Source: an uncultured virus (IMG/VR IMGVR_UViG_3300050021_000838) (taxonomy: Duplodnaviria > Heunggongvirae > Uroviricota > Caudoviricetes). From it: 64,000 nt of DNA. Below the pieces are notes generated by a model that was not told where the DNA came from, searched no databases, and saw only the letters and a list, made by a program, of their open reading frames with translations. A program made the position numbers and the translations under genes. The DNA lies in IMG/VR virus record IMGVR_UViG_3300050021_000838; one strand, given 5' to 3'. Positions 1 to 64,000 of this stretch are shown piece by piece (positions within the stretch are counted from its first letter, which is position 1; each line of letters starts with the position of its first letter).

Positions 1-252
1 CTAAAAAATCATTCCTATCACTATACCGATGATAACACCCGTTGCCAATACATACGAAAGTATCGTCATCTTAATTTTCTGAGCTTCATACTGAACCGAG
101 ACTTGAGTCTGAATATCATTTACCAGACTGACCATTTGGTTCAGCGCCGGGGACTCAGTCCTGATCTGCTGCATGGATCTTGCAACCCGTACCCTTGACT
201 CCTGCATTTGCTGTTCCATCAGCTTTAGCCGTTTGAACATAAAATATCCCAT
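1..252 (-). CDS. hypothetical protein with C-terminal transmembrane helix
   Basis: ORF with a coiled-coil-like N-terminus and a hydrophobic C-terminus (ILSYVLATGVIIGIVIGMIF). Confidence 0.45.
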   Translation of the reverse strand: MGYFMFKRLKLMEQQMQESRVRVARSMQQIRTESPALNQMVSLVNDIQTQVSVQYEAQKIKMTILSYVLATGVIIGIVIGMIF

Positions 253-692
253 GTCGTTTTCAGAATGTTGCCATGAACAAAATATCCGGTATATAAACAG
301 TAAATCACGACCAGCATTATCGTCGCCACCGCATCTGATGCCATAAGGATCAGGTATCCGGTGAAATTAAACGTGTCGTTCTTATGCAGGAAATGTTCAG
401 TTATCGCCACCACAAAAGACAGTATTATCAATGCCGTGCAAAAATCGATTAACGGCGTCCAGAACAAAGCAATCGTTGCCAAAGCATACAAATGCATGAT
501 TACCAAACGGGGCGTTGTCTTCAGTGGAGTACGATCTTTCTTTTCCACCTTCCTGGATTTCTCCAGATCATTCTGGTACTGATTCTCAAACTTCTCTGGT
601 TCAAACAGCGTACAATAAATCGTATGCAGTTCGATGAATATCACAGCTATCAAAAATAATTCCCAATGTATCATTCTCATCTCCGGAGGCAT
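225..692 (-). CDS. hypothetical multi-pass membrane protein
   Basis: 155-aa ORF with about four hydrophobic segments, co-oriented with its neighbours. Confidence 0.5.
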   Translation of the reverse strand: MPPEMRMIHWELFLIAVIFIELHTIYCTLFEPEKFENQYQNDLEKSRKVEKKDRTPLKTTPRLVIMHLYALATIALFWTPLIDFCTALIILSFVVAITEHFLHKNDTFNFTGYLILMASDAVATIMLVVIYCLYTGYFVHGNILKTTWDILCSNG

Positions 693-970
693 TCATTTAT
701 AATCTGAATACCAATTATTAAATTAAATTTTTGAATTCGAAATTCCCACCTTGGGAACTTCAGGAGCCGCTGAGGATCTTTCGAGCCTCCATCAGGTGAT
801 GTTGGAGTATGGATTACCCGGAATGTGCTTGTAATCGCCGCGGTTCCGGGCTTATTTTTATATCCATCTCTTCGTGCATCCGATTGCGCAATGGTCAGAA
901 ACGTTTTTGTCAATCTCGTGGATACTTCAGGGGACCAAACCTGAAGCACCCACCCACCGTTAGCAGTAGA

Positions 971-1339
971 TCAATATATCTCGATATTCTCATCAAGTGT
1001 CTGAGCTATCGTTTCGACATAGCCGCAGCCTTCCAGTCTGTCATAATTTTCAACAGGCTCGTAGCCTTCCTTGATTTTCGAATCCAGAATAGCATCGAAC
1101 TCTCCGCCCTGGATATGCTCGACCTTGGGAGACAAAGCCTTGCCCCATCTGCCCCAAAATCTAGCCATCTGGGCGCCATCCTCTGACTTTGCCGTCATGA
1201 TAACATATAGCTTGTCATGATTGTCTGACGTATTCTCGATGACCGCAATGTCTTCGATTCCGAAGTGTTTCATCAGCTGGTCAACAGTCTGAATGGGAGG
1301 TCTTGTATCGACCGGTCTTGCCGTTTTCTTTGTTGCCAT
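971..1339 (-). CDS. WGR domain protein
   Basis: HDKLYVI...RFWGRWG...FDAILDSKIKEGY matches the WGR domain pattern; AGGAG RBS upstream. Confidence 0.75.
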   Translation of the reverse strand: MATKKTARPVDTRPPIQTVDQLMKHFGIEDIAVIENTSDNHDKLYVIMTAKSEDGAQMARFWGRWGKALSPKVEHIQGGEFDAILDSKIKEGYEPVENYDRLEGCGYVETIAQTLDENIEIY

Positions 1340-1347
1340 AAATCTCC

Positions 1348-3375
1348 TTATTGCATTAACTTCGATTCAACCTTGGACAAGAGTGTCCTCGGAAGTTCGT
1401 TGACGTTATTTAATACTACATAGTCATCGTAAAATGAACGCACTGCTGTAGTCTGAATTCCAACTCCGATCAGAATAACTCCTTTCTTCTTGAGTTCCTT
1501 TACCGTATAAATCAAATGGTTATGCAGCATTGTCGAACCTTTGCTGTCCTCTGGCTGTCCATCAGACATAACGATCATAACCTTTTTCTGTTCTTTCCTG
1601 CCAAGCAATCTTCTGCCAGCCCATTCGACCGCTTCACCATCCACGTTATGACATGTTCTGCCACCACCTGAAATCATGGTTTCAATTCGACCGTTGACTA
1701 CCCAGTTCATGCGTTCCTGGAAATTCTTAAATACATAATGCCTCAAGGGAATCGTTCTCCGGACTTCCTCTCCATCCCGTTTAATGTCGGGACTGTAAAA
1801 TCCTTCTGTCGAGAATCCTAATACCTCTGTCGGTATTTTCAGTGCATCCAAAACCTTGCCAAAAACGATTGCTGCCGTCATCGCCATGTATAACTTCGTG
1901 CCGCTCATGGAACCAGATAAATCTGATATCAGCGTGAAGGCTATGTTAAACGCTTCCTGGCGTTGCTTCCTAATGAAAATATCCGTGTCACCCGTGAATA
2001 TCCTCGGGAGTCTTTGAGTATCGATTGCACCCCTGTTCTGGCGTGTTTTCGGTAACGGACGTTCCTGCTTATACATACGAATCATCTGACTCATCAGATG
2101 TCCCTGCGTTCTCGAACAGTCTCTCAGCAATTCAGTAACCTGCGGTTGTTCAGTTTTTGCAGGCAGTACAATTTCCAAGTCTTTATCGATGTAGCGTGTG
2201 TACGTTGTCGGAGCCACGTAATCTTCTCCCTTAAATTCGTTCTTCACGAAATCAGAGACATCCATTTTTACGTCCTTCAGCAAACGTTCGAATTCAGCCA
2301 TGGATATCGGATCCGGCTTACATTCTTTCGAGCCACCCGAGTGACCTTTTTCTCCCTGGTCAGTAATTTCACTTTCATGCGGTCCGCGCTGTTCAGCTCC
2401 ATCGCCTTTACCTTCGCCGTCACCGTCTTTCTCTTTGTCATCTGGCTTGCCGCCACCGCCTTTTCCTTCCTGTTCATCCTTATCTTCAGGATCGCCGTCT
2501 TCACCGCCGCCCCTGCCCTCGCCCTCTCCTTCGCCTTCAGAATCTCCATCTCCTTTTTCGCCGTTCTCTTTAGAATCCTGCTTTCCGCCTTTGCCTTTGC
2601 TTTCGCCGTCGCCTGGCTTGGAATCTGGATCTGGCTCTCCGTTCGGATCTGGTTCTCCGCCACCGTTTTGTGGAGGAGGCTCTGGCAGGTTCAAATTCTC
2701 AACGATCTTGCGGATGTCACCGCACATATTCTTGGCTTCTTTCCGGGTATCGCTGGTTGACGAATATTTACGATTAGCGTACAGATCTACTAAATCCTTG
2801 AATACGTTTGTATCCGAGATTTCTTTCGGGATGTCGAGTGCGCCGGTTGCATACACCTGTTCAAATAATTCGTATAAATCTTTAAGTTCAGGTTTCATAT
2901 CCTTGTGCGCTTCTCTCATCGAGTCCCGTGCAATCATGAACGTCTCACTTAAATTAAGCTGAGAACCGGGGAATTCACTTACTGTTTTCGAATCTACCCG
3001 TAAATCTTCTAACATCTGAGCCACCGCTGGAAACAAATGATCTCCGGAGGGAGGCTTTACCGTCGAACGTTCAGTGTAACGGACATGACCTAATTCATGG
3101 TCAATGAAACCTCTTGCAAGTTTTACTCTTTCCCAGTTACCCTCTGCAATCGTCGGTACCTGAATAATTTTTCTTCTTAAATCCACATGTGCTGGCGCGT
3201 TTGGATCAGGATTGATCACCACCGTAAAGCCTTCAGCTCCCAAGCCTGAAGCCAATGCCTGCTGTACTTCAGGAAAATACTTCCTGAGCATCGCTGCATC
3301 CTCTTCATTCTTGATAACCATCGAAGACTGGCTGACCTGTTTGCCGACCTCCTTTAACGAGTCCATAAAACCCAT
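1348..3375 (-). CDS. CobT-like VWA domain protein (HExxH-containing N-terminus, acidic/Gly-rich linker, C-terminal VWA)
   Basis: GFIDHELGHVRYT and LEDLRVD motifs; low-complexity linker; MIDAS motifs DLSGSMSG and VMSDGQP; lies next to a MoxR-type ATPase. Confidence 0.85.
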   Translation of the reverse strand: MGFMDSLKEVGKQVSQSSMVIKNEEDAAMLRKYFPEVQQALASGLGAEGFTVVINPDPNAPAHVDLRRKIIQVPTIAEGNWERVKLARGFIDHELGHVRYTERSTVKPPSGDHLFPAVAQMLEDLRVDSKTVSEFPGSQLNLSETFMIARDSMREAHKDMKPELKDLYELFEQVYATGALDIPKEISDTNVFKDLVDLYANRKYSSTSDTRKEAKNMCGDIRKIVENLNLPEPPPQNGGGEPDPNGEPDPDSKPGDGESKGKGGKQDSKENGEKGDGDSEGEGEGEGRGGGEDGDPEDKDEQEGKGGGGKPDDKEKDGDGEGKGDGAEQRGPHESEITDQGEKGHSGGSKECKPDPISMAEFERLLKDVKMDVSDFVKNEFKGEDYVAPTTYTRYIDKDLEIVLPAKTEQPQVTELLRDCSRTQGHLMSQMIRMYKQERPLPKTRQNRGAIDTQRLPRIFTGDTDIFIRKQRQEAFNIAFTLISDLSGSMSGTKLYMAMTAAIVFGKVLDALKIPTEVLGFSTEGFYSPDIKRDGEEVRRTIPLRHYVFKNFQERMNWVVNGRIETMISGGGRTCHNVDGEAVEWAGRRLLGRKEQKKVMIVMSDGQPEDSKGSTMLHNHLIYTVKELKKKGVILIGVGIQTTAVRSFYDDYVVLNNVNELPRTLLSKVESKLMQ

Positions 3376-3385
3376 GAGTTACTCC

Positions 3386-4585
3386 TTAATTGGCTTGCGG
3401 ATGCACGCCATAGTTAATAATTCTCTGTGCAGATTCGGAAATCTTTACAGCGTCTTCCTCAGACATACGATCTAAAATCGTTGCTCTGAATGCGAACTTA
3501 CCGTCAACTCCGTCCATGACCGCAGAAGCAAAGTTCAGCGATTTTCTAACGGAGAACGTTGAAAATATTGCACCGTCTTTAGCCATTTTTCTGACAGACT
3601 CAGCCAGCTTAGCGATTTGCTTAGCCCATGCGTTGCCGCATCCGGTGACCTGTTGCATGATTTTAGCTTCAACCGCTGGTTTCGGGTAATCCATTCTCAG
3701 GATGTAATGAAATCTATCCAGCGTTGCTTCGTTCAGCAGACGTGTACCTGCATACAAAGTGGACATATCACCTTTACCGACAGTGTTTGCTGTGGCAAGA
3801 ACCGCAAAGCCTGCCTTGGCTACGATACGTTTTCCGGTCTTCGTATTCACAAGAGGAGCGCCTTCCAGCACTGCCTGCAATGTGAACAAAACTTCCTGCG
3901 GAGCTGCATCCAACTCATCGATAATCAGTTTCGAGCCTTTCTCCATACAGACAGGTAAAATGCCGTCGACGAACTTCATTTCAGGTGCACCCTCGGCTGA
4001 CTGAAGTACCCAGTCTCCGACAAAATCTGATTTGCTGATGTCACCATCCATGTTGATACGCTCGTACTCTTTACCATGTTTTTTACATAGCCGTACGAAT
4101 ATCTGAGTCTTTCCGCATCCGGTCGGACCGCTTAGGAAAATATTCTTATCTGCCAACAGAGCTTTTTCAAGTTCTGTGGTCTCATCCGGCCAGGCGAAGT
4201 AGTCTTTATCGACTTTTACTTCTTCCCGTTTGATTTTCACTGTTACTGCCGCTGCAGCACCCAGTCTGGTCAAATCTGCTACGCCACGGTCATGAGCCTG
4301 GACGCAAGTAACTCTTAAATCTGCTCCCGCCAAAGTGGCTCTGAATGACGGATCCCATACACCCGACCAGCGAGCTGCTGCGTATGCCGGAAACTTTGGA
4401 ACTTCTTCTCCTACTTCACCATATATTTTCGTGATTTCAGCGGAGGTTATCTTAACTACTGTGCCTGCCTGAATGCTGGCTATGTCTTTGCCGTCGACCT
4501 TTGTCTTTTTCGAGGCTGCTACCATTGCCTCAACGACTGCTTTACGGATCTGTTTTTGCGTATTGTTCATAATTCGGTTTACCAC
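3386..4585 (-). CDS. CobS/CbbQ/NorQ-like MoxR AAA+ ATPase
   Basis: Walker A GPTGCGKT, Walker B LIIDELD, ATANT, Arg finger NEATLDRF, sensor FSVRK. Confidence 0.9.
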   Translation of the reverse strand: MVNRIMNNTQKQIRKAVVEAMVAASKKTKVDGKDIASIQAGTVVKITSAEITKIYGEVGEEVPKFPAYAAARWSGVWDPSFRATLAGADLRVTCVQAHDRGVADLTRLGAAAAVTVKIKREEVKVDKDYFAWPDETTELEKALLADKNIFLSGPTGCGKTQIFVRLCKKHGKEYERINMDGDISKSDFVGDWVLQSAEGAPEMKFVDGILPVCMEKGSKLIIDELDAAPQEVLFTLQAVLEGAPLVNTKTGKRIVAKAGFAVLATANTVGKGDMSTLYAGTRLLNEATLDRFHYILRMDYPKPAVEAKIMQQVTGCGNAWAKQIAKLAESVRKMAKDGAIFSTFSVRKSLNFASAVMDGVDGKFAFRATILDRMSEEDAVKISESAQRIINYGVHPQAN

Positions 4586-4625
4586 CTAATTTACTGGATA
4601 AAAATATGCACGTACTTGCGTGCTG

Positions 4626-5546
4626 TTAAAATTTCTTTTTGTCAGTGCTGAGCGAACGGTCTAATTTCTTTTCGATCTGAATGGACTTGTTTATCACAGC
4701 CAGCTCTTCCGCTGTTTTGTGACTACGTTCGAAAATGTCCATGTTCTCGGTGAAGTCGGTATTGGCATCCTTGAAATCCTGACTGTATCTTCTTTCACCT
4801 TGAATTTTCAGTCTCCCGGTCGGAGGTCCATCGTAAACTGAACCAGCCCAGCGATCTTCCTGAACTGCATTTAATGCGCTAACGTATCCCTCGAATGTCG
4901 GAGTCGGTGCATCTTTCTGATAAGGCTGAGCGGTTTTCAAATACCATTTACCTTTTGTATCCTCAGTTTTGCGGTATCTTGCAATGACTCTGAACTTCAT
5001 GCAGTCTCCTGCTATCCAGTTTTTATACGGATACACAAGAATCATATACTTGTTCAAACCAATGCGATGAATAAACGGCATTGCCAGTTTCTCTGCTTCT
5101 TCTGTCAGTGGCTTTACCAGCAGTGCAATCGTTGCATCCTGCTTGCCGGTCAGAAATAACTTGAGCATGTGCTTATCTTTGAAATACTTCTCCGCAGTAA
5201 CTCTCATCCAAATGTCATCATCCAGTTTTATCTGGGTGCGGACAAACTTCAAGAACTTATTCGGTTCAGGGGATTTCGGTTTACGTCTTTTGGCTCTCCA
5301 AATTGCATTGCCTTTTTCGTCGACAGGATCTGTTTCACTGATTGCGTTGGTATCTCTCCAAGCCATCGTGAAAGCATAAATTTTCTTTTTCGCTAACAAC
5401 TCCCAGGTTTTCTCATCCGCCCTGAGTGTCATGTAGCCGGTCGTTCCACCATCATTGCCCAAGAGCTTCTTGGTTTCTACCTTCAGCCCGCTTAGCTTGA
5501 TTCTTTTAATCAAACCTGCATTGTACGGTGCCATCTTCTCTATCAT
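4626..5546 (-). CDS. hypothetical protein (basic, 306 aa)
   Basis: Long ORF with GGAG RBS directly downstream of a TTGACA promoter. Confidence 0.7.
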   Translation of the reverse strand: MIEKMAPYNAGLIKRIKLSGLKVETKKLLGNDGGTTGYMTLRADEKTWELLAKKKIYAFTMAWRDTNAISETDPVDEKGNAIWRAKRRKPKSPEPNKFLKFVRTQIKLDDDIWMRVTAEKYFKDKHMLKLFLTGKQDATIALLVKPLTEEAEKLAMPFIHRIGLNKYMILVYPYKNWIAGDCMKFRVIARYRKTEDTKGKWYLKTAQPYQKDAPTPTFEGYVSALNAVQEDRWAGSVYDGPPTGRLKIQGERRYSQDFKDANTDFTENMDIFERSHKTAEELAVINKSIQIEKKLDRSLSTDKKKF

Positions 5547-5594
5547 GCTAACTCCGTGGTTACTTACTACTGTTGTGGTCTTTTGTCCCCGCCA

Positions 5595-5700
5595 GTGAGC
5601 AGGGAATTATTTGTGTGTGAATTACTAAACTGCAAAATGCCATTCACAGTTGTCAAGCGGTTGACTCCGGTGAAGCAAAATATATTTTCATTTATTTTTC
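5595..5700 (-). promoter_or_regulatory. sigma70-type promoter/leader, copy 1
   Basis: Minus strand reads AACCGC-TTGACA-N18-CAGTTTAGTAATTCACAC with an AT-rich upstream tract; near-identical to 8298-8400. Confidence 0.6.
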
Positions 5701-5891
5701 CCGCGGAAAATCGGGGGAAAATCCATTTAGTGATATTTCTTAAAATCATATTCGAACCGAATCATATTCGCTGTAAGCCGTCTTCGGCGAGCAGCATATT
5801 ATTGGTATTTTATATTCGTCTTTTAACCTTAGTATCTTAGGAAGCGAAAAACCGCCCTTAAACCTTTATAAAATAAACAATTACCGAAAAT

Positions 5892-5960
5892 AGTGAGCGG
5901 CCAAGTTGTCCCATGGGGAGCGGTCAAGTTGTCCCATAGTGAGCGGCCAAGTTGTCCCAT
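5892..5960. repeat. 3 x 23-bp tandem direct repeat (iteron-like)
   Basis: agtgagcggccaagttgtcccat / ggggagcggtcaagttgtcccat / agtgagcggccaagttgtcccat, flanked on both sides by ttataaaataaaca. Confidence 0.9.
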
Positions 5961-5992
5961 TGACCGCGGTTAAGTCCTTATAAAATAAACAG

Positions 5993-6547
5993 TTATTTTT
6001 CAGAGGTCGAAATCTTGAGCTTCGTTAGCATATCATTCATGTTTGACGTGCTTTTCACCTTCGTGGAGGCACCTGAATTCACCTGAATTGAACCTGACAA
6101 CATGTGCCTGAACGTACCTTTCGGTGCGCCTAAATCTTCACCATACTTGTTTATCATAATACCAACGAACGGGTTGTCACGGTTGGCTGTCGCAAGTGAT
6201 TCAGTAATTTTATTAGGCATTCTCTCCAGCTTCTTTGCCTGGATATCGAGTTCCATCACCCGCCTCAGCAAATCCGGATCTGCCATAATTTCATCCGTGG
6301 TCAATGCCTGCATAGGTTTCGTGGCATCGCGGAATTCAAGTATTGCCGTCGTACCTTCAGATAGCGTGGCTGCAACTTGCAGACATGCATAAATCTCGGA
6401 CAGCGTTCCCAAATGTTCCCTTGAGCCGAGGACATCATCTTCCTCAAAACTTAATGCGAGCAAATCTCTGATTGCAGAATGGATCTTGGTCGTAGTTTCG
6501 CGTACTCTTTCTGTGGTCGTGGGCATGGTCTGTTCTCCTGCTAACAT
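5993..6547 (-). CDS. hypothetical protein
   Basis: 184-aa ORF; likely start is MPTTTER after an AGGAG RBS. Confidence 0.65.
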   Translation of the reverse strand: MLAGEQTMPTTTERVRETTTKIHSAIRDLLALSFEEDDVLGSREHLGTLSEIYACLQVAATLSEGTTAILEFRDATKPMQALTTDEIMADPDLLRRVMELDIQAKKLERMPNKITESLATANRDNPFVGIMINKYGEDLGAPKGTFRHMLSGSIQVNSGASTKVKSTSNMNDMLTKLKISTSEK

Positions 6548-6568
6548 GAATAATCGAACTTTACTTAG

Positions 6569-6656
6569 TTCACCGGGCGGGACTCGAACCCAGGCACCGT
6601 CAACCCATTCTACCTGAAACGCCGAAGCGTGGAAGGCATTGTGACAGCCCGATGAA
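6569..6656 (-). ncRNA. candidate tRNA-like structured RNA (88 nt)
   Basis: 10-bp closing stem UUCAUCGGGC/GCCCGGUGAA, T-loop hairpin GGG-UUCGAGU-CCC, internal ACGC-UUCG-GCGU hairpin; no canonical D or anticodon arm. Confidence 0.55.
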
Positions 6657-6687
6657 ATTGTTTTCGTGAACCTTACTTTTCTATTTG

Positions 6688-6972
6688 TCAGGGCTTGGCG
6701 GGTAGCGCTGTTCCCAACAGTAAATTTATTGCTTCAGCCACCGCTGCTGCATGCTGGGCCGGTATCCAGATTCCTTTAGATGTCGGGCTTAATCTTGCTT
6801 TGCCCTTATCGAAATAAAAATGTCTTACGTCGATGTAGCGTTTCTTATTTAACTCTTTTACTTGTACCTGAGCCGCGCCTTCACTGGATGTCGGGATTGT
6901 AATCGGAACGCCGATGTCCTTGATGTTTGCTGCAGTTTTTGATGCGGACTTTTTCTTCAGAACCTCTGCCAT
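6688..6972 (-). CDS. PC4 family ssDNA-binding protein
   Basis: KRYIDVRHFY...PTSKGIWIP signature. Confidence 0.85.
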   Translation of the reverse strand: MAEVLKKKSASKTAANIKDIGVPITIPTSSEGAAQVQVKELNKKRYIDVRHFYFDKGKARLSPTSKGIWIPAQHAAAVAEAINLLLGTALPAKP

Positions 6973-7002
6973 GTTTGTCTCCAGTTTATATTGTTATTAC
7001 TG

Positions 7003-7362
7003 CTATACGATTAAATCTTCTATCTGCACCCAGATCGGATAGTCTCCATCCTGGTCTGGTTTGCCAACTTCCAAAACTTCCACGGGGAAACTTCGTAGGT
7101 CGATGTTCAGTGAATGCGTACGTATTACGAATTTGTTCAGATAATCCACGGGGAGTATCACCGCCTTCACTTCACCTATTGCCTTGATTCCTTCTGCCGT
7201 CTTAATGACAAGATCGAGCATCCCGTCAGCCAGACATTCAGCTGTTGCTTTGTCCACCGCTCTGAGCAATGGGACATGAATTCCTTTCTCACGTAACTTC
7301 GAACCGTATTCCATCCAGTATTCTGGACGGACATCTCTCATCTGTGCCGTAGCTATCTGCAT
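7003..7362 (-). CDS. hypothetical protein
   Basis: ORF with GAGGA RBS within a co-oriented gene array. Confidence 0.6.
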   Translation of the reverse strand: MQIATAQMRDVRPEYWMEYGSKLREKGIHVPLLRAVDKATAECLADGMLDLVIKTAEGIKAIGEVKAVILPVDYLNKFVIRTHSLNIDLRSFPVEVLEVGKPDQDGDYPIWVQIEDLIV

Positions 7363-7468
7363 CGTGTGGTCCTCATATTTGCTTTGGTCGTTTTTTCGGG
7401 CTTTTCTCTTATTTAATTCGACCGTACTTAGCCCCAGCCCGGATGTTACTCCGAGCTACAATAAGCAT

Positions 7469-7714
7469 TTAACAAATCGATGCGAGTTCCTTTCTGATAA
7501 ACTCTTTGCCAGCCTTCCTCGCCAACTTCTTGATGTACCTGCGGGACTGGGCTTTAGCAATCGGGTTCCTCATAGTCGGAAAGTCACCGGATTTCTTGCA
7601 GAAGAATCCTACGCTCGGCTTGCGGGCATAGTTCTTCATGTCGATTAAATCAGGTGACAGGAAATATGATCTCTGGCATCTGGGTAGCTGGTCAAGTCCA
7701 TAAGGTTTCATCAT
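7469..7714 (-). CDS. hypothetical basic protein
   Basis: ATGA overlap with the upstream gene. Confidence 0.55.
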   Translation of the reverse strand: MMKPYGLDQLPRCQRSYFLSPDLIDMKNYARKPSVGFFCKKSGDFPTMRNPIAKAQSRRYIKKLARKAGKEFIRKELASIC

Positions 7715-8067
7715 GCTGCTTTTCCTGTAAAACTGACTGATTTCTGATTTATCTTTACGTGCAAAAACTTGATGCTGGGCTTATCCAGCATTACTTTTAA
7801 TCTTGACATTATGCGGTCGCTGACAGGGACTACGAAGTCATCACCAGAGACTTTGTCGTACCAATTTTTGTCGAATGTCGGGTGAAATCCTCTTGCGTAT
7901 TTCACGATTGCCATCTCTCCTTTCGGATCTTTCGGATCTGGCTGTTTGTGAACTGCCAGCAGATAAACGCCCTGGTCTTTTACGATAGCCATTCCGCATT
8001 TCTTCTGGATGGCGAATTCGATGATGCTTTTCAAACGGGGATCATTTCCAAACTTGAATTTTCTCAT
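7711..8067 (-). CDS. DUF3085-like protein
   Basis: IVKDQGVYL...YARGFHP...WYD...GDDFV motif set; start moved to MRKFKF (ATGA overlap). Confidence 0.7.
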   Translation of the reverse strand: MRKFKFGNDPRLKSIIEFAIQKKCGMAIVKDQGVYLLAVHKQPDPKDPKGEMAIVKYARGFHPTFDKNWYDKVSGDDFVVPVSDRIMSRLKVMLDKPSIKFLHVKINQKSVSFTGKAA

Positions 8068-8255
8068 GCGAAGACTCCAAGTAATTTCTGTGCGTACTTC
8101 ATTTGATTTCTGAGAACTGGACATACAACGCCGGTCATGGTATCAACGATATCGATTAAATCGTTCGTTGAGCCTGGATACGCTTTGTAGCCTTTTGGCA
8201 TGTGAAATCTGAGTGGCTTGGTCTCGGAACGATTGGTCTTTTTCGAACGGTTCAT
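8064..8255 (-). CDS. hypothetical protein
   Basis: Start moved to MNRSKK, which follows a TAGGAG RBS and lies downstream of the TTGACA promoter. Confidence 0.55.
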   Translation of the reverse strand: MNRSKKTNRSETKPLRFHMPKGYKAYPGSTNDLIDIVDTMTGVVCPVLRNQMKYAQKLLGVFA

Positions 8256-8297
8256 ACTGTTACTCCTATCTACTATTGTGGTTTCATGTTCCTGGGT

Positions 8298-8400
8298 TAG
8301 CAGGAATTTATTTATTTTGTGTGAGTAACTAAACAACAAAATAGCCATCGCAGGTGTCAAGCGGTTTACAAAAAATATTTTATTTTTTTTCAGATTTATT
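8298..8400 (-). promoter_or_regulatory. sigma70-type promoter/leader, copy 2
   Basis: Minus strand reads AACCGC-TTGACA-N18-TTGTTTAGTTACTCACAC with an A-tract upstream; homologous to 5595-5700. Confidence 0.6.
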
Positions 8401-8985
8401 TTGTGCGAGATGGGAGCTGGATTAACGCTGTTGCGGTTGTATACTATTAACTGTGTTTGAGTATGAATTTCCTGTCCGCCTCTTCCCTCTCGTCTTGCCA
8501 TGAGTCGGAATGAGGTATCAGAATTTTGATCGGGTTTACATGTAATTGGAGTGTGGGTTATTATCTTATGACTCTCGGAATTCCCTTGGGTACTCTCTTT
8601 GTACGCCTTGAAATGCCGGGTATGTGGATATGTATGTATGAACAGATTATAATCGTATGTAGAGCTTAATTTTGCTTGAGCCATAAAGGTTAAAATCAGT
8701 ATCTGCGAACATGGGCTTTCAATATTGCCGGCATAGGTGCATAACACTAAACCGGTACCAATTAATATACTCTTCCCATTTCGCCTACCCCTATTTGATA
8801 GGTATACTGAAGTCTAACCTTATCTTGACCTTAACATTTCCATTACCAATCTTACATCATAGGATCATTTGCCCAGCCATCAGTGCGACCATAGGTGGTT
8901 CCGACACCGGAGTGACATGCAGGAAGTCGTACCTTCCCGCATTCCTAGACCGAGACAAAATATTAACAAACGAACATGAGCTACA

Positions 8986-9471
8986 TTATTTTGCAGTGCT
9001 CTGCAGAATATATGCAGCTGTAGCTGATACGTCAAAAAATGAGCCAGACGTGTTCTGCACTACAGCAGGTGTCTTTAATTGTACTATGATAGGTGATTTC
9101 TTCCGGGGCTTCACATCCTCCGCCATTACATTTTCAAGGCCGACGGGCTGGTGAAACTTTACTGTGAACGTATCCTTGGTTTTCGTTAACTCTTTCGAGT
9201 CAAACGGCAATGGTATAAATCCTTTCATCTTCGTGGCATAAAACTTATCCCAAATAGGACAGACATACACATCGGCGGCATCAAATGCTACAACTACTCC
9301 AAATGTGCTTCCCGTAATAGGTTCATACGATACGTTGTCTCCGATGGCAAGTCCAAAGGCGGACTTAATCGATGGATCTCCAACGACGGCTAGTTTAATC
9401 TTAAAGTGCGAAACATCCGGAATCACCGTAACCGTATTTTTCTCCTTGCTTGCTTGCTTGCTTTCTTTCAT
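8986..9471 (-). CDS. hypothetical protein
   Basis: 161-aa ORF with GAGGA RBS, isolated between two non-coding tracts. Confidence 0.6.
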   Translation of the reverse strand: MKESKQASKEKNTVTVIPDVSHFKIKLAVVGDPSIKSAFGLAIGDNVSYEPITGSTFGVVVAFDAADVYVCPIWDKFYATKMKGFIPLPFDSKELTKTKDTFTVKFHQPVGLENVMAEDVKPRKKSPIIVQLKTPAVVQNTSGSFFDVSATAAYILQSTAK

Positions 9472-10092
9472 AATTTTAATTCCTCAAATAAAATGATATA
9501 AAACACATATTTCCACAACTAATTTCCCTATATTAGGGAATTCGCCTCTTTTTCGACTACATGTTGTCAGATTTTCCCTTACAAAAACGTTTCTGAGCAG
9601 AGTGCGCTTGATTGCGTTGCTGGCATTGCATAGGTGCTTGCATACATAGGTGGCATCCGATAAAAAATTCGCAACCGATAAAAAATGTGAACAGCGATGG
9701 TATTTTTTAATTTATTTGCCTTCTCTCATTCTTAATTTTCATTTTTTAATTTCTGAGAGCCAAAAATCACCCTTAAATAGGTACATACTTACTTATTGTG
9801 CAAATAGATGCATTAGGGCATAGTCATAGCATTCATGGTCTTTTTCTGAAGGTCGATTGCATCCTTAACTATTATTTCTACGAGTACGTTGCTTAGCTCG
9901 TTTCCTATTTCTTTTTCTAATGGTTCTAGCTTTTTCAAATGGTTCCTCATCGTTATCGAATAGTCGTACTTGTTGTCTTCCAAGGAGGATAGTTCTTGAG
10001 AGTGCTTCTATCTTATTTCTTAACTCTCTGTCTACTTCCTGGTATACTTCTAAGTCTATCATGTAGCTTCCTTTATCATTTAGCCGCCGACA

Positions 10093-10389
10093 TCAGCCGA
10101 ATGGCGTGGTAACTTCCTTGTTTCTCAATAGGTTAGAGTTCTCGTCCAAATCCCAATTACTTGAGTCAACTGGAGGACAAATTCCCGCCTTGCCATCAGG
10201 CTTCTCTGAATTTACATCTATGCCTTTACATCCGGCGAATCGTATCGGGGATTCATTGTCCACCGTGGACGTCCCAATGGCATATTCTTCCTGGTGAAAC
10301 AAATCCTTTGCATGTTGCTTACATTCCTCTACCGTCATCCAGTCTGGATAGGTGTACGTTTTCGTGCTGCTTACCGTTACTACTTTCAT
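10093..10389 (-). CDS. hypothetical protein
   Basis: Translationally coupled small ORF in a minus-strand array. Confidence 0.55.
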   Translation of the reverse strand: MKVVTVSSTKTYTYPDWMTVEECKQHAKDLFHQEEYAIGTSTVDNESPIRFAGCKGIDVNSEKPDGKAGICPPVDSSNWDLDENSNLLRNKEVTTPFG

Positions 10390-10605
10390 CGTGGATCTCC
10401 TATATACCGTTTTCCCTTCCGGGCCGTCTTGAAGTGGAACGAGTAGGACAAAACCTTATCTGTCTTCTTGCCCGCGCCATCCCGCAAGTGAACTTCATCC
10501 AGCTGAAAATGTCTCATAAGCCAATATCTGATTATCTGGAATCTGATCTCATTCATAAACTTTTTCATGGTTGCACCCACATTTCCGGATTCTGATACTT
10601 ATCAT

Positions 10606-10866
10606 TCATGCTACTTCCTTTACTTTAGCCGTCCGCACATAGAATCCCATGGCGGACTTGTTTTTGAAATCTCTTACTCTGACCAGATATCGCTGAACGT
10701 GATAATCTGACAAGGGTGTAACCGTTACGGACTTGACATGTTTAGCCAGCTCCTTTGAAGTGCCCCGCATAACAAATGTCATTTCCTTATCAAATAGGTC
10801 ATATTGTGGGTATACTCCGCATTTCGGATCATTTACGCCGACCAACATTTTATTCATTTGCCTCAT
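10606..10866 (-). CDS. hypothetical protein
   Basis: Small ORF overlapping the stop of the dNMP kinase. Confidence 0.55.
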   Translation of the reverse strand: MRQMNKMLVGVNDPKCGVYPQYDLFDKEMTFVMRGTSKELAKHVKSVTVTPLSDYHVQRYLVRVRDFKNKSAMGFYVRTAKVKEVA

Positions 10867-11392
10867 ACAGCTGGAAATATTTCAGCATCCCTTTTACCTG
10901 TGCTTTCAAGTCCCGCTTAGTACCTTCGTTTACGATAGTCATGTCTATTAACGTGCGTGGCAATCCTATTTCAGATAAATGCTTACCCGCCTTACAGCCT
11001 GGTCTGTCCATCCGGATCATCAAGCCGCCCATATCCTTAATAAACTGGGCTTCATTGGGATATCTGACATCATCGATAACTACAAGTTTGCGTTTATCAA
11101 CGATTCTGCAGATTCTGAAATAATCCAGAATGTCCTCTTTTGTCCTGTTTATCCATATATCCGGGCTATACTCCCTCCCTGCTTCAGTACCAAGTACCTG
11201 CAAGAGCCGTCTTCCTTTCTCATCCTTCTTGCCGTCCCATTTGAATTCTTCCTTTGCGATTTCCTTGATAGGCGTGGCAAAACTAAACATTCGGACTCCT
11301 ACGTATTTTGCCGCAGTAGTCTTTCCTGATTTCATAAATCCCGCAAATCCAATGATTGTCGGTTTCTTGTTTTTCTTAACTTTCCCGCTCAT
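10850..11392 (-). CDS. phage-type deoxynucleoside monophosphate kinase
   Basis: GFAGFMKSGKTT P-loop, SFATPIKE, GRRLLQVLGTEAGR, VIDDVRYPNEA, HLSE. Confidence 0.88.
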   Translation of the reverse strand: MSGKVKKNKKPTIIGFAGFMKSGKTTAAKYVGVRMFSFATPIKEIAKEEFKWDGKKDEKGRRLLQVLGTEAGREYSPDIWINRTKEDILDYFRICRIVDKRKLVVIDDVRYPNEAQFIKDMGGLMIRMDRPGCKAGKHLSEIGLPRTLIDMTIVNEGTKRDLKAQVKGMLKYFQLYEANE

Positions 11393-11667
11393 AACTCATC
11401 GTTTCCTTATATTTTTCAAAATGGACATCCCGCTGATGCCGCTTCGACCACCTTTACCGCTGGCAGTTCGCCCAGCCAATGTTTTCCATCCGGTTCATCG
11501 CCCATTAAATCTTGATTCCGAAGCAAATTCGAATAGCTCTTACCATTCCATAAAAATCTAATTGCGAAGGGTAAACGATGCAGGCTTTCCTTCGCCCATG
11601 ATTATTCGTTCCTCCGATAGCGTATCCTCCCAAGAAGAACGTTGGCATAATAATCAGCTCTGGAAAG

Positions 11668-11967
11668 TTATTTCTCAAAGCCTGGATTTCTGTCGTTCCT
11701 TCTCCTGGTCCGGGTAAAGACATCGCCCCTGTCGAAGCCGCCCATGTTATTCGTTGATTCTGGCAGAACTCTTTTCTTAAATTTCGCCGAGAAATCCATT
11801 GGCTGAACCTTGACTTCACAATCGAAAATTTCTGAAGCTTGACGCATCATTCGGTCATTAAATTTCTTGCTAAAAGCCTTGGGGAAAACAGAGGGTTTCT
11901 GAAAAACTTGAACGGACGGAGTGCATGCGATTGCGCTAGTCTTATTTTTCTTTTTGTCATCTTTCAT
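11668..11967 (-). CDS. hypothetical protein
   Basis: ORF preceded by an AGGA RBS. Confidence 0.5.
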   Translation of the reverse strand: MKDDKKKNKTSAIACTPSVQVFQKPSVFPKAFSKKFNDRMMRQASEIFDCEVKVQPMDFSAKFKKRVLPESTNNMGGFDRGDVFTRTRRRNDRNPGFEK

Positions 11968-12132
11968 GGTGCAAATTCCTATGCAGATAAATGCGTGTGC
12001 TACTCATCGGATTTCCTTTTTTTATGCTTGGTTTTCCTGGTATACAGATCCTTCATTTCTACCATAGGCGGTTTCTTCGGGACGGGTATCCTCTTGACAA
12101 TCTTCTTTATTTTAAGGGTTTCTTTTTTCATC

Positions 12133-12417
12133 TTAATTCGTTGAGATCGGAAGTTCTGTTTCAGTCTTCAGCCTGACTAATCTCATCCAAGCCTTATCCG
12201 TAAAATGTCCGTCGCGGACTCTGCTCATTACTAAATCAAAAATCGCATTGCCCCACGATGCAGGAGAAACGGCAATAAAATGTATCAGGCTGCCAACTAT
12301 GATATCCATCGTTATCGGAGCGCCCGGATACATGAGTCTGAATTCTTCCATAACTCCCTCATCGGACATAGGGAGTGTTACTGATTTCGGCTGGTAATTC
12401 TTATCCGCCTGATACAT
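12133..12417 (-). CDS. hypothetical protein, paralog of 12427..12711
   Basis: Shared C-terminal pattern G(H/K)F..KAW.(R/K)(L/V)VR...E...PI..N. Confidence 0.65.
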   Translation of the reverse strand: MYQADKNYQPKSVTLPMSDEGVMEEFRLMYPGAPITMDIIVGSLIHFIAVSPASWGNAIFDLVMSRVRDGHFTDKAWMRLVRLKTETELPISTN

Positions 12418-12426
12418 CCTGATTCC

Positions 12427-12711
12427 TTAATTCATTGTTATCGGGCAATCAATCTCTGCGCACATACGGACAACCTTTGTCCATGCCTTGTGCTTAAACT
12501 TTCCGGTCTCAATACTTTTCAAGATGCAGCTGAGCATAACGGCAGCGCTCTCATCTGACTGACATGACAACATACCGAGCATACCGTCAACCACTTCTTC
12601 CATAGTGACATCGCGGAGGTCTGGGCATTGTTCTCTGACTACCTGCATCAGTTCTTCCTCAGTGTACGGAAATTCCTGATTGCTTACGGCCTTACGTTGC
12701 ATTTCTATCAT
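12427..12711 (-). CDS. hypothetical protein, paralog of 12133..12417
   Basis: Same length (94 aa) and shared motifs. Confidence 0.65.
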   Translation of the reverse strand: MIEMQRKAVSNQEFPYTEEELMQVVREQCPDLRDVTMEEVVDGMLGMLSCQSDESAAVMLSCILKSIETGKFKHKAWTKVVRMCAEIDCPITMN

Positions 12712-12714
12712 AAA

Positions 12715-13008
12715 CTATACATCCAATTTTGGTTCGGGCAGTTTATCAATAAGTGTTCTTACTGTTTCCAGAACAAGTACGCGTGCCTTCAGTCTATCAA
12801 CATCAGGACTCGTTTGCGGAACTTTAAGTTGGTTCTCTGACTCCGCTATAATCTCACAGAGCATCTCATCAATCTGAAAATCTCTTGCTTTGACGATATC
12901 CGGGATGATCGACTTGACATTGCTTTCATTATAAACGTATTCATCCTCAGCGGAGCCCGCTTCCAGACGGTTATTCTTTAGCCACTTCTCAATCGTAATT
13001 TCTGACAT
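12715..13008 (-). CDS. hypothetical protein
   Basis: TAATG coupling with the upstream gene. Confidence 0.55.
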   Translation of the reverse strand: MSEITIEKWLKNNRLEAGSAEDEYVYNESNVKSIIPDIVKARDFQIDEMLCEIIAESENQLKVPQTSPDVDRLKARVLVLETVRTLIDKLPEPKLDV

Positions 13009-13234
13009 TACTTATTTTCTCCATTATCCGTTAAACTATCAAATATCTCACATAACTCATCAATACACTCTTTGCAAAGGTTTCTCGGATCTCCCGGATC
13101 TTGTGGGCGAGTGCAGGGCGACCACTTACCGTTAATTTCAATGTTCGACTGACATAAGCCGGTTAACATGAAGGGCTCCTGGTCATGCTCTTTCAGCATA
13201 TAATGATTGAACCCGCCTGAACCAAATTTCCTTT

Positions 13235-13540
13235 TCAATCTCCTGGATCTCCGCCCTCAGCATAACCCTGCGAGTAATGCAAGTGTGCGATTCTCTTCAT
13301 AAGAATCAATTCCTCTTCCGTGCATCCAAGTTCCACAAATCTTTTTTCCAGAGAAAGCTGCAGAATGTCAGCCTGATGCAACAGTGCCTTAAATTCGCTG
13401 ACATCTCCAAATTTTCCGGTATGCCGGACAGTCACATCAAACAGTTCAAGCCCATTATGGTCTTTGCCAAGAGGCTTCTCGATGACATACTCTTTGTTCT
13501 TAACTTGTTCGATTTCACTTTGTACTGCGTGAGTTCCCAT
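13235..13540 (-). CDS. hypothetical protein
   Basis: First ORF after motif copy 1. Confidence 0.6.
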   Translation of the reverse strand: MGTHAVQSEIEQVKNKEYVIEKPLGKDHNGLELFDVTVRHTGKFGDVSEFKALLHQADILQLSLEKRFVELGCTEEELILMKRIAHLHYSQGYAEGGDPGD

Positions 13541-13579
13541 AATTTACATTCTGTTATTTTGTGTGTTGTAAAGTATTAC

Positions 13580-13600
13580 TTACAAAAGGCGTGCTAAGAA
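13580..13600 (-). promoter_or_regulatory. sigma54-like promoter motif, copy 1
   Basis: TTCTTAGCACGCCTTTTGTAA; ATG 40 nt downstream. Confidence 0.75.
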
Positions 13601-13608
13601 AAAATGAA

Positions 13609-13933
13609 GCCAATACCCGACCTACGTAGCTGGTTCGATAGTGTCTGACCTATCGGATTGGATCATCGCCACCGACTATCAACAAATGCGAAAGGAACTG
13701 TTTCTGAGACGCTCCACCGAGGCATACGTTTTTGCACAAAGTATGCGTGAGCTTCAGTGCGAACACAGAGGTTTGCGGACTGAGTGTCTTTTCTAAGGAC
13801 ACTATTACCGCTAGACCATTCCTTACTCTCATGCAAGTATGCAACCCACATGATTGGTTCTCGCAACTCTTTCAAGGATGCTGGTTATTGCAGCCACCTC
13901 CTAAACGAATTCCGGAAACTGCAGGTACTTGAC
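13609..13933 (-). ncRNA. candidate ~325-nt structured ncRNA
   Basis: Terminal helix GUCAAGUACCUG/CGGGUAUUGGC with G-U pairs favouring the minus strand; several internal helices; no credible ORF. Confidence 0.55.
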
Positions 13934-14140
13934 TTAAACTTTCTTAATTTTAATCTGGCGCGGATCTATCTCGTATTCAATTTCTTCACCGCCCAGTTCA
14001 TTTATAATCGCTAATAACAAGGGATCGGCTTCATCACTGACTTCGTGGAAACAGTTACATGGAATCAGAAACGTCATGTCATCATGTTCTCTTTCTCCAG
14101 TGCCATGGCATAACGGACAATCGTGGTTCGGTACTCTCAT
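13934..14140 (-). CDS. small Zn-finger-like protein
   Basis: CPLCHGTG...CNC motif. Confidence 0.6.
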   Translation of the reverse strand: MRVPNHDCPLCHGTGEREHDDMTFLIPCNCFHEVSDEADPLLLAIINELGGEEIEYEIDPRQIKIKKV

Positions 14141-14171
14141 TAAGATAGACTCAATTTGTTACAAAAATAAA

Positions 14172-15116
14172 TTATTCGATGCCAGTTGCCGGCCATTTCG
14201 CCGAGATTTCAGATATCTCTTCATCCAAGAATGACATCGCACTTTTGACATCCACCGGCATTATCTTCTTAATCGGTTTCCTTCTGGGTGCCTTCATCAT
14301 CTTTTTCATGGGCCAACCCTTTTCCTCAGCTAACGTTAATTCTCTGGGTGCTTTGGATACTCCCATTACTTCCATCTTCTCAATTTCTTCCGGAGTGAAT
14401 GCTGGAGCCAATTTACCGAGCAATTCATCTTCCTTTTTAGACTTTCCTGTTTTCTTATTATTTTCCTTAATGTATGCCTTAATCAAAGCCTCAGCTTCAT
14501 CCATCTTATCAGAGTCAAAGCCTCCGCAGATCGTCCCAAATCCGTCAGTCAGCATATCGTAAGCATTAGCTGCCGCCCCGAGGCATCCATCTTCCCGAAC
14601 CTCCTTCAGCCATTCGGCTTGAACAGCTGCATCAGTAGGAGATACAACCGATTCAAAATATATCGCTGCTGGCAAATATCCGTCCAGACCAGCCAGTTCG
14701 TCCGCCTCTGATTTCCCGCCCTTAAATCCTATGGACATATCCCAAAAGAATCCTTCAGCGTCTTTACCGTCAGCACCGATTACCCGGTTCTCCCATAAGT
14801 AAACTATCTGCCAGCCATTATTATTATCTTCTTTGTACAAGTCCGATACTTTTTTGTAAGTAGCCGTCTCATCCACAAAGTCATTAAGCCCTTCATCCGT
14901 AACTGCTGCGACATATCGATAAACCTTTTGCCAGTCGCCCCTGAGAATCAATTGGGATACTGTATTACTCTTATGCCATTTCGCGAATAACTTTACGAAT
15001 GCCATAGCACCATAAGGCTGGGACCGTGGAGAATTCCAGTGCTTATAAAACGAGGCAAAATTTACCTCCCCTTCTTTATTCTTGCTGACTACGTACGTCT
15101 GATGTCGTTGTCCCAT
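14172..15116 (-). CDS. hypothetical protein
   Basis: Long ORF; start moved to MGQRHQ after AAGGA. Confidence 0.7.
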   Translation of the reverse strand: MGQRHQTYVVSKNKEGEVNFASFYKHWNSPRSQPYGAMAFVKLFAKWHKSNTVSQLILRGDWQKVYRYVAAVTDEGLNDFVDETATYKKVSDLYKEDNNNGWQIVYLWENRVIGADGKDAEGFFWDMSIGFKGGKSEADELAGLDGYLPAAIYFESVVSPTDAAVQAEWLKEVREDGCLGAAANAYDMLTDGFGTICGGFDSDKMDEAEALIKAYIKENNKKTGKSKKEDELLGKLAPAFTPEEIEKMEVMGVSKAPRELTLAEEKGWPMKKMMKAPRRKPIKKIMPVDVKSAMSFLDEEISEISAKWPATGIE

Positions 15117-15314
15117 CCTGTATCCTTTTAATAACTTGACTCTTAAATTGCTTGCTGAACGTAGATTGCTCCACAAGCTTTAATTGTTGGTCCTTAACGC
15201 TGGTCTGCTCTTTAACAAATCGGGCTACAAATTCAATTTTCTTGATTCTGCCTGGTCGCATACTTCTCCTATTTCCTGACTTGGGGTGTTATAAAATTTG
15301 TTATAGGTATGTAC

Positions 15315-15335
15315 TTACAAGTTCCGTGCTAAGAA
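15315..15335 (-). promoter_or_regulatory. sigma54-like promoter motif, copy 2
   Basis: TTCTTAGCACGGAACTTGTAA; ATG at 15261 with AGGAG RBS. Confidence 0.75.
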
Positions 15336-15362
15336 TTTTCGGGATTCTCTGATGCGACGGAA

Positions 15363-15929
15363 CTAAGGATCTACGCGGACGCTCAGAATATCTTTCATTG
15401 TAGTGGGATGTTCGGCTACCACCGATACTGTATAATGAGCCCCTTTTCTTACCGTCAGCTTAGTCAATCGTCGACTGGTAAAGGTCTTTGGATCGCCCAA
15501 CGGAAGAAGTTCCCCATTCACTTCAAGATGCCCCTCTAATACATGCATCGTGTACATGCCATGCGACGGATTTTCGTTAATGCCGAGGATTTCAAAATCA
15601 GCATGAGCGTGAACCGCATACTGAAAGAACCTCCCCGTGGCTTCCTCATGTAACGGTCTTACTATCGAGTGCGGAGTAACTATCGGCGACATCTGAGTTC
15701 GTTTGCACACATGAAAGAAATCCCCTGAGCACGCCCCCAAAGCTGTGGCGATAAGTTTTATCTGGTCATACTTGGGCTGCTGCTCGCCTGAGAGCAATCT
15801 GGATATTACTGATTTGGAAAGTCCTGTCTTCTTGCAGAGCCTGACTTGACTAAAGTCTCTGTCTGACATCATCTTATTTAATCTTGTAGAAAAAATCTTA
15901 ACCTCCCCTATCGATAAAATGTGACACAA
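15363..15929 (-). CDS. XRE-family HTH regulator with a cupin-like C-terminal domain
   Basis: SQVRLCKKTGLSKSVISRLLSGEQQP HTH; C-terminal HVLEGHLEV beta-rich region. Confidence 0.7.
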   Translation of the reverse strand: MCHILSIGEVKIFSTRLNKMMSDRDFSQVRLCKKTGLSKSVISRLLSGEQQPKYDQIKLIATALGACSGDFFHVCKRTQMSPIVTPHSIVRPLHEEATGRFFQYAVHAHADFEILGINENPSHGMYTMHVLEGHLEVNGELLPLGDPKTFTSRRLTKLTVRKGAHYTVSVVAEHPTTMKDILSVRVDP

Positions 15930-16047
15930 AATACGGATAAAATTGTCAGTTAAACTTGCTCGTCTCCGGGCACACTCCGGCTGTTGCTACGCCCTATGCC
16001 TCGCCAATTGTAAAATATGAAAAGGAATTTTATTGTTACAACTTATT

Positions 16048-16317
16048 TTATGAAGTATATCTCAATAAAACTTTTGCGTTTATTTCCTTTTCTAAATGAG
16101 TTACAAATTCAGCAAGTGTTATCTTTAGGTGAGTGCATATTTCCCGAAGTTCTATTATATCTACTTTCCTTTGACCTGTTTCAATCTTACTAATATAGGA
16201 TTGAGGAACACCTAGCTTCTTAGCCAAATCAACCTGAAGAAGCCCAGCTTTAGTCCGGTATTCAGTAAATACCTGGACAAAAAACTTATATTCCTTTTTA
16301 TAGATACTCTTTTTCAC
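16048..16317 (-). CDS. small XRE HTH regulator (controller-protein-like)
   Basis: RTKAGLLQVDLAKKLGVPQSYISKIETGQRKVDIIEL; inverted repeat ATATCC...GGATAT just upstream (16329-16362). Confidence 0.85.
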   Translation of the reverse strand: MKKSIYKKEYKFFVQVFTEYRTKAGLLQVDLAKKLGVPQSYISKIETGQRKVDIIELREICTHLKITLAEFVTHLEKEINAKVLLRYTS

Positions 16318-16723
16318 ACCATAAATTTATATCCTGATATCGAATATCCCATTTTAGGATATTATATTGTTATTGATATTATTTAAAGGATTTAAAAAAT
16401 TATGTATAATGATGATGATCCTGATTATTTTGATTTTAACCGTTATCATTATAATTCATCGTTTAATGATAAAAAGTCTGTGGAACAATCATCTAGTTGG
16501 ATACATGATTTAGTTAAATTAGCAATAAGTATTACAGTACCTTTTTAAAATCTTGGGGATAAATGGTGGGAATGGGCTTTAAAAATTATTGGCTTTTTGT
16601 TTGCTTTTGGTGTCGCATATAAGGTTATTAATATTTCTAAATTATTTCCATTTAGAGGTTATCCAAGAAAATATGCTTTTGATGATATTCTAGATTTTCT
16701 TTTCTTGGTGCCTCGGCTGAATT

Positions 16724-17752
16724 TTATAAATCTCTTAAAGATTTATTTTGAGCATAATCCTTTTTCATATGTTCAATTAATGTTTCAAATGTTATATCTC
16801 CTCCACCTCCATTTTCAATTAATACTAAGGCTTCAATCCATTGTGCTTTTCCGGTTGAGTATAGTTGCACACTAGATAAATCCCCACCTGATCTAAGCCA
16901 TATGCCTTTGTCTTTCAATCCTTCCGGGTAAAGTTTTGTTACAATTTCGCAAAGCTTTTGTAGCAAAGTCGTAGGGGTATAAGTATTAATGTGTTGTTTA
17001 ATATTTAAGTGATCCAAAAAATTAAACAAAAATGTAACTGCATTCTTAATGGCATATTCTTGAGAACCTTCTTTATCCACTTTTTCTTTTTCATCAATTA
17101 AGTCTGAAATACCCCGTATCAGTAATGATTTAAGTAATGGATAGGGTCTGCAAGCTTCTAAAAAACCTAAACCTTCCATTTCAACAGCCAGAGCATGGCT
17201 ACAATTATTTTTCAAAAATCCAAATAGATTTGAGTCAGATGATGCAACTACTTTTTCTCCAGAAGCAATTGTACCTGAATAAACTGATATTTTATCGTTA
17301 AATTTTCTATTTATAAGCGTTCCAGAAATTTCAACCCAAGCACCAGAGTTTGAATAATCTATTGCTTTCATTTCTAAGTCATACGAGGAAAAAGCAAATT
17401 TCGGTCTTGGGAATAATTGATTTCCTGCCTTTGCCCCTTCGAACCCAAAAACATCTGCACCAATAACTACATCTCCAATTTTAACGTCTTTTAGTCCTCC
17501 TGCTACACCTACAAAGAATATGAAAGAGGGGTTGAAATGTTGAATCATTCTTTCTGTTTCAATTGCCGCATTTACATTTGTTTGGTTAGTACGTCCCACA
17601 ACTATTTCTAAATTAGAACCATTAGAGAAATAATTACCAATTTTATATTGTGTTTTTGTTATTGGATGTTCGAATACTTTAATATTTGAAAGTGATTCTA
17701 AAACAGCTTTCTCTTCTTTAGGAAGAGCAGTTTCAATTATTATTGAATTCAT
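16724..17752 (-). CDS. MTA/SAH-nucleosidase-like nucleoside phosphorylase fused to C-terminal EAD1 (conflict-system effector)
   Basis: TALPKE, FVGVAGG, IASGEKVV, AVEMEG, IRGISD; C-terminal KLYPEG..D..IWLRSGGD..G.AQW...L. Confidence 0.85.
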   Translation of the reverse strand: MNSIIIETALPKEEKAVLESLSNIKVFEHPITKTQYKIGNYFSNGSNLEIVVGRTNQTNVNAAIETERMIQHFNPSFIFFVGVAGGLKDVKIGDVVIGADVFGFEGAKAGNQLFPRPKFAFSSYDLEMKAIDYSNSGAWVEISGTLINRKFNDKISVYSGTIASGEKVVASSDSNLFGFLKNNCSHALAVEMEGLGFLEACRPYPLLKSLLIRGISDLIDEKEKVDKEGSQEYAIKNAVTFLFNFLDHLNIKQHINTYTPTTLLQKLCEIVTKLYPEGLKDKGIWLRSGGDLSSVQLYSTGKAQWIEALVLIENGGGGDITFETLIEHMKKDYAQNKSLRDL

Positions 17753-20292
17753 AGTATTTTAAATAATTCCTTTAGTGTCAATAAGACATTATTCCTGGGA
17801 TATTCTTTTCCCATTTTTTTCAAGAGTTTGTTAACTGTGATACCACTACAACTACCATTTCTTAATTTATTCAGAGCATGTATCCAAATCTCTTTTCCGC
17901 TTCCTTTAACTAAGAGGTCAGATTCTTCACCATCAGATTGCAACCATATTTTTTCGTCAGTCGGACCTTCTGGATATAATTTTATTGTAATTTTCGTAAA
18001 CTCTTCCCACCACTGATCTTCAGTTATAATAACATTTGTTAGGATTCCTGACAATTTAATCTTTGCTTTTGTTATGAAATCGAGTAAGGAATAGCATTCA
18101 ACTAAAGCCAATTTAAAATTTATTATATGTTCACATTTTTTATAAATTACATGCGCTGTCTTGCCATAATCTCTTTCTAAGACAAATTTACCTAGCTGTG
18201 TTGCATCAATAATATCTACTGGTCCATTATAATAATCAACATAGTCACTCACTATATATTCAGGTAAAGTCTTAAATGTTTTAAAGATTGGTAAAACACT
18301 TTTAATATTTGATCTATTATAATAAAGAAAATGGGTTATAGCATCACTTGAAATAATATAATCTAAAAGTATCTGATCTTCCGGAACATCATAAGTTGAA
18401 TCTTTACTTAAGCATCCCAATAAGGCAGAGCTTGTCCTATTAAGAAAGTTATTTTTCAAATGATTGGATAGCTTTGTCCAAAGTTTTTCTCTACCGGAAT
18501 ATTCTAAAACGTTAGCATATTCAGATTCACTAATAATTGTTAAAAGATTTTCACTTACAGGTTTCCCATTAACTAAATTGTCCAATATCTGAAATATCTT
18601 GATTATGGGATCTCGGATACCATCAATTAAATTATTACCTCTCTTGACAGCTTCGTACCATATTTCTTGCCAATTAGAATTTTCAATATCAATAGCATTC
18701 AGCAATGTAATATCTTCATTACATAAATTCCCAGAAATGTTTATTAGCCTTTTATCACCATTATCAACTGAGAAATTGATAATCCCTTTAGGTTTCCCTT
18801 TTTTTAGAATGATTTCAATCGCTGCCGTGTAATTAATATCTTTATCGACATTTAGAAGTTCAGATAAGGCCTTATCATATGAAAATTTTCGTAATAATAT
18901 TGTTGCATATAACTTTAACCATTCCCTTCCTATGGAAAGTTCTTTTAGTGCATCTAATTTTTGAGTAGTTAAGGATGATGGAAAGTTAATTACGAATACA
19001 TCTTCAGCATGTTTAGTATTGCTTATATCTGATTTGATAACATTTAAAATACTAAAATCATACTGAATCCACATCCAAATAATAGAGGCACTCTCATCGT
19101 CAATTTTATCTAAAAATGTTTTAATTTTACGACTTAATAACTTTGTCCACCAATTGGAATTATTTGGTTTATAAATATCTTGTATTAGAATGGTAAAGTC
19201 GCTCTTTTTATTTCTCTCTAATGAGAACAAATGATTATTGCTCCATTCATCAATGGATTCAGTTAAAATATTTTCGCTATTAAAAAAAGAGCCAATCTTA
19301 AAAAGTCTTACTAAAAATATTTCTTTTGCATCTGCATTATATATCAATGATTTTATTCTAATCACCAGTTTTCGCTTTATATGAATACCCTTATTTTCTT
19401 CAGGTGAATATTTTGCGATAATATGAGATAAAGAAATAAGCATTTTAAAATCTGTGCATGTCTCTATAGTTTCAAAGGTATCTATCCCTTTTGCTATTAT
19501 TTCGATATCTTCCGTATTAATAGGTATTGCTTCAATAGAAGTTAAGAAATCATCAATCCTTTTTTTAGATTCAGGTTCATCAGCTAAATATTGCTCTAAA
19601 AATCCAGAAAGTATATGTTCGTCATTCTTTCTTATTAAAAAATATCCACTCCTAAAGAATTTGTTCTCAAGTATTTCTGGGGTTGTTATGAAATTAATAT
19701 TTTTAGTGGAGACATGCGACGAGTTAAAAGTTATTCCGAAATTGATGGTCAGCTTTTCATGAAATGACAATAGTTGCCAAAATCTGCATGCAACATCTTC
19801 ATAATTTTCTTGCCCAACCCAAATTATAGTGTTATTAAAATTATTTATTTCCGTATATCCCCTGATTACTTTATTAAATCTTGATATCAATTTCGCATTA
19901 AGTGTATATTTGTCAATTGGGTTAACATCGATTATAATTGGTTCGATGATAATCTCTTTATTCATTTCTTTAGAAAATACATCCAACAATGGGGAAATAT
20001 TATTTAGAAATTTTAAATCTTGAATAGAAATTATTAAAACATGAGAAAATGCTCTTCCAGCTCTAACTTCAGGAGACGTATCTATATATGTTTTCATTAA
20101 AAGAAAATGATCATTATAAACAAATCCCCTTAAAGCCGGGAACCAGCTAATGCCAATTGGTGTCTGGTCGTGTAAGTCACATTTAAAAGCAATCTCTTTC
20201 GCAATTTTTTCTTCGGCCATTGTGGTTTTGAGCAAATCCCAGGCTTTCTTGCTATTTTCACCACATAATGATTGATGAACTGCAATTTTCAT
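17749..20292 (-). CDS. GAP1-N1 domain protein with C-terminal EAD1
   Basis: N-terminal HQSLCGE...CDLHD...RAGRAFSHVL; C-terminal KLYPEGPTDEKIWLQSDG homologous to the effector tail; operon context. Confidence 0.75.
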   Translation of the reverse strand: MKIAVHQSLCGENSKKAWDLLKTTMAEEKIAKEIAFKCDLHDQTPIGISWFPALRGFVYNDHFLLMKTYIDTSPEVRAGRAFSHVLIISIQDLKFLNNISPLLDVFSKEMNKEIIIEPIIIDVNPIDKYTLNAKLISRFNKVIRGYTEINNFNNTIIWVGQENYEDVACRFWQLLSFHEKLTINFGITFNSSHVSTKNINFITTPEILENKFFRSGYFLIRKNDEHILSGFLEQYLADEPESKKRIDDFLTSIEAIPINTEDIEIIAKGIDTFETIETCTDFKMLISLSHIIAKYSPEENKGIHIKRKLVIRIKSLIYNADAKEIFLVRLFKIGSFFNSENILTESIDEWSNNHLFSLERNKKSDFTILIQDIYKPNNSNWWTKLLSRKIKTFLDKIDDESASIIWMWIQYDFSILNVIKSDISNTKHAEDVFVINFPSSLTTQKLDALKELSIGREWLKLYATILLRKFSYDKALSELLNVDKDINYTAAIEIILKKGKPKGIINFSVDNGDKRLINISGNLCNEDITLLNAIDIENSNWQEIWYEAVKRGNNLIDGIRDPIIKIFQILDNLVNGKPVSENLLTIISESEYANVLEYSGREKLWTKLSNHLKNNFLNRTSSALLGCLSKDSTYDVPEDQILLDYIISSDAITHFLYYNRSNIKSVLPIFKTFKTLPEYIVSDYVDYYNGPVDIIDATQLGKFVLERDYGKTAHVIYKKCEHIINFKLALVECYSLLDFITKAKIKLSGILTNVIITEDQWWEEFTKITIKLYPEGPTDEKIWLQSDGEESDLLVKGSGKEIWIHALNKLRNGSCSGITVNKLLKKMGKEYPRNNVLLTLKELFKIL

Positions 20293-21116
20293 TATAGGGC
20301 ATCAAGAATTAATTCTGTTATATCATCACTTTTTTTTCCATCTTTGTTTATATAATACCCATAATTTTCTGATCCATATAATTGGTATTTTTCTTTATTA
20401 GCTGCATCATTTAAACTAAATCCTTGAGGTGATAAGCCAACTATTTTTAAATAATTCGTATCCCAATTTGTTTTTACAAATTCCAATAGAAGTGGCAGAT
20501 TTTTACTCATAATTTGAATAGGCTTTTCTTGAGTTTTCAATTCATCCCAACACGTAAGAACAATAGTAAGTTTAATTTCCGCATTTTTAAGATGAAAATT
20601 ATATCCCTTAGAATTTAAAAATATTTGTAATAATTCTATTAAAAATGATTGGTCAGAAATTTGATATTCAACATCACTCTTTTCTTTTTTATCACTAATA
20701 ATCTCATCAGTAACGGTTTTTTTACTCAAGTCTGATTCTGAAGTTAAATTTGTTATCCTGATAAATAATAACCAATGATTACTTTCTTTAATTGCTTTTT
20801 CCCATTTATTATCTATTTCCCTTAATAAGATTATTTTATTAATTTGTTCCCCACCATAGTCGGGATATTTTATAATTACTCTCTCTTCACCAACTTGAAT
20901 TGGCAACATTATTTCGGCATTTTTCTCTGGTGGAGTAGTTGTAGTTTCCTCACCTTTTGATAGTGCTTCTCGAGCTTCCTTAATTGCAGTTATATCCTCC
21001 ACGGGTTGATAAAAATATAATTTGCTTTTTTTCTTTTGTAGTCTTGTATAAAACTGAGCTACATAAGTTGATTTGGCAGAATAAGGTCTGCCAATAATTA
21101 ATAATAATTTATTCAT
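20292..21116 (-). CDS. TRAFAC-clade GTPase (double-GTPase system, GTPase 1)
   Basis: GRPYSAKSTY (G1), PDYGGEQ (G3), LTCWDE (G4). Confidence 0.8.
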   Translation of the reverse strand: MNKLLLIIGRPYSAKSTYVAQFYTRLQKKKSKLYFYQPVEDITAIKEAREALSKGEETTTTPPEKNAEIMLPIQVGEERVIIKYPDYGGEQINKIILLREIDNKWEKAIKESNHWLLFIRITNLTSESDLSKKTVTDEIISDKKEKSDVEYQISDQSFLIELLQIFLNSKGYNFHLKNAEIKLTIVLTCWDELKTQEKPIQIMSKNLPLLLEFVKTNWDTNYLKIVGLSPQGFSLNDAANKEKYQLYGSENYGYYINKDGKKSDDITELILDAL

Positions 21117-22072
21117 TTTCTTAAAATATTGTAAAATAGATCATGTGTTGATTTAATTTCATGATCCAACTCTTTAAAAGATGGGATCATCATCTTATCT
21201 AAAAGCCATTCGATCACTATTAGATTATTAATATGTACTTGTTGATCCGGGTCCTGTGATGAAAAATTGCTTATATCTATTTGGGTACTATTTGGAAATA
21301 TATTTCTAATTTCTTCAGTCACTGATTCTTTTATTGCTTTTGGTACTTCATTTTTTTTGTCTGATTTTGACCAGACTGCGATAACGGGTCTTTCTTTTAA
21401 ATTATATGTTAATTGATTCGCAATATCTAAAATTTCGGATTTTGCTTCATTTTTTCGTTTAATAAGATCCACACAATCAATAAAAAAGATAAATGAACTT
21501 GAATTATCATATATCCATCGAGCATTTTCTGCTCGTTCATCTTGACGGTTTAGAGACCAATGAGAAAATACCTCTCCCGATGCATCAGATATTAATAAAT
21601 CATTTAATTTATCTTCTTCGTTTTTTAATGCTAAATGAAAGAATCTTAGATAACCCACCGGAGTTGGATCAGGAAAATATACCTTATCCTTAAGGATCTT
21701 TAATTTAAAATGTAATTCGTCCCACCCTAATATTGTTTTTGAACCTGAAAAACAATAACCGTTTAATTTTTTGTCATTGATAAGGAGTGTATAAAGCATC
21801 GCCAGAAATGTGGTTTTTCCAACATCAGCTTTTCCTACCATTCCAATAACACTTGGGCTATTTCGAGCACTTATCTTTGATAGTTCTTCTTTCTCTAAAG
21901 CTTTACCACTCCAACTAATTTCATTTTTTTTTGTTTTGCTTTGTGGCTTTTCTTTTTTTATCTCCTCTGGTGGATTATTGGCAATCCAATTTTCACATTT
22001 GGTATAATCTTCTATTCCTTCAAGGCAAGACAATGGGGCAGTACATTCAGGTTTTCGACATTTGCTATTCAT
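21113..22072 (-). CDS. TRAFAC-clade GTPase with N-terminal Cys cluster (double-GTPase system, GTPase 2)
   Basis: GKADVGKTT, SDASGE, WSKSD; N-terminal C..PEC....C........C. Confidence 0.8.
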   Translation of the reverse strand: MNSKCRKPECTAPLSCLEGIEDYTKCENWIANNPPEEIKKEKPQSKTKKNEISWSGKALEKEELSKISARNSPSVIGMVGKADVGKTTFLAMLYTLLINDKKLNGYCFSGSKTILGWDELHFKLKILKDKVYFPDPTPVGYLRFFHLALKNEEDKLNDLLISDASGEVFSHWSLNRQDERAENARWIYDNSSSFIFFIDCVDLIKRKNEAKSEILDIANQLTYNLKERPVIAVWSKSDKKNEVPKAIKESVTEEIRNIFPNSTQIDISNFSSQDPDQQVHINNLIVIEWLLDKMMIPSFKELDHEIKSTHDLFYNILRK

Positions 22073-22075
22073 AGA

Positions 22076-23095
22076 TTATTTTGTTTTGATAATTTTTTGA
22101 CTTTGCATATCATGAAACAACCACAAGATAAAATCAGAAGATGTAATTTCGATTGAACTTTTTATACCAACTAATTCTTTAAATTGTTTTATATTATATT
22201 TTTCCCCGATTAGTCCCTTAATGAAATTCAAAAAAGTAATTCTTCCTACTTCAATTGAATACTCACCAAATACTTTACTGAATTCAGTTTTTGAATCATC
22301 TATGGATTTTATAAGGTCAAACAATTTTATTTTTTTATCATCGGGGGCAATGTTTATATAAAATTCTACTAAAAAATAATCTGCATTTGAAGGATAAATA
22401 GGCGGGATAATCTCTGAATAGTCTATTGCTAAAGCTAATAGTAGTTTGGGAGATGTTAAGTCTCTATAACTGGAATTAAATGTTGGGGAATAACAACTTT
22501 CCTTCCACCAAAGTAATTGAGTAAATCTATGAATTATTCCTATATTTTGTTTTGTATTTAATAAATTTTGAGATACCCAATTAAAATTATTTTTAACCTC
22601 ATCTTTATTTAATGGTTCTGAAAGTTCTGTCAGGTTATCTTTCTCATCCTTAAAATTAGACCAGTCATTAATAGCACTATCATTTACTTTCTTTCTCAAT
22701 GACAGGAAAAATTCTGTTAAAATATCTATTTCCCTACCAAGTGTATAATATTTAATTACATTTCGAACTGTTAACCAAATTATGCATGCGATATTCAAAT
22801 CCTTAGAAATCTCCTGAAGAGCTTCAAGAATTACTGCTCTTATATACGTTACAGGAGTATCTTTACTATTTGCATTAAATGTAGGCCAATATTTAATAAT
22901 TATTTCTTGAACTTCTTTAATTATAGGATTATTCACTTCTATGTGCGGATCAAAGGCTATAAGTGCGTATGTGATAATATATTGTCTGTTTTTATTTAAT
23001 TTTTTAACTACATCTTCAGCAGCTTTTTTTAATTTTTCAACATTGGGATCTTCTGTTATACTTATGAAATTTTGGTTTAAAAATTCTTGTAACAT
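22076..23095 (-). CDS. GTPase-associated system all-helical protein (GASH-like)
   Basis: Helical protein with WPTF and QLLWWKESCYSPTF..SYR motifs; first gene of the double-GTPase operon. Confidence 0.7.
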   Translation of the reverse strand: MLQEFLNQNFISITEDPNVEKLKKAAEDVVKKLNKNRQYIITYALIAFDPHIEVNNPIIKEVQEIIIKYWPTFNANSKDTPVTYIRAVILEALQEISKDLNIACIIWLTVRNVIKYYTLGREIDILTEFFLSLRKKVNDSAINDWSNFKDEKDNLTELSEPLNKDEVKNNFNWVSQNLLNTKQNIGIIHRFTQLLWWKESCYSPTFNSSYRDLTSPKLLLALAIDYSEIIPPIYPSNADYFLVEFYINIAPDDKKIKLFDLIKSIDDSKTEFSKVFGEYSIEVGRITFLNFIKGLIGEKYNIKQFKELVGIKSSIEITSSDFILWLFHDMQSQKIIKTK

Positions 23096-23629
23096 TTTTT
23101 AATCCTTAAATTATTACCTTTAAATATTCAATATATTTTTAATTACTATTTATAAGTTCTTATTAAAGTCTGTATTAATTAATGATCTTTAAAAAATATT
23201 TTTCAAACTCAAATAGATCAAATTCATCATAAGGTACATTATGCATCGGAACCCTCAGAGAAGCACATCCACAACCATATCCCATGAAAGCGTTGAAATA
23301 ATTATAATTGTCTCAGGATAAATTAATTTAATTCGGTGTAATAGGCAATAAGAATTTGAGTATTCATGAAATAGTATATGTTCATTATATATCCAAATTA
23401 AATTCCATACAATTGATTTCAATTATACAAGGACGTTTTTTCTTCATTAGATGTTTTTTCTAATAACCTTTTAATTTGGAACTATGTGGAATAGAATTAT
23501 CGCATAACGATATAATATAATGGAAATGTGCTATAAATTACAAGGGTAGCGTTACTAATTATGAAAAGGACTGAATAATTCTTAAATATGAGAGAATATT
23601 AGCTGATTCTGATCTACGGGTATTCTACA

Positions 23630-23851
23630 TCACATAACTTCATATCTTTTCCATGTCTCTACTGAGATAACTTTGACAAATCGCTTGTTATACCATACAT
23701 CCGGTGCATAGCCGGATGTAGAAACCCTTCCTGGCACATTCACTACGTACCCTCCACCCTCTTTCCTGATTACATCCGCAATATCACCCTTCTTGAATCC
23801 GCAGGTGTCCATCAGTAACTCGACCTTCTTTACTGTTTTGGTTACTTTCAT
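23630..23851 (-). CDS. hypothetical protein
   Basis: Coupled small ORF (ATGA overlap). Confidence 0.55.
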   Translation of the reverse strand: MKVTKTVKKVELLMDTCGFKKGDIADVIRKEGGGYVVNVPGRVSTSGYAPDVWYNKRFVKVISVETWKRYEVM

Positions 23852-24264
23852 GTTTTCTCAAACGGTCTTTGTTTGGCACCATGCTCAGTAGCCTGTTCTG
23901 GAGTCTCAACACTTCTATTTGACCATCCGAATGGAAATCCTACATTCGTTCTAACTTCCTTCAATACCCATAAATGAAACTGGTTCGATTCATCGATGAG
24001 TCTCGACTCAGCCGGATATAATTCTACAGCCTCATTCTCGGGACCAATGAGTTCGTTCTTAATCTTCTGAAGCTCCCTCCAGTCGTGGATGCATTCCTTA
24101 TCAATACGTTTAATGCTCAGCCACCACATTGCCGGCCAGTCCTTTGCTTGCATGCCCGATTCAAGGGCATCGCTTTTGATTACCTGATACTTATCGTTCA
24201 GATAGAACTGTACCTTTCTGTCCGGATATCCTTCCGGAGTTTCAACTGCTTCAAATGGTGTCAT
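23848..24264 (-). CDS. conserved phage hypothetical protein
   Basis: LSIKRID...HDWRELQKIKNELIGPENEAVELYPAESRLID..N.FHLW is a recurrent phage motif. Confidence 0.7.
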   Translation of the reverse strand: MTPFEAVETPEGYPDRKVQFYLNDKYQVIKSDALESGMQAKDWPAMWWLSIKRIDKECIHDWRELQKIKNELIGPENEAVELYPAESRLIDESNQFHLWVLKEVRTNVGFPFGWSNRSVETPEQATEHGAKQRPFEKT

Positions 24265-24470
24265 CAGTATTCGCTCCCGCCAGCTTCCAAGCCTCTGCTA
24301 TAAGCCTCATCAATCTTATCCTGAATCATTTTCAGCAATGCATCATAGTTCTTGGTCGGGATCACCCGTGCCGTTACTGTGAACATCCTGAAATCAGGTT
24401 CACCAATCTTGCCAACAGTACCCGTGGTAGGCATATCGATTTCAAATTTCTTTAATTCATCAACTTTCAT
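24264..24470 (-). CDS. hypothetical protein, paralog of 24460..24702
   Basis: Shared pattern LK.FE...PT ... VI....Y..LL..I......AY..G. Confidence 0.6.
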   Translation of the reverse strand: MKVDELKKFEIDMPTTGTVGKIGEPDFRMFTVTARVIPTKNYDALLKMIQDKIDEAYSRGLEAGGSEY

Positions 24471-24702
24471 TTATTTTAATAGCTCCGAAATACTTTGGAT
24501 TAACTTTACTTTCTGCATATATTTTCTTTTTCTTAGGGGACAGATGTTCCATGCGTCCCTTGAAATATGCATCCTCTACTTCTCTGTTGATAAACTCCAG
24601 CAATTTTTTGTAACTGCTGGGCTGAATAACCGGTCTGGACGTTATGATCGTCGAGTTCGTCGGTATATGAGTCTCAAACGCCTTCAGATCCTTGGCTTTC
24701 AT
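24460..24702 (-). CDS. hypothetical protein, paralog of 24264..24470
   Basis: Same shared pattern as its neighbour. Confidence 0.6.
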   Translation of the reverse strand: MKAKDLKAFETHIPTNSTIITSRPVIQPSSYKKLLEFINREVEDAYFKGRMEHLSPKKKKIYAESKVNPKYFGAIKINES

Positions 24703-24920
24703 AATTCGCCTGCCATGGCTTTTACGACCACAGCCTTATAAATAACCTTCCATTTCTTGTGGCACACATAACATCCTGCTTCCTGATGCATACTGCCATT
24801 CTCCCCGACCATAATTTTACCCATCTTGATAAACACGCTGCAACAACATGGACATTTATCTGGATTCGCCAGATGATAACTTATCTGCTGTTCTGTCAAC
24901 TTCTCCGTCATAATTTCCAT
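24699..24920 (-). CDS. small Zn-ribbon protein
   Basis: CPCC...CYVC..KW. Confidence 0.55.
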   Translation of the reverse strand: MEIMTEKLTEQQISYHLANPDKCPCCCSVFIKMGKIMVGENGSMHQEAGCYVCHKKWKVIYKAVVVKAMAGEL

Positions 24921-24946
24921 CCTTTCTAAACATTGCTAATCGTTAC

Positions 24947-25279
24947 TTATTTTCTAAAAACTAATCTGTGCTTGGGATTCTTGCAATCGCCTTTGTGAGT
25001 CCAAGTCAATCCCTTTAGCGGATTTCCTATCAGTATGTATTCGCAGCCCTCAATAATCGAATATCCATAAACGTGAACATTAACATCGACCTTGTAATTA
25101 CTCATCGGCACTACTGCGGAGTCGAGAACCACACCTATGTATTCGCTGGCGCCCTTCGTGGACTTATGCTTATGACCGGCATACCCAAGCGATACCATGA
25201 CCACTATTGCTATAAACGCTACAAACCAATAAACTTTTCCTTCCTGCTTCAACCACCACATTGCTCTTGACCTTTTCAT
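24947..25279 (-). CDS. hypothetical membrane-anchored protein
   Basis: N-terminal hydrophobic helix; C-terminal EGCEYI...THKGDCKNPKH. Confidence 0.6.
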   Translation of the reverse strand: MKRSRAMWWLKQEGKVYWFVAFIAIVVMVSLGYAGHKHKSTKGASEYIGVVLDSAVVPMSNYKVDVNVHVYGYSIIEGCEYILIGNPLKGLTWTHKGDCKNPKHRLVFRK

Positions 25280-25289
25280 ACGTATCTCC

Positions 25290-25901
25290 TTATTTCAAAA
25301 TCCTGTTCACAAATTCTTCCCATACTTCTTTAACCGTTACCTTCAGCGCCTCCAGATCGTTACTGTAATACCAGCAGTCACCACCAAAATTATTTCTATC
25401 CAGACTGACTAACTTGACTCCATATTTGCTGACCAAACTGGGTATAGGTCTATCCGGTAAATTCATTAAAATATGTCCGATCACCTGCTGGGGATCGTCC
25501 ATCGTCGTACCACCAATCATCGCTGTACGCATCCACCGACCATATTTATCAGGCTCAACATCACTGTTCGTATAAACATTGATAAACCATACAGGTCTTA
25601 ATTTATGCTTGAATTTACTTTTGATTTCCTTTTCTTCCGGAACAATGATGTCATAATCTTCAGCAAGTTCTTTCTGAGTCAGAACCACAATGCGACCATC
25701 TGCCCGTCTTACTATCATCTCACCAATCGCAGCCGCCCTTACATTCCCCATGCCATCATTCAAGGGGACTAGCAAATGATTACCGCCATCGAGTCTAATG
25801 TTAGGATGCGACCTGATATCGTCCGGCAGCTCTTTACTGTAAAACAGACTACCATCGAATCTCCATGCCTCAATTATTTCCGGTTTTCTCGTGTAATTCA
25901 T
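25290..25901 (-). CDS. hypothetical phage protein
   Basis: Y.RKP.IIEAWRFDG...A.IG.MIV N-terminal pattern common in phages. Confidence 0.6.
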   Translation of the reverse strand: MNYTRKPEIIEAWRFDGSLFYSKELPDDIRSHPNIRLDGGNHLLVPLNDGMGNVRAAAIGEMIVRRADGRIVVLTQKELAEDYDIIVPEEKEIKSKFKHKLRPVWFINVYTNSDVEPDKYGRWMRTAMIGGTTMDDPQQVIGHILMNLPDRPIPSLVSKYGVKLVSLDRNNFGGDCWYYSNDLEALKVTVKEVWEEFVNRILK

Positions 25902-26136
25902 CCTTATCCTTGACTCCCTTCGCTTTCAATTCGTTCAAAAAATCAGTTATCTCCCGAGTACAGTCTTCGTCCATAGCCAGACCATTTTTCGGGAAGAAAC
26001 CATACTTCTGCCATTTCACATGCCAGGCAATTATGCCTACGTGGTTACCTAATACCGAGGTAACTGCATATTCCGGTAGACTCTCTGAATCCCATCCGAT
26101 ACTCGGGAATTCTAAATACTTCATGCTTCATCCTTC

Positions 26137-26574
26137 TTAAACTGGTACATAAACTTCTTCCTCTGCTTTCGTCTGGACTCGCTTGCCCAAATATTCTTCT
26201 ACATCAGGCATTCCGCTCCACTGTGCTCTTGCCGTTCTCCACGGATGCTCTAAACTTTTTAATTCTTCCTTAATTCTTCTCTTCTCCCCGCAGGACTCAC
26301 AGCATCTGGCTTTTACCCGATTGTGCCTGAAAGTCATCGTTGCCTCTCCGGCGCATCCCTCGAACTGATAAAAACATTCCTTCAAAGAGTCGAGTACCTT
26401 AATAAATTTTCTTTGCCGCGTAAATACGATGTAGCATTTCTTGCATACCTGCCATTCGTGCTTAGCCAGCCTCTCAAATTCATCCCATTCAACCGTCTTT
26501 ACCTTGGTCGGATCTTTCACCGGTGCCGAGCAGACTATCTTTCCCTTGATTATCAAATGCGTTTTACTAATCAT
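26137..26574 (-). CDS. hypothetical Cys-rich protein
   Basis: CKKC and CCESC motifs. Confidence 0.55.
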   Translation of the reverse strand: MISKTHLIIKGKIVCSAPVKDPTKVKTVEWDEFERLAKHEWQVCKKCYIVFTRQRKFIKVLDSLKECFYQFEGCAGEATMTFRHNRVKARCCESCGEKRRIKEELKSLEHPWRTARAQWSGMPDVEEYLGKRVQTKAEEEVYVPV

Positions 26575-26575
26575 G

Positions 26576-26959
26576 CTAATTCACGATGTTTTCATTTTCG
26601 GGTAATTTCTTTCTGTAAATCTCCAGTACCTTGATAACCATAGTAATTGCATCTTCGGTGAGATCGAGTCTGTTTGCCATTTGCATGATGAAGGGAACTA
26701 CAGCGGAATCATGTATTTTAATCATGGACGAACCTTCTTCCCCTTGTCTGATCTCATGGAACGGACCGTCATAATAATCAGTGTTCGGCTCAATCTTCAC
26801 CCATGATAAATCTTCCAACATTTCGTTTAACTCCGCCAGAGTCAAGGATTCCATGTAGTCAAAGATCAACTTCTCGGACTGCTCCGGGGACTCGTGTGTA
26901 ATATCATAATCTTTAAGTCCGAGTTTCTCCCATATCACATACGACCAAATCGTTTTCAT
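26576..26959 (-). CDS. hypothetical protein
   Basis: First ORF after motif copy 3. Confidence 0.6.
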   Translation of the reverse strand: MKTIWSYVIWEKLGLKDYDITHESPEQSEKLIFDYMESLTLAELNEMLEDLSWVKIEPNTDYYDGPFHEIRQGEEGSSMIKIHDSAVVPFIMQMANRLDLTEDAITMVIKVLEIYRKKLPENENIVN

Positions 26960-26993
26960 CAAGTTCCTGTTATTTAACTGTTTGAAGATTATC

Positions 26994-27014
26994 TTACAAT
27001 AAACGTGCTAAAGA
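26994..27014 (-). promoter_or_regulatory. sigma54-like promoter motif, copy 3
   Basis: TTTAGCACGTTTATTGTAA. Confidence 0.72.
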
Positions 27015-27034
27015 AAAACCGGATTTCTCCGGTT
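27012..27034 (-). terminator. intrinsic terminator
   Basis: AACCGGA-GAAA-TCCGGTT followed by a T-tract on the minus strand. Confidence 0.7.
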
Positions 27035-27039
27035 GTCAA

Positions 27040-27570
27040 AGGGCGGGCATAGCGGGACCGTAATTCCCCGCTTCTTTAATACAAACCTCCTATGGTTTCC
27101 CAAGGGTTTCAAGTTCCTCGGTTCCCCATTCTCCACCTTCGCTTGAGACGTCATCAGGCTGGAAATAATTCGTACGCATACTCGGATTTTATACTATACG
27201 CCCATGTAAAATCAAAAGGCGGACGTAGCGGACTCCTTACCTTCCACAATTTCATACAAGCCTCCTGTCGGTACCTGTAACCCTTCATTGGTGTTCCGTC
27301 CCGTCTCTCCACCTATCCACACGGTAGGTGCCGATGAGCAGCTGTCTCAAACAGCAACTGACATGCGATGGAAATAATCTTGTATGCGTTCGTAGTTCGA
27401 ACTGTACGTCCATTAAAATGTTATCCTGGCACCCGATTAAGTGATTACGGGGCTTCTCCTATCCAGCCTCATCTCCACCTGCTCCAGATCGGGCTGCTCA
27501 GCTGATGTCTCATCCCTCCTTGGAAGGAAATAACTTAGACAGACACATTACTTGCTATTATGCTACAGGA
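27040..27570 (-). ncRNA. candidate ~530-nt large ornate ncRNA
   Basis: ORF-free, purine-rich on the minus strand, multiple 7-10-bp long-range complementarities, three internal repeated domains, ends at a terminator. Confidence 0.65.
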
Positions 27571-27577
27571 CTTAATC

Positions 27578-27817
27578 TTAGAGAGGCAATAGCCTCTGAA
27601 TTTCCTCAAAACTATATTTCAATGCGACCTTTTCCAAATGCTCTGCAATCAGAGTATCTTCAAGCGAGACAGGCTTGCGCGCCGGCTCCTTACCGTTCAC
27701 CGCCCGCCTTATCATTTCAATTTCTTTCGGATTCGAACTGACCGCGATGTACTCCAATACATCACCAAGTTCTACGTCCACTTCAATCTCTTTACTTATT
27801 GTCACATTCAGTCCCAT
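27578..27817 (-). CDS. hypothetical protein
   Basis: TAATG-coupled ORF. Confidence 0.55.
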   Translation of the reverse strand: MGLNVTISKEIEVDVELGDVLEYIAVSSNPKEIEMIRRAVNGKEPARKPVSLEDTLIAEHLEKVALKYSFEEIQRLLPL

Positions 27818-28590
27818 TAAACTAAATTTCCTACATTATGTCTTATTAGCTTTTTCATTGCCTCCAGATTCTCTGGCTCAGGCATAGTGAATTCTCTTAT
27901 TAAATTCGTATGACCGTAGTCCATGAACTCCTTGAATTCATACGCCCTGACATCCGTGAACATTTTCATTAACGGAAGCATCAGACTGGTAAATTCTTTA
28001 TCTGTCCACGGCGGAGTCCATACTCCTGACTTGCATAAAACGATTGCACTCAGTTCAATATTCTCTGGCAGTGAGCCAAGTCCGCAGGTGGTCTTGTATC
28101 TTTTCGGGTTGAGACTGGCGTAACCAAATTTCGGTTTGCCATCCTGCTTTCTTCTTTCTTCTGACGGATAAATCTGATGGACGTTCTTTACCGATCCCTC
28201 GCCCAATAAATGTCCGAGCCAGTTTTCGCAGGAGATCTCATTAAATCCATTATTGTAAAAAATATCATGGTGCGAATCCATGTTGATCACCAGATCATAT
28301 TTGCTTTTCCTCAGAGATTCGTAGCCGAACCGGTGACTATCCATTATGAACAGTTGAGCATTATCAGCAATCGTAATATTTTTCTCTTCGAGGATCTCCA
28401 AGAACTCCCATGGTTCCGTAGTTACCTTTATCATTTCCTTGAGGTCTTTACCCTGCATCATAGCTCCGGTGGCTCTAACACCCCACATCATGTCACCGAA
28501 GGATATACCCGCATCCTCATGGAAGTGCATATCCCAAGCCGATGACACCGGGACAAAATAATCCCAATCTATGCTGAGGGCAATCTTCAT
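27817..28590 (-). CDS. UPF0489/arginase-like metallo-protein
   Basis: LSIDWDYF, DSH, INMDSHHD, CENWL, CKSGVWTPPWTD. Confidence 0.65.
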   Translation of the reverse strand: MKIALSIDWDYFVPVSSAWDMHFHEDAGISFGDMMWGVRATGAMMQGKDLKEMIKVTTEPWEFLEILEEKNITIADNAQLFIMDSHRFGYESLRKSKYDLVINMDSHHDIFYNNGFNEISCENWLGHLLGEGSVKNVHQIYPSEERRKQDGKPKFGYASLNPKRYKTTCGLGSLPENIELSAIVLCKSGVWTPPWTDKEFTSLMLPLMKMFTDVRAYEFKEFMDYGHTNLIREFTMPEPENLEAMKKLIRHNVGNLV

Positions 28591-28645
28591 CTATTTCTTT
28601 CTCTTCCTTTGGGTGTTTGTTAAATTTTGTGTTAAAGTGTATAAC

Positions 28646-28666
28646 TTACAAATAGCGTGCTAAGAT
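28646..28666 (-). promoter_or_regulatory. sigma54-like promoter motif, copy 4
   Basis: TCTTAGCACGCTATTTGTAA. Confidence 0.75.
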
Positions 28667-28683
28667 TTATAGGTATCTCCAAC

Positions 28684-28767
28684 CGTAGTATATATACTAC
28701 GCCGGAGGCATGAAGTGCGTTTTTGATTCGTATTCGATGGGTAAACAGACTGTAGTATATATACTAC
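28684..28767. promoter_or_regulatory. two copies of the perfect palindrome GTAGTATATATACTAC (operator-like)
   Basis: Copies at 28685-28700 and 28752-28767, 67 bp apart. Confidence 0.7.
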
Positions 28768-28794
28768 GGAGGCGGTTTTCTGCCGCCCCTTTCA

Positions 28795-29076
28795 TTAAAA
28801 TACTTCAGTGACATTCTCAAGCGGGCGCAAGCCTTCCATCTTCCGGACGATCTTCCCGAATTCAGTCATCTCAATTTTAATGCATTCCTTGATAACTGCA
28901 TTCTGCCCTTTGATGAAATCCTTGAACGAGCCATTCTCTTCATTCCAGTTAAGCTGGAACTCCAGAATCGCATAATGGCTAGTCTGCGTTAAGTTCTCAA
29001 GTACAGGCTTCAACAGTTCATCCCGCTGTTCTTCGGTGAGGTCATCCAATAACTCCACTACATCTCTGATAATCAT
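28795..29076 (-). CDS. hypothetical protein
   Basis: ORF with AAGGA RBS, followed by a GGCGG/CCGCC hairpin. Confidence 0.55.
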   Translation of the reverse strand: MIIRDVVELLDDLTEEQRDELLKPVLENLTQTSHYAILEFQLNWNEENGSFKDFIKGQNAVIKECIKIEMTEFGKIVRKMEGLRPLENVTEVF

Positions 29077-29256
29077 GACGGCAGTTCCTTATATGGTAAA
29101 TTCAGAACGCCGGTCGACTCCTCCATTATCATTTTAGCCCCTCTGACAGGACTTATTATCTTACTTTATCACGGACATGAAATCTTCCTGGCATCATTTT
29201 ACTGCCAACGTGTTGTGCTGGCAGTAAGGTCAGCCGTAAAATAAAACAATTATTTT

Positions 29257-29685
29257 TCAAACATCAAGAGACTCATAAACTTTATTTTCAATACGTAGCT
29301 GATGTTCTGCCCAACTCAGCATGATTGCGAAGATAGCTTCCGTTTCGGTTAAGGCGACATCGCTACCCTTGTCTCCTATTAACTCCTCATTCTCATCAAG
29401 GTATTCGACGTACACCGGTCTCATCGGTTCATCGCTGTACTCGACATGCTTAACGACAGCACCACTTTCCTTCCTCATCCTGGTTTCAAGATCTCGTAAC
29501 TGGTTGGCATCGTTCTCCGGATCAAAGAACATGGGAGATACGGTTACGAACTCAAGTCCCCTTAGTCCATACTTTCTTTCTCCGAAGCCGGTTCCAATCT
29601 GATTTCTCAGGACCAGACCGTCCTCAGTATCGTCCAATATCAGTCCATACCATTTTGCTATTTCTATTTTTTGTTCTTTATTCAT
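29257..29685 (-). CDS. hypothetical protein
   Basis: ORF with AAGGA RBS. Confidence 0.6.
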   Translation of the reverse strand: MNKEQKIEIAKWYGLILDDTEDGLVLRNQIGTGFGERKYGLRGLEFVTVSPMFFDPENDANQLRDLETRMRKESGAVVKHVEYSDEPMRPVYVEYLDENEELIGDKGSDVALTETEAIFAIMLSWAEHQLRIENKVYESLDV

Positions 29686-29703
29686 TCGTTTATCCTTTAT
29701 TCT

Positions 29704-30234
29704 TCAATGCCTGAATAAATCATCATAATGGTCCTGCTGTCCTGGCGAGTCGTCAAAAAATTCAAGTGAATTAGCGCGAGTATCCAGTTGTATTATTCTA
29801 TGCACCCTTGGGAATTTCCATGAGACAATTCCGTCCTCATACTTGTGTTCCCCAAATTTCTTATCCATATCAGACACCCACCAGCGAAGCCCGTCTGCAC
29901 CTGGGAAGTCACCATCACGATCCAGTATGACGTGGAATCCCACAATCGCGTCTCCGCTTCTGCGTATGTGCACGATATGGACATAATCCGGCAGAACATA
30001 ACTTTCGTCTGTCATATAAGTTTTGCTCAGACCGAGTGCTGAGAACTCCTTATCTGTCATGCCAACCCCAATACCCTGGTACTTACAATCCTTAGCGTAC
30101 TTTTCATACTCATTGAGGACTATTTCGTTCTTGACCTTAAGAGCATTCTTATGCTTAGCGGTCTTATTCTGAGCCAGAGACATTCCGGTAAATAAAATCA
30201 TTAGCAGAACCATCGAACAGATAAATTTTTTCAT
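29704..30234 (-). CDS. hypothetical secreted protein
   Basis: Signal peptide MKKFICSMVLLMILFTGMSLA-Q. Confidence 0.65.
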   Translation of the reverse strand: MKKFICSMVLLMILFTGMSLAQNKTAKHKNALKVKNEIVLNEYEKYAKDCKYQGIGVGMTDKEFSALGLSKTYMTDESYVLPDYVHIVHIRRSGDAIVGFHVILDRDGDFPGADGLRWWVSDMDKKFGEHKYEDGIVSWKFPRVHRIIQLDTRANSLEFFDDSPGQQDHYDDLFRH

Positions 30235-30763
30235 TACTTTATCCTTGTTTGTTTACTGATATGCCACATTAAGACTAACTCGCCCTATTGCAACCAATTT
30301 CGTTAATACAATTTATCTATTTGTCAGGGCTTTTGAAGGGAATTCGTAGAAACGCTTTAATCAGGGAACCGGTAGTTCGCATTGACACCCGAAATAATTC
30401 GACTGAGAACTTATAATGGCGCGACCATTCACGCCAAACGTCCATCCAACTAATCTTCCATAGCCAGAACGTAAGCGATAACCGGGTTTCTTTTGCAAGC
30501 TGTGTCTCAAGCTCTTTTTCGAGCGCATCAAGATCTAAATTATTCACGGTCGCCTATTGCTTCTACCGCAGTTCTAATTCCTTCAATATAATTCAGTCCC
30601 TCTATGTTTGTGCCAGAGCAGGCATGAGCCAATATCAGGGATTCAAGCGCATCGGCAGATTCTTTCGAGATCTCTTTATGCAGTCCAGAAGTAATTGTAC
30701 CACCCTGACTGCTTCTGCCGGCAATTTCTACTACAATATCAAAAATAGGTAAAACGTATCGTG

Positions 30764-31069
30764 TCATTTTAATTTCTCCAGCTTTAATACTTTATAACGC
30801 ATTAACTGAACATATTCATCAGCATCGAGCTTCTTGAACGTGACCGCCAGAAGTGTAGTCTGATCAATCGTAGCATTAAATTTCGGTTCACCCTCTGAGT
30901 AAACGACGACCTTGTCACCGACGTCAAACCCATCAACCTTCTCCGCTGCCTTGCCCACCAGAACCGTCATCGATGCTATCAATGCTATTGATAATGCCAT
31001 CAGTCCCAATATCATTTTGTGAGCTTTCAATGTCATGCTGCTAATTATACCCTTCGACAATGTTCCCAT
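30764..31069 (-). CDS. hypothetical membrane-anchored protein
   Basis: N-terminal transmembrane segment; GGAG RBS. Confidence 0.55.
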   Translation of the reverse strand: MGTLSKGIISSMTLKAHKMILGLMALSIALIASMTVLVGKAAEKVDGFDVGDKVVVYSEGEPKFNATIDQTTLLAVTFKKLDADEYVQLMRYKVLKLEKLK

Positions 31070-31141
31070 TACTTCTCCGTTAATTTAGTTTCTAATTCAA
31101 TATTTATTTTTCCACCTACATGCGTGGAGGTTTTCGTTTCA

Positions 31142-31615
31142 TCAGAATTCAAGATCCTCTGTTTCCTGAAGATGGGCATCATGATACCCCTTCCCTATCA
31201 GAAACTTTACAAAGTCATCTACGTTATATTCCTCTTCATCCGTCTTCACATACTCATCCCGCAGAATCCGCAATTCCCTCAGTCCGCCTGTGACAACCAG
31301 AACGCCAAGTGCACCCTCATTGTCCTGCAGATTAAAATAATGAGTTTTATCTCTGGGGATCACAATCGGTTTCGTAACTCCAGCCCTTTGAATGGCTACA
31401 TTGGCACTTGCCAGTGCTGGAATCCATTGCTCCAGTGTCATTCTCATTATCGGTTCATCCGGATAGTCCAGATGCATCTGCAAAGTGTGGGCAAGATGGC
31501 AAACGCTATCTCCCCTCATAAAAAATCCGGGCCAGTCCTTACCGAACTGAACAACTCCAGTCTCTACCCGTTCGGTCTCATCAAACGGAATTATTCTTAC
31601 TGGTACTTCTTCCAT
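31142..31615 (-). CDS. hypothetical protein
   Basis: RVETGVVQFG.DWPG.F.RGD motif; coupled to the ligase stop. Confidence 0.6.
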   Translation of the reverse strand: MEEVPVRIIPFDETERVETGVVQFGKDWPGFFMRGDSVCHLAHTLQMHLDYPDEPIMRMTLEQWIPALASANVAIQRAGVTKPIVIPRDKTHYFNLQDNEGALGVLVVTGGLRELRILRDEYVKTDEEEYNVDDFVKFLIGKGYHDAHLQETEDLEF

Positions 31616-32739
31616 TATGCAGCCTCATCGATGTCTGCTTCAAGGCGTATAGCAAATGCTTCTCCGGGCTTACCGACCGCTATCGTCGGAACTCCATCCT
31701 CAGACAGATCGAAATACTTAACCATCAGCATTTTGCCAATGTAGCTCTCCCCATGTTCAAACCAGTATGCTTTCTTCGAATAGCTACCGACAGGCACCAC
31801 CTCGAAAGTTTTGCCATTAGGCAACCCGCAAGTGAAGGTAACACAACCTTTGTTTCTGCCGACTCCATCTGTAAACCCTACGATGGGAAATTCTTTATCC
31901 TTGAAACTTTTTACCTTCAGTACGTCATAGGTCTCTTTGCCAAGGACATACGGAGCCTTGATATTACGAACCATAGCACCTTCATAGCCCTCCAATACGA
32001 ATCGTTTCTCATAAGCGAGGACTTCAGCTTCATTGTTAGCGATGAACGTTTCTTCCACCACGATACTCGGACTATCGATTTTGCTGAATATGTCATTCAA
32101 TAATTCCAGTCTTGCATCCTGTGGCATAGAGAGGTCATCCAGATTCACAAGGTCAAAAGCATTGAAATTCATGGCATCAGACTTTGCTCCACGATATTTC
32201 TTTACCCGCCTATTGCACTCCTGAAGGTTGATGCCATGCAGATATATTTCACCGCATGGAATAATGTTCGCCGGAATCTTCCCCGCCAAGGCTTTATTTA
32301 TATGCTGTACGGTATCATACGATTTATTGCCACGACTCTGCAGTTTGATATCGCTGATATCGCCGACAGCCATCGTATTAAGTCCATTCAGCTTATGCTG
32401 AACTATGCAGGGATATATAATCTTCTTCTTATGGTCATCAAATACATTGGCATGCTGCGGAAGGATCTTCGTAGTCTCCTCTGCGCAATCCGGTGTCAAT
32501 GAATACTTGACATCCAATTTCTTCTGCCACTGACTTTTAATTTCAAGTTCCGCCTGCTGTTCAGGTGTGGTTTCATTGGCTTTACCGATGTTCTTACCGA
32601 CGCAGGCTACAGGTTCTGATTCCCTGAGCTTACCGCCCATCTCACCGAACTCTTTAATAATGTTACATCCTTCCGTGCGGATCGTCCATTGCTGGATCTT
32701 GCCCGTCTTGGCTTTCTGATACAATGTTGCTAATATCAT
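31615..32739 (-). CDS. ATP-dependent DNA ligase (phage type), paralog A
   Basis: Motif I QHKLNG, III CGEIY, IIIa FNAFD, IV EGYEGAMVR, V LKVKSF, C-terminal OB fold. Confidence 0.88.
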   Translation of the reverse strand: MILATLYQKAKTGKIQQWTIRTEGCNIIKEFGEMGGKLRESEPVACVGKNIGKANETTPEQQAELEIKSQWQKKLDVKYSLTPDCAEETTKILPQHANVFDDHKKKIIYPCIVQHKLNGLNTMAVGDISDIKLQSRGNKSYDTVQHINKALAGKIPANIIPCGEIYLHGINLQECNRRVKKYRGAKSDAMNFNAFDLVNLDDLSMPQDARLELLNDIFSKIDSPSIVVEETFIANNEAEVLAYEKRFVLEGYEGAMVRNIKAPYVLGKETYDVLKVKSFKDKEFPIVGFTDGVGRNKGCVTFTCGLPNGKTFEVVPVGSYSKKAYWFEHGESYIGKMLMVKYFDLSEDGVPTIAVGKPGEAFAIRLEADIDEAA

Positions 32740-33016
32740 GGTTTCCTTCTATGATTAAATTTCTAAATTCTATCCTCTTCCTGTTATATCTTCTGGGTAA
32801 TATCTGCCCCACACCCTATCAATGCTGACATCCTGAACGTCCTTGATGGTCAATCCTATGAAGACCAAAAACTGAATTATCTTCAGACATCCATTTGGGG
32901 AATCCGTAGACTCGAACGCCTTAATTAGTTCATCCTCATGCCGCCATGTTATGCCGCTGACATTCTTTCTTTGAAGCAGATGAACGACCTGCCTGGCTGA
33001 ATCATAAGTGCAACAA

Positions 33017-33469
33017 TCAGGCTTTAACATCAGGCGCATCCGCATAAAATAAATTTATCGGCTCCCAAACCTGTCCTGCCAAATCGGCATATAAGTCCTT
33101 GAACACGCCATAGACAGCGAGAGCTTCGTTATGGTCCTCATAATCGTCATGAGTTTTATCGTCCTTGCTGGCAAGCGTATATTCGTTGGTGACATTCCAT
33201 TCAATTTCACCTAGACATTTACCTACACCACCGATTACGGTAGAGAGCAACTCGTCTGATAATTCGTTCCCGCCTTCCCTAAAGGCTTCATAGCCAGCAT
33301 TGAGTTTTTCAAATGCTTCGAAGGACATCCGATATTCATCATAACCCGGATTACCTTCGTTCTTCGATTCATTATCAAAATCTTCTTCCAGTGCGCGTTG
33401 CATTTCTGGAAGAGCCAAATTAAAGGCGCTGTTTATCAGTTGGCGCTGAACATCGGTTATTACTTTCAT
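33017..33469 (-). CDS. hypothetical acidic protein
   Basis: Likely start MKVITDVQ after AAGGA. Confidence 0.55.
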   Translation of the reverse strand: MKVITDVQRQLINSAFNLALPEMQRALEEDFDNESKNEGNPGYDEYRMSFEAFEKLNAGYEAFREGGNELSDELLSTVIGGVGKCLGEIEWNVTNEYTLASKDDKTHDDYEDHNEALAVYGVFKDLYADLAGQVWEPINLFYADAPDVKA

Positions 33470-33476
33470 ATATTCC

Positions 33477-34181
33477 TTATGTTTTACTATTATCAATTCC
33501 AACAAACGGCTGCAAACCTTTGCCGCCATTGTACCAGAACAAATTCTTGAACAAAATGTCGTTATCATTCAGGACTTTCACCCGATTCTTGTTGACATAT
33601 TCCACCAGATCCGAGTGACTACCGATTTCTCGGTCATTCGTCATATCCCGCCATCCTGATCCGGATACTTCGATGGTAATTTCTTTTGCATCCTCAATCT
33701 TCATGGTTAATCTTGCTGCTTCAGCTTTCTTTTCGTTTGCCTCCTGCACCCGCCACATGATTGCGACTGACAAATCCCCTAACTCGCAACACCATTTAGG
33801 ATGCAATCCTTCTTCCGGACATCTCCATACAAACGAGACACCCATATCAATAAATTTCAATGTCATGTCAATAAGCCCAAGCATGTGCCTGACACCCATA
33901 TCTGCTTTTCTAACGAACTCAACATTACATTTCTCATCCCCGAAGACAGGACTCTTGCTTTCTTTGTCCTTGTAAACCATCTGCATGAATTTCCATGTAT
34001 CAGCATGGACGCCCTTCTGGGATAATCGCGCCTGATGATACAGGCATACTTCCGTATCCAGAGTAACGCAATTTTCATATTTGATCGGCTCCATATTCTC
34101 GGGTGCCGGACAAATGATATTAAGCGGTTTCGCTTCTACGGTGTGAGATTCACCGTTGCTTGTCATCGTGAATTCGGACAT
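33477..34181 (-). CDS. hypothetical protein
   Basis: First ORF after motif copy 5. Confidence 0.65.
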   Translation of the reverse strand: MSEFTMTSNGESHTVEAKPLNIICPAPENMEPIKYENCVTLDTEVCLYHQARLSQKGVHADTWKFMQMVYKDKESKSPVFGDEKCNVEFVRKADMGVRHMLGLIDMTLKFIDMGVSFVWRCPEEGLHPKWCCELGDLSVAIMWRVQEANEKKAEAARLTMKIEDAKEITIEVSGSGWRDMTNDREIGSHSDLVEYVNKNRVKVLNDNDILFKNLFWYNGGKGLQPFVGIDNSKT

Positions 34182-34219
34182 TATCAGGTTACCTGTTTTT
34201 GGGTTGTTATAAGGTATAC

Positions 34220-34240
34220 TTTCAAAGACCGTGCTAAGAA
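34220..34240 (-). promoter_or_regulatory. sigma54-like promoter motif, copy 5
   Basis: TTCTTAGCACGGTCTTTGAAA; its TAG also serves as the stop of the upstream ORF. Confidence 0.75.
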
Positions 34241-34514
34241 ATAATTGGTTCAGTATCTTCGGTTATTAAAATATCGTACAGTCTCCAGTCCTCTTCATCG
34301 AACAAATCATAGACATCCGATTCTGGCGTATGGCTGATAATCACTGTATCCTTAACATGATCGAACTCGGTAACCAGCCGTGAAGGTCTAGCGCCATCTA
34401 ATATGCTTACGGCTATCTCTTCGAGCGCATCCATGTCGGATTCAGAATAATCTTTTATTTTCTGCTGGAGAAGTCTGACCAGCTCATCGACCTTTATTTC
34501 ATATTTCTTGTTCT

Positions 34515-34952
34515 TCATACTTGAAACTGCTCCTCTTTATCCGTCCACGGATTCGTCGAAATGAAATATCCGATACGGTTTACCACATGGGCGCCGGCTA
34601 TAACATAAGTCTTACTATCATCTCCATCTACCAGCGTCCATACCAAACTCGGATCTGTAACCTTAATATGGTCCAACTCGAAGCCATAGGTCTCAAAGAG
34701 GAATCCTTCCCAAGGGGCGTCTTGAATTATATGGTTGGCGACCAGTGGATATTTCGCTATGAAGCCTTCCCAATCATCATCTTCATGTGCTATTTCCATT
34801 CCCAAACCTGTGTAGTCCATGTAATCTTGTATCTTTTCGAACAAGCTTTCCTCGTCTGGAGTCAATACTGGGCGGCCTTTCATGTCCTGCCAGATCGCCG
34901 ATATGATTTCATCCGCCTTGTCCTGTTGCTTGTATTCTTTCTCTTCTGCCAT
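34515..34952 (-). CDS. hypothetical phage protein
   Basis: FETYG.E...VWTLVDGD...G.HVVNRIGY. Confidence 0.65.
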   Translation of the reverse strand: MAEEKEYKQQDKADEIISAIWQDMKGRPVLTPDEESLFEKIQDYMDYTGLGMEIAHEDDDWEGFIAKYPLVANHIIQDAPWEGFLFETYGFELDHIKVTDPSLVWTLVDGDDSKTYVIAGAHVVNRIGYFISTNPWTDKEEQFQV

Positions 34953-34964
34953 CTTAACCTTCCT

Positions 34965-35447
34965 TTATGTTTCAAAAATGTCTAACGAGTTCATAAATAT
35001 CCTTGCCAGCTGCGGACTTACATTAAATCTTTCGCAGTTGAGCGCCACTCCTTCCGGGAAATCAGAGTAACCGGCATGTCTCATGCTTGCCGCCTTCCAA
35101 TCCACAAACATTTCTAGCAAGTCAATGATGTTCATACCGTCCACCCCAATCTCATGGTATTCTGGATGGTGACGATTTATTGCGTGATGATGCTTGCGGA
35201 TCTCTTTCAGTTCCTCTCTATATGCCACTTCCTCAGTCGAGCCATAGGAACATCCATTAAGCTTTTTCGTATACCCCGAAAAGCCTTCCAATTCCGGTTG
35301 TTCTAATTTCGATGCATCGTGCTTCTCACAACGATGGACTAACGTGTTCGCTAGAATGTCCGCAAATTGCCTAACCAATATGATATGCTTCTGCGTTTCT
35401 AATTTAGCTTCTTCCAATTCTTCCTTACTCTTCATAATAGCTTCCAT
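34965..35447 (-). CDS. DUF5662-like HD-related protein
   Basis: HDASKL...HH...NRHHPEY...DLLEMFVDWKAASMRH. Confidence 0.75.
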   Translation of the reverse strand: MEAIMKSKEELEEAKLETQKHIILVRQFADILANTLVHRCEKHDASKLEQPELEGFSGYTKKLNGCSYGSTEEVAYREELKEIRKHHHAINRHHPEYHEIGVDGMNIIDLLEMFVDWKAASMRHAGYSDFPEGVALNCERFNVSPQLARIFMNSLDIFET

Positions 35448-35823
35448 CCAATTTATGTGGCTGATATTCGTTCAAGTCCCCAGACAATCTTGTTCGAAAC
35501 TCAGTAAAATCTTTTGGCGATAGTTCATCCGCCGCTGAGTCAAACAAAGCGTTGAAATGATCGTAGAACGACCTGACCTTCTTTTTCATAGGTCCGGAGT
35601 TTCTGATTTGCCAGATATTCTCCCGTACTTTCTTGTTCGGATACTTATACGGATCAGCTTTCTTAATTAACTTCGCCGTCCGGAAAATCATTTCTCCATT
35701 ATCAAGCAAAATTCTATACGAGGTTCTGGAGCCTGCCTTGATTACTTCCTTGACATCACCAATCATCTGCTGGTCATCTTGCTTCGTTGTGATTCTGTCA
35801 TCGATGCTATACACGGTCTTCAT
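35425..35823 (-). CDS. hypothetical protein
   Basis: ORF with AAGGA RBS. Confidence 0.55.
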   Translation of the reverse strand: MKTVYSIDDRITTKQDDQQMIGDVKEVIKAGSRTSYRILLDNGEMIFRTAKLIKKADPYKYPNKKVRENIWQIRNSGPMKKKVRSFYDHFNALFDSAADELSPKDFTEFRTRLSGDLNEYQPHKLDGSYYEE

Positions 35824-35885
35824 TCTTATCCTTTAATTTTCATTCTACCATTCTAAACAATCTGCGCTTAACGTCTGTATCTTCA

Positions 35886-36164
35886 TCAGTTATTCTCATT
35901 TTTATTCGTTTTCAAAATCACGTTCACATCCCCCATTAAGCTCTTGCTCTCCTGGTGAAACTCAGCCAGATCATTGACCACATGTTCAAATTGTCTCTCG
36001 TCCAAGCCAAAATATTCGAAGTCGCCCACCCAATCCGAGTTATTCTTGGCATTCACGCTGATTATTAGCCAGCGCTCATGTTTGATTGCAAATACTAATG
36101 TCCTCCACAACCAATATAATTTGTGCGTTCCGGTCTGGAAACCCGTTTTTATCCCAGTGAGCAT
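35886..36164 (-). CDS. hypothetical protein
   Basis: First ORF after motif copy 6. Confidence 0.6.
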   Translation of the reverse strand: MLTGIKTGFQTGTHKLYWLWRTLVFAIKHERWLIISVNAKNNSDWVGDFEYFGLDERQFEHVVNDLAEFHQESKSLMGDVNVILKTNKNENN

Positions 36165-36200
36165 CTTATCCCTGTTATTTTGAGTGTTATGAAGTGTAAC

Positions 36201-36221
36201 TTACAAGAAGTGTGCTAAGAA
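36201..36221 (-). promoter_or_regulatory. sigma54-like promoter motif, copy 6
   Basis: TTCTTAGCACACTTCTTGTAA. Confidence 0.75.
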
Positions 36222-36252
36222 ATATTTGGTCTTACAAATATGAAAATCAGTG

Positions 36253-36663
36253 CTACGCAGCTGCTTGCATTTTGTTCTTGATTTCTCCAAGAAACGCCAG
36301 AACCTTCGGGTGCAACCTCGTATTACGTGAACCATAGCGGATACATCTTTCTGCAATCACTTCCGTTATGAAGTCCAGTGGCATTTTCTTGTCCAACTTT
36401 ATGATGGCTTCGGATATATCTTCATAGGCAGTGGTAAAATCATGGTAGCTGGGCGTCATTGGTACACCGCCAGCGAATTCTGCCGAACTGATCGTAAAAC
36501 ACTTACGCCCTAATCGGTGAATGGCAGGGTTGTCCTGGGCATTCTTCATTTCTGTTGCGAATATTTTAAGCTGGTTGGCTCTTTTTTGTGCATCCCAAAC
36601 CATCTGGGAGACTTTCGTGATCGTTTGCTCAATCGAGGACTGAAACTCCTTGGACTCCATCAT
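36253..36663 (-). CDS. hypothetical protein
   Basis: Single ORF between motif copies 7 and 6. Confidence 0.65.
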   Translation of the reverse strand: MMESKEFQSSIEQTITKVSQMVWDAQKRANQLKIFATEMKNAQDNPAIHRLGRKCFTISSAEFAGGVPMTPSYHDFTTAYEDISEAIIKLDKKMPLDFITEVIAERCIRYGSRNTRLHPKVLAFLGEIKNKMQAAA

Positions 36664-36703
36664 TATACCTTGAAACTGTTATTTTTGTGTTATGAGGTAT
36701 AAC

Positions 36704-36724
36704 GAACAAGTTCCGTGCTAAGTT
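36704..36724 (-). promoter_or_regulatory. sigma54-like promoter motif, copy 7
   Basis: AACTTAGCACGGAACTTGTTC, abutting the parB stop. Confidence 0.7.
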
Positions 36725-37574
36725 ATTTTTTAGCTTTCAGAACCCGTAACTTTTCAGTTAACTGTCTAATTAAGTCTTTTTTATCAGTATACTTGAAGGT
36801 CAAACTCAGGACCGTAGACTTGATTGCATGCTTATCCCTGATTTCCCTTGCCATCACCATTGCATCTTCTGCGGGGACGAATTCCTGATAAATTATTTTG
36901 TCGAACAAGGCTTTTTGTTCATCCGGGAAATCCTTAATCAGGTGCAAAGCTTTTGCGTGGCCGATAGACATTGGAGTCTTAGCTTCCTTCTTGAAACTTA
37001 CTATCTCTTTTTGCATTTCTTCAGGCAGATTCAGGATCCTAACATAATTCTTTCTTGTCGATTCTGATATTCCAAGCATTGCCTCCACTTCAGACCAGGG
37101 TGCATTTTCTCCCAGCATGCCCTTGTACTCCAAAAGAGCGTATGCTTTATCCACCACATTCAGATCTTCCCGACATAAATTCTCAATCAACTGCTTAGCA
37201 AAGATGTCCTTGCCATCAGAAGGCTTCAGAATCATGCATGGCAGTTCCGCTATGCCAAGATCTCGTGCCGCCCGATATCTTCTCTCCCCCGTAATCAAAA
37301 CAAACGTACCAGCGTCTTCTGAGCGAACTGTGAGTGGCTGCAATATTCCATGCATCTGTATGGAATTCATCAATTCCTGCATTTTAGCGGGATCAAACTC
37401 CTTTCTGGGCTGGTTTTCGTCCGGATGAACGAGTTCTATTGCGATTATTCGGGCATTAGATAACCTTTTTGACTGACTATACCCGCCATCGGACTGGAAT
37501 TTACTGGTCAATTCAATTCCAGGTCTATCGTTCTTTAGGGATTCATTAAGCTGTTTCGTAAAATTTTTCGACAC
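36723..37574 (-). CDS. parB: ParB/RepB/Spo0J partition protein
   Basis: PDENQPRKEFD, HGILQPL, LITGERRYRAA, IENLCREDL, HTH. Confidence 0.92.
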   Translation of the reverse strand: MSKNFTKQLNESLKNDRPGIELTSKFQSDGGYSQSKRLSNARIIAIELVHPDENQPRKEFDPAKMQELMNSIQMHGILQPLTVRSEDAGTFVLITGERRYRAARDLGIAELPCMILKPSDGKDIFAKQLIENLCREDLNVVDKAYALLEYKGMLGENAPWSEVEAMLGISESTRKNYVRILNLPEEMQKEIVSFKKEAKTPMSIGHAKALHLIKDFPDEQKALFDKIIYQEFVPAEDAMVMAREIRDKHAIKSTVLSLTFKYTDKKDLIRQLTEKLRVLKAKK

Positions 37575-38343
37575 GTTCCATCATCTCCTTGAAAAGTGAT
37601 TTAATCGTAAGAACTCCATCTTCCTGACTGATGGACTTGTTGGCTATTAACTTATGCGTGGAATTTGCTTCTGCAAAAAGAGGTATATTCCTAACTATGC
37701 TCTTGAAAACCGTGTCTCCGTATAAATTTCTAATCACCTTTACCATGTCCGCTTCATATCTACGTCGTCCCAATAACTTGTTTATTACGATACCAAGTAA
37801 AACCAAATCCGGGTTACTACGTTTCTTGATAGCATCAACCGTTGCCGTTAACTGATTAGCTCCGCTTGCCGCCCATTCTCCAGCTTCCACCGGAACTACG
37901 AAGAATGAAGCATAGGTTAGAGCCATCCTGGTCGCCCGCAATAAATTCGGAGCGCAATCGAGGATCACATAATCATAATCTCTTTCGACATCCACCAGCG
38001 CCTCCTTCAATCTAAACTGAGCATCATCTGCCATCGCCAGTTTGATATCCACGTCTCCGAATGCCAGATTGCATGGGATAATGTCGATTAACTTCCATTT
38101 CGTCGGCTGGATTATATCTTTCGCTGGTGTATCATTGACAATCAGGTCATTTATGGTAAGCGGTATGGTCTGATATTCCTTATTCAGAAAGAATTTCGAC
38201 ATATTGCCCTGCGGATCTGTATCCACAAGCAGTATCCTACTTTTCTTATCCGAAGCTGCCGCTCCAGCTATCTGAATAGTGAGCGTGGTCTTGCCGACTC
38301 CCCCTTTTTGGTTCGCAAATGCAATCCGTACCGGTTCTTTCAT
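37546..38343 (-). CDS. parA: ParA/Soj partition ATPase
   Basis: NQKGGVGKTT, VDTDPQGN, YDYVILDCAP. Confidence 0.93.
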   Translation of the reverse strand: MKEPVRIAFANQKGGVGKTTLTIQIAGAAASDKKSRILLVDTDPQGNMSKFFLNKEYQTIPLTINDLIVNDTPAKDIIQPTKWKLIDIIPCNLAFGDVDIKLAMADDAQFRLKEALVDVERDYDYVILDCAPNLLRATRMALTYASFFVVPVEAGEWAASGANQLTATVDAIKKRSNPDLVLLGIVINKLLGRRRYEADMVKVIRNLYGDTVFKSIVRNIPLFAEANSTHKLIANKSISQEDGVLTIKSLFKEMMERVEKFYETA

Positions 38344-38345
38344 GC

Positions 38346-39665
38346 CTACTCCTTCTCAGGGGGCACGACGTGCCCCCTCTGTTCAAGAATCTTATTTATG
38401 GTCACCAAAATGGCTCCCCGAATGAAAATCGGGGCATTTTCGTACAATTCCACCGTGAATTCCTTTAAGGGGACACCGTATTTCTTCAATCCGTCCTTAT
38501 TGGCATAATCGAATGCCTCTGGATCAGATTTTTCCAGAAGGACAATCGCCTCATCAAATAATTTCTTTTGTCCATCTTTCGTAAGAGCCAGCCATTGTTT
38601 CCTTAATTGCTGGTCCTTCGCCAGTCTTATTTTGTCCCTCCCCTTACCCAACTCCTCCTTTTCGTGACGTTCATTCTTATTCTTCAGGATCTTCATTTGT
38701 TCTTCCCTGAACTTGACATATCCTTTGGGAATTTCATATCCATTTTCAAGAGCCGATATCAGAAAACCGGTTATGTTTTTCTCCGCCTTTGAATATCCGA
38801 GCTTCAAACTTTCAACCCACTGGGCAATTTCTTCTTCATCGAACCGGGTGAGCAATTCCTTAACTCCATCTTCCGTGACACCTAAATTCTTTAACTCACC
38901 GGCTAGTCCGGAAGCAAATAAATCAGGGGACTCCGGGGCCGGCAATGACGAGCCTGGTCTTCTTGAAATCTTGAATTTCACAAAGTCGGGTTTTCGGTTC
39001 GGTTTGTATTCGACCTCGATGTTAATCTCGGCATCAGGGATCGAGTGAATATCTTCGATGGGCTTATTTATCAATTTCTTTTTCAGATCTCGCAGGTCCT
39101 GGTATTCGTTGACTCCCACTCCCATTAGTTTCTTGAATATCGAAATCGGAATCCATGGAGTCTCTCCATAAGTTCTCTTGACATCATAATAGTCGATACA
39201 GAGTTCATACATCGCAAGTGAGTATTTCGACATGAAGTTATTTTGCATCCGCAAGTTGATCCTTGCATACATTCTTGGATTATATAACTTCTCTCGCAGT
39301 CCCTTGTAATATCCCCAATAAATCTTGCCTTCCTTAAACGTAGCACCAGCCAAGAAAGTAGTCGTACCCCATTCCGCCACACCATCCTTCCCCAGAATAT
39401 TCCATTCGATTTGCGTAGTATTCAAAGCTATGAGTGTGCTTTTCAGATAGTCCCGATTCGAATCTCCATACTCCAACATATCACATAGTTCTATAATGGG
39501 CATGCTATATTCTTCTTTATTCTGGAGTTCATCATAGGCGTGGGCAAGTAGTACGTTCCAGGCTTTTCGTTGTAGTAAACTTACTACATTATTCACCTGA
39601 ATCGACGCAGAATGCTTAATGACCGACTGCGGTCTAGGCGTATTCGTTGTAATTGTCTTGGTCAA
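38346..39665 (-). CDS. Rep_3 family plasmid replication initiator
   Basis: VIKHSASIQ..SLLQRKAWNVLL..AY, IEWNIL, P.MYARINL, SKYSLAMYELC.DY; TTG start. Confidence 0.88.
   Translation of the reverse strand: MTKTITTNTPRPQSVIKHSASIQVNNVVSLLQRKAWNVLLAHAYDELQNKEEYSMPIIELCDMLEYGDSNRDYLKSTLIALNTTQIEWNILGKDGVAEWGTTTFLAGATFKEGKIYWGYYKGLREKLYNPRMYARINLRMQNNFMSKYSLAMYELCIDYYDVKRTYGETPWIPISIFKKLMGVGVNEYQDLRDLKKKLINKPIEDIHSIPDAEINIEVEYKPNRKPDFVKFKISRRPGSSLPAPESPDLFASGLAGELKNLGVTEDGVKELLTRFDEEEIAQWVESLKLGYSKAEKNITGFLISALENGYEIPKGYVKFREEQMKILKNKNERHEKEELGKGRDKIRLAKDQQLRKQWLALTKDGQKKLFDEAIVLLEKSDPEAFDYANKDGLKKYGVPLKEFTVELYENAPIFIRGAILVTINKILEQRGHVVPPEKE
38358..38378. promoter_or_regulatory. candidate parS palindrome, copy 1
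   Basis: AGGGGGCACG-A-CGTGCCCCCT, 15 nt upstream of the parA start. Confidence 0.6.
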
Positions 39666-39715
39666 AACGATTGCTCTTGTGTTACGGGAACAAACTTAAT
39701 AAAATCATTGGGACA

Positions 39716-39745
39716 AAAGCAAATATAAACGTCCACATTTGTCAA
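39716..39745 (-). promoter_or_regulatory. rep promoter overlapped by an iteron
   Basis: TTGACA (39740-39745) followed by the iteron TATAAACGTCCACA (39724-39737). Confidence 0.6.
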
Positions 39746-39790
39746 GTGTCCGCATTATAACTTTCTTGCAGTACAATTTTCAGGAATGTT

Positions 39791-40257
39791 ATGAATACTC
39801 TATACTTTGCTGATTGTTTAGACGTGCTAAAAGATTTGTGCCATTATCACCCAGACCTAAGCTACATAGATCCACCATTTAATTCAAAACGCGATTATAA
39901 TATCCTTTTCGAGTCCATTGATATCAAGGTTTCGACGGATATTTTACTTTCACCAAATCTGACGAGAAAAGAGGGTTGTCACTGGTAGAGATCAAAAGCG
40001 GGCATGTCAATGTCAAGAACGTCCGGGAATTTATTCAGGTTCTAAAGACCAAGAAGGCTGACCACGGTGTTTTCGTCTGCTTCAAGGATAAAGCCTATCC
40101 TAATCGATACGACAAGGTTCAGATACTAACTGTTGAGCATATTCTGGACGGTATAGGAATTAACCTTCCTTTGGAGCAGGGACTGAAGAAAAGCACGTTC
40201 AAAGCCGCTACTAAGTCTTTAACTCCCATTACGAAGGAAGAATCTTTTTTCGATTAG
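39791..40257 (+). pseudogene. internally deleted DNA methyltransferase / Mrr-like nuclease fusion remnant
   Basis: N-terminal fragment NTLYFADCLDVL...YIDPPFNSKRDYNILF plus out-of-frame C-terminal fragment VEIKSGHV.V...GVFVCF...QILTVE.IL...TFKAA; the middle is missing. Confidence 0.75.
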
Positions 40258-40261
40258 TCGG

Positions 40262-40700
40262 TATAAACGTCCACAATCGACTTAATACTGATATAAACGT
40301 CCACATTCATTTTCGAATGATATAAATGACCACATTGTAAACGTCCCAACTTGGTGCCTCATTCATCCCTTCAGGTAAGTCCAGACACCTATTTTCAGTG
40401 TTTTTAGCCACTTATGGGCATGAATTTGAGGTCAGAAACCGTTATAGACGTCCACAATCAGCCCGGAATATAGACGTCCACATTACATTGATATAAACGA
40501 CCACAGTTCTGATATGAACATCCACAAAACCCATTATAAACAACCCCTTTTCATAATACAAACATCCACAGAAATCGTTATAAACGACCACAATAGTAAC
40601 CATAACGACAAGCCTTATAATGAGTTTCTCGATTACAAAACAATTAAAACTATTAAAATTATAAAACAACGTAGTAGTTTCTTATTCATTATTTATTAAT
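40262..40700. repeat. iteron array and AT-rich tract: probable replication origin
   Basis: TATA(A/G)ACG(T/A)CCACA-like units at 40262, 40292, 40321, 40443, 40469, 40492, 40513, 40535, 40557 and 40579 (the last six at 21-23-bp period), then AT-rich 40630-40700. Confidence 0.88.
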
Positions 40701-40741
40701 TTTCAGGAAACATGAACAGAAGGGAAATATTCTGACGGGGC

Positions 40742-41104
40742 TTAGGTGACGATATCAACCCGTTTCTTGCTGTCTTCACTATTAAATCCATCAGGGTACC
40801 TGAGCCTTACCTTATCAGCATTCGCCTGCATGACTTCATCCAGACTAAGACCTGTTTTCAGGCATAACGCAGTGATATACCATAACACATCACCAAGTTC
40901 TTTCTTGAGTTTCGTAACATCCAGACCATGATTATGGAATATCGCTTTCTTAACCAGATCGGCAACTTCACCGGCTTCTCCTGCCAGTCCAAGCGCATAG
41001 AAAACAATCATCTGCGAATGATCGCTGATTTCCTTTTCCGGTTTATCGGAACATCGGGACTTCACTACTTCGGTATATTCCAAAGCTGTCATATTCGAGT
41101 TCAT
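40742..41104 (-). CDS. MazG-like NTP pyrophosphohydrolase
   Basis: LGLAGEAGEVADLVKK...KELGDVLWY...N..K...RYPDGF. Confidence 0.9.
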   Translation of the reverse strand: MNSNMTALEYTEVVKSRCSDKPEKEISDHSQMIVFYALGLAGEAGEVADLVKKAIFHNHGLDVTKLKKELGDVLWYITALCLKTGLSLDEVMQANADKVRLRYPDGFNSEDSKKRVDIVT

Positions 41105-41592
41105 ACTGATACTCCTTCTAATTTTTTCGCCTGTTCCTTTTTCTTAATTTCAAGCAAGCGGTCAATCTCCGCAGCAATCAGAGCGCCAGCCTTTTCAAGA
41201 TTCCTGATTCTATCGGTATCAGAAGCCTTTAACCAACTGATATTCCAATTAATCGGGAACAATCTTTCGGCATCAGTCCTTGACCAGAACCATAATGCGT
41301 AAGAGGCTGCCGCTGCCGCAAGTTCTCCATTATCATGCTGGACATCATGCTCTATGGTAAAATTCTCGACTATGATTTGTCTACTTCTTTCTTCCTGGAT
41401 TAACTGAGCGCCCGTTGCCCTCCCTAACCAATGTTCGAGTTCACTTAGTTTCAGCGGTTCACGATGGAGATTATCTTCCTCATCGAACCATGCACATGTT
41501 ATTGCGCCATCCACTGAGAACCCGGCATCGCAAGTCACCCGGCATTTGTGGATCTCCGAGAACAACTCATCACCTATCTTAAAATTTTTCAT
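41101..41592 (-). CDS. conserved phage protein
   Basis: ERSRQI..E.F..EHD..H..GELAAAAASYA...RNLEKAGALIAAEIDRL. Confidence 0.7.
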   Translation of the reverse strand: MKNFKIGDELFSEIHKCRVTCDAGFSVDGAITCAWFDEEDNLHREPLKLSELEHWLGRATGAQLIQEERSRQIIVENFTIEHDVQHDNGELAAAAASYALWFWSRTDAERLFPINWNISWLKASDTDRIRNLEKAGALIAAEIDRLLEIKKKEQAKKLEGVSV

Positions 41593-41908
41593 CGTATGTC
41601 CTTATAAAGTTTCGTTACTATTTTGAAATGCCATCATATAATCATTGTATTCGCTTTCAGGTATGTGCGGCAGAAAATCGCCAATGCTAATCTTGAACGA
41701 GGGTTCATACGGAGTGCCTGTAATCAGCGCCATAACTGATGTTAGGAAAATCAGCGTATGATCCATCGGTTGCGCCCACCACTCCATCAGAAAATCACAG
41801 AATCTGTTTCTTCCATCCATGTGATTATTCTTCAAATTGTAATAACATGGTACGCCCCAGTATCGGGCATAGTTGCTATACTCCTTTACGTTTATTTTCT
41901 TTCGCATA

Positions 41909-42178
41909 TTACCATGCCTCCTTAAAGACAATGTTGCGTGGCTGAATGACTCCATCTCTTTTAATCGGAATGGAATCGTAACCGACATGCCCATCTTGTC
42001 CGCAGTTAGAACATTTGTAATGATATAACCCCGGACTAGTATACAGTACCGTTCCTGTCAGCTGGAGAGTTTTTTCCTTATCGCATATCGGACATTTGCT
42101 TTGTTCAAGAAATTGCGTAAACATAACAGGGGAGGGGAGAGGCTGTCCCACCTCCACCTCAATATCTTTTTCTATCAT
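41909..42178 (-). CDS. Zn-ribbon protein
   Basis: CPIC...YKCSNCG. Confidence 0.55.
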   Translation of the reverse strand: MIEKDIEVEVGQPLPSPVMFTQFLEQSKCPICDKEKTLQLTGTVLYTSPGLYHYKCSNCGQDGHVGYDSIPIKRDGVIQPRNIVFKEAW

Positions 42179-43419
42179 ACCGGAACCTGATCAACCACCA
42201 CATCCGGAGTAACAAGCACTTCCGCTTCATCCGGGAGTTTTGGTTCTACCGGCGCATACTCTGTTGGAAAACCTAAACGGTTCATAGCGTCCAGAATATG
42301 ATGCGAATGTATCAGTTCCATGCAAGGGGACAGACCGCTCAGAATTTTCTTTGACAGCTCACATCCTCCGTTTCCATGAGAGAAACAACTTGCAAATTCA
42401 CCGCGAGCAAATTCGCAGTTACTATTCGAGTCAATGCCGACTGCATTTTTATACTTAGCAATACGTAATGCAGAAGGGAAGGGGCCGTATAATCCGATTA
42501 ACGGAGTATCGAGTGCACCTGCTATATGCAGTAGACTGCTATCCGGACCTATCACAAGATCTGCGATACTTAGAAAAGCCGCCATCTGCGTAAGCGTTGG
42601 CATGGTCTCCGAACCATTGAATATTCTCCCGGCGGCCTGCGGAACATTCTGGATAAGATCGTTAATCATGCCATTCTGATTTTCTGAACCGAAGAACCAG
42701 AATACATAATTCTTTGGCAGCGCATTCATGAGGTTGACGTAAACAGGCAACGGGATGCTTCTTTTCGTTACAGATGCCGCTATCTGAATACATACGTGGA
42801 TAATATCCTGGTCAAGCACAAATTCAACATTCTGCTGATAGAATTCGATTGCTGAAAGTTTCGCAACTTTTGCCCTTTCGAGATCGAAGGTACTGATGTT
42901 GACCGCTGGCTTATAGTCTACCGAGGGATCAAGGTAACATGCTTTAGCAAATAAGTCGTAAGCATTTTCATGCTCAGCCGATGGATTAGATTCGATTAGA
43001 CTTTGGAAGTACAGGCAGTAATCAAATTCCTGTACCTTCTCTTCAAGAAGTGGAAACGTACCCATTTCATACGAAGCATCGCATTTCAATAACTTCGCAT
43101 AATAACCGTTGGTTATCAGGGTGATACTGGCATCAGGATATTTCTCTTTTAGTTTTTTCAGGCTTGCCGAAATAAATAACAGATCTCCAATCCCGCCGTT
43201 CCGGAATACTACGAGCTTCTTTCCATTAAGGTCTTCGCCAGCATAAAAATGTGCTGGTTCAAATTCTTCTGCGGACTTTATTTTCGATTCGCCCAGGTCT
43301 CTGATCATTACGTCCACATACACATCGGCTACTATATAACCGACATCTTTCTTCAATAGCATTTTCTGACCGTACTCATCATTACTCATGATGTCTATTT
43401 TCGATATTAAACACTTCAT
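42175..43419 (-). CDS. glycosyltransferase family 9 (heptosyltransferase-like)
   Basis: RNGGIGDLLF, ADLVIGPDSSLLHIAGALDTPLIGLYGP. Confidence 0.85.
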   Translation of the reverse strand: MKCLISKIDIMSNDEYGQKMLLKKDVGYIVADVYVDVMIRDLGESKIKSAEEFEPAHFYAGEDLNGKKLVVFRNGGIGDLLFISASLKKLKEKYPDASITLITNGYYAKLLKCDASYEMGTFPLLEEKVQEFDYCLYFQSLIESNPSAEHENAYDLFAKACYLDPSVDYKPAVNISTFDLERAKVAKLSAIEFYQQNVEFVLDQDIIHVCIQIAASVTKRSIPLPVYVNLMNALPKNYVFWFFGSENQNGMINDLIQNVPQAAGRIFNGSETMPTLTQMAAFLSIADLVIGPDSSLLHIAGALDTPLIGLYGPFPSALRIAKYKNAVGIDSNSNCEFARGEFASCFSHGNGGCELSKKILSGLSPCMELIHSHHILDAMNRLGFPTEYAPVEPKLPDEAEVLVTPDVVVDQVPV

Positions 43420-43688
43420 GCTGCTTTCTCCACGTTATATTCGTTGATTGAAACTATTCCAGTTAAACTGAAGTTTGTGCTCATGTGAGCATTCAATCCA
43501 TCGACATAACTTGGATCTTTAACAAAGAACTTCGGTAGGAATCCTGTTAGTATCTCCCTTAGATACGCTATTTCTTTCTTCATCTCGTAAACAGTTGCCT
43601 GTTCCTTCAGGAAGCCCATTTTCTTTTCTTCCTTTTTCTTCTGGTTCGGTGCCCAGCCACCTTTTCCGTTCGGCTTCGTCTTTGACAT
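43416..43688 (-). CDS. hypothetical protein
   Basis: ATGA overlap with the GT9 start. Confidence 0.5.
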   Translation of the reverse strand: MSKTKPNGKGGWAPNQKKKEEKKMGFLKEQATVYEMKKEIAYLREILTGFLPKFFVKDPSYVDGLNAHMSTNFSLTGIVSINEYNVEKAA

Positions 43689-44088
43689 TCGACATACTCC
43701 TCAGATTTTTAGTTATTGGTATCATTTTATTATCACTACTGATCACAGCCCATTTTACTGGTCTGTTTGTCCAGATTACAGCTGGAACAAATTCTCTTTT
43801 CTCATCGATGCACATGACTAAAACTTCTTCGCCTGATAGCAGGAAGTAATTGCCGTCAAAATCATATATAATCGGTCTGGGCAGGAACTTCTCCAGCTTG
43901 AGCTTCAGCATTTTCTTGTAATGCATATCCTTTCTTCCCTTGACCTGATTAAATGCTGTCAGCGGAATGTCCATATACAAAGTGTGCTTCCATTCGATAG
44001 GGGAGCCTTTGCCGGATTTCGACAGGACATCATATCTTGCGAGTGCTTCCTCTATGGTCTCCGTCGTTAATCCCTGATAAAATTCCAT
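43519..44088 (-). CDS. hypothetical protein, possibly a degenerate ParB/Srx-like domain
   Basis: PRPIIY...NYFLLSG resembles the ParB-N pattern but lacks the HR motif; first ORF after motif copy 8. Confidence 0.45.
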   Translation of the reverse strand: MEFYQGLTTETIEEALARYDVLSKSGKGSPIEWKHTLYMDIPLTAFNQVKGRKDMHYKKMLKLKLEKFLPRPIIYDFDGNYFLLSGEEVLVMCIDEKREFVPAVIWTNRPVKWAVISSDNKMIPITKNLRSMSNVKDEAERKRWLGTEPEEKGRKENGLPEGTGNCLRDEERNSVSKGDTNRIPTEVLC

Positions 44089-44128
44089 GCTCTTGACATT
44101 CCGTTAAATAATGCGTAAAACTTTTATA

Positions 44129-44149
44129 TTTCAAAAACCGTGCTAAGTT
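44129..44149 (-). promoter_or_regulatory. sigma54-like promoter motif, copy 8
   Basis: AACTTAGCACGGTTTTTGAAA. Confidence 0.72.
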
Positions 44150-44186
44150 TTGTCTTAGATAAGAATGTCGGACTGCCGTTACTCCC

Positions 44187-44218
44187 TTGACTTTTTAAAA
44201 CAGTTTGTCGTACATTTG
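44187..44218 (+). promoter_or_regulatory. housekeeping-sigma promoter for the divergent RHH gene
   Basis: TTGACT-N18-TACATTTG; the latter also matches the Bacteroidota-type TAnnTTTG. Confidence 0.55.
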
Positions 44219-44244
44219 TGGTACAACATTTTGGAGTATTTGCT

Positions 44245-44463
44245 ATGCCCAAGCGTCCGACAACTGACTATGCTGTCTACACTCAACGCCTTGACGTACG
44301 ACTTAGACCATCGACACGGCTTGAATTAGAGGCAGTCGCCCATGCTTCCAAGAAAGCTCTTTCATATATTGCCCGAGACATAATGGAGAAATCCGTTATA
44401 CGTCGGTACAAGCGGTTAATCAGAGGACATCCCGAATATGCCATTCAGCCTGAAAATCTCTAA
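44245..44463 (+). CDS. ribbon-helix-helix-like DNA-binding protein
   Basis: RLDVRL....RLELEAVA...KKALSYIARDIME; GGAG RBS; rare plus-strand gene. Confidence 0.65.
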   Translation: MPKRPTTDYAVYTQRLDVRLRPSTRLELEAVAHASKKALSYIARDIMEKSVIRRYKRLIRGHPEYAIQPENL

Positions 44464-44494
44464 GCAGGGGAGTGGTCTATCTGACAGAACTTAC

Positions 44495-44515
44495 AGGGGG
44501 CACGTCGTGCCCCTT
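44495..44515. promoter_or_regulatory. candidate parS palindrome, copy 2
   Basis: AGGGGGCACG-T-CGTGCCCCTT, intergenic. Confidence 0.6.
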
Positions 44516-44698
44516 GCCCTTTTCCAGTTTCTTTTCTTCGTTATCGATGAAAAAACGCTTATTTCAATCCGTGAATGCCGTCCCATCTAACCGGACACCC
44601 TTCTTGCATCCTTTTCGTTTCTGAGGTTTTCTGGACTTGTATTTGCCCATCACTCCCGACAGATCTTCATTTGAAAAACATTCTCCCATGAAAACTCC

Positions 44699-45175
44699 TT
44701 AAACTTGTTCCTGAAGCACCCTTGATATTTCGACGTCTTCTTTGCTATATCGTGCCTCCGCCTGACAAATATTCGGGAAGCACATGTTCTTTCTTACATG
44801 AGCACCAAGCTGAGCATCTGTGGCGTTTTCCACGAACAGTTTATTCAGTTCGATTGTCCCGTCCACCAGATCTAACCCAACTACTCGAATCTCAAGATCG
44901 TAGTATAATCCTTCGGCGCACATGCCAGCACCGAACCCGTCAAAGAATTCACCGTCAAGCTTAAATTCGTCCTTTTCCTCATCATAATTCGGAAGCAGTT
45001 TTGCCAGCTCTAATCCCTCCGGCTCGCCATCGAAATTTTCCGAGAAGAATTCAGCAAATACGTCCAGAGCATTGTTTCCATAGTAAAACAGCTCCAGGTA
45101 GTCCTTGTCATCCTCAAATCTTTTCGTATAGGACACACGGTAGAACGGTTTCGTAATCTTTTCGTCTGATCTCAT
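44699..45175 (-). CDS. hypothetical acidic protein
   Basis: Likely start MRSDEK (ATGA overlap). Confidence 0.6.
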   Translation of the reverse strand: MRSDEKITKPFYRVSYTKRFEDDKDYLELFYYGNNALDVFAEFFSENFDGEPEGLELAKLLPNYDEEKDEFKLDGEFFDGFGAGMCAEGLYYDLEIRVVGLDLVDGTIELNKLFVENATDAQLGAHVRKNMCFPNICQAEARYSKEDVEISRVLQEQV

Positions 45176-45573
45176 GCTTCCATCTCCCCGTATATGGTGA
45201 GTACATGACATTCATGACCGAAGAATTCCATTTCCTTGTCGTAATAATCCCATTTCCATCGGAAGTCTTCTCCATTGTACTTGAACAATGCGCTATCATG
45301 TTCTCCATACGGATCATTGTCTTCATTAAAGACATCGAACCCGCCGACCAGCCTTAATATTGCTTGCTGGTCTTGCAATGATTTGCTGAAAACACTTTTG
45401 CCGAATATTAACTGAGCCGAACCATTCCAGTTCACTCCTTCCATTACGGTATGCACTGTTTCGCCTGACGAGATCTCATAAGAACATAACTTCCTTCTGA
45501 GAGTATCGTTCAATGTCCTTAGCGCCTCAGTACTTATTTCAATTTCTTTCTTGATATCTAATTCATCCATCAT
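45172..45573 (-). CDS. DUF3768-like protein
   Basis: LNDTLR...FDVFNEDNDPYGEHD...WKWDYYD...VLTI. Confidence 0.8.
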   Translation of the reverse strand: MMDELDIKKEIEISTEALRTLNDTLRRKLCSYEISSGETVHTVMEGVNWNGSAQLIFGKSVFSKSLQDQQAILRLVGGFDVFNEDNDPYGEHDSALFKYNGEDFRWKWDYYDKEMEFFGHECHVLTIYGEMEA

Positions 45574-45582
45574 AACTCCATT

Positions 45583-46287
45583 TTAGGTTGAGAACCAAAT
45601 GAACATATCATCCGAGTAACTGAACTCGGTCTTAATCTTGTAACCGTAGCCAATCAGGATTTCTAACAATCTCTGCTTGGGAATAAACGTGTGGTGATAC
45701 TTCCAGTTGAAGTGAGTCCATCGTTCATTTCTTGCCGCCTCGATGTTAGGACCGTAAATCACTACGTCAATCTCTCTCGGAAGTTTTTTCAGAAGCTCCA
45801 GATTAAATGCTTTCGACTGGTGCTCTAAAAAATGGCAGAAGGAGATTAGCGTGTTTCTGGACGGATCTAATTCGAGCATATTATAAATCTTCACGTTCTC
45901 GATGAACGCCTTGGAGTAAAGCAACTCGCTCTGATAATCGTAAATCTCCCTGAAGGAATCAATGTGCTTACGGTAGACATAGTCAATGCCATCAAACACT
46001 ACGATGCTATTGACATGCGTATACGTTTCAAGTTTGGGGAAGCCTCCGCCGAGAGCGTAGATTTTGTCATAAAGCGAACTCCGGAACTCTTTCAGTTCTG
46101 CCTGGCGTTCTTTCATCATGCCATCGTAGTGGACCAAATCGTTCTTCAGTCCTTGGATCGCATAGTCATCATATCCCTGGATTATATCGTCCGAGAACTG
46201 GTTCACCGGCTCCTTGAAGACTATGCCGTCTTCGACTTGGAACATCGGGTTAATATCATATTGCTCCACTATACTTTCTCCGCGCAA
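45583..46287 (-). CDS. hypothetical protein, possibly a degenerate SAM-methyltransferase fold
   Basis: HFLEH...IYGPN...HH pattern resembles the C-terminal half of class I methyltransferases. Confidence 0.5.
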   Translation of the reverse strand: MRGESIVEQYDINPMFQVEDGIVFKEPVNQFSDDIIQGYDDYAIQGLKNDLVHYDGMMKERQAELKEFRSSLYDKIYALGGGFPKLETYTHVNSIVVFDGIDYVYRKHIDSFREIYDYQSELLYSKAFIENVKIYNMLELDPSRNTLISFCHFLEHQSKAFNLELLKKLPREIDVVIYGPNIEAARNERWTHFNWKYHHTFIPKQRLLEILIGYGYKIKTEFSYSDDMFIWFST

Positions 46288-46679
46288 TCGGTTGCACCTG
46301 CCACCATTTCCGTATTTGTCAGTAGGTTGCCCACCTTCAACTCCCGTTTAATTTCGATTTCGAGGTCATACGCTTTGCCATCGATGATTCTGTAGCCCCA
46401 TTGCTCTCCGAAATCATCTGTCCAGATCCAATCTCCATCCTGGAACATGTGAGCCAATTCGGGAACCCAGATGGCATCGTGACTCCAGCTCGTATAAGCG
46501 TCGTTCACATCAAACAAGCCCTTGTCATCAATCGAGAATGCTTCCAGATCGAATCCGTACTTGTGTACGCCTTTCCCGTCTACATTGACTTTCTTGGTTT
46601 CCTCCTGAAGAGCAATAAACTCTGCTGCGAACTCCGGTTTTATCTCCGGGTTTTCAATTAACGTACTGTAAGTACTCAT
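46269..46679 (-). CDS. hypothetical protein
   Basis: Likely start MSTYSTL (ATGA overlap). Confidence 0.55.
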   Translation of the reverse strand: MSTYSTLIENPEIKPEFAAEFIALQEETKKVNVDGKGVHKYGFDLEAFSIDDKGLFDVNDAYTSWSHDAIWVPELAHMFQDGDWIWTDDFGEQWGYRIIDGKAYDLEIEIKRELKVGNLLTNTEMVAGATDCAEKV

Positions 46680-46923
46680 GCCGGCACCTCGATTTGGTCG
46701 ATAATCTGATCGGTCGTAATGCCGGTCATTGCAGTAATAACTCTTTGCATATTCGGATGCAATTCTGCAAACCCGAGACATTTCTTGACCTCCGGATTGT
46801 ATATCAACATCGTGTTATCGGTAATAATCACGACGTAGCCATTTTCGATTACCTCCTTGATGGTCTTACCTTCCAGATCCTCAAATTTGTCTAACACCTT
46901 GTACTGATAGCTGTAATGCTTCA

Positions 46924-47370
46924 TTAGAACTTCTCCTTTGAACCTTCCGGCTCGATATAATTTTTACCATCATAAATAATTGCATTCTCAATGTCGCCCT
47001 CACGTACAGGGCATAATATCCACTTGCTTGGATTTTCAGATTGTCGTTCAAGGCATATATCGAGCGGATAGATAATATGGTCAAACATGCCTTCAGGCAG
47101 GTCATCCAATGTTTTGTTCATCACCTGATAACCAATAACCGGGCGTGTTCTGAACATCGGATCGATATATTCGATGTTGAACTTCTTCAGGGCATCTTCG
47201 TAATCGTCCGGATGAATGTTCTTGTTCTCGATATTGAGTTCATTCAGGAATATTTCGCTTAACTCAGCTGTCTGATCGCCATCCAGAGGTTCTGCGTCCC
47301 ATAGAAATTTCAAGTCATGCGCACATTGCTGTATAATCTTATACGCCTTTCGGGTGTAAAGTCCTTTCAT
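46924..47370 (-). CDS. hypothetical protein
   Basis: Coupled ORF in the array. Confidence 0.55.
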   Translation of the reverse strand: MKGLYTRKAYKIIQQCAHDLKFLWDAEPLDGDQTAELSEIFLNELNIENKNIHPDDYEDALKKFNIEYIDPMFRTRPVIGYQVMNKTLDDLPEGMFDHIIYPLDICLERQSENPSKWILCPVREGDIENAIIYDGKNYIEPEGSKEKF

Positions 47371-47840
47371 TTTTTCAAGTCCTTATTACGTTTCGGATAG
47401 TTAAACAAACCTTTCGGCGTAGTGAAATCCCTGACTTCTTTGCCGCCCTGGAGGACGTACGGATCTATCATTTGAAACGTAGATTCCGTTAAATCTTTCA
47501 TCGTCTTTTCATTCATAAGATATGCTGTACCAAGCTCCCAATTCATTTTGGCTGAGCGCGTGGCATGCTCGGATCTCTTAATAAACATCATAATCTCGGT
47601 ATTCTTGCATGACTGCCAGAAGCCGATGTTGCCGTCTTCATACAGGAATGCGTTGATAACACCCTGAAGTGTCATCTTCTGCTTGTAATATTGCCTCAAC
47701 GACTGGAGAACTATGCAAGTCTTATCATGTGTACGATGCCACTTAAACAGGTGGGCCAGGAATAATTTCTCCTCATAGGGGAGAACCTCAAATTTCGTAG
47801 TGAATTCCGCTGGCAATTTATCTTCTGCCATAATCATCAT
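47367..47840 (-). CDS. hypothetical protein
   Basis: Coupled ORF in the array. Confidence 0.55.
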   Translation of the reverse strand: MMIMAEDKLPAEFTTKFEVLPYEEKLFLAHLFKWHRTHDKTCIVLQSLRQYYKQKMTLQGVINAFLYEDGNIGFWQSCKNTEIMMFIKRSEHATRSAKMNWELGTAYLMNEKTMKDLTESTFQMIDPYVLQGGKEVRDFTTPKGLFNYPKRNKDLKK

Positions 47841-48110
47841 CCTCGTTTTCTAATACCATTGGCAGATCGGACAATAACTGTCTGTACGTTTGTTCGGAAG
47901 AAAGTCCATCTGCATAATAATTTCTTAATTGTTCGTCATCAAATTGTTCGAGATACTGAGCGCCATCGACACACTGGACATCCTCACAATATTTGAGAAC
48001 TTCCATGTACCAGTCGAGATACTTGTCGCTATCCCGCCGAAGGTTTCGTTTTTCGTTTATTTTCGCTGTTTCCATTTGTCTCATAATGTATCTTATGTAA
48101 ACTTACAATT

Positions 48111-48608
48111 CTATTGTGACTGCAAACACTCCCCTTCTCGTGCTACAATTTTCTCCACATACAAACTTTCATCAGGTGCTTCAAAGTTAAACGGACCTTG
48201 ATGTCCGGTGGCCGGTATCGGGATTTTCAAAATTCTCGGACCCTCCATGATGTATCCGAATCGTCCAGCTGAATACCCGCCAAACATTAGTTCGGGCATT
48301 CGAATCTTTGTGAGGTTCACATAGAAGCCTGGGTTTACGTCCTGTATCGGATAGCCACCCAAGACATTTACTTTGCCAAGTATCTTGCCGAGGTTCTTCT
48401 CCAGATCTCTTCTCGTAAGTCCGATAGACTTTAATGCTTCCGCAAATTCGGGTATCTGGCAGACCTCTTTCTGATATGTCGTCCATTTCTTGCCAGCATG
48501 GATGAGCAAATCTCCCTTAATATTCCTCAGCCATGATCTCGTTTCAATTTTCTTATGACCGTAAACTATCAAAGTAGCCCACGGCTCGTATAATGTTAGT
48601 ACCCGCAT
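48111..48608 (-). CDS. ASCH domain protein
   Basis: LTLYEPWATLIV.G.KKIETRSW...GDLLIHAGK...PIPA.G.QG. Confidence 0.88.
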   Translation of the reverse strand: MRVLTLYEPWATLIVYGHKKIETRSWLRNIKGDLLIHAGKKWTTYQKEVCQIPEFAEALKSIGLTRRDLEKNLGKILGKVNVLGGYPIQDVNPGFYVNLTKIRMPELMFGGYSAGRFGYIMEGPRILKIPIPATGHQGPFNFEAPDESLYVEKIVAREGECLQSQ

Positions 48609-48647
48609 CTTATCCCTAATTGGTTATAAAATTGTTGTATGATTTAC

Positions 48648-48668
48648 TTTCAAATCCCGTGCTAAGAA
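48648..48668 (-). promoter_or_regulatory. sigma54-like promoter motif, copy 9
   Basis: TTCTTAGCACGGGATTTGAAA. Confidence 0.75.
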
Positions 48669-48900
48669 AAAATAAAGGCAGACCGGAATTTCACCAACCA
48701 CTTAATTTCCTTATAAAGTATCATAGCTGAGAAATACTCCCACGTACAGACTGCTCCTTTATATATCCCTATGGCATACTTGATATCCAATACTTCTACG
48801 ATTGTCTCTTCATCGAGCCATTCCTGGATGGCAATTCCTAAGTTTTCAGCCGAAGCCATCGTAATTGTCTCAATCTTAATTTCATTCGATTTCGTTGGAA

Positions 48901-49380
48901 TCATGACGGTACTTCCTTATCCTTAGCAAGTATTGGCAGTTCGACTTCCTTTACAGGAATAGAGAACTGGTTTGCCAGAAACTGTTTGAGCGAATCTACG
49001 CTTCCATCAGCCTCCATGAATTCCTCATATACCTTTTCGAAGGTTGCTTTACCAGCATCAAAATCATTGAGAGCCTTCACTACCCTGCAATCCTTTGGCT
49101 TATGCTCCCCATGCCATAGTCGAATATAATCGATAATCTCCTTGGACTGGTCTTCCTCGAAAATAACTCCCTGATAGTTCTCGTCTCCTAGTGGCTCCCC
49201 GAAAAATCCGACCAACTTATTGGCGAAATCTTCTACTGCTTCCTTATCCGGACCTTTATACGTAGCAATGCCCTCCCCTGTCGCCAGAGAATATACATCC
49301 ACTTCGTTTATTTCGCCGTCAAGAACTCTCTGAACTACGATTGTTTCATCGTTATACTTGTAATGCGCTGAGGACATCAT
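48901..49380 (-). CDS. hypothetical protein
   Basis: ORF with AAGG RBS. Confidence 0.55.
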   Translation of the reverse strand: MMSSAHYKYNDETIVVQRVLDGEINEVDVYSLATGEGIATYKGPDKEAVEDFANKLVGFFGEPLGDENYQGVIFEEDQSKEIIDYIRLWHGEHKPKDCRVVKALNDFDAGKATFEKVYEEFMEADGSVDSLKQFLANQFSIPVKEVELPILAKDKEVPS

Positions 49381-49678
49381 GCTAATACCTTACTTTTTAA
49401 TTTCATTTAATCATCTACCGTGACAGCAAAATGGCTTACACTCCATCCTATCGTCTCAAACATTTGGTTCAGTAATGATTCGATTTTACATTTTGTTGAT
49501 TCATTCGTATCATCTTCCGGATCATTCATGATTTTGGTTAGGACACTAACCTCATATATCCTCTGGTTTGTGCCGTCATTCAGTGGATCTCCCGTCTCCC
49601 AGACATTATATCCTGCTATTCTATCCAGAACATCACTATCAATCTCATCGAGTTTGAAAAATGCTATTTTACCGAAAG

Positions 49679-50401
49679 TCATGATGTTGCCTTTAATTTT
49701 AGTTTTACTTTTCCGCCTACAGCCATAACTACCTGCGTTGTGCAAAGGTGTGGCTCTTTTAATACTATCGGGATCTCTTTATGACAGAATTCACATGGTA
49801 TCGTTACTTCATCCCCGCCTTTCATATCTGGGGAAGAAATATCTTCCACACCATGAATAAAATCAGGTACTATTTCCAAAAACTTTGCCGGAGCCTTATT
49901 CTCCATGCTTATCTTATCTCCAGCCCAATGTCCGACCAAATACATACTGGAGCCGTGGTAATCTCCGCTGCCTCTATTATTCCCACTCGCTGTTAGCAGC
50001 GGAAGCGGATGTATCTGTAATCCGTCTATTTCTGCTGGAACCGCCTCAAGATCTACGTACTCCTGTTTTGTGTGGTTCACAATGAACGTGAATCCAGATA
50101 TAGAAGTTGCTTTTACTTTTCTTGGTGTCTTAAATTTCCTGGCTATATGATTCAGGTTGGTCGCTTTTTCCACGGCGCGGATCTCCGCCACCGTCATGAA
50201 GGCGTCGGCATCACCATAATCGCCAGCCCAGACGAGCGGTTGCTTATACCAGCCGTGTTTCGGTCTGAGCAGAACCTCTACCGCCGCAACGAATTCATTA
50301 TCGATGAACCCATGCTCCATTATTTTACCGCCATTCTCATAATCATGCGGGAACATTGCTTCCCGTTTCTCGGGATTTACCGCTATATATGTCTGTCCCA
50401 T
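49679..50401 (-). CDS. conserved phage hypothetical protein
   Basis: MGQ.Y..VN...VWAGDYGD...NHTKQEYVD...IHPLPLLTA.GN.RG.GDY...VG.WAGD. Confidence 0.65.
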   Translation of the reverse strand: MGQTYIAVNPEKREAMFPHDYENGGKIMEHGFIDNEFVAAVEVLLRPKHGWYKQPLVWAGDYGDADAFMTVAEIRAVEKATNLNHIARKFKTPRKVKATSISGFTFIVNHTKQEYVDLEAVPAEIDGLQIHPLPLLTASGNNRGSGDYHGSSMYLVGHWAGDKISMENKAPAKFLEIVPDFIHGVEDISSPDMKGGDEVTIPCEFCHKEIPIVLKEPHLCTTQVVMAVGGKVKLKLKATS

Positions 50402-50537
50402 TATCTCGTCCTCTCTAATTTATCCATTAACTCTTTGGCATACTTCTCGATTTCTTCTTCAGGAACACACATTGCTTTAAGAAATGCAAGAAAGTCATCC
50501 CAACGTTCTTCAATATAAATCTTTACTAAATCCATTA

Positions 50538-50951
50538 TTATCTCATCGGATATTCTTTATCGTACAATTCAAACTGATACTCATTCGAGATTTTATACGC
50601 ACTTTTCGTCCCCCAAAACGTTAATCTTTCGAATAGCCAGTTTATCTGCCTCTCGTTCCTGGGTAGCGGAACCTGCAACGGACACTGAGTCGCCTTGTTA
50701 AAACAACCTTTGTGGTCGATATATAACTTAACCGGACCTTCATCTTCACGCTTGCCCAGGAATCCATAGATTCCATGACCGGTAATCTTATAGCAGTCAT
50801 CGCCTTCGGAGGCCACATCATAGTTCGCTTTTCTGAGCATGACTACCATCTCGTCGATAGTGACTTCTACATTCCGTTTCCTTGGTTCAAACGATTTCGG
50901 ATCAAATTCAAAATCCACAGCATCCAGATCTTTGCCATTTTTATACATCAT
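50538..50951 (-). CDS. hypothetical protein
   Basis: Likely start MMYKNG (ATGA overlap). Confidence 0.55.
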   Translation of the reverse strand: MMYKNGKDLDAVDFEFDPKSFEPRKRNVEVTIDEMVVMLRKANYDVASEGDDCYKITGHGIYGFLGKREDEGPVKLYIDHKGCFNKATQCPLQVPLPRNERQINWLFERLTFWGTKSAYKISNEYQFELYDKEYPMR

Positions 50952-51472
50952 ACTGACTCTCTCACTTCCAATTCTTTGCTCATATACATATCCAGTACTT
51001 CCCACATTTTTTCGTGAAGATTGCCATTCTGCAGCATTGCCTTGAATAGCGCATACTGTTTCTTATACGAGTTGAAAAACTTCTCGTTATGGAATACCCA
51101 ACTTCTACGGACATTGGCAATTCTATCAGCAAGTTTCAGCTGAACAGCCTTCTGACATTCCGCAGTTTTGGTATACGTTCTCACCAATGACTCCTTCTTG
51201 TCCTTTCCAGGCTCATTCGTAACCCGCCATACGATTTCAGAGACTTCATCGCCGAAATACTTGGCTATCAACTTCCGAGTCACCTGAGTGTCCTCTACGG
51301 CGTCATGGAGCCAGGCAGCAACCAATATCGGTTCGTCCGTTACGCCAAATTCGTACAGAAGGATCTCATAAACGTTGTTCAGATGTTCCGAGTAAGGCAA
51401 CCCATCCCCGTATTTCTGTTTAGCATGGAGCATTTCTGCCACCATTTTAGCATTTTTAATATTTTCTGTCAT
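50948..51472 (-). CDS. HD-domain hydrolase (small alarmone hydrolase / SpoT-hydrolase-like)
   Basis: HAKQ.Y...PYSEHL..V...AAWLHDAVEDT...KLADRIAN. Confidence 0.85.
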   Translation of the reverse strand: MTENIKNAKMVAEMLHAKQKYGDGLPYSEHLNNVYEILLYEFGVTDEPILVAAWLHDAVEDTQVTRKLIAKYFGDEVSEIVWRVTNEPGKDKKESLVRTYTKTAECQKAVQLKLADRIANVRRSWVFHNEKFFNSYKKQYALFKAMLQNGNLHEKMWEVLDMYMSKELEVRESV

Positions 51473-52323
51473 ACTACATCCTTTGGATACTCCCGAATCT
51501 TTAGATGCTCGGGAAAATCCTCTATATTTCTAATTACTTTATCTTCCCCTGATAATTGCTTAACGAATAGCGGCGTCTTGTTCATCTGGCAAGCCTCCCT
51601 GATGTCGTTTATCCAACTTACCGGACAATCCCTTCTCGAAGTACCAGATTCGCAGCCGACTACCACCCAATCTATGCGCTGTAGCCCGCCGCTTCTGGGG
51701 AAATCTTTCGCCATTTTCAGACATCCTCCGCACCTGCATAATGTATCGCCCAATGTTTTGGATTGCAGGTCGATTCTGGATAACATTGGCTCAATACTTA
51801 CCCACCTTAAAGCCACCGGCATCTGCATGAGTATCAGAATTCTTTTGTCTGCCATTTCCTGATCCTCAGCCGTAACACCGAACCATAAATTCTTCATTCC
51901 GGATTTGTACCATGCTTCAAAACTTGAACTTGCAACATGCTTGGTCATCCAATCCGCCAGATACGCATAAAACTCCAAAGCTCTCTCAGGTCTTTTCGTA
52001 AGCACCTGAAACGTATGCTTCGGACATCTTGCCATCGTAGCATACACTCTGAAAATAAATTCAAACGGGACGTCCTCGTGAAATAAATCAGACATCGAAT
52101 TAACAAAAATCTTTCGTGGCTTCTGCCACCTGTAAGGGATCTCCAATTTATCGGTGTGGCACTTGACATCCGTAAATTTCCTGTCGTCCTTGCCGAACTC
52201 GCCGAGCCTTCTTTTGGCATAATTCTCTGCATAGCAGTGTTTACAGCCGGCACTTACCTTGTCGCAACCAGTAACGGGATTCCAGGAACTGTTAGTCCAT
52301 GCAATTTCGCTTTTACTTCCCAT
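51469..52323 (-). CDS. phage Gp37/Gp68 family protein (DUF5131)
   Basis: WNPVTGCDKVSAGCKHCYA, FVNSMSDLFH, FQVLTKRP, SIEPML, WVVVGCESG. Confidence 0.92.
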   Translation of the reverse strand: MGSKSEIAWTNSSWNPVTGCDKVSAGCKHCYAENYAKRRLGEFGKDDRKFTDVKCHTDKLEIPYRWQKPRKIFVNSMSDLFHEDVPFEFIFRVYATMARCPKHTFQVLTKRPERALEFYAYLADWMTKHVASSSFEAWYKSGMKNLWFGVTAEDQEMADKRILILMQMPVALRWVSIEPMLSRIDLQSKTLGDTLCRCGGCLKMAKDFPRSGGLQRIDWVVVGCESGTSRRDCPVSWINDIREACQMNKTPLFVKQLSGEDKVIRNIEDFPEHLKIREYPKDVV

Positions 52324-52327
52324 TATT

Positions 52328-52777
52328 TTACATGCACTCCTTTATAACTTCGCTTTCAATTTCTTTCATGGATGTCCACGGAATCATGGTTTCTCCCTGC
52401 TGATCTATCAGATAAATCGGAATCTTTAATTCCTGAGCTATTCTGATTTCGCTATCAACGCCACCCGACGTATCCCATCCTGGCATGGTTACAATAATCA
52501 TTTTGCTCGATACGCTTAAATACGCCCGGCAGAAGTTCTCCCAGAACTGCAAATCAGTCGGTAGAGAATAAGCAAATGCAATCGAGTGTGCATGAGCTAT
52601 CGGCGAAAATATCGTGTAACCTTTGTTCATAAGTACCCCAGCTACTCTACTTGCGTCCATCGCTCGTTTATCCCTGACCATTGAATCCGGATCTGAGTAC
52701 GGAGAGGACAAATAAATCAAGGGTTTACCGAACTCCTGTTCCAATCCTTTCAGTTTCTCTTCTTCAAACACAGGCAT
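52328..52777 (-). CDS. DUF1937 (nucleoside deoxyribosyltransferase-like) protein
   Basis: IYLSSPYS...FSPIAHAH...PGWDTSGGV..EI..A; start moved to MPVFEE (TAATG coupling). Confidence 0.8.
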   Translation of the reverse strand: MPVFEEEKLKGLEQEFGKPLIYLSSPYSDPDSMVRDKRAMDASRVAGVLMNKGYTIFSPIAHAHSIAFAYSLPTDLQFWENFCRAYLSVSSKMIIVTMPGWDTSGGVDSEIRIAQELKIPIYLIDQQGETMIPWTSMKEIESEVIKECM

Positions 52778-52923
52778 TATTTTTTTCTCCCCATGAAAAT
52801 CTTCACGTTGTTCCATTGTAACTGAACAAATGCCACACCGCCGAGTCTTATTAAATCCAAAAGGTTCACATGGGCAAAGTGGTCCGGGCACAATCCGAGA
52901 TAGTGCATTATCGATTCGATCAT
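52777..52923 (-). CDS. small hypothetical protein (48 aa, not in the ORF track)
   Basis: MIESIMHYLGLCPDHFAHVNLLDLIRLGG...; first ATG after motif copy 10, and its stop overlaps the next start. Confidence 0.55.
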   Translation of the reverse strand: MIESIMHYLGLCPDHFAHVNLLDLIRLGGVAFVQLQWNNVKIFMGRKK

Positions 52924-52966
52924 TGTCGTAACTTGATTTGTTAAAAAATATGTTATGAGGGATAAC

Positions 52967-52987
52967 TTACAAGAAGCGTGCTAAGAT
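52967..52987 (-). promoter_or_regulatory. sigma54-like promoter motif, copy 10
   Basis: ATCTTAGCACGCTTCTTGTAA. Confidence 0.75.
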
Positions 52988-53000
52988 TTTTTGTGCCGTT

Positions 53001-53657
53001 TTATTCATTTTCGTCTTCAAATATCCAGATTCTATTTCCGGATGCCTCTCCCCTACTGACAACCCATTGCGGATCTATCGTAGTAAATCGGTGCGTTTTC
53101 AAAATTCGTTTTGTTCCATGGATCTTCTCGTGCCCAATCAAGATATATTTCTTGACGTGCTTCAATATATTTTCTTCATCGACACCGTCAACCATTGAGG
53201 TACCTTCATCCGCCTTCGTTTTGTAAAGCTGCGTAACCCATGAAGCCACAACCGTCCATGGGTGATATCTTCTAACTGCATCCATAGCCTCTAAATGGTC
53301 TACCTCTTGCGGATAATTGATCGTCGGCTGTCCTATCATTTTATAATAAGCTGCAATCTCAGGCTTCCTCTGAATCATGGCATCCGTCATCGGTATATTC
53401 AGAAACCTTCCAAGGTTGCCAGCACCGGCCCCTATCTCGATTGGACGGTATCCGGTTATCAATGGCTGAAGCTGATTGATTAGTTCAACTGTCGGAAGGA
53501 AATACAAAGCATGGAAATGACAGAACAATCTTCTGTCAAGGAAGTCGATGCTATCATATACAGACTTCGATAAGAGTTTCAGCCGGCCATGTTCGTCCAG
53601 AAGCAATGCCTCAATATCGCTGATGTCTTTTTGGTCTAAAACCAGAGCTTCCATCAT
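53001..53657 (-). CDS. putative SAM-dependent methyltransferase-like protein
   Basis: IEIGAGAGNLG SAM-binding motif. Confidence 0.55.
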   Translation of the reverse strand: MMEALVLDQKDISDIEALLLDEHGRLKLLSKSVYDSIDFLDRRLFCHFHALYFLPTVELINQLQPLITGYRPIEIGAGAGNLGRFLNIPMTDAMIQRKPEIAAYYKMIGQPTINYPQEVDHLEAMDAVRRYHPWTVVASWVTQLYKTKADEGTSMVDGVDEENILKHVKKYILIGHEKIHGTKRILKTHRFTTIDPQWVVSRGEASGNRIWIFEDENE

Positions 53658-54124
53658 ATCTGTCCTTTATCCAATTTTTCAAAATATACGTCCAGCAGAT
53701 ACATTAACGACTCGCCATTATCTCCATCACCACCTGACTTCCAACAGAAGTAGTCATCATTCTCTTCATAATCAATTTTGGCTATGGCTTTATAAAGCTC
53801 TTCAGACCTATCATCATGGTCAATTCCCTGTTCCCATCGCTGATTCGGATTCAAACCTGACCGGGGATCTATTACAAGTTCAAGTGCTTCCTCTTTCACA
53901 AATATTTCGTCACCCTCTTTCGACCTAACATGATATATCGGAATGAAATCAATCGGATGTAACAAGATGGAAGTTATCCTTCCAACAAGGCCATCCTTTC
54001 CATCCAAACGGCTCTCTTGTTTATTCATGGGCAATAGAACAGATATAAAACTTTCATTCGAACGATGGATCGTTGGGAAAATCTCCCCAGCGTTTACCAA
54101 TATCACTTTATCCTTAATCTTCAC
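53654..54124 (-). CDS. hypothetical protein
   Basis: WEQGIDH...WKSGGDGDNGESLMYLLD. Confidence 0.6.
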   Translation of the reverse strand: MKIKDKVILVNAGEIFPTIHRSNESFISVLLPMNKQESRLDGKDGLVGRITSILLHPIDFIPIYHVRSKEGDEIFVKEEALELVIDPRSGLNPNQRWEQGIDHDDRSEELYKAIAKIDYEENDDYFCWKSGGDGDNGESLMYLLDVYFEKLDKGQI

Positions 54125-54144
54125 TTGAACTCCATTTATTTTTG

Positions 54145-54229
54145 CACGTAGAGCAGGATTCGAACCTGCGAAGGCTTTCGCCGACAGTTTTGGAGACTGT
54201 TCCCTTAGACCAGACTTGGGTATCTACGT
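54145..54229 (-). tRNA. tRNA with CCA anticodon (Trp) and a long variable arm
   Basis: Acceptor ACGTAGA/TCTACGT plus G73; anticodon arm ACAGT-CTCCAAA-ACTGT; variable arm GGC-GAAA-GCC; T arm GCAGG-TTCGAAT-CCTGC. Confidence 0.88.
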
Positions 54230-54618
54230 ATTAGCGCCCGGCTTATTCCACCGGGCAAATTCGATTCCCTGCATTTCGATAGAAAATCTTCATGCTATCC
54301 AGATCTTCGCTTTCAAGGAAGTCTTGTTTCACTTCCATTATCTCAAAGGTCAGTAGTCGGAGAAACTCTATCATATATCTTTTCTGAGACATAGTACCTC
54401 CATCTTTGTTATATGAGTCTGGCCAGAAATCATTTTCTTACTTTAACTGTATTTCCTACATAGGAAACTTAATCATTCTTCTGTCTCCGTTACTTCCGTC
54501 AAATCGAAGTTACTTGGGAACTTTGCTATTACCGACAGCTCCTCGTTGGCTTCATCCTCTGTATCTGCCGGTATCGTAATTGAGTTACCATTCGAATCGT
54601 CAAAAATGTATAAGGCCA

Positions 54619-55752
54619 TTATGCTACCTCATCCATATCTTCGTACAGTCTGATAGCAAAACCCTCGCCAGGTACGCCAACTGCAATACTTGGTATTCCC
54701 TTTTCAGAGTAATCATAAAACTTAACCATTAGCATTCTTCCAATGTGCTCATCTGCGTGTCTGAACCAGTAAGCCTTATCTTCATAAGTTCCTTTCGGTT
54801 CGACATCGAACGATGCACTTCCATCCGGCAATTCGCATAACCATGTTACACATCCAAGGTTCTTCCCTTTGCCTGATTTGTAGCCGACTATCTTGAATTC
54901 CGCGTCCTGGAATGATTTCACTTTTAGCACATCATAGGTTTCCTTACCCATGACATATACCGCTTTCATGTTTCTAACCATCGCACCCTCAAAGCCTTCC
55001 TCTACGAATTGTTTTTCGTAAGCCAGAACTTCAGCTTCATTGTTGGCAATAAAGGTTTCTACTTCTTTGATGCAAGGCGCTGTTACTTCTCTCAGGAGTT
55101 CATGTATCAGGGCTAGTCTTTCATCCTGTGGCATATTCGGTTGGTCAACTACAACGCAATCGAATACATGGAATTCCATAGCATCTGATCTGGGACCTCT
55201 GTACTTTTTAACTCTTCGGTTGGTTTCTTCCAGCGTGAGTCCATGTAGGTAAATCTCTCCAAGTGGAAGGATATTCTTCGGTACTTTGCCAGCAAAAGCA
55301 TTATTTATATGCTGGACTGATGAATATTCTTTGTTGCCTCTGCTCTGCAGTTTAATCCCCGGCATCTCTCTTACCATTGTGTTCAGCCCATTGTACTTTC
55401 TCTGGACAAAACATGGGTAAATTACTTTACTTTTATGTTTGCCAAATTCATTTGCATGCTGAGGCAGGACTTTCGTGGTACCAAGAGCTTCTTCCCGTGT
55501 CTCTGAATATTTCTTATCCAGTTTCTTCTGCCATTGAGCCTGAGCCTCTTTCACTGCCTGTTCTTCCGGAGTAGTTTCATTAGCTTTGCCAATGTTCTTT
55601 CCGATTACCGCTACCGGAGCTGACGACTGTAATTTGCCGCCGACTTTCCCATATTCTTTAATAATCGAATTGCCTTCCACTCGGATCGTCCACTGCTGAA
55701 GTCCACCTTCCTTGTTTTTCTCATACAAGGTTGGTAAAATGACTGTTTGCAT
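54619..55752 (-). CDS. ATP-dependent DNA ligase (phage type), paralog B
   Basis: QRKYNG, LGEIY, FHVFD, EGFEGAMVR, LKVKSF. Confidence 0.88.
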   Translation of the reverse strand: MQTVILPTLYEKNKEGGLQQWTIRVEGNSIIKEYGKVGGKLQSSAPVAVIGKNIGKANETTPEEQAVKEAQAQWQKKLDKKYSETREEALGTTKVLPQHANEFGKHKSKVIYPCFVQRKYNGLNTMVREMPGIKLQSRGNKEYSSVQHINNAFAGKVPKNILPLGEIYLHGLTLEETNRRVKKYRGPRSDAMEFHVFDCVVVDQPNMPQDERLALIHELLREVTAPCIKEVETFIANNEAEVLAYEKQFVEEGFEGAMVRNMKAVYVMGKETYDVLKVKSFQDAEFKIVGYKSGKGKNLGCVTWLCELPDGSASFDVEPKGTYEDKAYWFRHADEHIGRMLMVKFYDYSEKGIPSIAVGVPGEGFAIRLYEDMDEVA

Positions 55753-55803
55753 AGTTTACTTCCTTTTACTTGTTACTGTTATTTAATTGTTATGAAAGGA
55801 TAC

Positions 55804-55824
55804 TTACAAGTTCCATGCTAAGAA
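55804..55824 (-). promoter_or_regulatory. sigma54-like promoter motif, copy 11
   Basis: TTCTTAGCATGGAACTTGTAA. Confidence 0.72.
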
Positions 55825-56033
55825 ATAAAGGGGGAGCCATCTCACATGTTTAGCTGGGAGCTTCTGCAATGGATTCATAATATTCCACACCCATAGGACT
55901 ATTTGCTTTGAAATAATCATAAGCAGAATACGATATGATACTGGCGACACTCAATCCCAAGACGCTTGTTTCTCAGTAGGGCAGCAAGCAGCGGCAAGGA
56001 CAACTGAATCATTTGCCTTTCTCCTTAATAGCA

Positions 56034-56067
56034 AAAGAGGCGACTCGTGTTAACTTGTCACCTCTTT
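56034..56067 (-). terminator. hairpin/terminator downstream of the tRNA
   Basis: AAAGAGG(C/T)GAC...GTC(A/G)CCTCTTT inverted repeat. Confidence 0.5.
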
Positions 56068-56084
56068 ATATATTTTGTAATTTG

Positions 56085-56156
56085 CTGCGTGATTAGGAGT
56101 CGAACCCAAGTTTCCGACTTGAGAAAGCCAGCGTCCTAACTTTAGACGACCACGCA
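56085..56156 (-). tRNA. atypical or degenerate tRNA-Glu(CTC)-like gene
   Basis: Acceptor TGCGTGG/TCACGCA, Glu-type D arm GTCT..AGGAC, 8-nt loop TTTCTCAA, T arm TTGGG-TTCGACT-CCTAA; D loop lacks GG. Confidence 0.65.
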
Positions 56157-56296
56157 ATATTAAGAACGATTACGAGGTCAAATGTATCGGATTGATTAGT
56201 CGTTGTCCTCCTTAAAATCTTAAGGAGTGACAGATTGAAGGTGTTCTGTTATATCTATTACTAATGCGGGTATTGAAAGAGAATGGCTAAAGTTAC

Positions 56297-59212
56297 CTAT
56301 TCATTAAATATAATATCAAAATCTTTAGTCGTATAAGTTTTTAAAGTTTCATCCCGTCCAATCGGGTTATCGTAATAAGTTAAAGTTGTTATTATTTCTT
56401 TTTCTTTTATTTGATATGGCTGTTTAGAAAATATTTTAGCATATCCCAAAGCTTTATCTTCTGCATTCACCCAACCAAGTCTTATTCCTTTTGGGTCAAT
56501 AAATTTAATTATATACTTATTGTCCTTCTTAAGCCAGAAAATGAAATCCGGGAAAAAATTACGATATTTCTGCTGTTCAGTATCATAATAAGGAATACTC
56601 ACTTTATCTAAGGACTCATCAATTTTGGAGAAATACCACCAGTCATATTTAGAAAGTTTAGTTTTATGTTTTAATAGGTCTTTCAGAAACTCTTTTTCGC
56701 TTTCTTCAGAAATTACATGTTTAATAAATTGCTCAAAACCGAAGTCCGCTATTAGTAACGGTTTATAATAATGCTCCTCAAGAAAGTCTTTATTAATTTT
56801 TAACGATACATCACCAACTGAAAAATCATTTGGCTTACTAAGCTTAGCATATTCCTTTTTAAATTCTTCATCGCCAATTTTATCAGCTTTGAGTAACTTA
56901 AATAACTGATCCTCCGATTGATACTTCGCCGAAAGTACATCTTTAATTAATTCTTCTAAATGAGCCAAATCAATGTCATTCAGATTTGCAACTTGAATAC
57001 TCTCGAAGTGAATGATCTCATTAGAAAGTTTTTTAAAACTATTTAATATTTTGGGCTTCTGGTGAAAATGGTTATTTAGGAGTAATAAGTTGTCAAATGC
57101 ATTTGCGCTTCTATCAGGTGCTGTTGTTGTGATTTTACCATCAGTTCTTATTATTGAAAGTGTATCAACTAAATTTAATACTGCCCTATCAGGACACTTC
57201 ATAAGAAGTATTTTGTCCGTTGCTTTTGCACTGTCACCCACAAATTCCATCAACTCAGTATACTCATTTCTTGAAAGATTGTACGCCGGTATATCCTCTT
57301 CTATATCGTTATAGGTTGCAATGAGTAATTCTTCTTGAATATTGATGTTGCGTTCAACAGAAGTAATATTTTTCCAATCTTTAGTTACAGTGTTTTTATT
57401 CAGATTTTCGATAATCTTTTGAATAACTTCTTTATTAGTTGCAAAAATATGTAGTGATTCTAAAGCTAAGTTTTTTTTATTGTTTACAATTTCTATTTCT
57501 TTTTCAACGGTTAAAACAGTTTGAATTTTTTCTTTTTCATTAACAGAAAAATAATTTAATCGTTTTCGAATCCCATAAAAAGGCTGTATTCTTACACCTC
57601 GCCCAATGGCTTGTAGTACAAATTTTTGAGCATCTTCATTAACACCTAAATTAATAAAATTTATCACATTTGGTCGATTACTGTCCCAACCTTCCGTAAA
57701 TATTCGTGAACCAAGCAAAATATTTATTTCGCTTTCGTTGGAATTTATCTCTTTAAAAAAAGATTTTGTTAAAGGTGTTCTGGAATACTCATAGTTAGCT
57801 AATACATTATCACTCCAATTCGTTGCATCAGAAGCTACAAGCAGGCAAAAATGTTTACCTTTTTTTGCTGTCTTCATTCTGAAAGCAATTTCCCTTGAAT
57901 TGCCTATTATTCTTGTATACTCAATTTTACCAGGCGAGGTAGCATTAAAAGCATACTTTAGTATATCTTCTTTAGTAATCCCTTTTACCAGAAGGATAAA
58001 TCTGGAAGGAAGAATTTCAGTTTCAAATAGAAAATTTTTTTGAACTAATAAGTCTTGTAAAATAGCTTCTTTTGCTTTATCCAATTCATAATCGCCACTC
58101 GCAATAATTCCAATTTGTTGAAAAAATAATTTGAGGTCAGCCTTAACGGTGTTCACTTCATTTGCTAAAGTTATTAACAATGGATTGTGATAAAGGGATT
58201 TATGAATTTTATGTATTGCTTCAGCTTCTTTTTTAATCGCAGTTAGCATTATCAATGATTTTAATACGATTACATATTTTTCTCTATCGTTAAAATCTCT
58301 ATCATTATGTTTATTGAAATTGATAAATTCTTCGCCAGAAATTTTAATATGTTTCCCATATCCTGCTTCAATGAATTTTTTCAAATTGAAATTAAATACA
58401 GTTGTAACAATATCAATAGTATCCGTAAATGTAGCCGAAAAATTAAATAGAAACCCATTTTTGCTCAATATTGTATAATATTGTTGTCTTTTACTATCTT
58501 CGCTATCTCCCTTGTGAGCCTCATCTAAAAGTACATACCACTTACCATTATTAAAAACAGTTTTGTAACTCAACAGTTCTGTCTTATCCACATCAGTAAT
58601 GTTATCTGATCGATAATAAAAAATGGTGACTGAATTTGCATCATAGAGGTTAAGTTGTCCTTGTTTAATTCGTTCCCATTCACGCAGGTCTTTGAGTGCA
58701 ATTTTAAGATTTCCATTTTTGTTGAATATTTCAATATGCTCCTTAATTTGTTCGAGAATCTCTGGCTTTGGGGCTAATAATAAAATGTCATTTTTAGGTA
58801 TAAACCCATTGCTTGCTAAATAATAAAGTTGCTCTATTATCTTTATCATCACTAATGTTTTCCCACTACCGGTCGCCATCCATAAAGAAGCACGATTGAT
58901 AAAATTCTTAAAATCTATTTTATCATCGATGGTCGGATAATATTCCGAAAGAATTTCATAATTGGCATCATCCTTATATACAGACAAAGCAGCATCATAT
59001 TCTAAAATTCCATTTGTACGATAGTAGTTAAATAATTCATTTGGCTTGTTGTAATAAAGGAAAAGAGCATTCAAGGTTTGATATAATGCTTTTTGCTGGT
59101 AATCATGAAGTTTAAAATCAATTCCAAAGGTTTCCGTATCCAAATTTTTATAAAACTCTGGTAACTCCCGATCGGATTCTTTCGCTATATTTTCTAATAT
59201 TATTTTGCTCAT
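56297..59212 (-). CDS. res: Type III restriction enzyme Res subunit (SF2 helicase plus PD-(D/E)xK nuclease)
   Basis: MATGSGKT, LLDEAHK, FSATF, EGWDSNRPN, QAIGRGVR, FFPDFIFW...FIDPKG. Confidence 0.9.
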   Translation of the reverse strand: MSKIILENIAKESDRELPEFYKNLDTETFGIDFKLHDYQQKALYQTLNALFLYYNKPNELFNYYRTNGILEYDAALSVYKDDANYEILSEYYPTIDDKIDFKNFINRASLWMATGSGKTLVMIKIIEQLYYLASNGFIPKNDILLLAPKPEILEQIKEHIEIFNKNGNLKIALKDLREWERIKQGQLNLYDANSVTIFYYRSDNITDVDKTELLSYKTVFNNGKWYVLLDEAHKGDSEDSKRQQYYTILSKNGFLFNFSATFTDTIDIVTTVFNFNLKKFIEAGYGKHIKISGEEFINFNKHNDRDFNDREKYVIVLKSLIMLTAIKKEAEAIHKIHKSLYHNPLLITLANEVNTVKADLKLFFQQIGIIASGDYELDKAKEAILQDLLVQKNFLFETEILPSRFILLVKGITKEDILKYAFNATSPGKIEYTRIIGNSREIAFRMKTAKKGKHFCLLVASDATNWSDNVLANYEYSRTPLTKSFFKEINSNESEINILLGSRIFTEGWDSNRPNVINFINLGVNEDAQKFVLQAIGRGVRIQPFYGIRKRLNYFSVNEKEKIQTVLTVEKEIEIVNNKKNLALESLHIFATNKEVIQKIIENLNKNTVTKDWKNITSVERNINIQEELLIATYNDIEEDIPAYNLSRNEYTELMEFVGDSAKATDKILLMKCPDRAVLNLVDTLSIIRTDGKITTTAPDRSANAFDNLLLLNNHFHQKPKILNSFKKLSNEIIHFESIQVANLNDIDLAHLEELIKDVLSAKYQSEDQLFKLLKADKIGDEEFKKEYAKLSKPNDFSVGDVSLKINKDFLEEHYYKPLLIADFGFEQFIKHVISEESEKEFLKDLLKHKTKLSKYDWWYFSKIDESLDKVSIPYYDTEQQKYRNFFPDFIFWLKKDNKYIIKFIDPKGIRLGWVNAEDKALGYAKIFSKQPYQIKEKEIITTLTYYDNPIGRDETLKTYTTKDFDIIFNE

Positions 59213-59215
59213 TAT

Positions 59216-62002
59216 TTATTGCTTTGCTTCTTTACTATTCCACCAAATAAGCGGTTTTATCCAGGGATATTTTTCGAAGGTCATATTATTATATATGATT
59301 TCCATTTCTTCATTTGTATTGCGGTCAATGAGAACACAATAATCTTTACCAAGTTTTTTTATGAGTTTACCGCTTAGATTGCTGAGTGTTTCAGCTATAT
59401 CAACATCAGGATAAAGAGATTCTAATATTATCCTTGCATTTTTTCTATTATAATCAATCTCAATTGCGTCAAGTAATTTTTGATCTTGCATAAAACAATA
59501 TTTTTCTACCTGATTTTCGTTTTTACCAGTCCACTGATAGATTGCCCTGGATAGGGTATCTTCATATTGTTCAAGTTCATAATACTTAAACATTCCCCCC
59601 CCCTGCCAATTAGTGTCAATTGAAAGCTTGGGCTTTCTATCCCCAATTAAAACAGTTTTTAGTCTGGGTAAAATTAGACTTGAAAAATAATCGGCCATTT
59701 CTGAACATATCCATTTACGTGATAACTTATGTGCAGCAGCAGCCGTTGTGCCAGATCCAACGAAATAATCAAGCACATAATCTCCTTCATTTGATGATGT
59801 TTGGATTATTCTTCTTAGAAGATTCTCTGGTTTTTGTGTATTCCCATCACTCCAGTTCTCTCTCGTCATATTTTGTGTATACATCATAGAATATATGTCA
59901 TTCCAAACATCACCTATTGCGATTTTTTGGTATTCACCTTCTATTTTTTTATTATAAAATTTATCATCTTTATTTCTTATTTGAATAAAACCATCACCAT
60001 CTCCGTCTTCAATTAAATCCAGCCATCCGATCTCGGGTAAATTTTCTTTAGTAACCCACATTTTGTTAAAAACGGCATCTCCTTGTTTCAAGTAAAATAT
60101 AGTATCATGCTGCCGAATAAAATTCGCCGCTCTACTTTTAAAGCCAGAAGGGCTCGGGCTCGTATTCCAAATTATTTCTCGTTTAACATCATCATTATAT
60201 ACATTCAGTAAAAGTTGTCTCATTAAATAATTGCAATTATGATCAAGATGTATATAAAATGAGGAGTCATCTTTTTGAAACTGTTTTTGCAATTCAATTC
60301 GATTATTTAAAAATGTTAACCAAGTAGAATCCTTGTATTTATCTTTAAATGCAAAATTATCTTTTTCAGTATTAAATGGAGGGTCGATATAAACTAAAGC
60401 GACTTGGTTTGAGTATTTATTCTTCAAGGAGTTTAGTGTCTGATAATTATCACTTTTCACTAAAACACCCTGAATCAAATTATCATAAATATCGTAATTC
60501 GACAATAATTCCAATAAAATAAATTTCTTATTTTTGTCAAGGTACTTAGTATCAATAAATAACTTATCAATACTTAATTGATCAGGTAAAGTCTGAGGCG
60601 AAATAGAGGCGAAAAATCCTTCTAATAGATTATTTCTATCAAAAATTTTATCGTTTATTTCAATTGAGTCTTTATTTTCTTTTAAATATTTTTTAAGCTC
60701 CTCTTTTTCGTTAAACAATCGAGCATACGTAATTTTATAAATTTTATTTTTATTGTTATAAATAATTTTATGAGGGTAAATTTTTCTTAGCGGCTCTTTT
60801 GATATTTCTCTAATGCAAAAAATAAAATCAGCAGCGGCTTCCTTATTGCTTAATATTAACTCCAATAACATTTCCTGAACAATAGCATAGTCTACTGGTG
60901 TTAAAAGTTTTTTTAATGATATTAGAGAAAATACATAATTTGAATTTCTAACAATTTTTGGTTTTTCCCAAATAGCTTTTAATTCATCTTCAAATTTTGC
61001 AATGAATTCAATTACCTTATGTGCAATCTTTTTAATATTTTGCATTCTAACCACTGTTGGAGAATCAAAGTCAGTTTGCAAGTCATTAAATAGCCAGTTG
61101 TATTGGTATATATCAAATTGTTCTTTTAAAAAACTTTCTGCATCAATATGTATGAAATAATCAATTTCATTTTGTTTTTTATAAATCCCAAATGCTTTTA
61201 AAATATCTTCTTCGGAAACAATTATTGTTTTAGCCAGGAAATACATGCGAAGATGATCTAAGTTGGACAAACAGAACTCAACAGTTACCGTATTTACTGT
61301 ATCATCTTCATTGATAATATTTAGACAATCTCTTAAATCTCCTTTACGAGTAAACACACTTTGGTCAATGTTGTTCTTAATAAATTTTATATTACCATGA
61401 AGTTTTTTACCATAATTTTCAAGAAGCTTATCTTTTACTTCGTTATTGCTTTCAATTCCCAAGTATTCCTTTAATCTTTCGTACTTGGTTATCTCATTAT
61501 ACATTACTTTAAAAGTGAGTTTTGTTGGCGCAACATTTACCAGAAAGAAAATAAGGCCTTTCTTTTCGTTACCTTTGATGTGTTTTATTTGCGAAGCGTC
61601 AAATGAGTATGTCACACCATTTATTTCAGTTTCTAAATCGTCGTACATCACTTCACTTTTTACATAGTAAAGCTTCCTCGTTTTCCAAAAGAGACTAACA
61701 TCGTCTCGATCAGAATAAACCCTTTCGTAAAGATTTTTATGCAATTGAGAATTAGCAAAAAATACTGTGCCTGTTTCGTTTAGGTAGCAATCAAAGAACG
61801 AATATAATTTTTCAAAAAGCTCTTCTCTATTTCCAAGATCAATATTTTTATCAATTTCTTCCTTTAAATAGGGCTCGATCTGAGCAAAGTATTGTTGCTT
61901 CAAGTCAAGCAAGTTAACATAACCTGATTGACCCTTGATTTTATGCCCTACAAAAGTATCCTTGAGGGCTGAAAAAAAACGTTGCTCATATTTGTTGTTC
62001 AT
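59216..62002 (-). CDS. mod: Type III R-M Mod subunit (beta-class N6-adenine methyltransferase)
   Basis: YIDPPFNT, TQKPE.LL.RII, LDYFVGSGTT, WQGGG.FKYYELEQYED; directly upstream of res. Confidence 0.9.
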   Translation of the reverse strand: MNNKYEQRFFSALKDTFVGHKIKGQSGYVNLLDLKQQYFAQIEPYLKEEIDKNIDLGNREELFEKLYSFFDCYLNETGTVFFANSQLHKNLYERVYSDRDDVSLFWKTRKLYYVKSEVMYDDLETEINGVTYSFDASQIKHIKGNEKKGLIFFLVNVAPTKLTFKVMYNEITKYERLKEYLGIESNNEVKDKLLENYGKKLHGNIKFIKNNIDQSVFTRKGDLRDCLNIINEDDTVNTVTVEFCLSNLDHLRMYFLAKTIIVSEEDILKAFGIYKKQNEIDYFIHIDAESFLKEQFDIYQYNWLFNDLQTDFDSPTVVRMQNIKKIAHKVIEFIAKFEDELKAIWEKPKIVRNSNYVFSLISLKKLLTPVDYAIVQEMLLELILSNKEAAADFIFCIREISKEPLRKIYPHKIIYNNKNKIYKITYARLFNEKEELKKYLKENKDSIEINDKIFDRNNLLEGFFASISPQTLPDQLSIDKLFIDTKYLDKNKKFILLELLSNYDIYDNLIQGVLVKSDNYQTLNSLKNKYSNQVALVYIDPPFNTEKDNFAFKDKYKDSTWLTFLNNRIELQKQFQKDDSSFYIHLDHNCNYLMRQLLLNVYNDDVKREIIWNTSPSPSGFKSRAANFIRQHDTIFYLKQGDAVFNKMWVTKENLPEIGWLDLIEDGDGDGFIQIRNKDDKFYNKKIEGEYQKIAIGDVWNDIYSMMYTQNMTRENWSDGNTQKPENLLRRIIQTSSNEGDYVLDYFVGSGTTAAAAHKLSRKWICSEMADYFSSLILPRLKTVLIGDRKPKLSIDTNWQGGGMFKYYELEQYEDTLSRAIYQWTGKNENQVEKYCFMQDQKLLDAIEIDYNRKNARIILESLYPDVDIAETLSNLSGKLIKKLGKDYCVLIDRNTNEEMEIIYNNMTFEKYPWIKPLIWWNSKEAKQ

Positions 62003-62326
62003 AATTCAGATTCTATTAAAATTTATTTATACCAGGGATCCTTTATTAAGCACTCCCGAGGGATTGTCAGAAAACTACAGAGATTATATTTCTTATCAGT
62101 AGCCTAAAAATCAATTAAATTTAGATAAATTCTCAAGCCTTAATTGCTTCTTTTCTGAATGCAAATTAGATAAGTTTTCCGAAAACTACAATCAATATTA
62201 TTTGATCGAATTGGTTAATTAAGTCTGGGAATTTTAAGAAACAGGAAAGATACCCAAAGCTTTTTGTTTGAATAGAAAAGGGTCTCATTTTTAACTGTGT
62301 TAAGATTAAATCCAAGGGAAAATTTC

Positions 62327-62689
62327 TTAGTCCGCATTCTCTACTTCAACAACCCGACCCATTGCGTCCAAATAAAATACTTGGTTCATTAGTATTTTTT
62401 TGTTGAGTCCGTAAGCCGTCCAGTATTCATGCTGAACCTCATAACGCATGTACCAATTCGGAATAATTTTAACTTTACTCCATCCTTCGCTCTCATAGCT
62501 TTTCCAGTCTCGCAAATTATTTTTCAAATAATCCTGTACCTGGGAAACTGAACCGTCCCGGCTATTCTCAACTCTGTCGTTGGATTTTAATAGACCGTTA
62601 AAAGAATGATATTTAATGAAGTAACCCGCACCGAGACCAAAGAACAATAAAAAATAAACGAATACAATTAGACCCATAACCTTTTTCAT
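62327..62689 (-). CDS. hypothetical membrane-anchored protein
   Basis: N-terminal transmembrane helix; NSRDGSVSQVQDYLK.NL.D..SYES..WS. Confidence 0.6.
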   Translation of the reverse strand: MKKVMGLIVFVYFLLFFGLGAGYFIKYHSFNGLLKSNDRVENSRDGSVSQVQDYLKNNLRDWKSYESEGWSKVKIIPNWYMRYEVQHEYWTAYGLNKKILMNQVFYLDAMGRVVEVENAD

Positions 62690-63098
62690 GCCGCCGCCTT
62701 TCGATTATTGTTTTAAAAATAATTGAATTTTCAAATACATTCAAAAAGAAATATAAAAAAATTGATGTATTGCAAACAAAACCTTCTAACGTCTAAATAC
62801 AATCCTCAAAAATTAGGAGAGGATAGATATTCTGAAATTACAAAGATACCTATGGCATGGATTAAAAAAAGAAGGATTATTTCTTAGTTTTCTTCCTCTT
62901 GCCAATTTTGAGGGTTTCAACTACTTTGGTATTGGGATGCTTTTTGTCATATCCCTTTTTCTTGAATTGACCAGTAATATAATATTTGTCCACTATACAA
63001 ACGGGACATTTTCTAAAAACTGATAGACATTCGTATTCTTCTTTAATAAGTTATTCTTTAGATTTTAGAAAATAAGAAGATTAAATGGGCGTCAATTT

Positions 63099-63692
63099 AT
63101 GAATGAAACCTATCCGTTATCAATTCCTGTCAATGAACTTAAAGCAGCTGTAAATAATTTACATAAATTGCTTTCAAAAGTTAAACCTAAGCCAAATTAT
63201 CCTATCCTGGATGTAATCGTTAGATTAAAAGAGATAGAACTCCGTCTCATTGGTATGTCTCGTATTATAACAACTGACCATAAGAACACCTATTCATTCA
63301 CAATTCCTTTCCATGATTTATATGCCGCAGCTTTGGGTACAGATAAGGATGACTTTTTAGCAGAAGTTTCATCCGGTAAAATTATAATTGATAATCGTAA
63401 AATATCTTCTGATTTTATAAAACTATTCCATCCGGAAAATCTTCATAAATTCGACCTTCAAATGAATTCAAATGTACTTGATATTTTGTCTTTACGATAT
63501 AAGTTCACTGAAACAGAATTGGAAGAAAAAAACTACATGCGTCTTATTGAAAAAGAAGAGGAGAATCTTGATCTTGAAATTTATAAGGGGTTAAAATACT
63601 TGTCAAAATATGGCATTACATATTCCTTTATAAAAAAAATAATAGACCAAAAAATAAAGGGCCATGCTCTAAATAATACGAATAATAATTAA
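63099..63692 (+). CDS. hypothetical protein
   Basis: 197-aa ORF in AT-rich DNA. Confidence 0.6.
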   Translation: MNETYPLSIPVNELKAAVNNLHKLLSKVKPKPNYPILDVIVRLKEIELRLIGMSRIITTDHKNTYSFTIPFHDLYAAALGTDKDDFLAEVSSGKIIIDNRKISSDFIKLFHPENLHKFDLQMNSNVLDILSLRYKFTETELEEKNYMRLIEKEEENLDLEIYKGLKYLSKYGITYSFIKKIIDQKIKGHALNNTNNN

Positions 63693-63722
63693 ACTGAGCT
63701 GGTCAATTACCGGATATTATTA

Positions 63723-64000
63723 TGCCTGAAGAGAAATTCAAACATACAACCTATTTTAAGAGAGCTGACCTTAATAATAAAGCATTTGTTTATTGGTCTC
63801 CATCCATAAGTGATTGGCGAGATATTATTGAAGACTACATTCAGATTTCAAAGAAAAGAAAAAATAATAAGCTAGCAATGTTCAAGCTTCAGATGGAATT
63901 GATTTCTGATTTATTGCAGCTTAATGATGCCCTCAAAGGGTATATGAAACTTTATGAAGATCCTGAAGAACGTAAGCTTAAATTCCCGGAGAAGGAAATA
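63723..64000 (+). CDS. hypothetical protein (runs off the window end)
   Basis: ATG CCT GAA GAG... appears open to the end of the window. Confidence 0.4.

Follow-up and report, generated by a model that had tools for sequence, protein, structure and literature searches.

Eleven near-identical sites in an uncultured peat-soil phage- or plasmid-like element are a real promoter family, and from their sequence we put at about 50% the probability that the family is of sigma-54 type and is read by core RNA polymerase with a sigma-54-type factor. The sites lie in a 64-kb window (the whole stretch of DNA analyzed here) whose genes are all on the minus strand and include a Rep3 initiator with iterons, ParA/ParB, and phage-type nucleotide and DNA metabolism genes. 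That the sites behave as promoters is supported by their co-orientation with the downstream genes in all 11 copies, by their fixed distance to start codons, and by their standing as the largest repeat family in the window.

Sequence and placement of the eleven copies

A search for TTAGCAYNNNNNTTG gives 11 matches, all on the minus strand and all with exact TTAGCAY-N5-TTG, with the first base of the motif at 13597, 15332, 27011, 28663, 34237, 36218, 36721, 44146, 48665, 52984, and 55821. The chance expectation is 0.33, and the maximum in 100 dinucleotide shuffles was 3. Allowing up to 3 mismatches to the 16-base core TTAGCACGNNNNTTGTAAGT returns the same 11 sites and no extra ones (0.41 expected). 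All the copies listed in the initial annotation were thus recovered, its coordinates being those of the 3' ends and a few bases off, and the spacing that it described as fixed is identical in 11/11 copies. TTG is followed by T in 8 copies and by A in the other 3, and the position after that holds A in 10 copies and T in one, in agreement with the earlier tally of TA in seven, AA in three, and TT in one. Also as first described, no copy falls in the AT-rich islands at 16-24 kb and 56-64 kb (GC 0.29-0.32 vs 0.41-0.44), and there is none in 1-13.5 kb. The core is unaltered in two variants of the element (L076 and L077, 98.3-98.5% identical), and no multi-copy arrangement of the motif was found in IMG/VR or GTDB.

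The motif is part of a longer conserved unit: an A/T tract, C-TTAGCACG-N4-TTG(T/A)AAGTwA, and then a G-free leader with two (A)TAACA boxes, ending at the ribosome-binding site. About 20 positions are near-invariant across the 11 copies. Counting from the first T of the motif, G is nearly absent over positions 20-43, and A occurs at position 28 in 7/11 copies and at position 30 in 11/11. The ATAACA-type leader boxes of the initial annotation are real, with AACA at about 30-33 and the second box at about 40-45, so spaced that the two TAACA boxes are about 11 nt apart. The distance from the first T to the start codon is 52-73 nt, or 35-56 nt when counted from the end of the 17-nt motif; this distance and the co-orientation given in the initial annotation hold for all copies.

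The units are all on the minus strand. Unit 1 (13552..13605) reads A/T tract, C-TTAGCACG-CCTT-TTGTAAGT, and G-free leader, with the ATG of a 101-aa ORF at 13540. Unit 2 (15287..15340) lies just downstream of an XRE-type HTH gene (15363-15929), one of two in the window (the other at 16048-16317), and is followed by a first ATG at 15261 (61-aa ORF) and then by a 334-aa ORF from 15176. Hairpins stand ahead of unit 3 (26966..27019; terminator-like, 27017-27034), whose start codon is at 26959-26962 (128-aa ORF), and of unit 4 (28618..28671; strong), with the ATG of a 257-aa ORF at 28590. Two units have the TTGAA form and supply, through the TAG in the motif, the stop of the upstream ORF: unit 5 (34192..34245), where the TAG within TTAGCAC ends the ORF at 34234-34518 and a 234-aa ORF has its ATG at 34181, and unit 9 (48620..48673), which ends the ORF at 48662-48904 and precedes an ASCH-domain ORF with its ATG at 48608. 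In unit 6 (36173..36226; 92-aa ORF, ATG at 36164), A replaces G after TTAGCAC, and unit 7 (36676..36729; 136-aa ORF, ATG at 36663) has the TTGTTCGT form and begins 1 nt past the parB stop (36723). Unit 8 (44101..44154; 189-aa ORF, ATG at 44088) is the most divergent copy, with TTGAAATA and weak leader boxes. After unit 10 (52939..52992) come a short ORF from 52923 and a DUF1937 gene (start 52891), and after unit 11 (55776..55829), of the TTAGCAT form, an ATP-dependent DNA ligase gene with its ATG at 55752.

Likeness to sigma-54 promoters

The extended sigma-54 consensus is YTGGCACG-N4-TTGCW. Aligned with it on GCACG, the core agrees at 12/14 positions with identical spacing, sharing T-27, T-26, G-24, C, A, C, G-20, the 4-nt gap, T-15, T-14, G-13, and W-11. 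As in sigma-54 promoters, the two boxes are one helical turn apart, and the 4 nt between G-20 and T-15 are kept in 11/11 copies. Conservation of the consensus bases is nearly complete: T-26, C, A, TT, and W-11 (A/T) are present in 11/11 copies and the following C and G in 10/11 each. The differences are A for G at -25, so that the GG doublet at -25/-24 is AG, T or A for C at -12, so that GC at -13/-12 becomes GT (8 copies) or GA (3 copies), and an added conserved AAGT at -11 to -8. The E. coli consensus is given as TGGCACnnTTnTTGC (PMC8743547).

The nearest natural comparison is with the SM4 (sigma-54) promoters of Flavobacterium psychrophilum, for which we used 11 rows, out of 95 label occurrences, of experimentally mapped starts in supplementary file 3 of PMC9723704. 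These rows have the form TTGGCACG-N4-TTG(T/A/C) with an A/T-rich upstream flank, like the element, and at -12 five of them carry T, four C, one A, and one G; all 11 keep GG, whereas the element has AG (PMC9723704). The initial annotation had stressed that both invariant dinucleotides are changed; AG for GG is indeed unusual, but GT and GA at -12 lie within the natural variation of the SM4 rows. The C at -12 is not invariant in nature, and of the changes in the motif only A at -25 falls outside known variation. None of 5 of the 13 TTAGCAC-containing rows in the PMC9723704 data bears the SM4 label.

The mapped SM4 starts lie 24-29 nt, mostly 27-29 nt, past the first T of TTGG in the 11 rows (PMC9723704), and this calibration would place the start of transcription in the element at the conserved A-rich beginning of the leader, about 27-30 nt after the first T and at the first (A)TAACA box. 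As in sigma-54 promoters, the predicted start is then about 12 nt past the -12 box. Because ribosome-binding sites occupy positions of about 44-52 in five units, the start must be upstream of about 44, a bound that fits sigma-54 geometry and excludes a sigma-70 reading with TTGTAA as the -35 hexamer. The RNA data, from four runs, consist of contigs only and show no transcript starts; some contigs cross promoters (for example, 26798-27145 and 36067-36484 in run X15).

Several features count against sigma-54. The GG doublet, the best-conserved feature of sigma-54 promoters, is altered in 11/11 copies, the strongly conserved AAGT is no sigma-54 feature, and a stretch of about 20 near-invariant bases is more usual for promoters of phage-encoded polymerases or sigma factors than for a host regulon. 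Unlike sigma-54 promoters, the copies have no common upstream activator sites: from -220 to -10 there is no shared enhancer-like motif (the best word occurs at 8/11 sites vs 8-10 in random controls), and in four cases the promoter adjoins or overlaps the stop codon of the gene before it. Among 184 ORFs on both strands of the 64-kb window, none matches the Sigma54, Sigma54_activat, or RNA polymerase Pfam families, and the window yielded neither rpoN nor an enhancer-binding protein nor any other transcription factor for the motif; nor were relatives with the motif found that could give comparative support.

Despite the likeness to SM4, a Bacteroidota host is doubtful, since Flavobacteria are without Shine-Dalgarno sites (PMC9723704) but 48/84 core genes of the window have one. 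In 61 genomes of the phylum of Flavobacterium, TTGCA is more enriched (100 vs 46 in the control) than TTGTA (79 vs 62), the control totals having been added up by hand. A sample of 242 bacterial genomes (121 of one proteobacterial class and 121 of a Bacteroidota-type phylum) shows no enrichment of the AG/GT form, which argues weakly against the possibility, raised in the initial annotation, that the regulon of the host uses the same AG/GT consensus.

Other promoter classes and rival explanations

Other known promoter classes were compared with the motif. For a sigma-70-type promoter (hexamers 16-18 nt apart, A-11, T-7), every register either lacks a -35 or puts the start inside the ribosome-binding site. 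The Bacteroidota sigma-A promoter (TTTG at -33, TAnnTTTG at -7) and the SM5 motif TAnnTTGY, both as defined in PMC9723704, are not matched, positions 8-9 of the motif being G/C followed by a variable base and not TA. The core does not fit T4-type geometry. Known phage promoter sets (T7-type; T4 early, middle, and late) likewise consist of many near-identical copies that head one-strand gene blocks with a standard leader, but the sequence and geometry of the element match none of them.

The sites could instead be promoters for a polymerase or sigma factor that the element encodes and that has no relation to sigma-54, for example a T7-like single-subunit polymerase or a phage member of the sigma-70 family, with the likeness to sigma-54 coincidental; we regard this as somewhat unlikely. 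The near-invariant positions, the phage-like gene content, and the privacy of the motif to this element, seen in the databases and in the 242 genomes, would all suit such a reader. T7-type single-subunit promoters have a contiguous conserved region of about 23 bp that includes +1, and the polymerase gene is on the same genome. In a T7-like register, C-TTAGCACG-N4-TTGT, a block of exactly 17 nt from C to T15, would be -17 to -1 and the conserved AAGT the transcript start, in keeping with the length of such promoters, but the 4-nt unconserved gap interrupts the recognition region, which is not usual for this type, and no polymerase or sigma gene is present in the 64-kb window. A rough estimate of the probability that the 12/14 match and the spacing arose by chance, allowing for other promoter classes and registers, is well below 1 in 1000. 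It is quite improbable, in our judgment, that the motif binds an element-encoded activator or repressor beside a weak host sigma-70-type promoter, in the manner of a T4 MotA box or lambda CII, with the -10 supplied by TAAGTw or by the A/T-rich sequence that separates the two TAACA boxes. TTG plus TAAGTw is loosely similar to an extended -10, most copies, inspected by eye, offer TTGTAA, a spacer of 16-18 nt, and an A/T-rich hexamer, the spacing of the TAACA boxes is like that of tandem protein sites, and the window has the two XRE-type HTH genes. With TAAGTw as the -10, though, there is no -35 at 16-18 nt (TTAGCA is only 9 nt away) and T-7 is present in only 6/11 copies, and TTGTAA as the -35 would put the start at about 47-50, which in at least five units is within or beyond the ribosome-binding site. 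The 26-46 kb region has no excess of sigma-70-type hexamer pairs (34 vs 44.6 expected), no window ORF matches MotA- or AsiA-type families, and a gp55-type gene is likewise absent from the window.

We give very little credence to a role other than that of a promoter, whether as a signal in the RNA made across gene junctions, acting in processing, translation, or antitermination, or as a site on the DNA that serves recombination, partition, or replication. The RNA-library contigs that cross promoters, the four copies at upstream stop codons, and the resemblance of the G-free leader to a translation-enhancing 5' UTR would agree with an RNA signal, but RNA-library contigs can stem from DNA carry-over or read-through, and two boxes around an unconserved 4-nt gap, with no visible self-complementarity, are typical of protein-DNA recognition and not of an RNA fold. 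Strict same-strand orientation and the fixed start-codon distance fit a promoter, and the iterons and ori lie away from the 11 copies and differ in sequence.

A candidate sigma-54 transcription class

In the sigma-54-type reading, the eleven sites would be the core promoters of one transcription class from which at least 11 gene blocks are started. Its cassette would run from the A/T tract through a -24-like box (C-TTAGCACG), a 4-nt variable gap, and an extended -12-like box, TTG(T/A)AAGTwA, to a start about 27-30 nt past the first T, followed by a G-free unstructured leader of about 20 nt ending in AATAACAG, the ribosome-binding site, and the start codon. We infer that the reader would be bacterial core RNA polymerase with a sigma-54-type factor, presumably either encoded by the element or the host's own, native or modified, whose RpoN-box reading of the -24 element may accept or require A in place of G at -25. 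Such re-targeting is feasible because the single RpoN-box substitutions R456H, R456Y, and R456L, as reported in PMC12096077, direct sigma-54 to GA, GC, or GT in place of GG with function kept. The engineered orthogonal variants embody the mechanism proposed here, in that one RpoN-box residue yields an altered doublet and private promoters insulated from the host regulon, but they are laboratory constructs that change the second G, whereas the element changes the first (PMC12096077).

A more specific and decidedly tentative version, unlikely as it stands, is that a phage-plasmid of a peat bacterium runs a natural orthogonal sigma-54 system, in which its own paralogue, or a factor re-tuning the sigma-54 of the host, reads AG through an RpoN-box change. 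The pre-late genes of the element and the sigma-54 regulon of the host would then be mutually insulated, as a natural counterpart of the engineered R456 variants. With the extended -12 box (TTGTAAGT), an enhancer-bound activator might be less strictly needed, and independence from activators altogether is pure conjecture.

Sigma-54 promoters are usually treated as near-fixed in GG and GC and as belonging to host stress and nutrient regulons, and we know of no view of them as the main program of a mobile element. Were the reader an ordinary phage polymerase, the eleven sites would be a routine phage promoter set. A further possible outcome is that an unrelated polymerase has converged on the same DNA geometry. 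A true orthogonal system would give synthetic biology a natural pair of orthogonal promoter and factor. If the sigma-54-type reading holds, natural sigma-54 specificity may have diversified as engineering has achieved, or phages may appropriate the sigma-54 polymerase much as T4 appropriates sigma-70.

A repeated unit upstream of genes

The motif TTAGCAY-N5-TTG occurs eleven times in the window, on the minus strand only, with first bases at 13597, 15332, 27011, 28663, 34237, 36218, 36721, 44146, 48665, 52984, and 55821, against a mean of 0.33 copies and a maximum of 3 in dinucleotide-preserving shuffles. It is the top-ranked, and largest, repeat family of the window in an unbiased repeat search. 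The longer core TTAGCACGNNNNTTGTAAGT, searched with as many as three mismatches, returns the identical 11 sites and none besides, so the family is sharply bounded. The motif is absent from 1-13.5 kb of the window and from both AT-rich islands (0 copies in 16-24 kb and 56-64 kb). The initial annotation had described eleven copies on one strand and none in the islands, and both observations are borne out. A second promoter class was looked for in the window and not found. A single look-alike, TTTGCAC-AAT-AAGTAAGTA at 9780-9803 (minus), with box spacing 2 nt shorter, occupies part of the 393-nt gap that precedes the gene beginning at 9471; it could be a degenerated or divergent copy.

Alignment of the 11 copies, numbered from the first T of TTAGCAC as position 0, defines a conserved unit of about 55 nt; the motif and leader of the initial annotation are both present in it, but the unit is longer than was stated there. 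A tract of only A and T (positions -8 to -2) leads to C at -1 (10/11), TTAGCA from position 0 (11/11), C (10/11), and G (10/11); after four poorly conserved bases come TTG (11/11), T or A (8 and 3 copies), A, A, and G (10/11 each), T (9/11), A or T, and A (8/11). The stretch from position 20 to about 43 is nearly free of G. An invariant A in it, at position 30, belongs to an (A)TAACA box; (A)ATAACAG, the second such box, ends near position 45. Start codons lie at positions 52-73 after the first T, and five units have a ribosome-binding site (AGG, AGGGA, or AAGG) that directly abuts the second TAACA box. A Shine-Dalgarno-like word stands before 48 of the 84 core genes, compared with 18% of random positions. 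Almost certainly, the sites act as promoters of a single class that share one standard layout: promoter, then G-free leader, then ribosome-binding site.

On the upstream side, a strong hairpin is found at only two of the 11 sites, and a general architecture of terminator followed by promoter was rejected on that count. At four sites the motif touches or overlaps the stop codon of the gene before it, and in two of the four (34234-34236 and 48662-48664) the TAG within TTAGCAC is itself that stop codon, which a GG-type box would be unable to supply.

The element and the reach of the motif

All plausible genes of the window are on the minus strand. Pfam identifies a Rep3-type initiator (38346-39665, minus). 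At least seven TGTGGACGTTTATA-type iterons flank it, placed to either side of a 776-nt gap, and ParA and ParB follow downstream; this plasmid-type replicon (replicon region 38346-40600) is embedded in phage-like gene content. Other Pfam matches are a pair of CobS-like AAA+ and CobT-like VWA proteins, a T4-gp1-type dNMP kinase, MazG, an HD domain, ASCH, DUF5131 (Gp37/Gp68), DUF1937, DUF3768, DUF5662, a PC4-like protein, and two paralogous ATP-dependent DNA ligases (31615-32739 and 54619-55752; 65% protein identity), the second of which is the only one with the motif directly upstream. Most remaining ORFs have no match in Pfam, PHROGs, or NCBIfam. The AT-rich islands (16000-24000 and 56000-64000; GC about 0.29-0.32 versus 0.41-0.44 elsewhere) carry defence genes, namely a GTPase-associated system (GAP1, DO-GTPase1, DO-GTPase2, and GASH) with a PNP_UDP-family gene, and a type III restriction-modification pair; the second island starts beside a tRNA-like gene (56085-56156). 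Another tRNA (54145-54229, minus; 85 nt), called by both ARAGORN and Rfam, combines a CCA (Trp) anticodon with a long variable arm, a feature usual in Leu, Ser, and Tyr tRNAs and not in Trp tRNAs. At 5851-5995, within a gene-free gap of 243 nt, three tandem 23-nt repeats (5890-5975) lie between paired 33-nt direct repeats, and these may mark a second regulatory or origin-like region.

No near-identical DNA was found in phage or plasmid collections. ParA, at 27-37% identity, is equally far from plasmids across many phyla and from a set of 101 Bacteroidota-type genomes, the best matches of Rep3, CobT, ligase, DUF5131, and dNMP kinase (30-43% identity) belong to phages and plasmids of many hosts, and a search of the ESM Atlas returned the DUF5131 family only. 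A metagenome scan with the Rep protein recovered only the same element, on three short contigs of 94.7-98.5% identity; the motif core is unchanged in these copies, which are too similar for covariation analysis. Sequencing runs of 15 studies, on peat, permafrost, wetland, and soil, also contain the element, and four DNA runs (X1-X4) cover the window in full. Our reading is that the window belongs to a large phage-plasmid, or a phage-like plasmid, whose bacterial host uses Shine-Dalgarno sites. Four metatranscriptome runs carry parts of the element, as short assembled contigs only, and some of these run across promoter sites, which may reflect read-through or DNA carry-over. In one of these runs, X15, a contig matches 28637-28670 (the promoter core) only and has different flanks, one of which reads as another TAACA-type leader; this suggests at least one further copy of the motif outside the window or in a relative.

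Beyond the element, TTAGCACG-N4-TTGWA is not enriched in 121 genomes from the class of a Herminiimonas genome (9 versus 15 in the control) or in 121 genomes of the Bacteroidota-type phylum (10 versus 24). An exact-motif scan of IMG/VR gave single matches at 73 loci, as expected by chance, with no contig holding more than one copy. Several of these matches are phage tRNA-Tyr genes: where the anticodon loop carries GTA (Tyr), the segment between D-arm and anticodon loop happens to read TTAGCAC-N5-TTGTAAGT (loci L009, L027, L028, L043, L045, L051, L059, and L061), which can mislead scans of whole collections with this motif. The sole intergenic IMG/VR look-alike (on contigs of 363 kb and 108 kb) is accompanied by no added copies (2 versus 2 in the control). 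Among genomes sampled at one per GTDB species the scan gave 12 matches, never more than one per contig. The matches at L082 and L083, on GTDB MAG chromosomes labelled Thermodesulfobacteriota and Dadabacteria, fall at the edge of a conserved coding block that is probably mobile; about 350 nt are conserved in common and end just past the chance motif match, probably where a mobile element present in both MAGs terminates. Within the genomes and contigs sampled, the form with A at -25 (the AG form) is private to this element, whose host lineage may lie outside the sample. In the open-access literature searched, we found no report of a promoter family of this kind.

Resemblance to sigma-54 promoters

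With GCACG as the anchor of the alignment, the core is T-27 T-26 A-25 G-24 C A C G-20, N4, T-15 T-14 G-13 (T/A)-12 A-11. The extended sigma-54 consensus is YTGGCACG-N4-TTGCW, with which the core shares its spacing and 12 of 14 positions; the consensus has G at -25 and C at -12, whereas the motif family has A and T/A. For comparison, genomic SELEX of E. coli sigma-54 gives the consensus as TGGCACnnTTnTTGC (PMC8743547). Mapped 5' ends of Flavobacterium psychrophilum that carry the sigma-54 promoter label SM4/Sig54 offer a natural reference: in 11 rows of supplementary file 3, out of 95 occurrences of the label, GG is kept in all 11, and the base equivalent to -12 is T in five, C in four, A in one, and G in one (PMC9723704). 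Since these rows often have T or A, GT and GA at -12 are natural for sigma-54, at least in the Flavobacterium lineage. The sigma-54 geometry proposed in the initial annotation thus holds, but its claim of change in both invariant dinucleotides is too strong: AG does differ from the 11 rows that keep GG, and GT/GA falls within natural variation at -12. In 61 genomes of the phylum to which a Chitinophagaceae MAG belongs, there are 100 copies of TGGCAC-N5-TTGCA versus 46 of the reversed pattern, and 79 of TGGCAC-N5-TTGTA versus 62 (control sums by hand), so in those genomes C at -12 is commoner and T shows a smaller excess. In the same 11 SM4/Sig54 rows the mapped start lies 24-29 nt, mostly 27-29, past the first T of TTGG, and by this calibration the predicted start of the motif units would fall on the beginning of the conserved A-rich leader. 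Of the 13 rows in that source that contain TTAGCAC, five were examined and none is labelled SM4 (PMC9723704).

Sigma-70 and Bacteroidota sigma-A geometries do not fit. Hexamer pairs of sigma-70 type are not enriched in 26-46 kb (34 found versus 44.6 expected). Within the unit, TAAGTw as a -10 would lack a -35, and TTGTAA as a -35 would put the start within the ribosome-binding site or past it. For Bacteroidota sigma-A (TAnnTTTG), as for its SM5 variant (TAnnTTGY), TA is required where the family has G/C and a variable base. A binding site for a regulator, next to a weak promoter of sigma-70 type, fits poorly and is improbable, and readings of the conserved block as something other than a promoter, which also fit poorly, are very improbable. 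The chief competing reading is recognition by a polymerase or sigma factor of phage type that is unrelated to sigma-54; it would account for the near-invariance of the units and for the conserved AAGT, but leaves the 12/14 match to sigma-54 as a coincidence, and we consider it rather unlikely. The best-supported mechanism, to which we give a probability of about 0.5, is recognition by a sigma-54-type holoenzyme whose reading of the -24 element would accept A at -25.

Among 184 ORFs from both strands of the window there are no matches to the Sigma54, Sigma54_activat, sigma-70-region, or RNA polymerase families, in agreement with the initial annotation, which had noted no rpoN or activator, and PHROGs and NCBIfam give no transcription-related match (40 proteins each). 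No common motif is found upstream of the sites (-220 to -10; the best word occurs at 8/11 sites versus 8-10 in random controls), so any enhancer-binding ATPase would act without a common nearby site. A sigma-54 profile scan of IMG/VR yielded six loci, all with the canonical RpoN box that the scan patterns demanded, and is for that reason uninformative on variant factors. Replacing the single RpoN-box residue R456 of E. coli sigma-54 shifts its preference from GG to GA, GC, or GT, and the resulting variants show good mutual orthogonality (PMC12096077). A sigma-54 of altered specificity is therefore plausible on mechanistic grounds, although in those variants the second G is the changed base, whereas in the motif family it is the first G that differs. 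We regard it as a doubtful hypothesis that an element-encoded or otherwise altered sigma-54-type factor reads these promoters, which would make them a private, orthogonal transcription system.

Follow-up and report, generated by a model that had tools for sequence, protein, structure and literature searches.

The CsrB/CsrC and RsmY/RsmZ RNAs are protein sponges that carry many A(N)GGA motifs in hairpin loops and bind the CsrA family. Hairpins that sequester a Shine–Dalgarno (SD) sequence form a general class that includes translational operators and RNA thermometers. ROOL, GOLLD, OLE, HEARO and raiA are Rfam families of RNA. ROOL and GOLLD are described as having many covariation-supported stems and pseudoknots and as often lying near tRNA islands in phages or prophages (PMC12286853). 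The ToxI repeats found in type III toxin–antitoxin systems are 36-nt, near-identical, tandem repeats upstream of a terminator (PMC3401426).

Here we describe a gap between genes in a 64-kb stretch of DNA, analysed whole and referred to below as the window. The gap resembles each of these systems in part. As with ROOL and GOLLD, it is several hundred nucleotides long, non-coding, located in a phage-like element and provided with possible loop–loop complements; unlike them, it has no Rfam match at E ≤ 10, an ordinary fold score and a nearest tRNA gene 27 kb off, and its sequence consists of units in tandem and not of a single architecture. With the CsrB/Rsm sponges it shares its non-coding state, an intrinsic terminator and repeated modules rich in GGA or SD-like boxes, whereas it lacks an Rfam match, is not enriched in A(N)GGA, has many of its GGA triplets in stems and is accompanied by no CsrA-family gene in the window. 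The AGGAGG and GGAGA boxes of the gap can pair with nearby pyrimidines (UUUCC, GCCYUU), as in SD-sequestering hairpins, but no conserved ORF follows the boxes and the hairpins are no stabler than shuffled sequence. Finally, the order of repeat array, terminator hairpin and ORF is that of a type III toxin–antitoxin locus, whereas the repeats are long (134–209 nt) and diverged, with only units 2 and 3 (U2 and U3) significantly alike, and the downstream protein, unlike those of ToxIN, CptIN and TenpIN, shows no ToxN-, CptN- or TenpN-like family.

The minus strand carries every substantial ORF of the window, and the gap ranks second by size among the non-coding gaps. The original prediction had described a stretch with no credible ORF that ends at an intrinsic terminator, and both statements hold: the ∼570 nt between the genes at 27578–27817 and 26576–26959 contain no gene-strand ORF of more than 52 aa, and a minus-strand hairpin at 27034–27017, with seven pairs and a 4-nt loop, is followed by TTTCTTT. 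The features are collected in Table 1. The 79-aa upstream protein has no match in Pfam, PHROGs, PADLOC or NCBIfam, and its AlphaFold model has a pLDDT of 51.4. For the 127-aa downstream protein (searched as 26576–26962) there is no match in Pfam, PADLOC or NCBIfam and no usable match in the protein atlas; just two relatives, both near-identical, were found among 5.8 billion clusters, and the AlphaFold model (pLDDT 51.8) is mostly helical at this low confidence. At the 5′ edge of the gap a sigma-70 scan detected no promoter; it gave one weak match inside unit 2 (27215–27186), among five matches in total compared with a shuffle mean of 5.9.

Table 1. Features of the gap, its flanking genes and the replication iterons (window coordinates)
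Feature	Position	Strand	Basis
Upstream gene, 79 aa, no known family; final gene ahead of the gap	27578..27817	-	ORF list
Short spacer from the stop codon of the upstream gene to unit 1	27534..27577	-	Sequence
Unit 1, 156 nt: box A, box B and unit-2-like tail, without the three-helix module	27378..27533	-	Alignments
Unit 2, 209 nt: box A, insert, box B, hairpin, module and tail	27169..27377	-	U2–U3 homology
Unit 3, 134 nt: box A, short insert, box B, hairpin and module	27035..27168	-	U2–U3 homology
Box A (UUAUUUCC), copies 1, 2 and 3	27526..27533, 27370..27377, 27161..27168	-	Motif search
Box B (AGGUGGAGA), copies 1, 2 and 3	27472..27480, 27306..27314, 27130..27138	-	Motif search
Module copy of unit 2: AGGAGG, 5 nt, AUG; three-helix hairpin closed by CCGCCUUUU	27212..27268	-	
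Module copy of unit 3: AGGAGG, then AUU in place of AUG	27036..27093	-	
Unit 3 hairpin between box B and module	27090..27130	-	Fold score
Intrinsic terminator AACCGGA-GAAA-UCCGGUU and U-run	27007..27034	-	Pattern; pair probabilities 0.73–1.0
Downstream gene, 127 aa from ATG at 26959, acidic, no known family	26576..26959	-	ORF, family searches
Replication iterons TATAAACGTCCACA, 6–7 copies	39711..40596		Adjoining Rep gene

Two short motifs had been noted to recur three times each and to be able to pair so as to close three related domains. All of the copies were found. The sequence AGGTGGAGA occurs three times in the window, in every case within the gap (27130, 27306 and 27472), where 0.5 copies are expected by chance and 2 of 100 shuffles reach three. 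The sequence TTATTTCC occurs seven times, a count that is not above chance (expected 6.0); all three of the minus-strand copies lie in the gap (27161, 27370 and 27526). The relatedness of the three domains was significant for one pair only. Units 2 and 3 align with a local z of 8.1 and a semi-global z of 7.0, and none of 300 shuffles was as good. The local alignment of units 1 and 2 is marginal (z 3.3, 3 of 300 shuffles as good) and that of units 1 and 3 is not significant (z 0.3, 148 of 300).

What the units have in common is found chiefly in four boxes, namely A (UUAUUUCC), B (AGGUGGAGA), C (AGGAGGYUUGUAU) and D (CCGCUAYGYCCGCCYUUUGA). The intervening stretches align between units no better than random sequence does. 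By our own count on the alignments, the four boxes are ∼91% identical between units 2 and 3. Exact copies of boxes A and B occur in all three units, even though units 1 and 3 cannot otherwise be aligned. The 20-nt box D is present twice in the window, with no further site at up to three mismatches (expected 0.05). That the boxes are near-identical while the remainder has diverged suggests selection on the boxes, either now or in the recent past.

The account that we prefer, to which we give roughly even chances, is that the gap is a lineage-specific untranslated operon tail or spacer that arose from an old tandem duplication and carries masked SD-like boxes. A unit of ∼170–210 nt would have been tandemly duplicated long ago, leaving two clear copies and a partial third. 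The tail would be transcribed from the gene strand together with its neighbours and would end at the strong intrinsic terminator, which some transcripts seemingly read through. Each full unit would present two purine boxes that resemble very strong ribosome-binding sites, namely AGGUGGAGA and AGGAGG–5 nt–AUG/AUU. As these purine boxes can pair locally with pyrimidine partners, the RNA would be a string of ordinary local hairpins rather than an integrated ornate fold. Selection would have kept the boxes while the rest drifted, and the boxes would most likely be active at the RNA level. They may have a role in cis, in 3′-end formation, stability or read-through into the next block; alternatively, a factor that recognizes GGA or an SD-like sequence may dock at these repeated sites.

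Several observations count against an operon tail of this kind. There is no thermodynamic signal (z −1.29 for the region, −0.39 and −0.85 for the modules). The full-length ensemble predicts neither the unit 2 module nor the box A–box B helix in units 1 and 2. The divergence of the gap equals that of four-fold degenerate sites, and no partner protein such as CsrA, Hfq or ProQ is encoded in the window.

The substitution data come from related metagenome contigs. Of 10 metagenome matches, six were chance and four were true copies; these four contigs (L118, L122, L124 and L125) carry the gap at 96–98% identity, L125 containing it in part only. The gap has diverged by 2.6–2.9%, as compared with 2.2–3.6% at the four-fold degenerate sites of the flanking genes and a value several times lower at their codon positions 1 and 2. 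Over the 5.4 kb compared, divergence peaks in unit 2, with 11 substitutions in 209 nt (5.3%), and this unit has a 1-nt insertion at 27212 in L122, L124 and L125. Unit 3 has a single substitution in 134 nt in each of the same three contigs, and units 1 and 3 differ by 0–0.7% among the related contigs. Within 43 nt of the short spacer ahead of unit 1 there are two substitutions, together with a 1-nt deletion, in three related contigs, and the central U of box B copy 1 is replaced by C in two of the three that cover the site. In L122, the GAAA loop of the terminator is GCAA. Divergence is patchy along the contigs, ranging from 0% to 5.3% per segment with two other intergenic stretches at 0%, and because of this patchiness no conclusion on constraint is drawn from the rates.

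The main competing explanation is that the gap is a functionless relic of a tandem duplication, perhaps of a small gene with its ribosome-binding site, that now serves as a spacer before the terminator. We regard this as unlikely, though it carries real weight. A relic fits the near-neutral substitution rate, the neutral pattern in every reading frame (see below), the position of unit 2 as the most diverged segment and the absence of a fold signal. It also fits the opening of the unit 2 module, which has the textbook initiation site AGGAGG-N5-AUG-AAA, with AUU replacing AUG in unit 3. The differences in box D between units and variants fall mostly at every third base (CCU/CCG/CCC, GAU/GAC, CGU/CGC), and could be a trace of past coding. 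Uniform neutral decay, however, does not predict ∼91% box identity between units 2 and 3 beside an unalignable remainder. The exact boxes A and B of all three units, where units 1 and 3 are not alignable elsewhere, also count against a relic.

The restriction of the element to one lineage would likewise suit a relic. No diverged relatives of the gap were found in IMG/VR, in the GTDB genomes or among phage or plasmid records. Searches of 50,697 phage records with the gap (blastn) and with 20 kb (megablast) gave no match, nor did a blastn search of PLSDB plasmids with 3 kb. When IMG/VR was scanned for box patterns, box A followed by box B gave at least 116 single, chance-like matches, none of those listed being gap-like by blastn; the three-box pattern gave one match, in a Gly/Ser-rich coding region unrelated to the gap; and box D, or box C followed by box D, gave zero matches. 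In the GTDB genomes, the box D scan returned 10 loci, each of which matched the 20-nt pattern alone. Scans of IMG/VR guided by the 257-aa neighbouring protein and by the ligase found no relatives; the relatives of the 257-aa protein are at most 34% identical, and in the protein atlas it has merely viral hypothetical or ‘arginase’-labelled look-alikes.

The SD-like character of the boxes stands out as unusual. Of the 14 gene-strand copies of AGGAGG in the window, three fall within the 576 nt of the gap, whereas in the 20 nt upstream of 102 putative gene starts AGGAGG is found at none and GGAGG at two. The gap contains 10 copies of GGAG, as compared with 2.8 ± 2.1 per equal-sized window, and 22 of GGA per 576 nt, as compared with 12.5 ± 4.4, ranking it among the top 3.6% of such windows. 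There is no enrichment of A(N)GGA (5 versus 4.5). Many of the GGA triplets are in predicted stems, not hairpin loops, and loop placement is inconsistent. Each purine box has a local pyrimidine partner, UUUCC (within UUAUUUCC) for GGAGA and GCC-YUU for AGGAGG.

A bolder version of the operon-tail account, which we consider improbable, would make the tail a new modular regulatory RNA, confined to one lineage, of a peat extrachromosomal element of at least 179 kb. Through its six masked ‘super’ SD boxes, stronger than the site of any gene in the window, it would serve as a decoy that can be switched, with the 30S subunit or a CsrA-type translational regulator as the target, and would tune translation of the host or the element, or else terminator read-through into the gene block that follows. 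The window encodes no CsrA, Hfq, ProQ, reverse transcriptase or ToxN-like protein. If the boxes did bind ribosomes or a translational regulator, the gap would represent a mobile-element RNA decoy of a new sequence class from an uncultured lineage.

The remainder of the window gives an indication of the type of element involved. It encodes a Rep3-type initiator, ParA and ParB; CobT- and CobS-like proteins; two ATP-dependent DNA ligases; a dNMP kinase, MazG and DUF5131; and a GTPase-associated defence island and a helicase–methylase pair. The exact protein cluster of the 257-aa neighbour is also present on a 179,448-nt contig. Given this gene content, the iterons beside the Rep gene and this contig, the element is a large phage- or plasmid-like replicon. 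The DNA runs that contain the stretch are labelled as peat, soil or permafrost metagenomes.

In such a replicon the boxes could be spaced double-stranded DNA binding sites for a protein of the element, used in packaging, partition, silencing or recombination, with the RNA uninvolved. The conserved boxes match exactly in sequence instead of covarying, and box D holds a direct CCGC…CCGC repeat with a 9-nt separation, both of which would suit DNA sites. We nevertheless consider this very doubtful, as the boxes lack symmetry and are all found on the transcribed strand ahead of the terminator, the iterons by the Rep gene are elsewhere and unrelated in sequence to the boxes, and the ParA and ParB genes are 10 kb from the gap. 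To our knowledge, a box spacing of 156–209 nt is also unlike that of iteron or centromere arrays. The possibility that the gap itself is the iteron array of a replication origin, in which Rep binds direct repeats set close together beside its gene, was considered and rejected on the position and unrelated sequence of the iterons.

The original prediction was of a large ornate RNA, ∼530 nt in length, representing a new class like ROOL and GOLLD, in which three domains are joined by crossing long-range pairs, kissing loops or pseudoknots. Its length, phage-like context and non-coding state fit with this. The six complements on which the prediction relied (27503–12/27144–53, 27493–500/27335–42, 27462–69/27156–63, 27405–11/27221–27, 27379–86/27253–60 and 27382–88/27175–81) all exist, five of them perfect and one with a mismatch. 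Perfect complementary 8-mers in the gap are at chance level, with five observed and 2.0 ± 1.8 in shuffled sequence (27 of 300 shuffles reach five). There are no complementary 9-mers or 10-mers. Complementary 7-mers are mildly enriched, at 18 versus 8.4 ± 3.4, a value reached by 3 of 300 shuffles. In addition, the box A–box B insert of every unit contains a 6-nt palindrome (CAGCUG, CAGCUG and GACGUC), for which we estimate a chance probability of ∼0.06. Among the related contigs there are zero substitutions within the six long-range pairs, so that natural variation neither backs nor contradicts them.

Folding of the whole region gave an MFE z-score of −1.29 for the minus strand, with 9 of 100 shuffles folding as well, and of −0.72 for the plus strand. 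When nine sub-elements were folded alone, the z-scores ranged from −2.33 to +0.59 and a single one was below −2: the unit 3 hairpin (−13.1 kcal/mol, z −2.33, 4 of 200 shuffles as good), which is the sole notable fold score. The three helices that had been proposed to close the domains were borne out to a limited extent. By reading, UUUCC:GGAGA pairing is possible in all three units, with three extra pairs per unit that are different in each, but a high probability was found in unit 3 only: in the full-length ensemble the core pairs of box A and box B have probabilities of 0.75–0.96 in unit 3, 0.05–0.06 in unit 2 and 0.00 in unit 1. The helix is present in the isolated folds of units 2 and 3.

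The module shared by units 2 and 3 is a 57–58-nt hairpin in which boxes C and D make the outer and middle stems and a third stem is innermost. Folded alone, it has an energy of −14.6 kcal/mol in unit 2 (z −0.85) and −15.9 kcal/mol in unit 3 (z −0.39). In the full-length ensemble the fold is not predicted for unit 2, and for unit 3 the inner stem has a probability of 0.99–1.0 and the outer stems 0.0 in the register used. A covariance model of the module (R1) scored 80.7 bits on unit 2 and 75.2 bits on unit 3, both of which are its training copies; across the 64 kb it found no third module, the next best hit having 11.3 bits and an E-value of 0.49, and at E ≤ 10 it found none in unit 1. Paired cells make up 97.3% of the module; one pair changes in a compensatory way (A-U in unit 2, G-C in unit 3) and four changes are one-sided. 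These covariation measures, for a structure derived from the same sequences, were equalled in 49 of 500 shuffles. A natural U-to-G change breaks two module cells. In the four related copies, folding energy is maintained under natural substitutions no better than under random ones of matching kinds, the fractions of random sets that fold at least as well being 0.70, 0.60, 0.21, 0.77 and 0.83.

The original prediction had failed to match the RNA to ROOL or GOLLD by eye, and cmscan agreed, with no Rfam 15 family matching the gap. At the gathering score, the only matches in the whole window were two tRNAs, at 54144–54229 and 56085–56156, the closest tRNA genes to the gap at ∼27 kb off. At E ≤ 10 over 26900–27700 there were only meaningless fragments of snoR442 (E 1.5) and mir-210 (E 6.8). 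One large ornate RNA held together by crossing pairs was thus not upheld: the fold z-score is ordinary, the 8-mer complements are at chance, and the module is common to two units only and absent from the third ‘domain’. The substitution rate, about that of synonymous sites, the distance to the tRNA genes and a depth in RNA contigs (a poor means of ranking) not above that of the neighbouring genes also count against it. A single ornate RNA, possible but without positive support beyond the eye-catching complements, is in our estimation very improbable. The main value of these results is negative, in that the ‘ornate’ look is explicable by tandem duplication and chance complementarity, and the gap should not be counted as a large structured RNA without diverged homologues or probing data.

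The gap might instead encode small proteins, as a chain of short ORFs of 12–52 aa overlapping via ATGA and TGATG. Three ORFs of 42–52 aa do tile the gene strand, the stop/start overlaps can be read, and unit 2 has its AGGAGG-N5-AUG. However, each of the three gene-strand frames has 3–5 synonymous and 9–11 non-synonymous differences, as compared with synonymous to non-synonymous counts of 17:8 and 21:6 in the flanking genes (Fisher P = 0.0008–0.04 versus the gap frames); in the last 24 codons of the 79-aa gene there are four synonymous and zero non-synonymous differences in L122 and L124. Since the substitutions look neutral in all three frames, unlike those in the flanking genes, the gap is non-coding. 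The five ORFs of at least 40 aa on either strand have no Pfam or PHROGs match (best E 0.051), and in L122, L124 and L125 one ORF (A) gains a premature stop, and another (B) no longer has its ATG overlap and is put out of frame by the +1 insertion. A small-protein reading is thus largely refuted, and we give it scant credence. The same neutral ratio in all three frames led us to reject an apparent codon-like pattern seen in box D and several frames.

Least credible of all is a type III toxin–antitoxin-like locus, with the array as RNA antitoxin and the 127-aa ORF as toxin, since although repeats, terminator and ORF follow one another as in the defining layout (PMC3401426), Tandem Repeats Finder reported no array over 27005–27580, the units are 134–209 nt and far from identical, and the downstream protein has no Pfam or PADLOC match and is acidic and mostly helical (in a low-confidence model), unlike an endoribonuclease toxin.

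Contigs from three of four metatranscriptome runs cover parts of the gap, at a word depth of 2.9–8, and the neighbouring genes have a word depth of 2.6–16.6 in such contigs. These contigs carry no information on strand, transcript ends or level, may include DNA carry-over and rank evidence poorly. The depth gives no sign of an abundant stable RNA, and the coverage is consistent with co-transcription with the neighbours at an ordinary level. Two RNA contigs, from different studies, cross the terminator into the next gene. No single RNA contig spans the whole gap, and among the pieces listed 27146–27259 is uncovered, which is not evidence of absence.

RNA contigs from two different studies stop at 27143 and 27145. 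This may be coincidence, and is at most a weak hint of an RNA end. One further RNA contig is more diverged, with nine differences, and the eight that are listed all fall outside the gap; this could reflect either conservation of unit 3 or a recombination boundary.

Unit 2 of the non-coding gap (27169–27377, the middle one of its three tandem units) is divided by 11 substitutions between the window and the haplotype of L122, L124 and L125, three of the four metagenome contigs that carry the gap at 96–98% identity (L125 in part). Six of the 11 fall inside just 16 nt, at 27281–27296, the tip of a hairpin in this unit. A small hairpin is possible at the tip in both versions, in a different register (−7.7 versus −6.1 kcal/mol); the folding of the variants at 27281–27296 was no better kept than under random changes. 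The substitution cluster may be a recombination patch.

The hairpin of unit 3 contains the 10-mer AGGAACUUGA at 27109–27118, and a second exact copy lies at 26959–26968, where the downstream gene has its start and its ribosome-binding site. The sharing may be due to chance, or it may be a vestige of array building. The protein of that gene (P0001, 26576–26962) has one metagenome variant with an internal tandem duplication of 11 residues, giving 138 rather than 127 aa. On the other side of the gap, the 257-aa neighbour (27817–28590) has distant relatives at 23–34% identity, mostly viral or clostridial, which some sources label arginase or UPF0489; its exact cluster was found on a 179-kb contig.

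Features elsewhere in the window
Feature	Position	Detail
Tandem repeat, 23 nt	5890–5975	3.1–3.7 copies, 80–87% matches; intergenic gap
PNP_UDP_1 phosphorylase-like protein, GAP1-N1/EAD1 protein, DO-GTPase1, DO-GTPase2, GASH	16724–23095	
ATP-dependent DNA ligase genes, two paralogues	31615–32739; 54619–55752	PHROG 114
ParA and ParB genes	36723–38343	after Rep3 gene
Rep3 initiator gene	38346–39665	
Iteron TATAAACG(T/A)CCACA	39711–40596	6–7 copies; directly upstream of Rep3 gene
tRNA hits	54144–54229; 56085–56156	Rfam
ResIII/DEAD helicase	56297–62002	971 aa
N6_N4 DNA methylase	56297–62002	928 aa

The block that encodes the GASH and DO-GTPase proteins is a low-GC island (29–31%, compared with ∼43% elsewhere) and is a GTPase-associated conflict system on board the element. 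The helicase and the methylase, which look like a type III restriction-modification pair, lie in the second low-GC block of the window. The iteron cluster is likely the replication origin.

One of the two tRNA loci is a tRNA-Trp on which Rfam and ARAGORN agree, and the other is an Rfam match of 40.3 bits without an ARAGORN call. The ligase genes at 31615–32739 and 54619–55752 matched their PHROG with E-values of 1e-59 and 1e-64, respectively.
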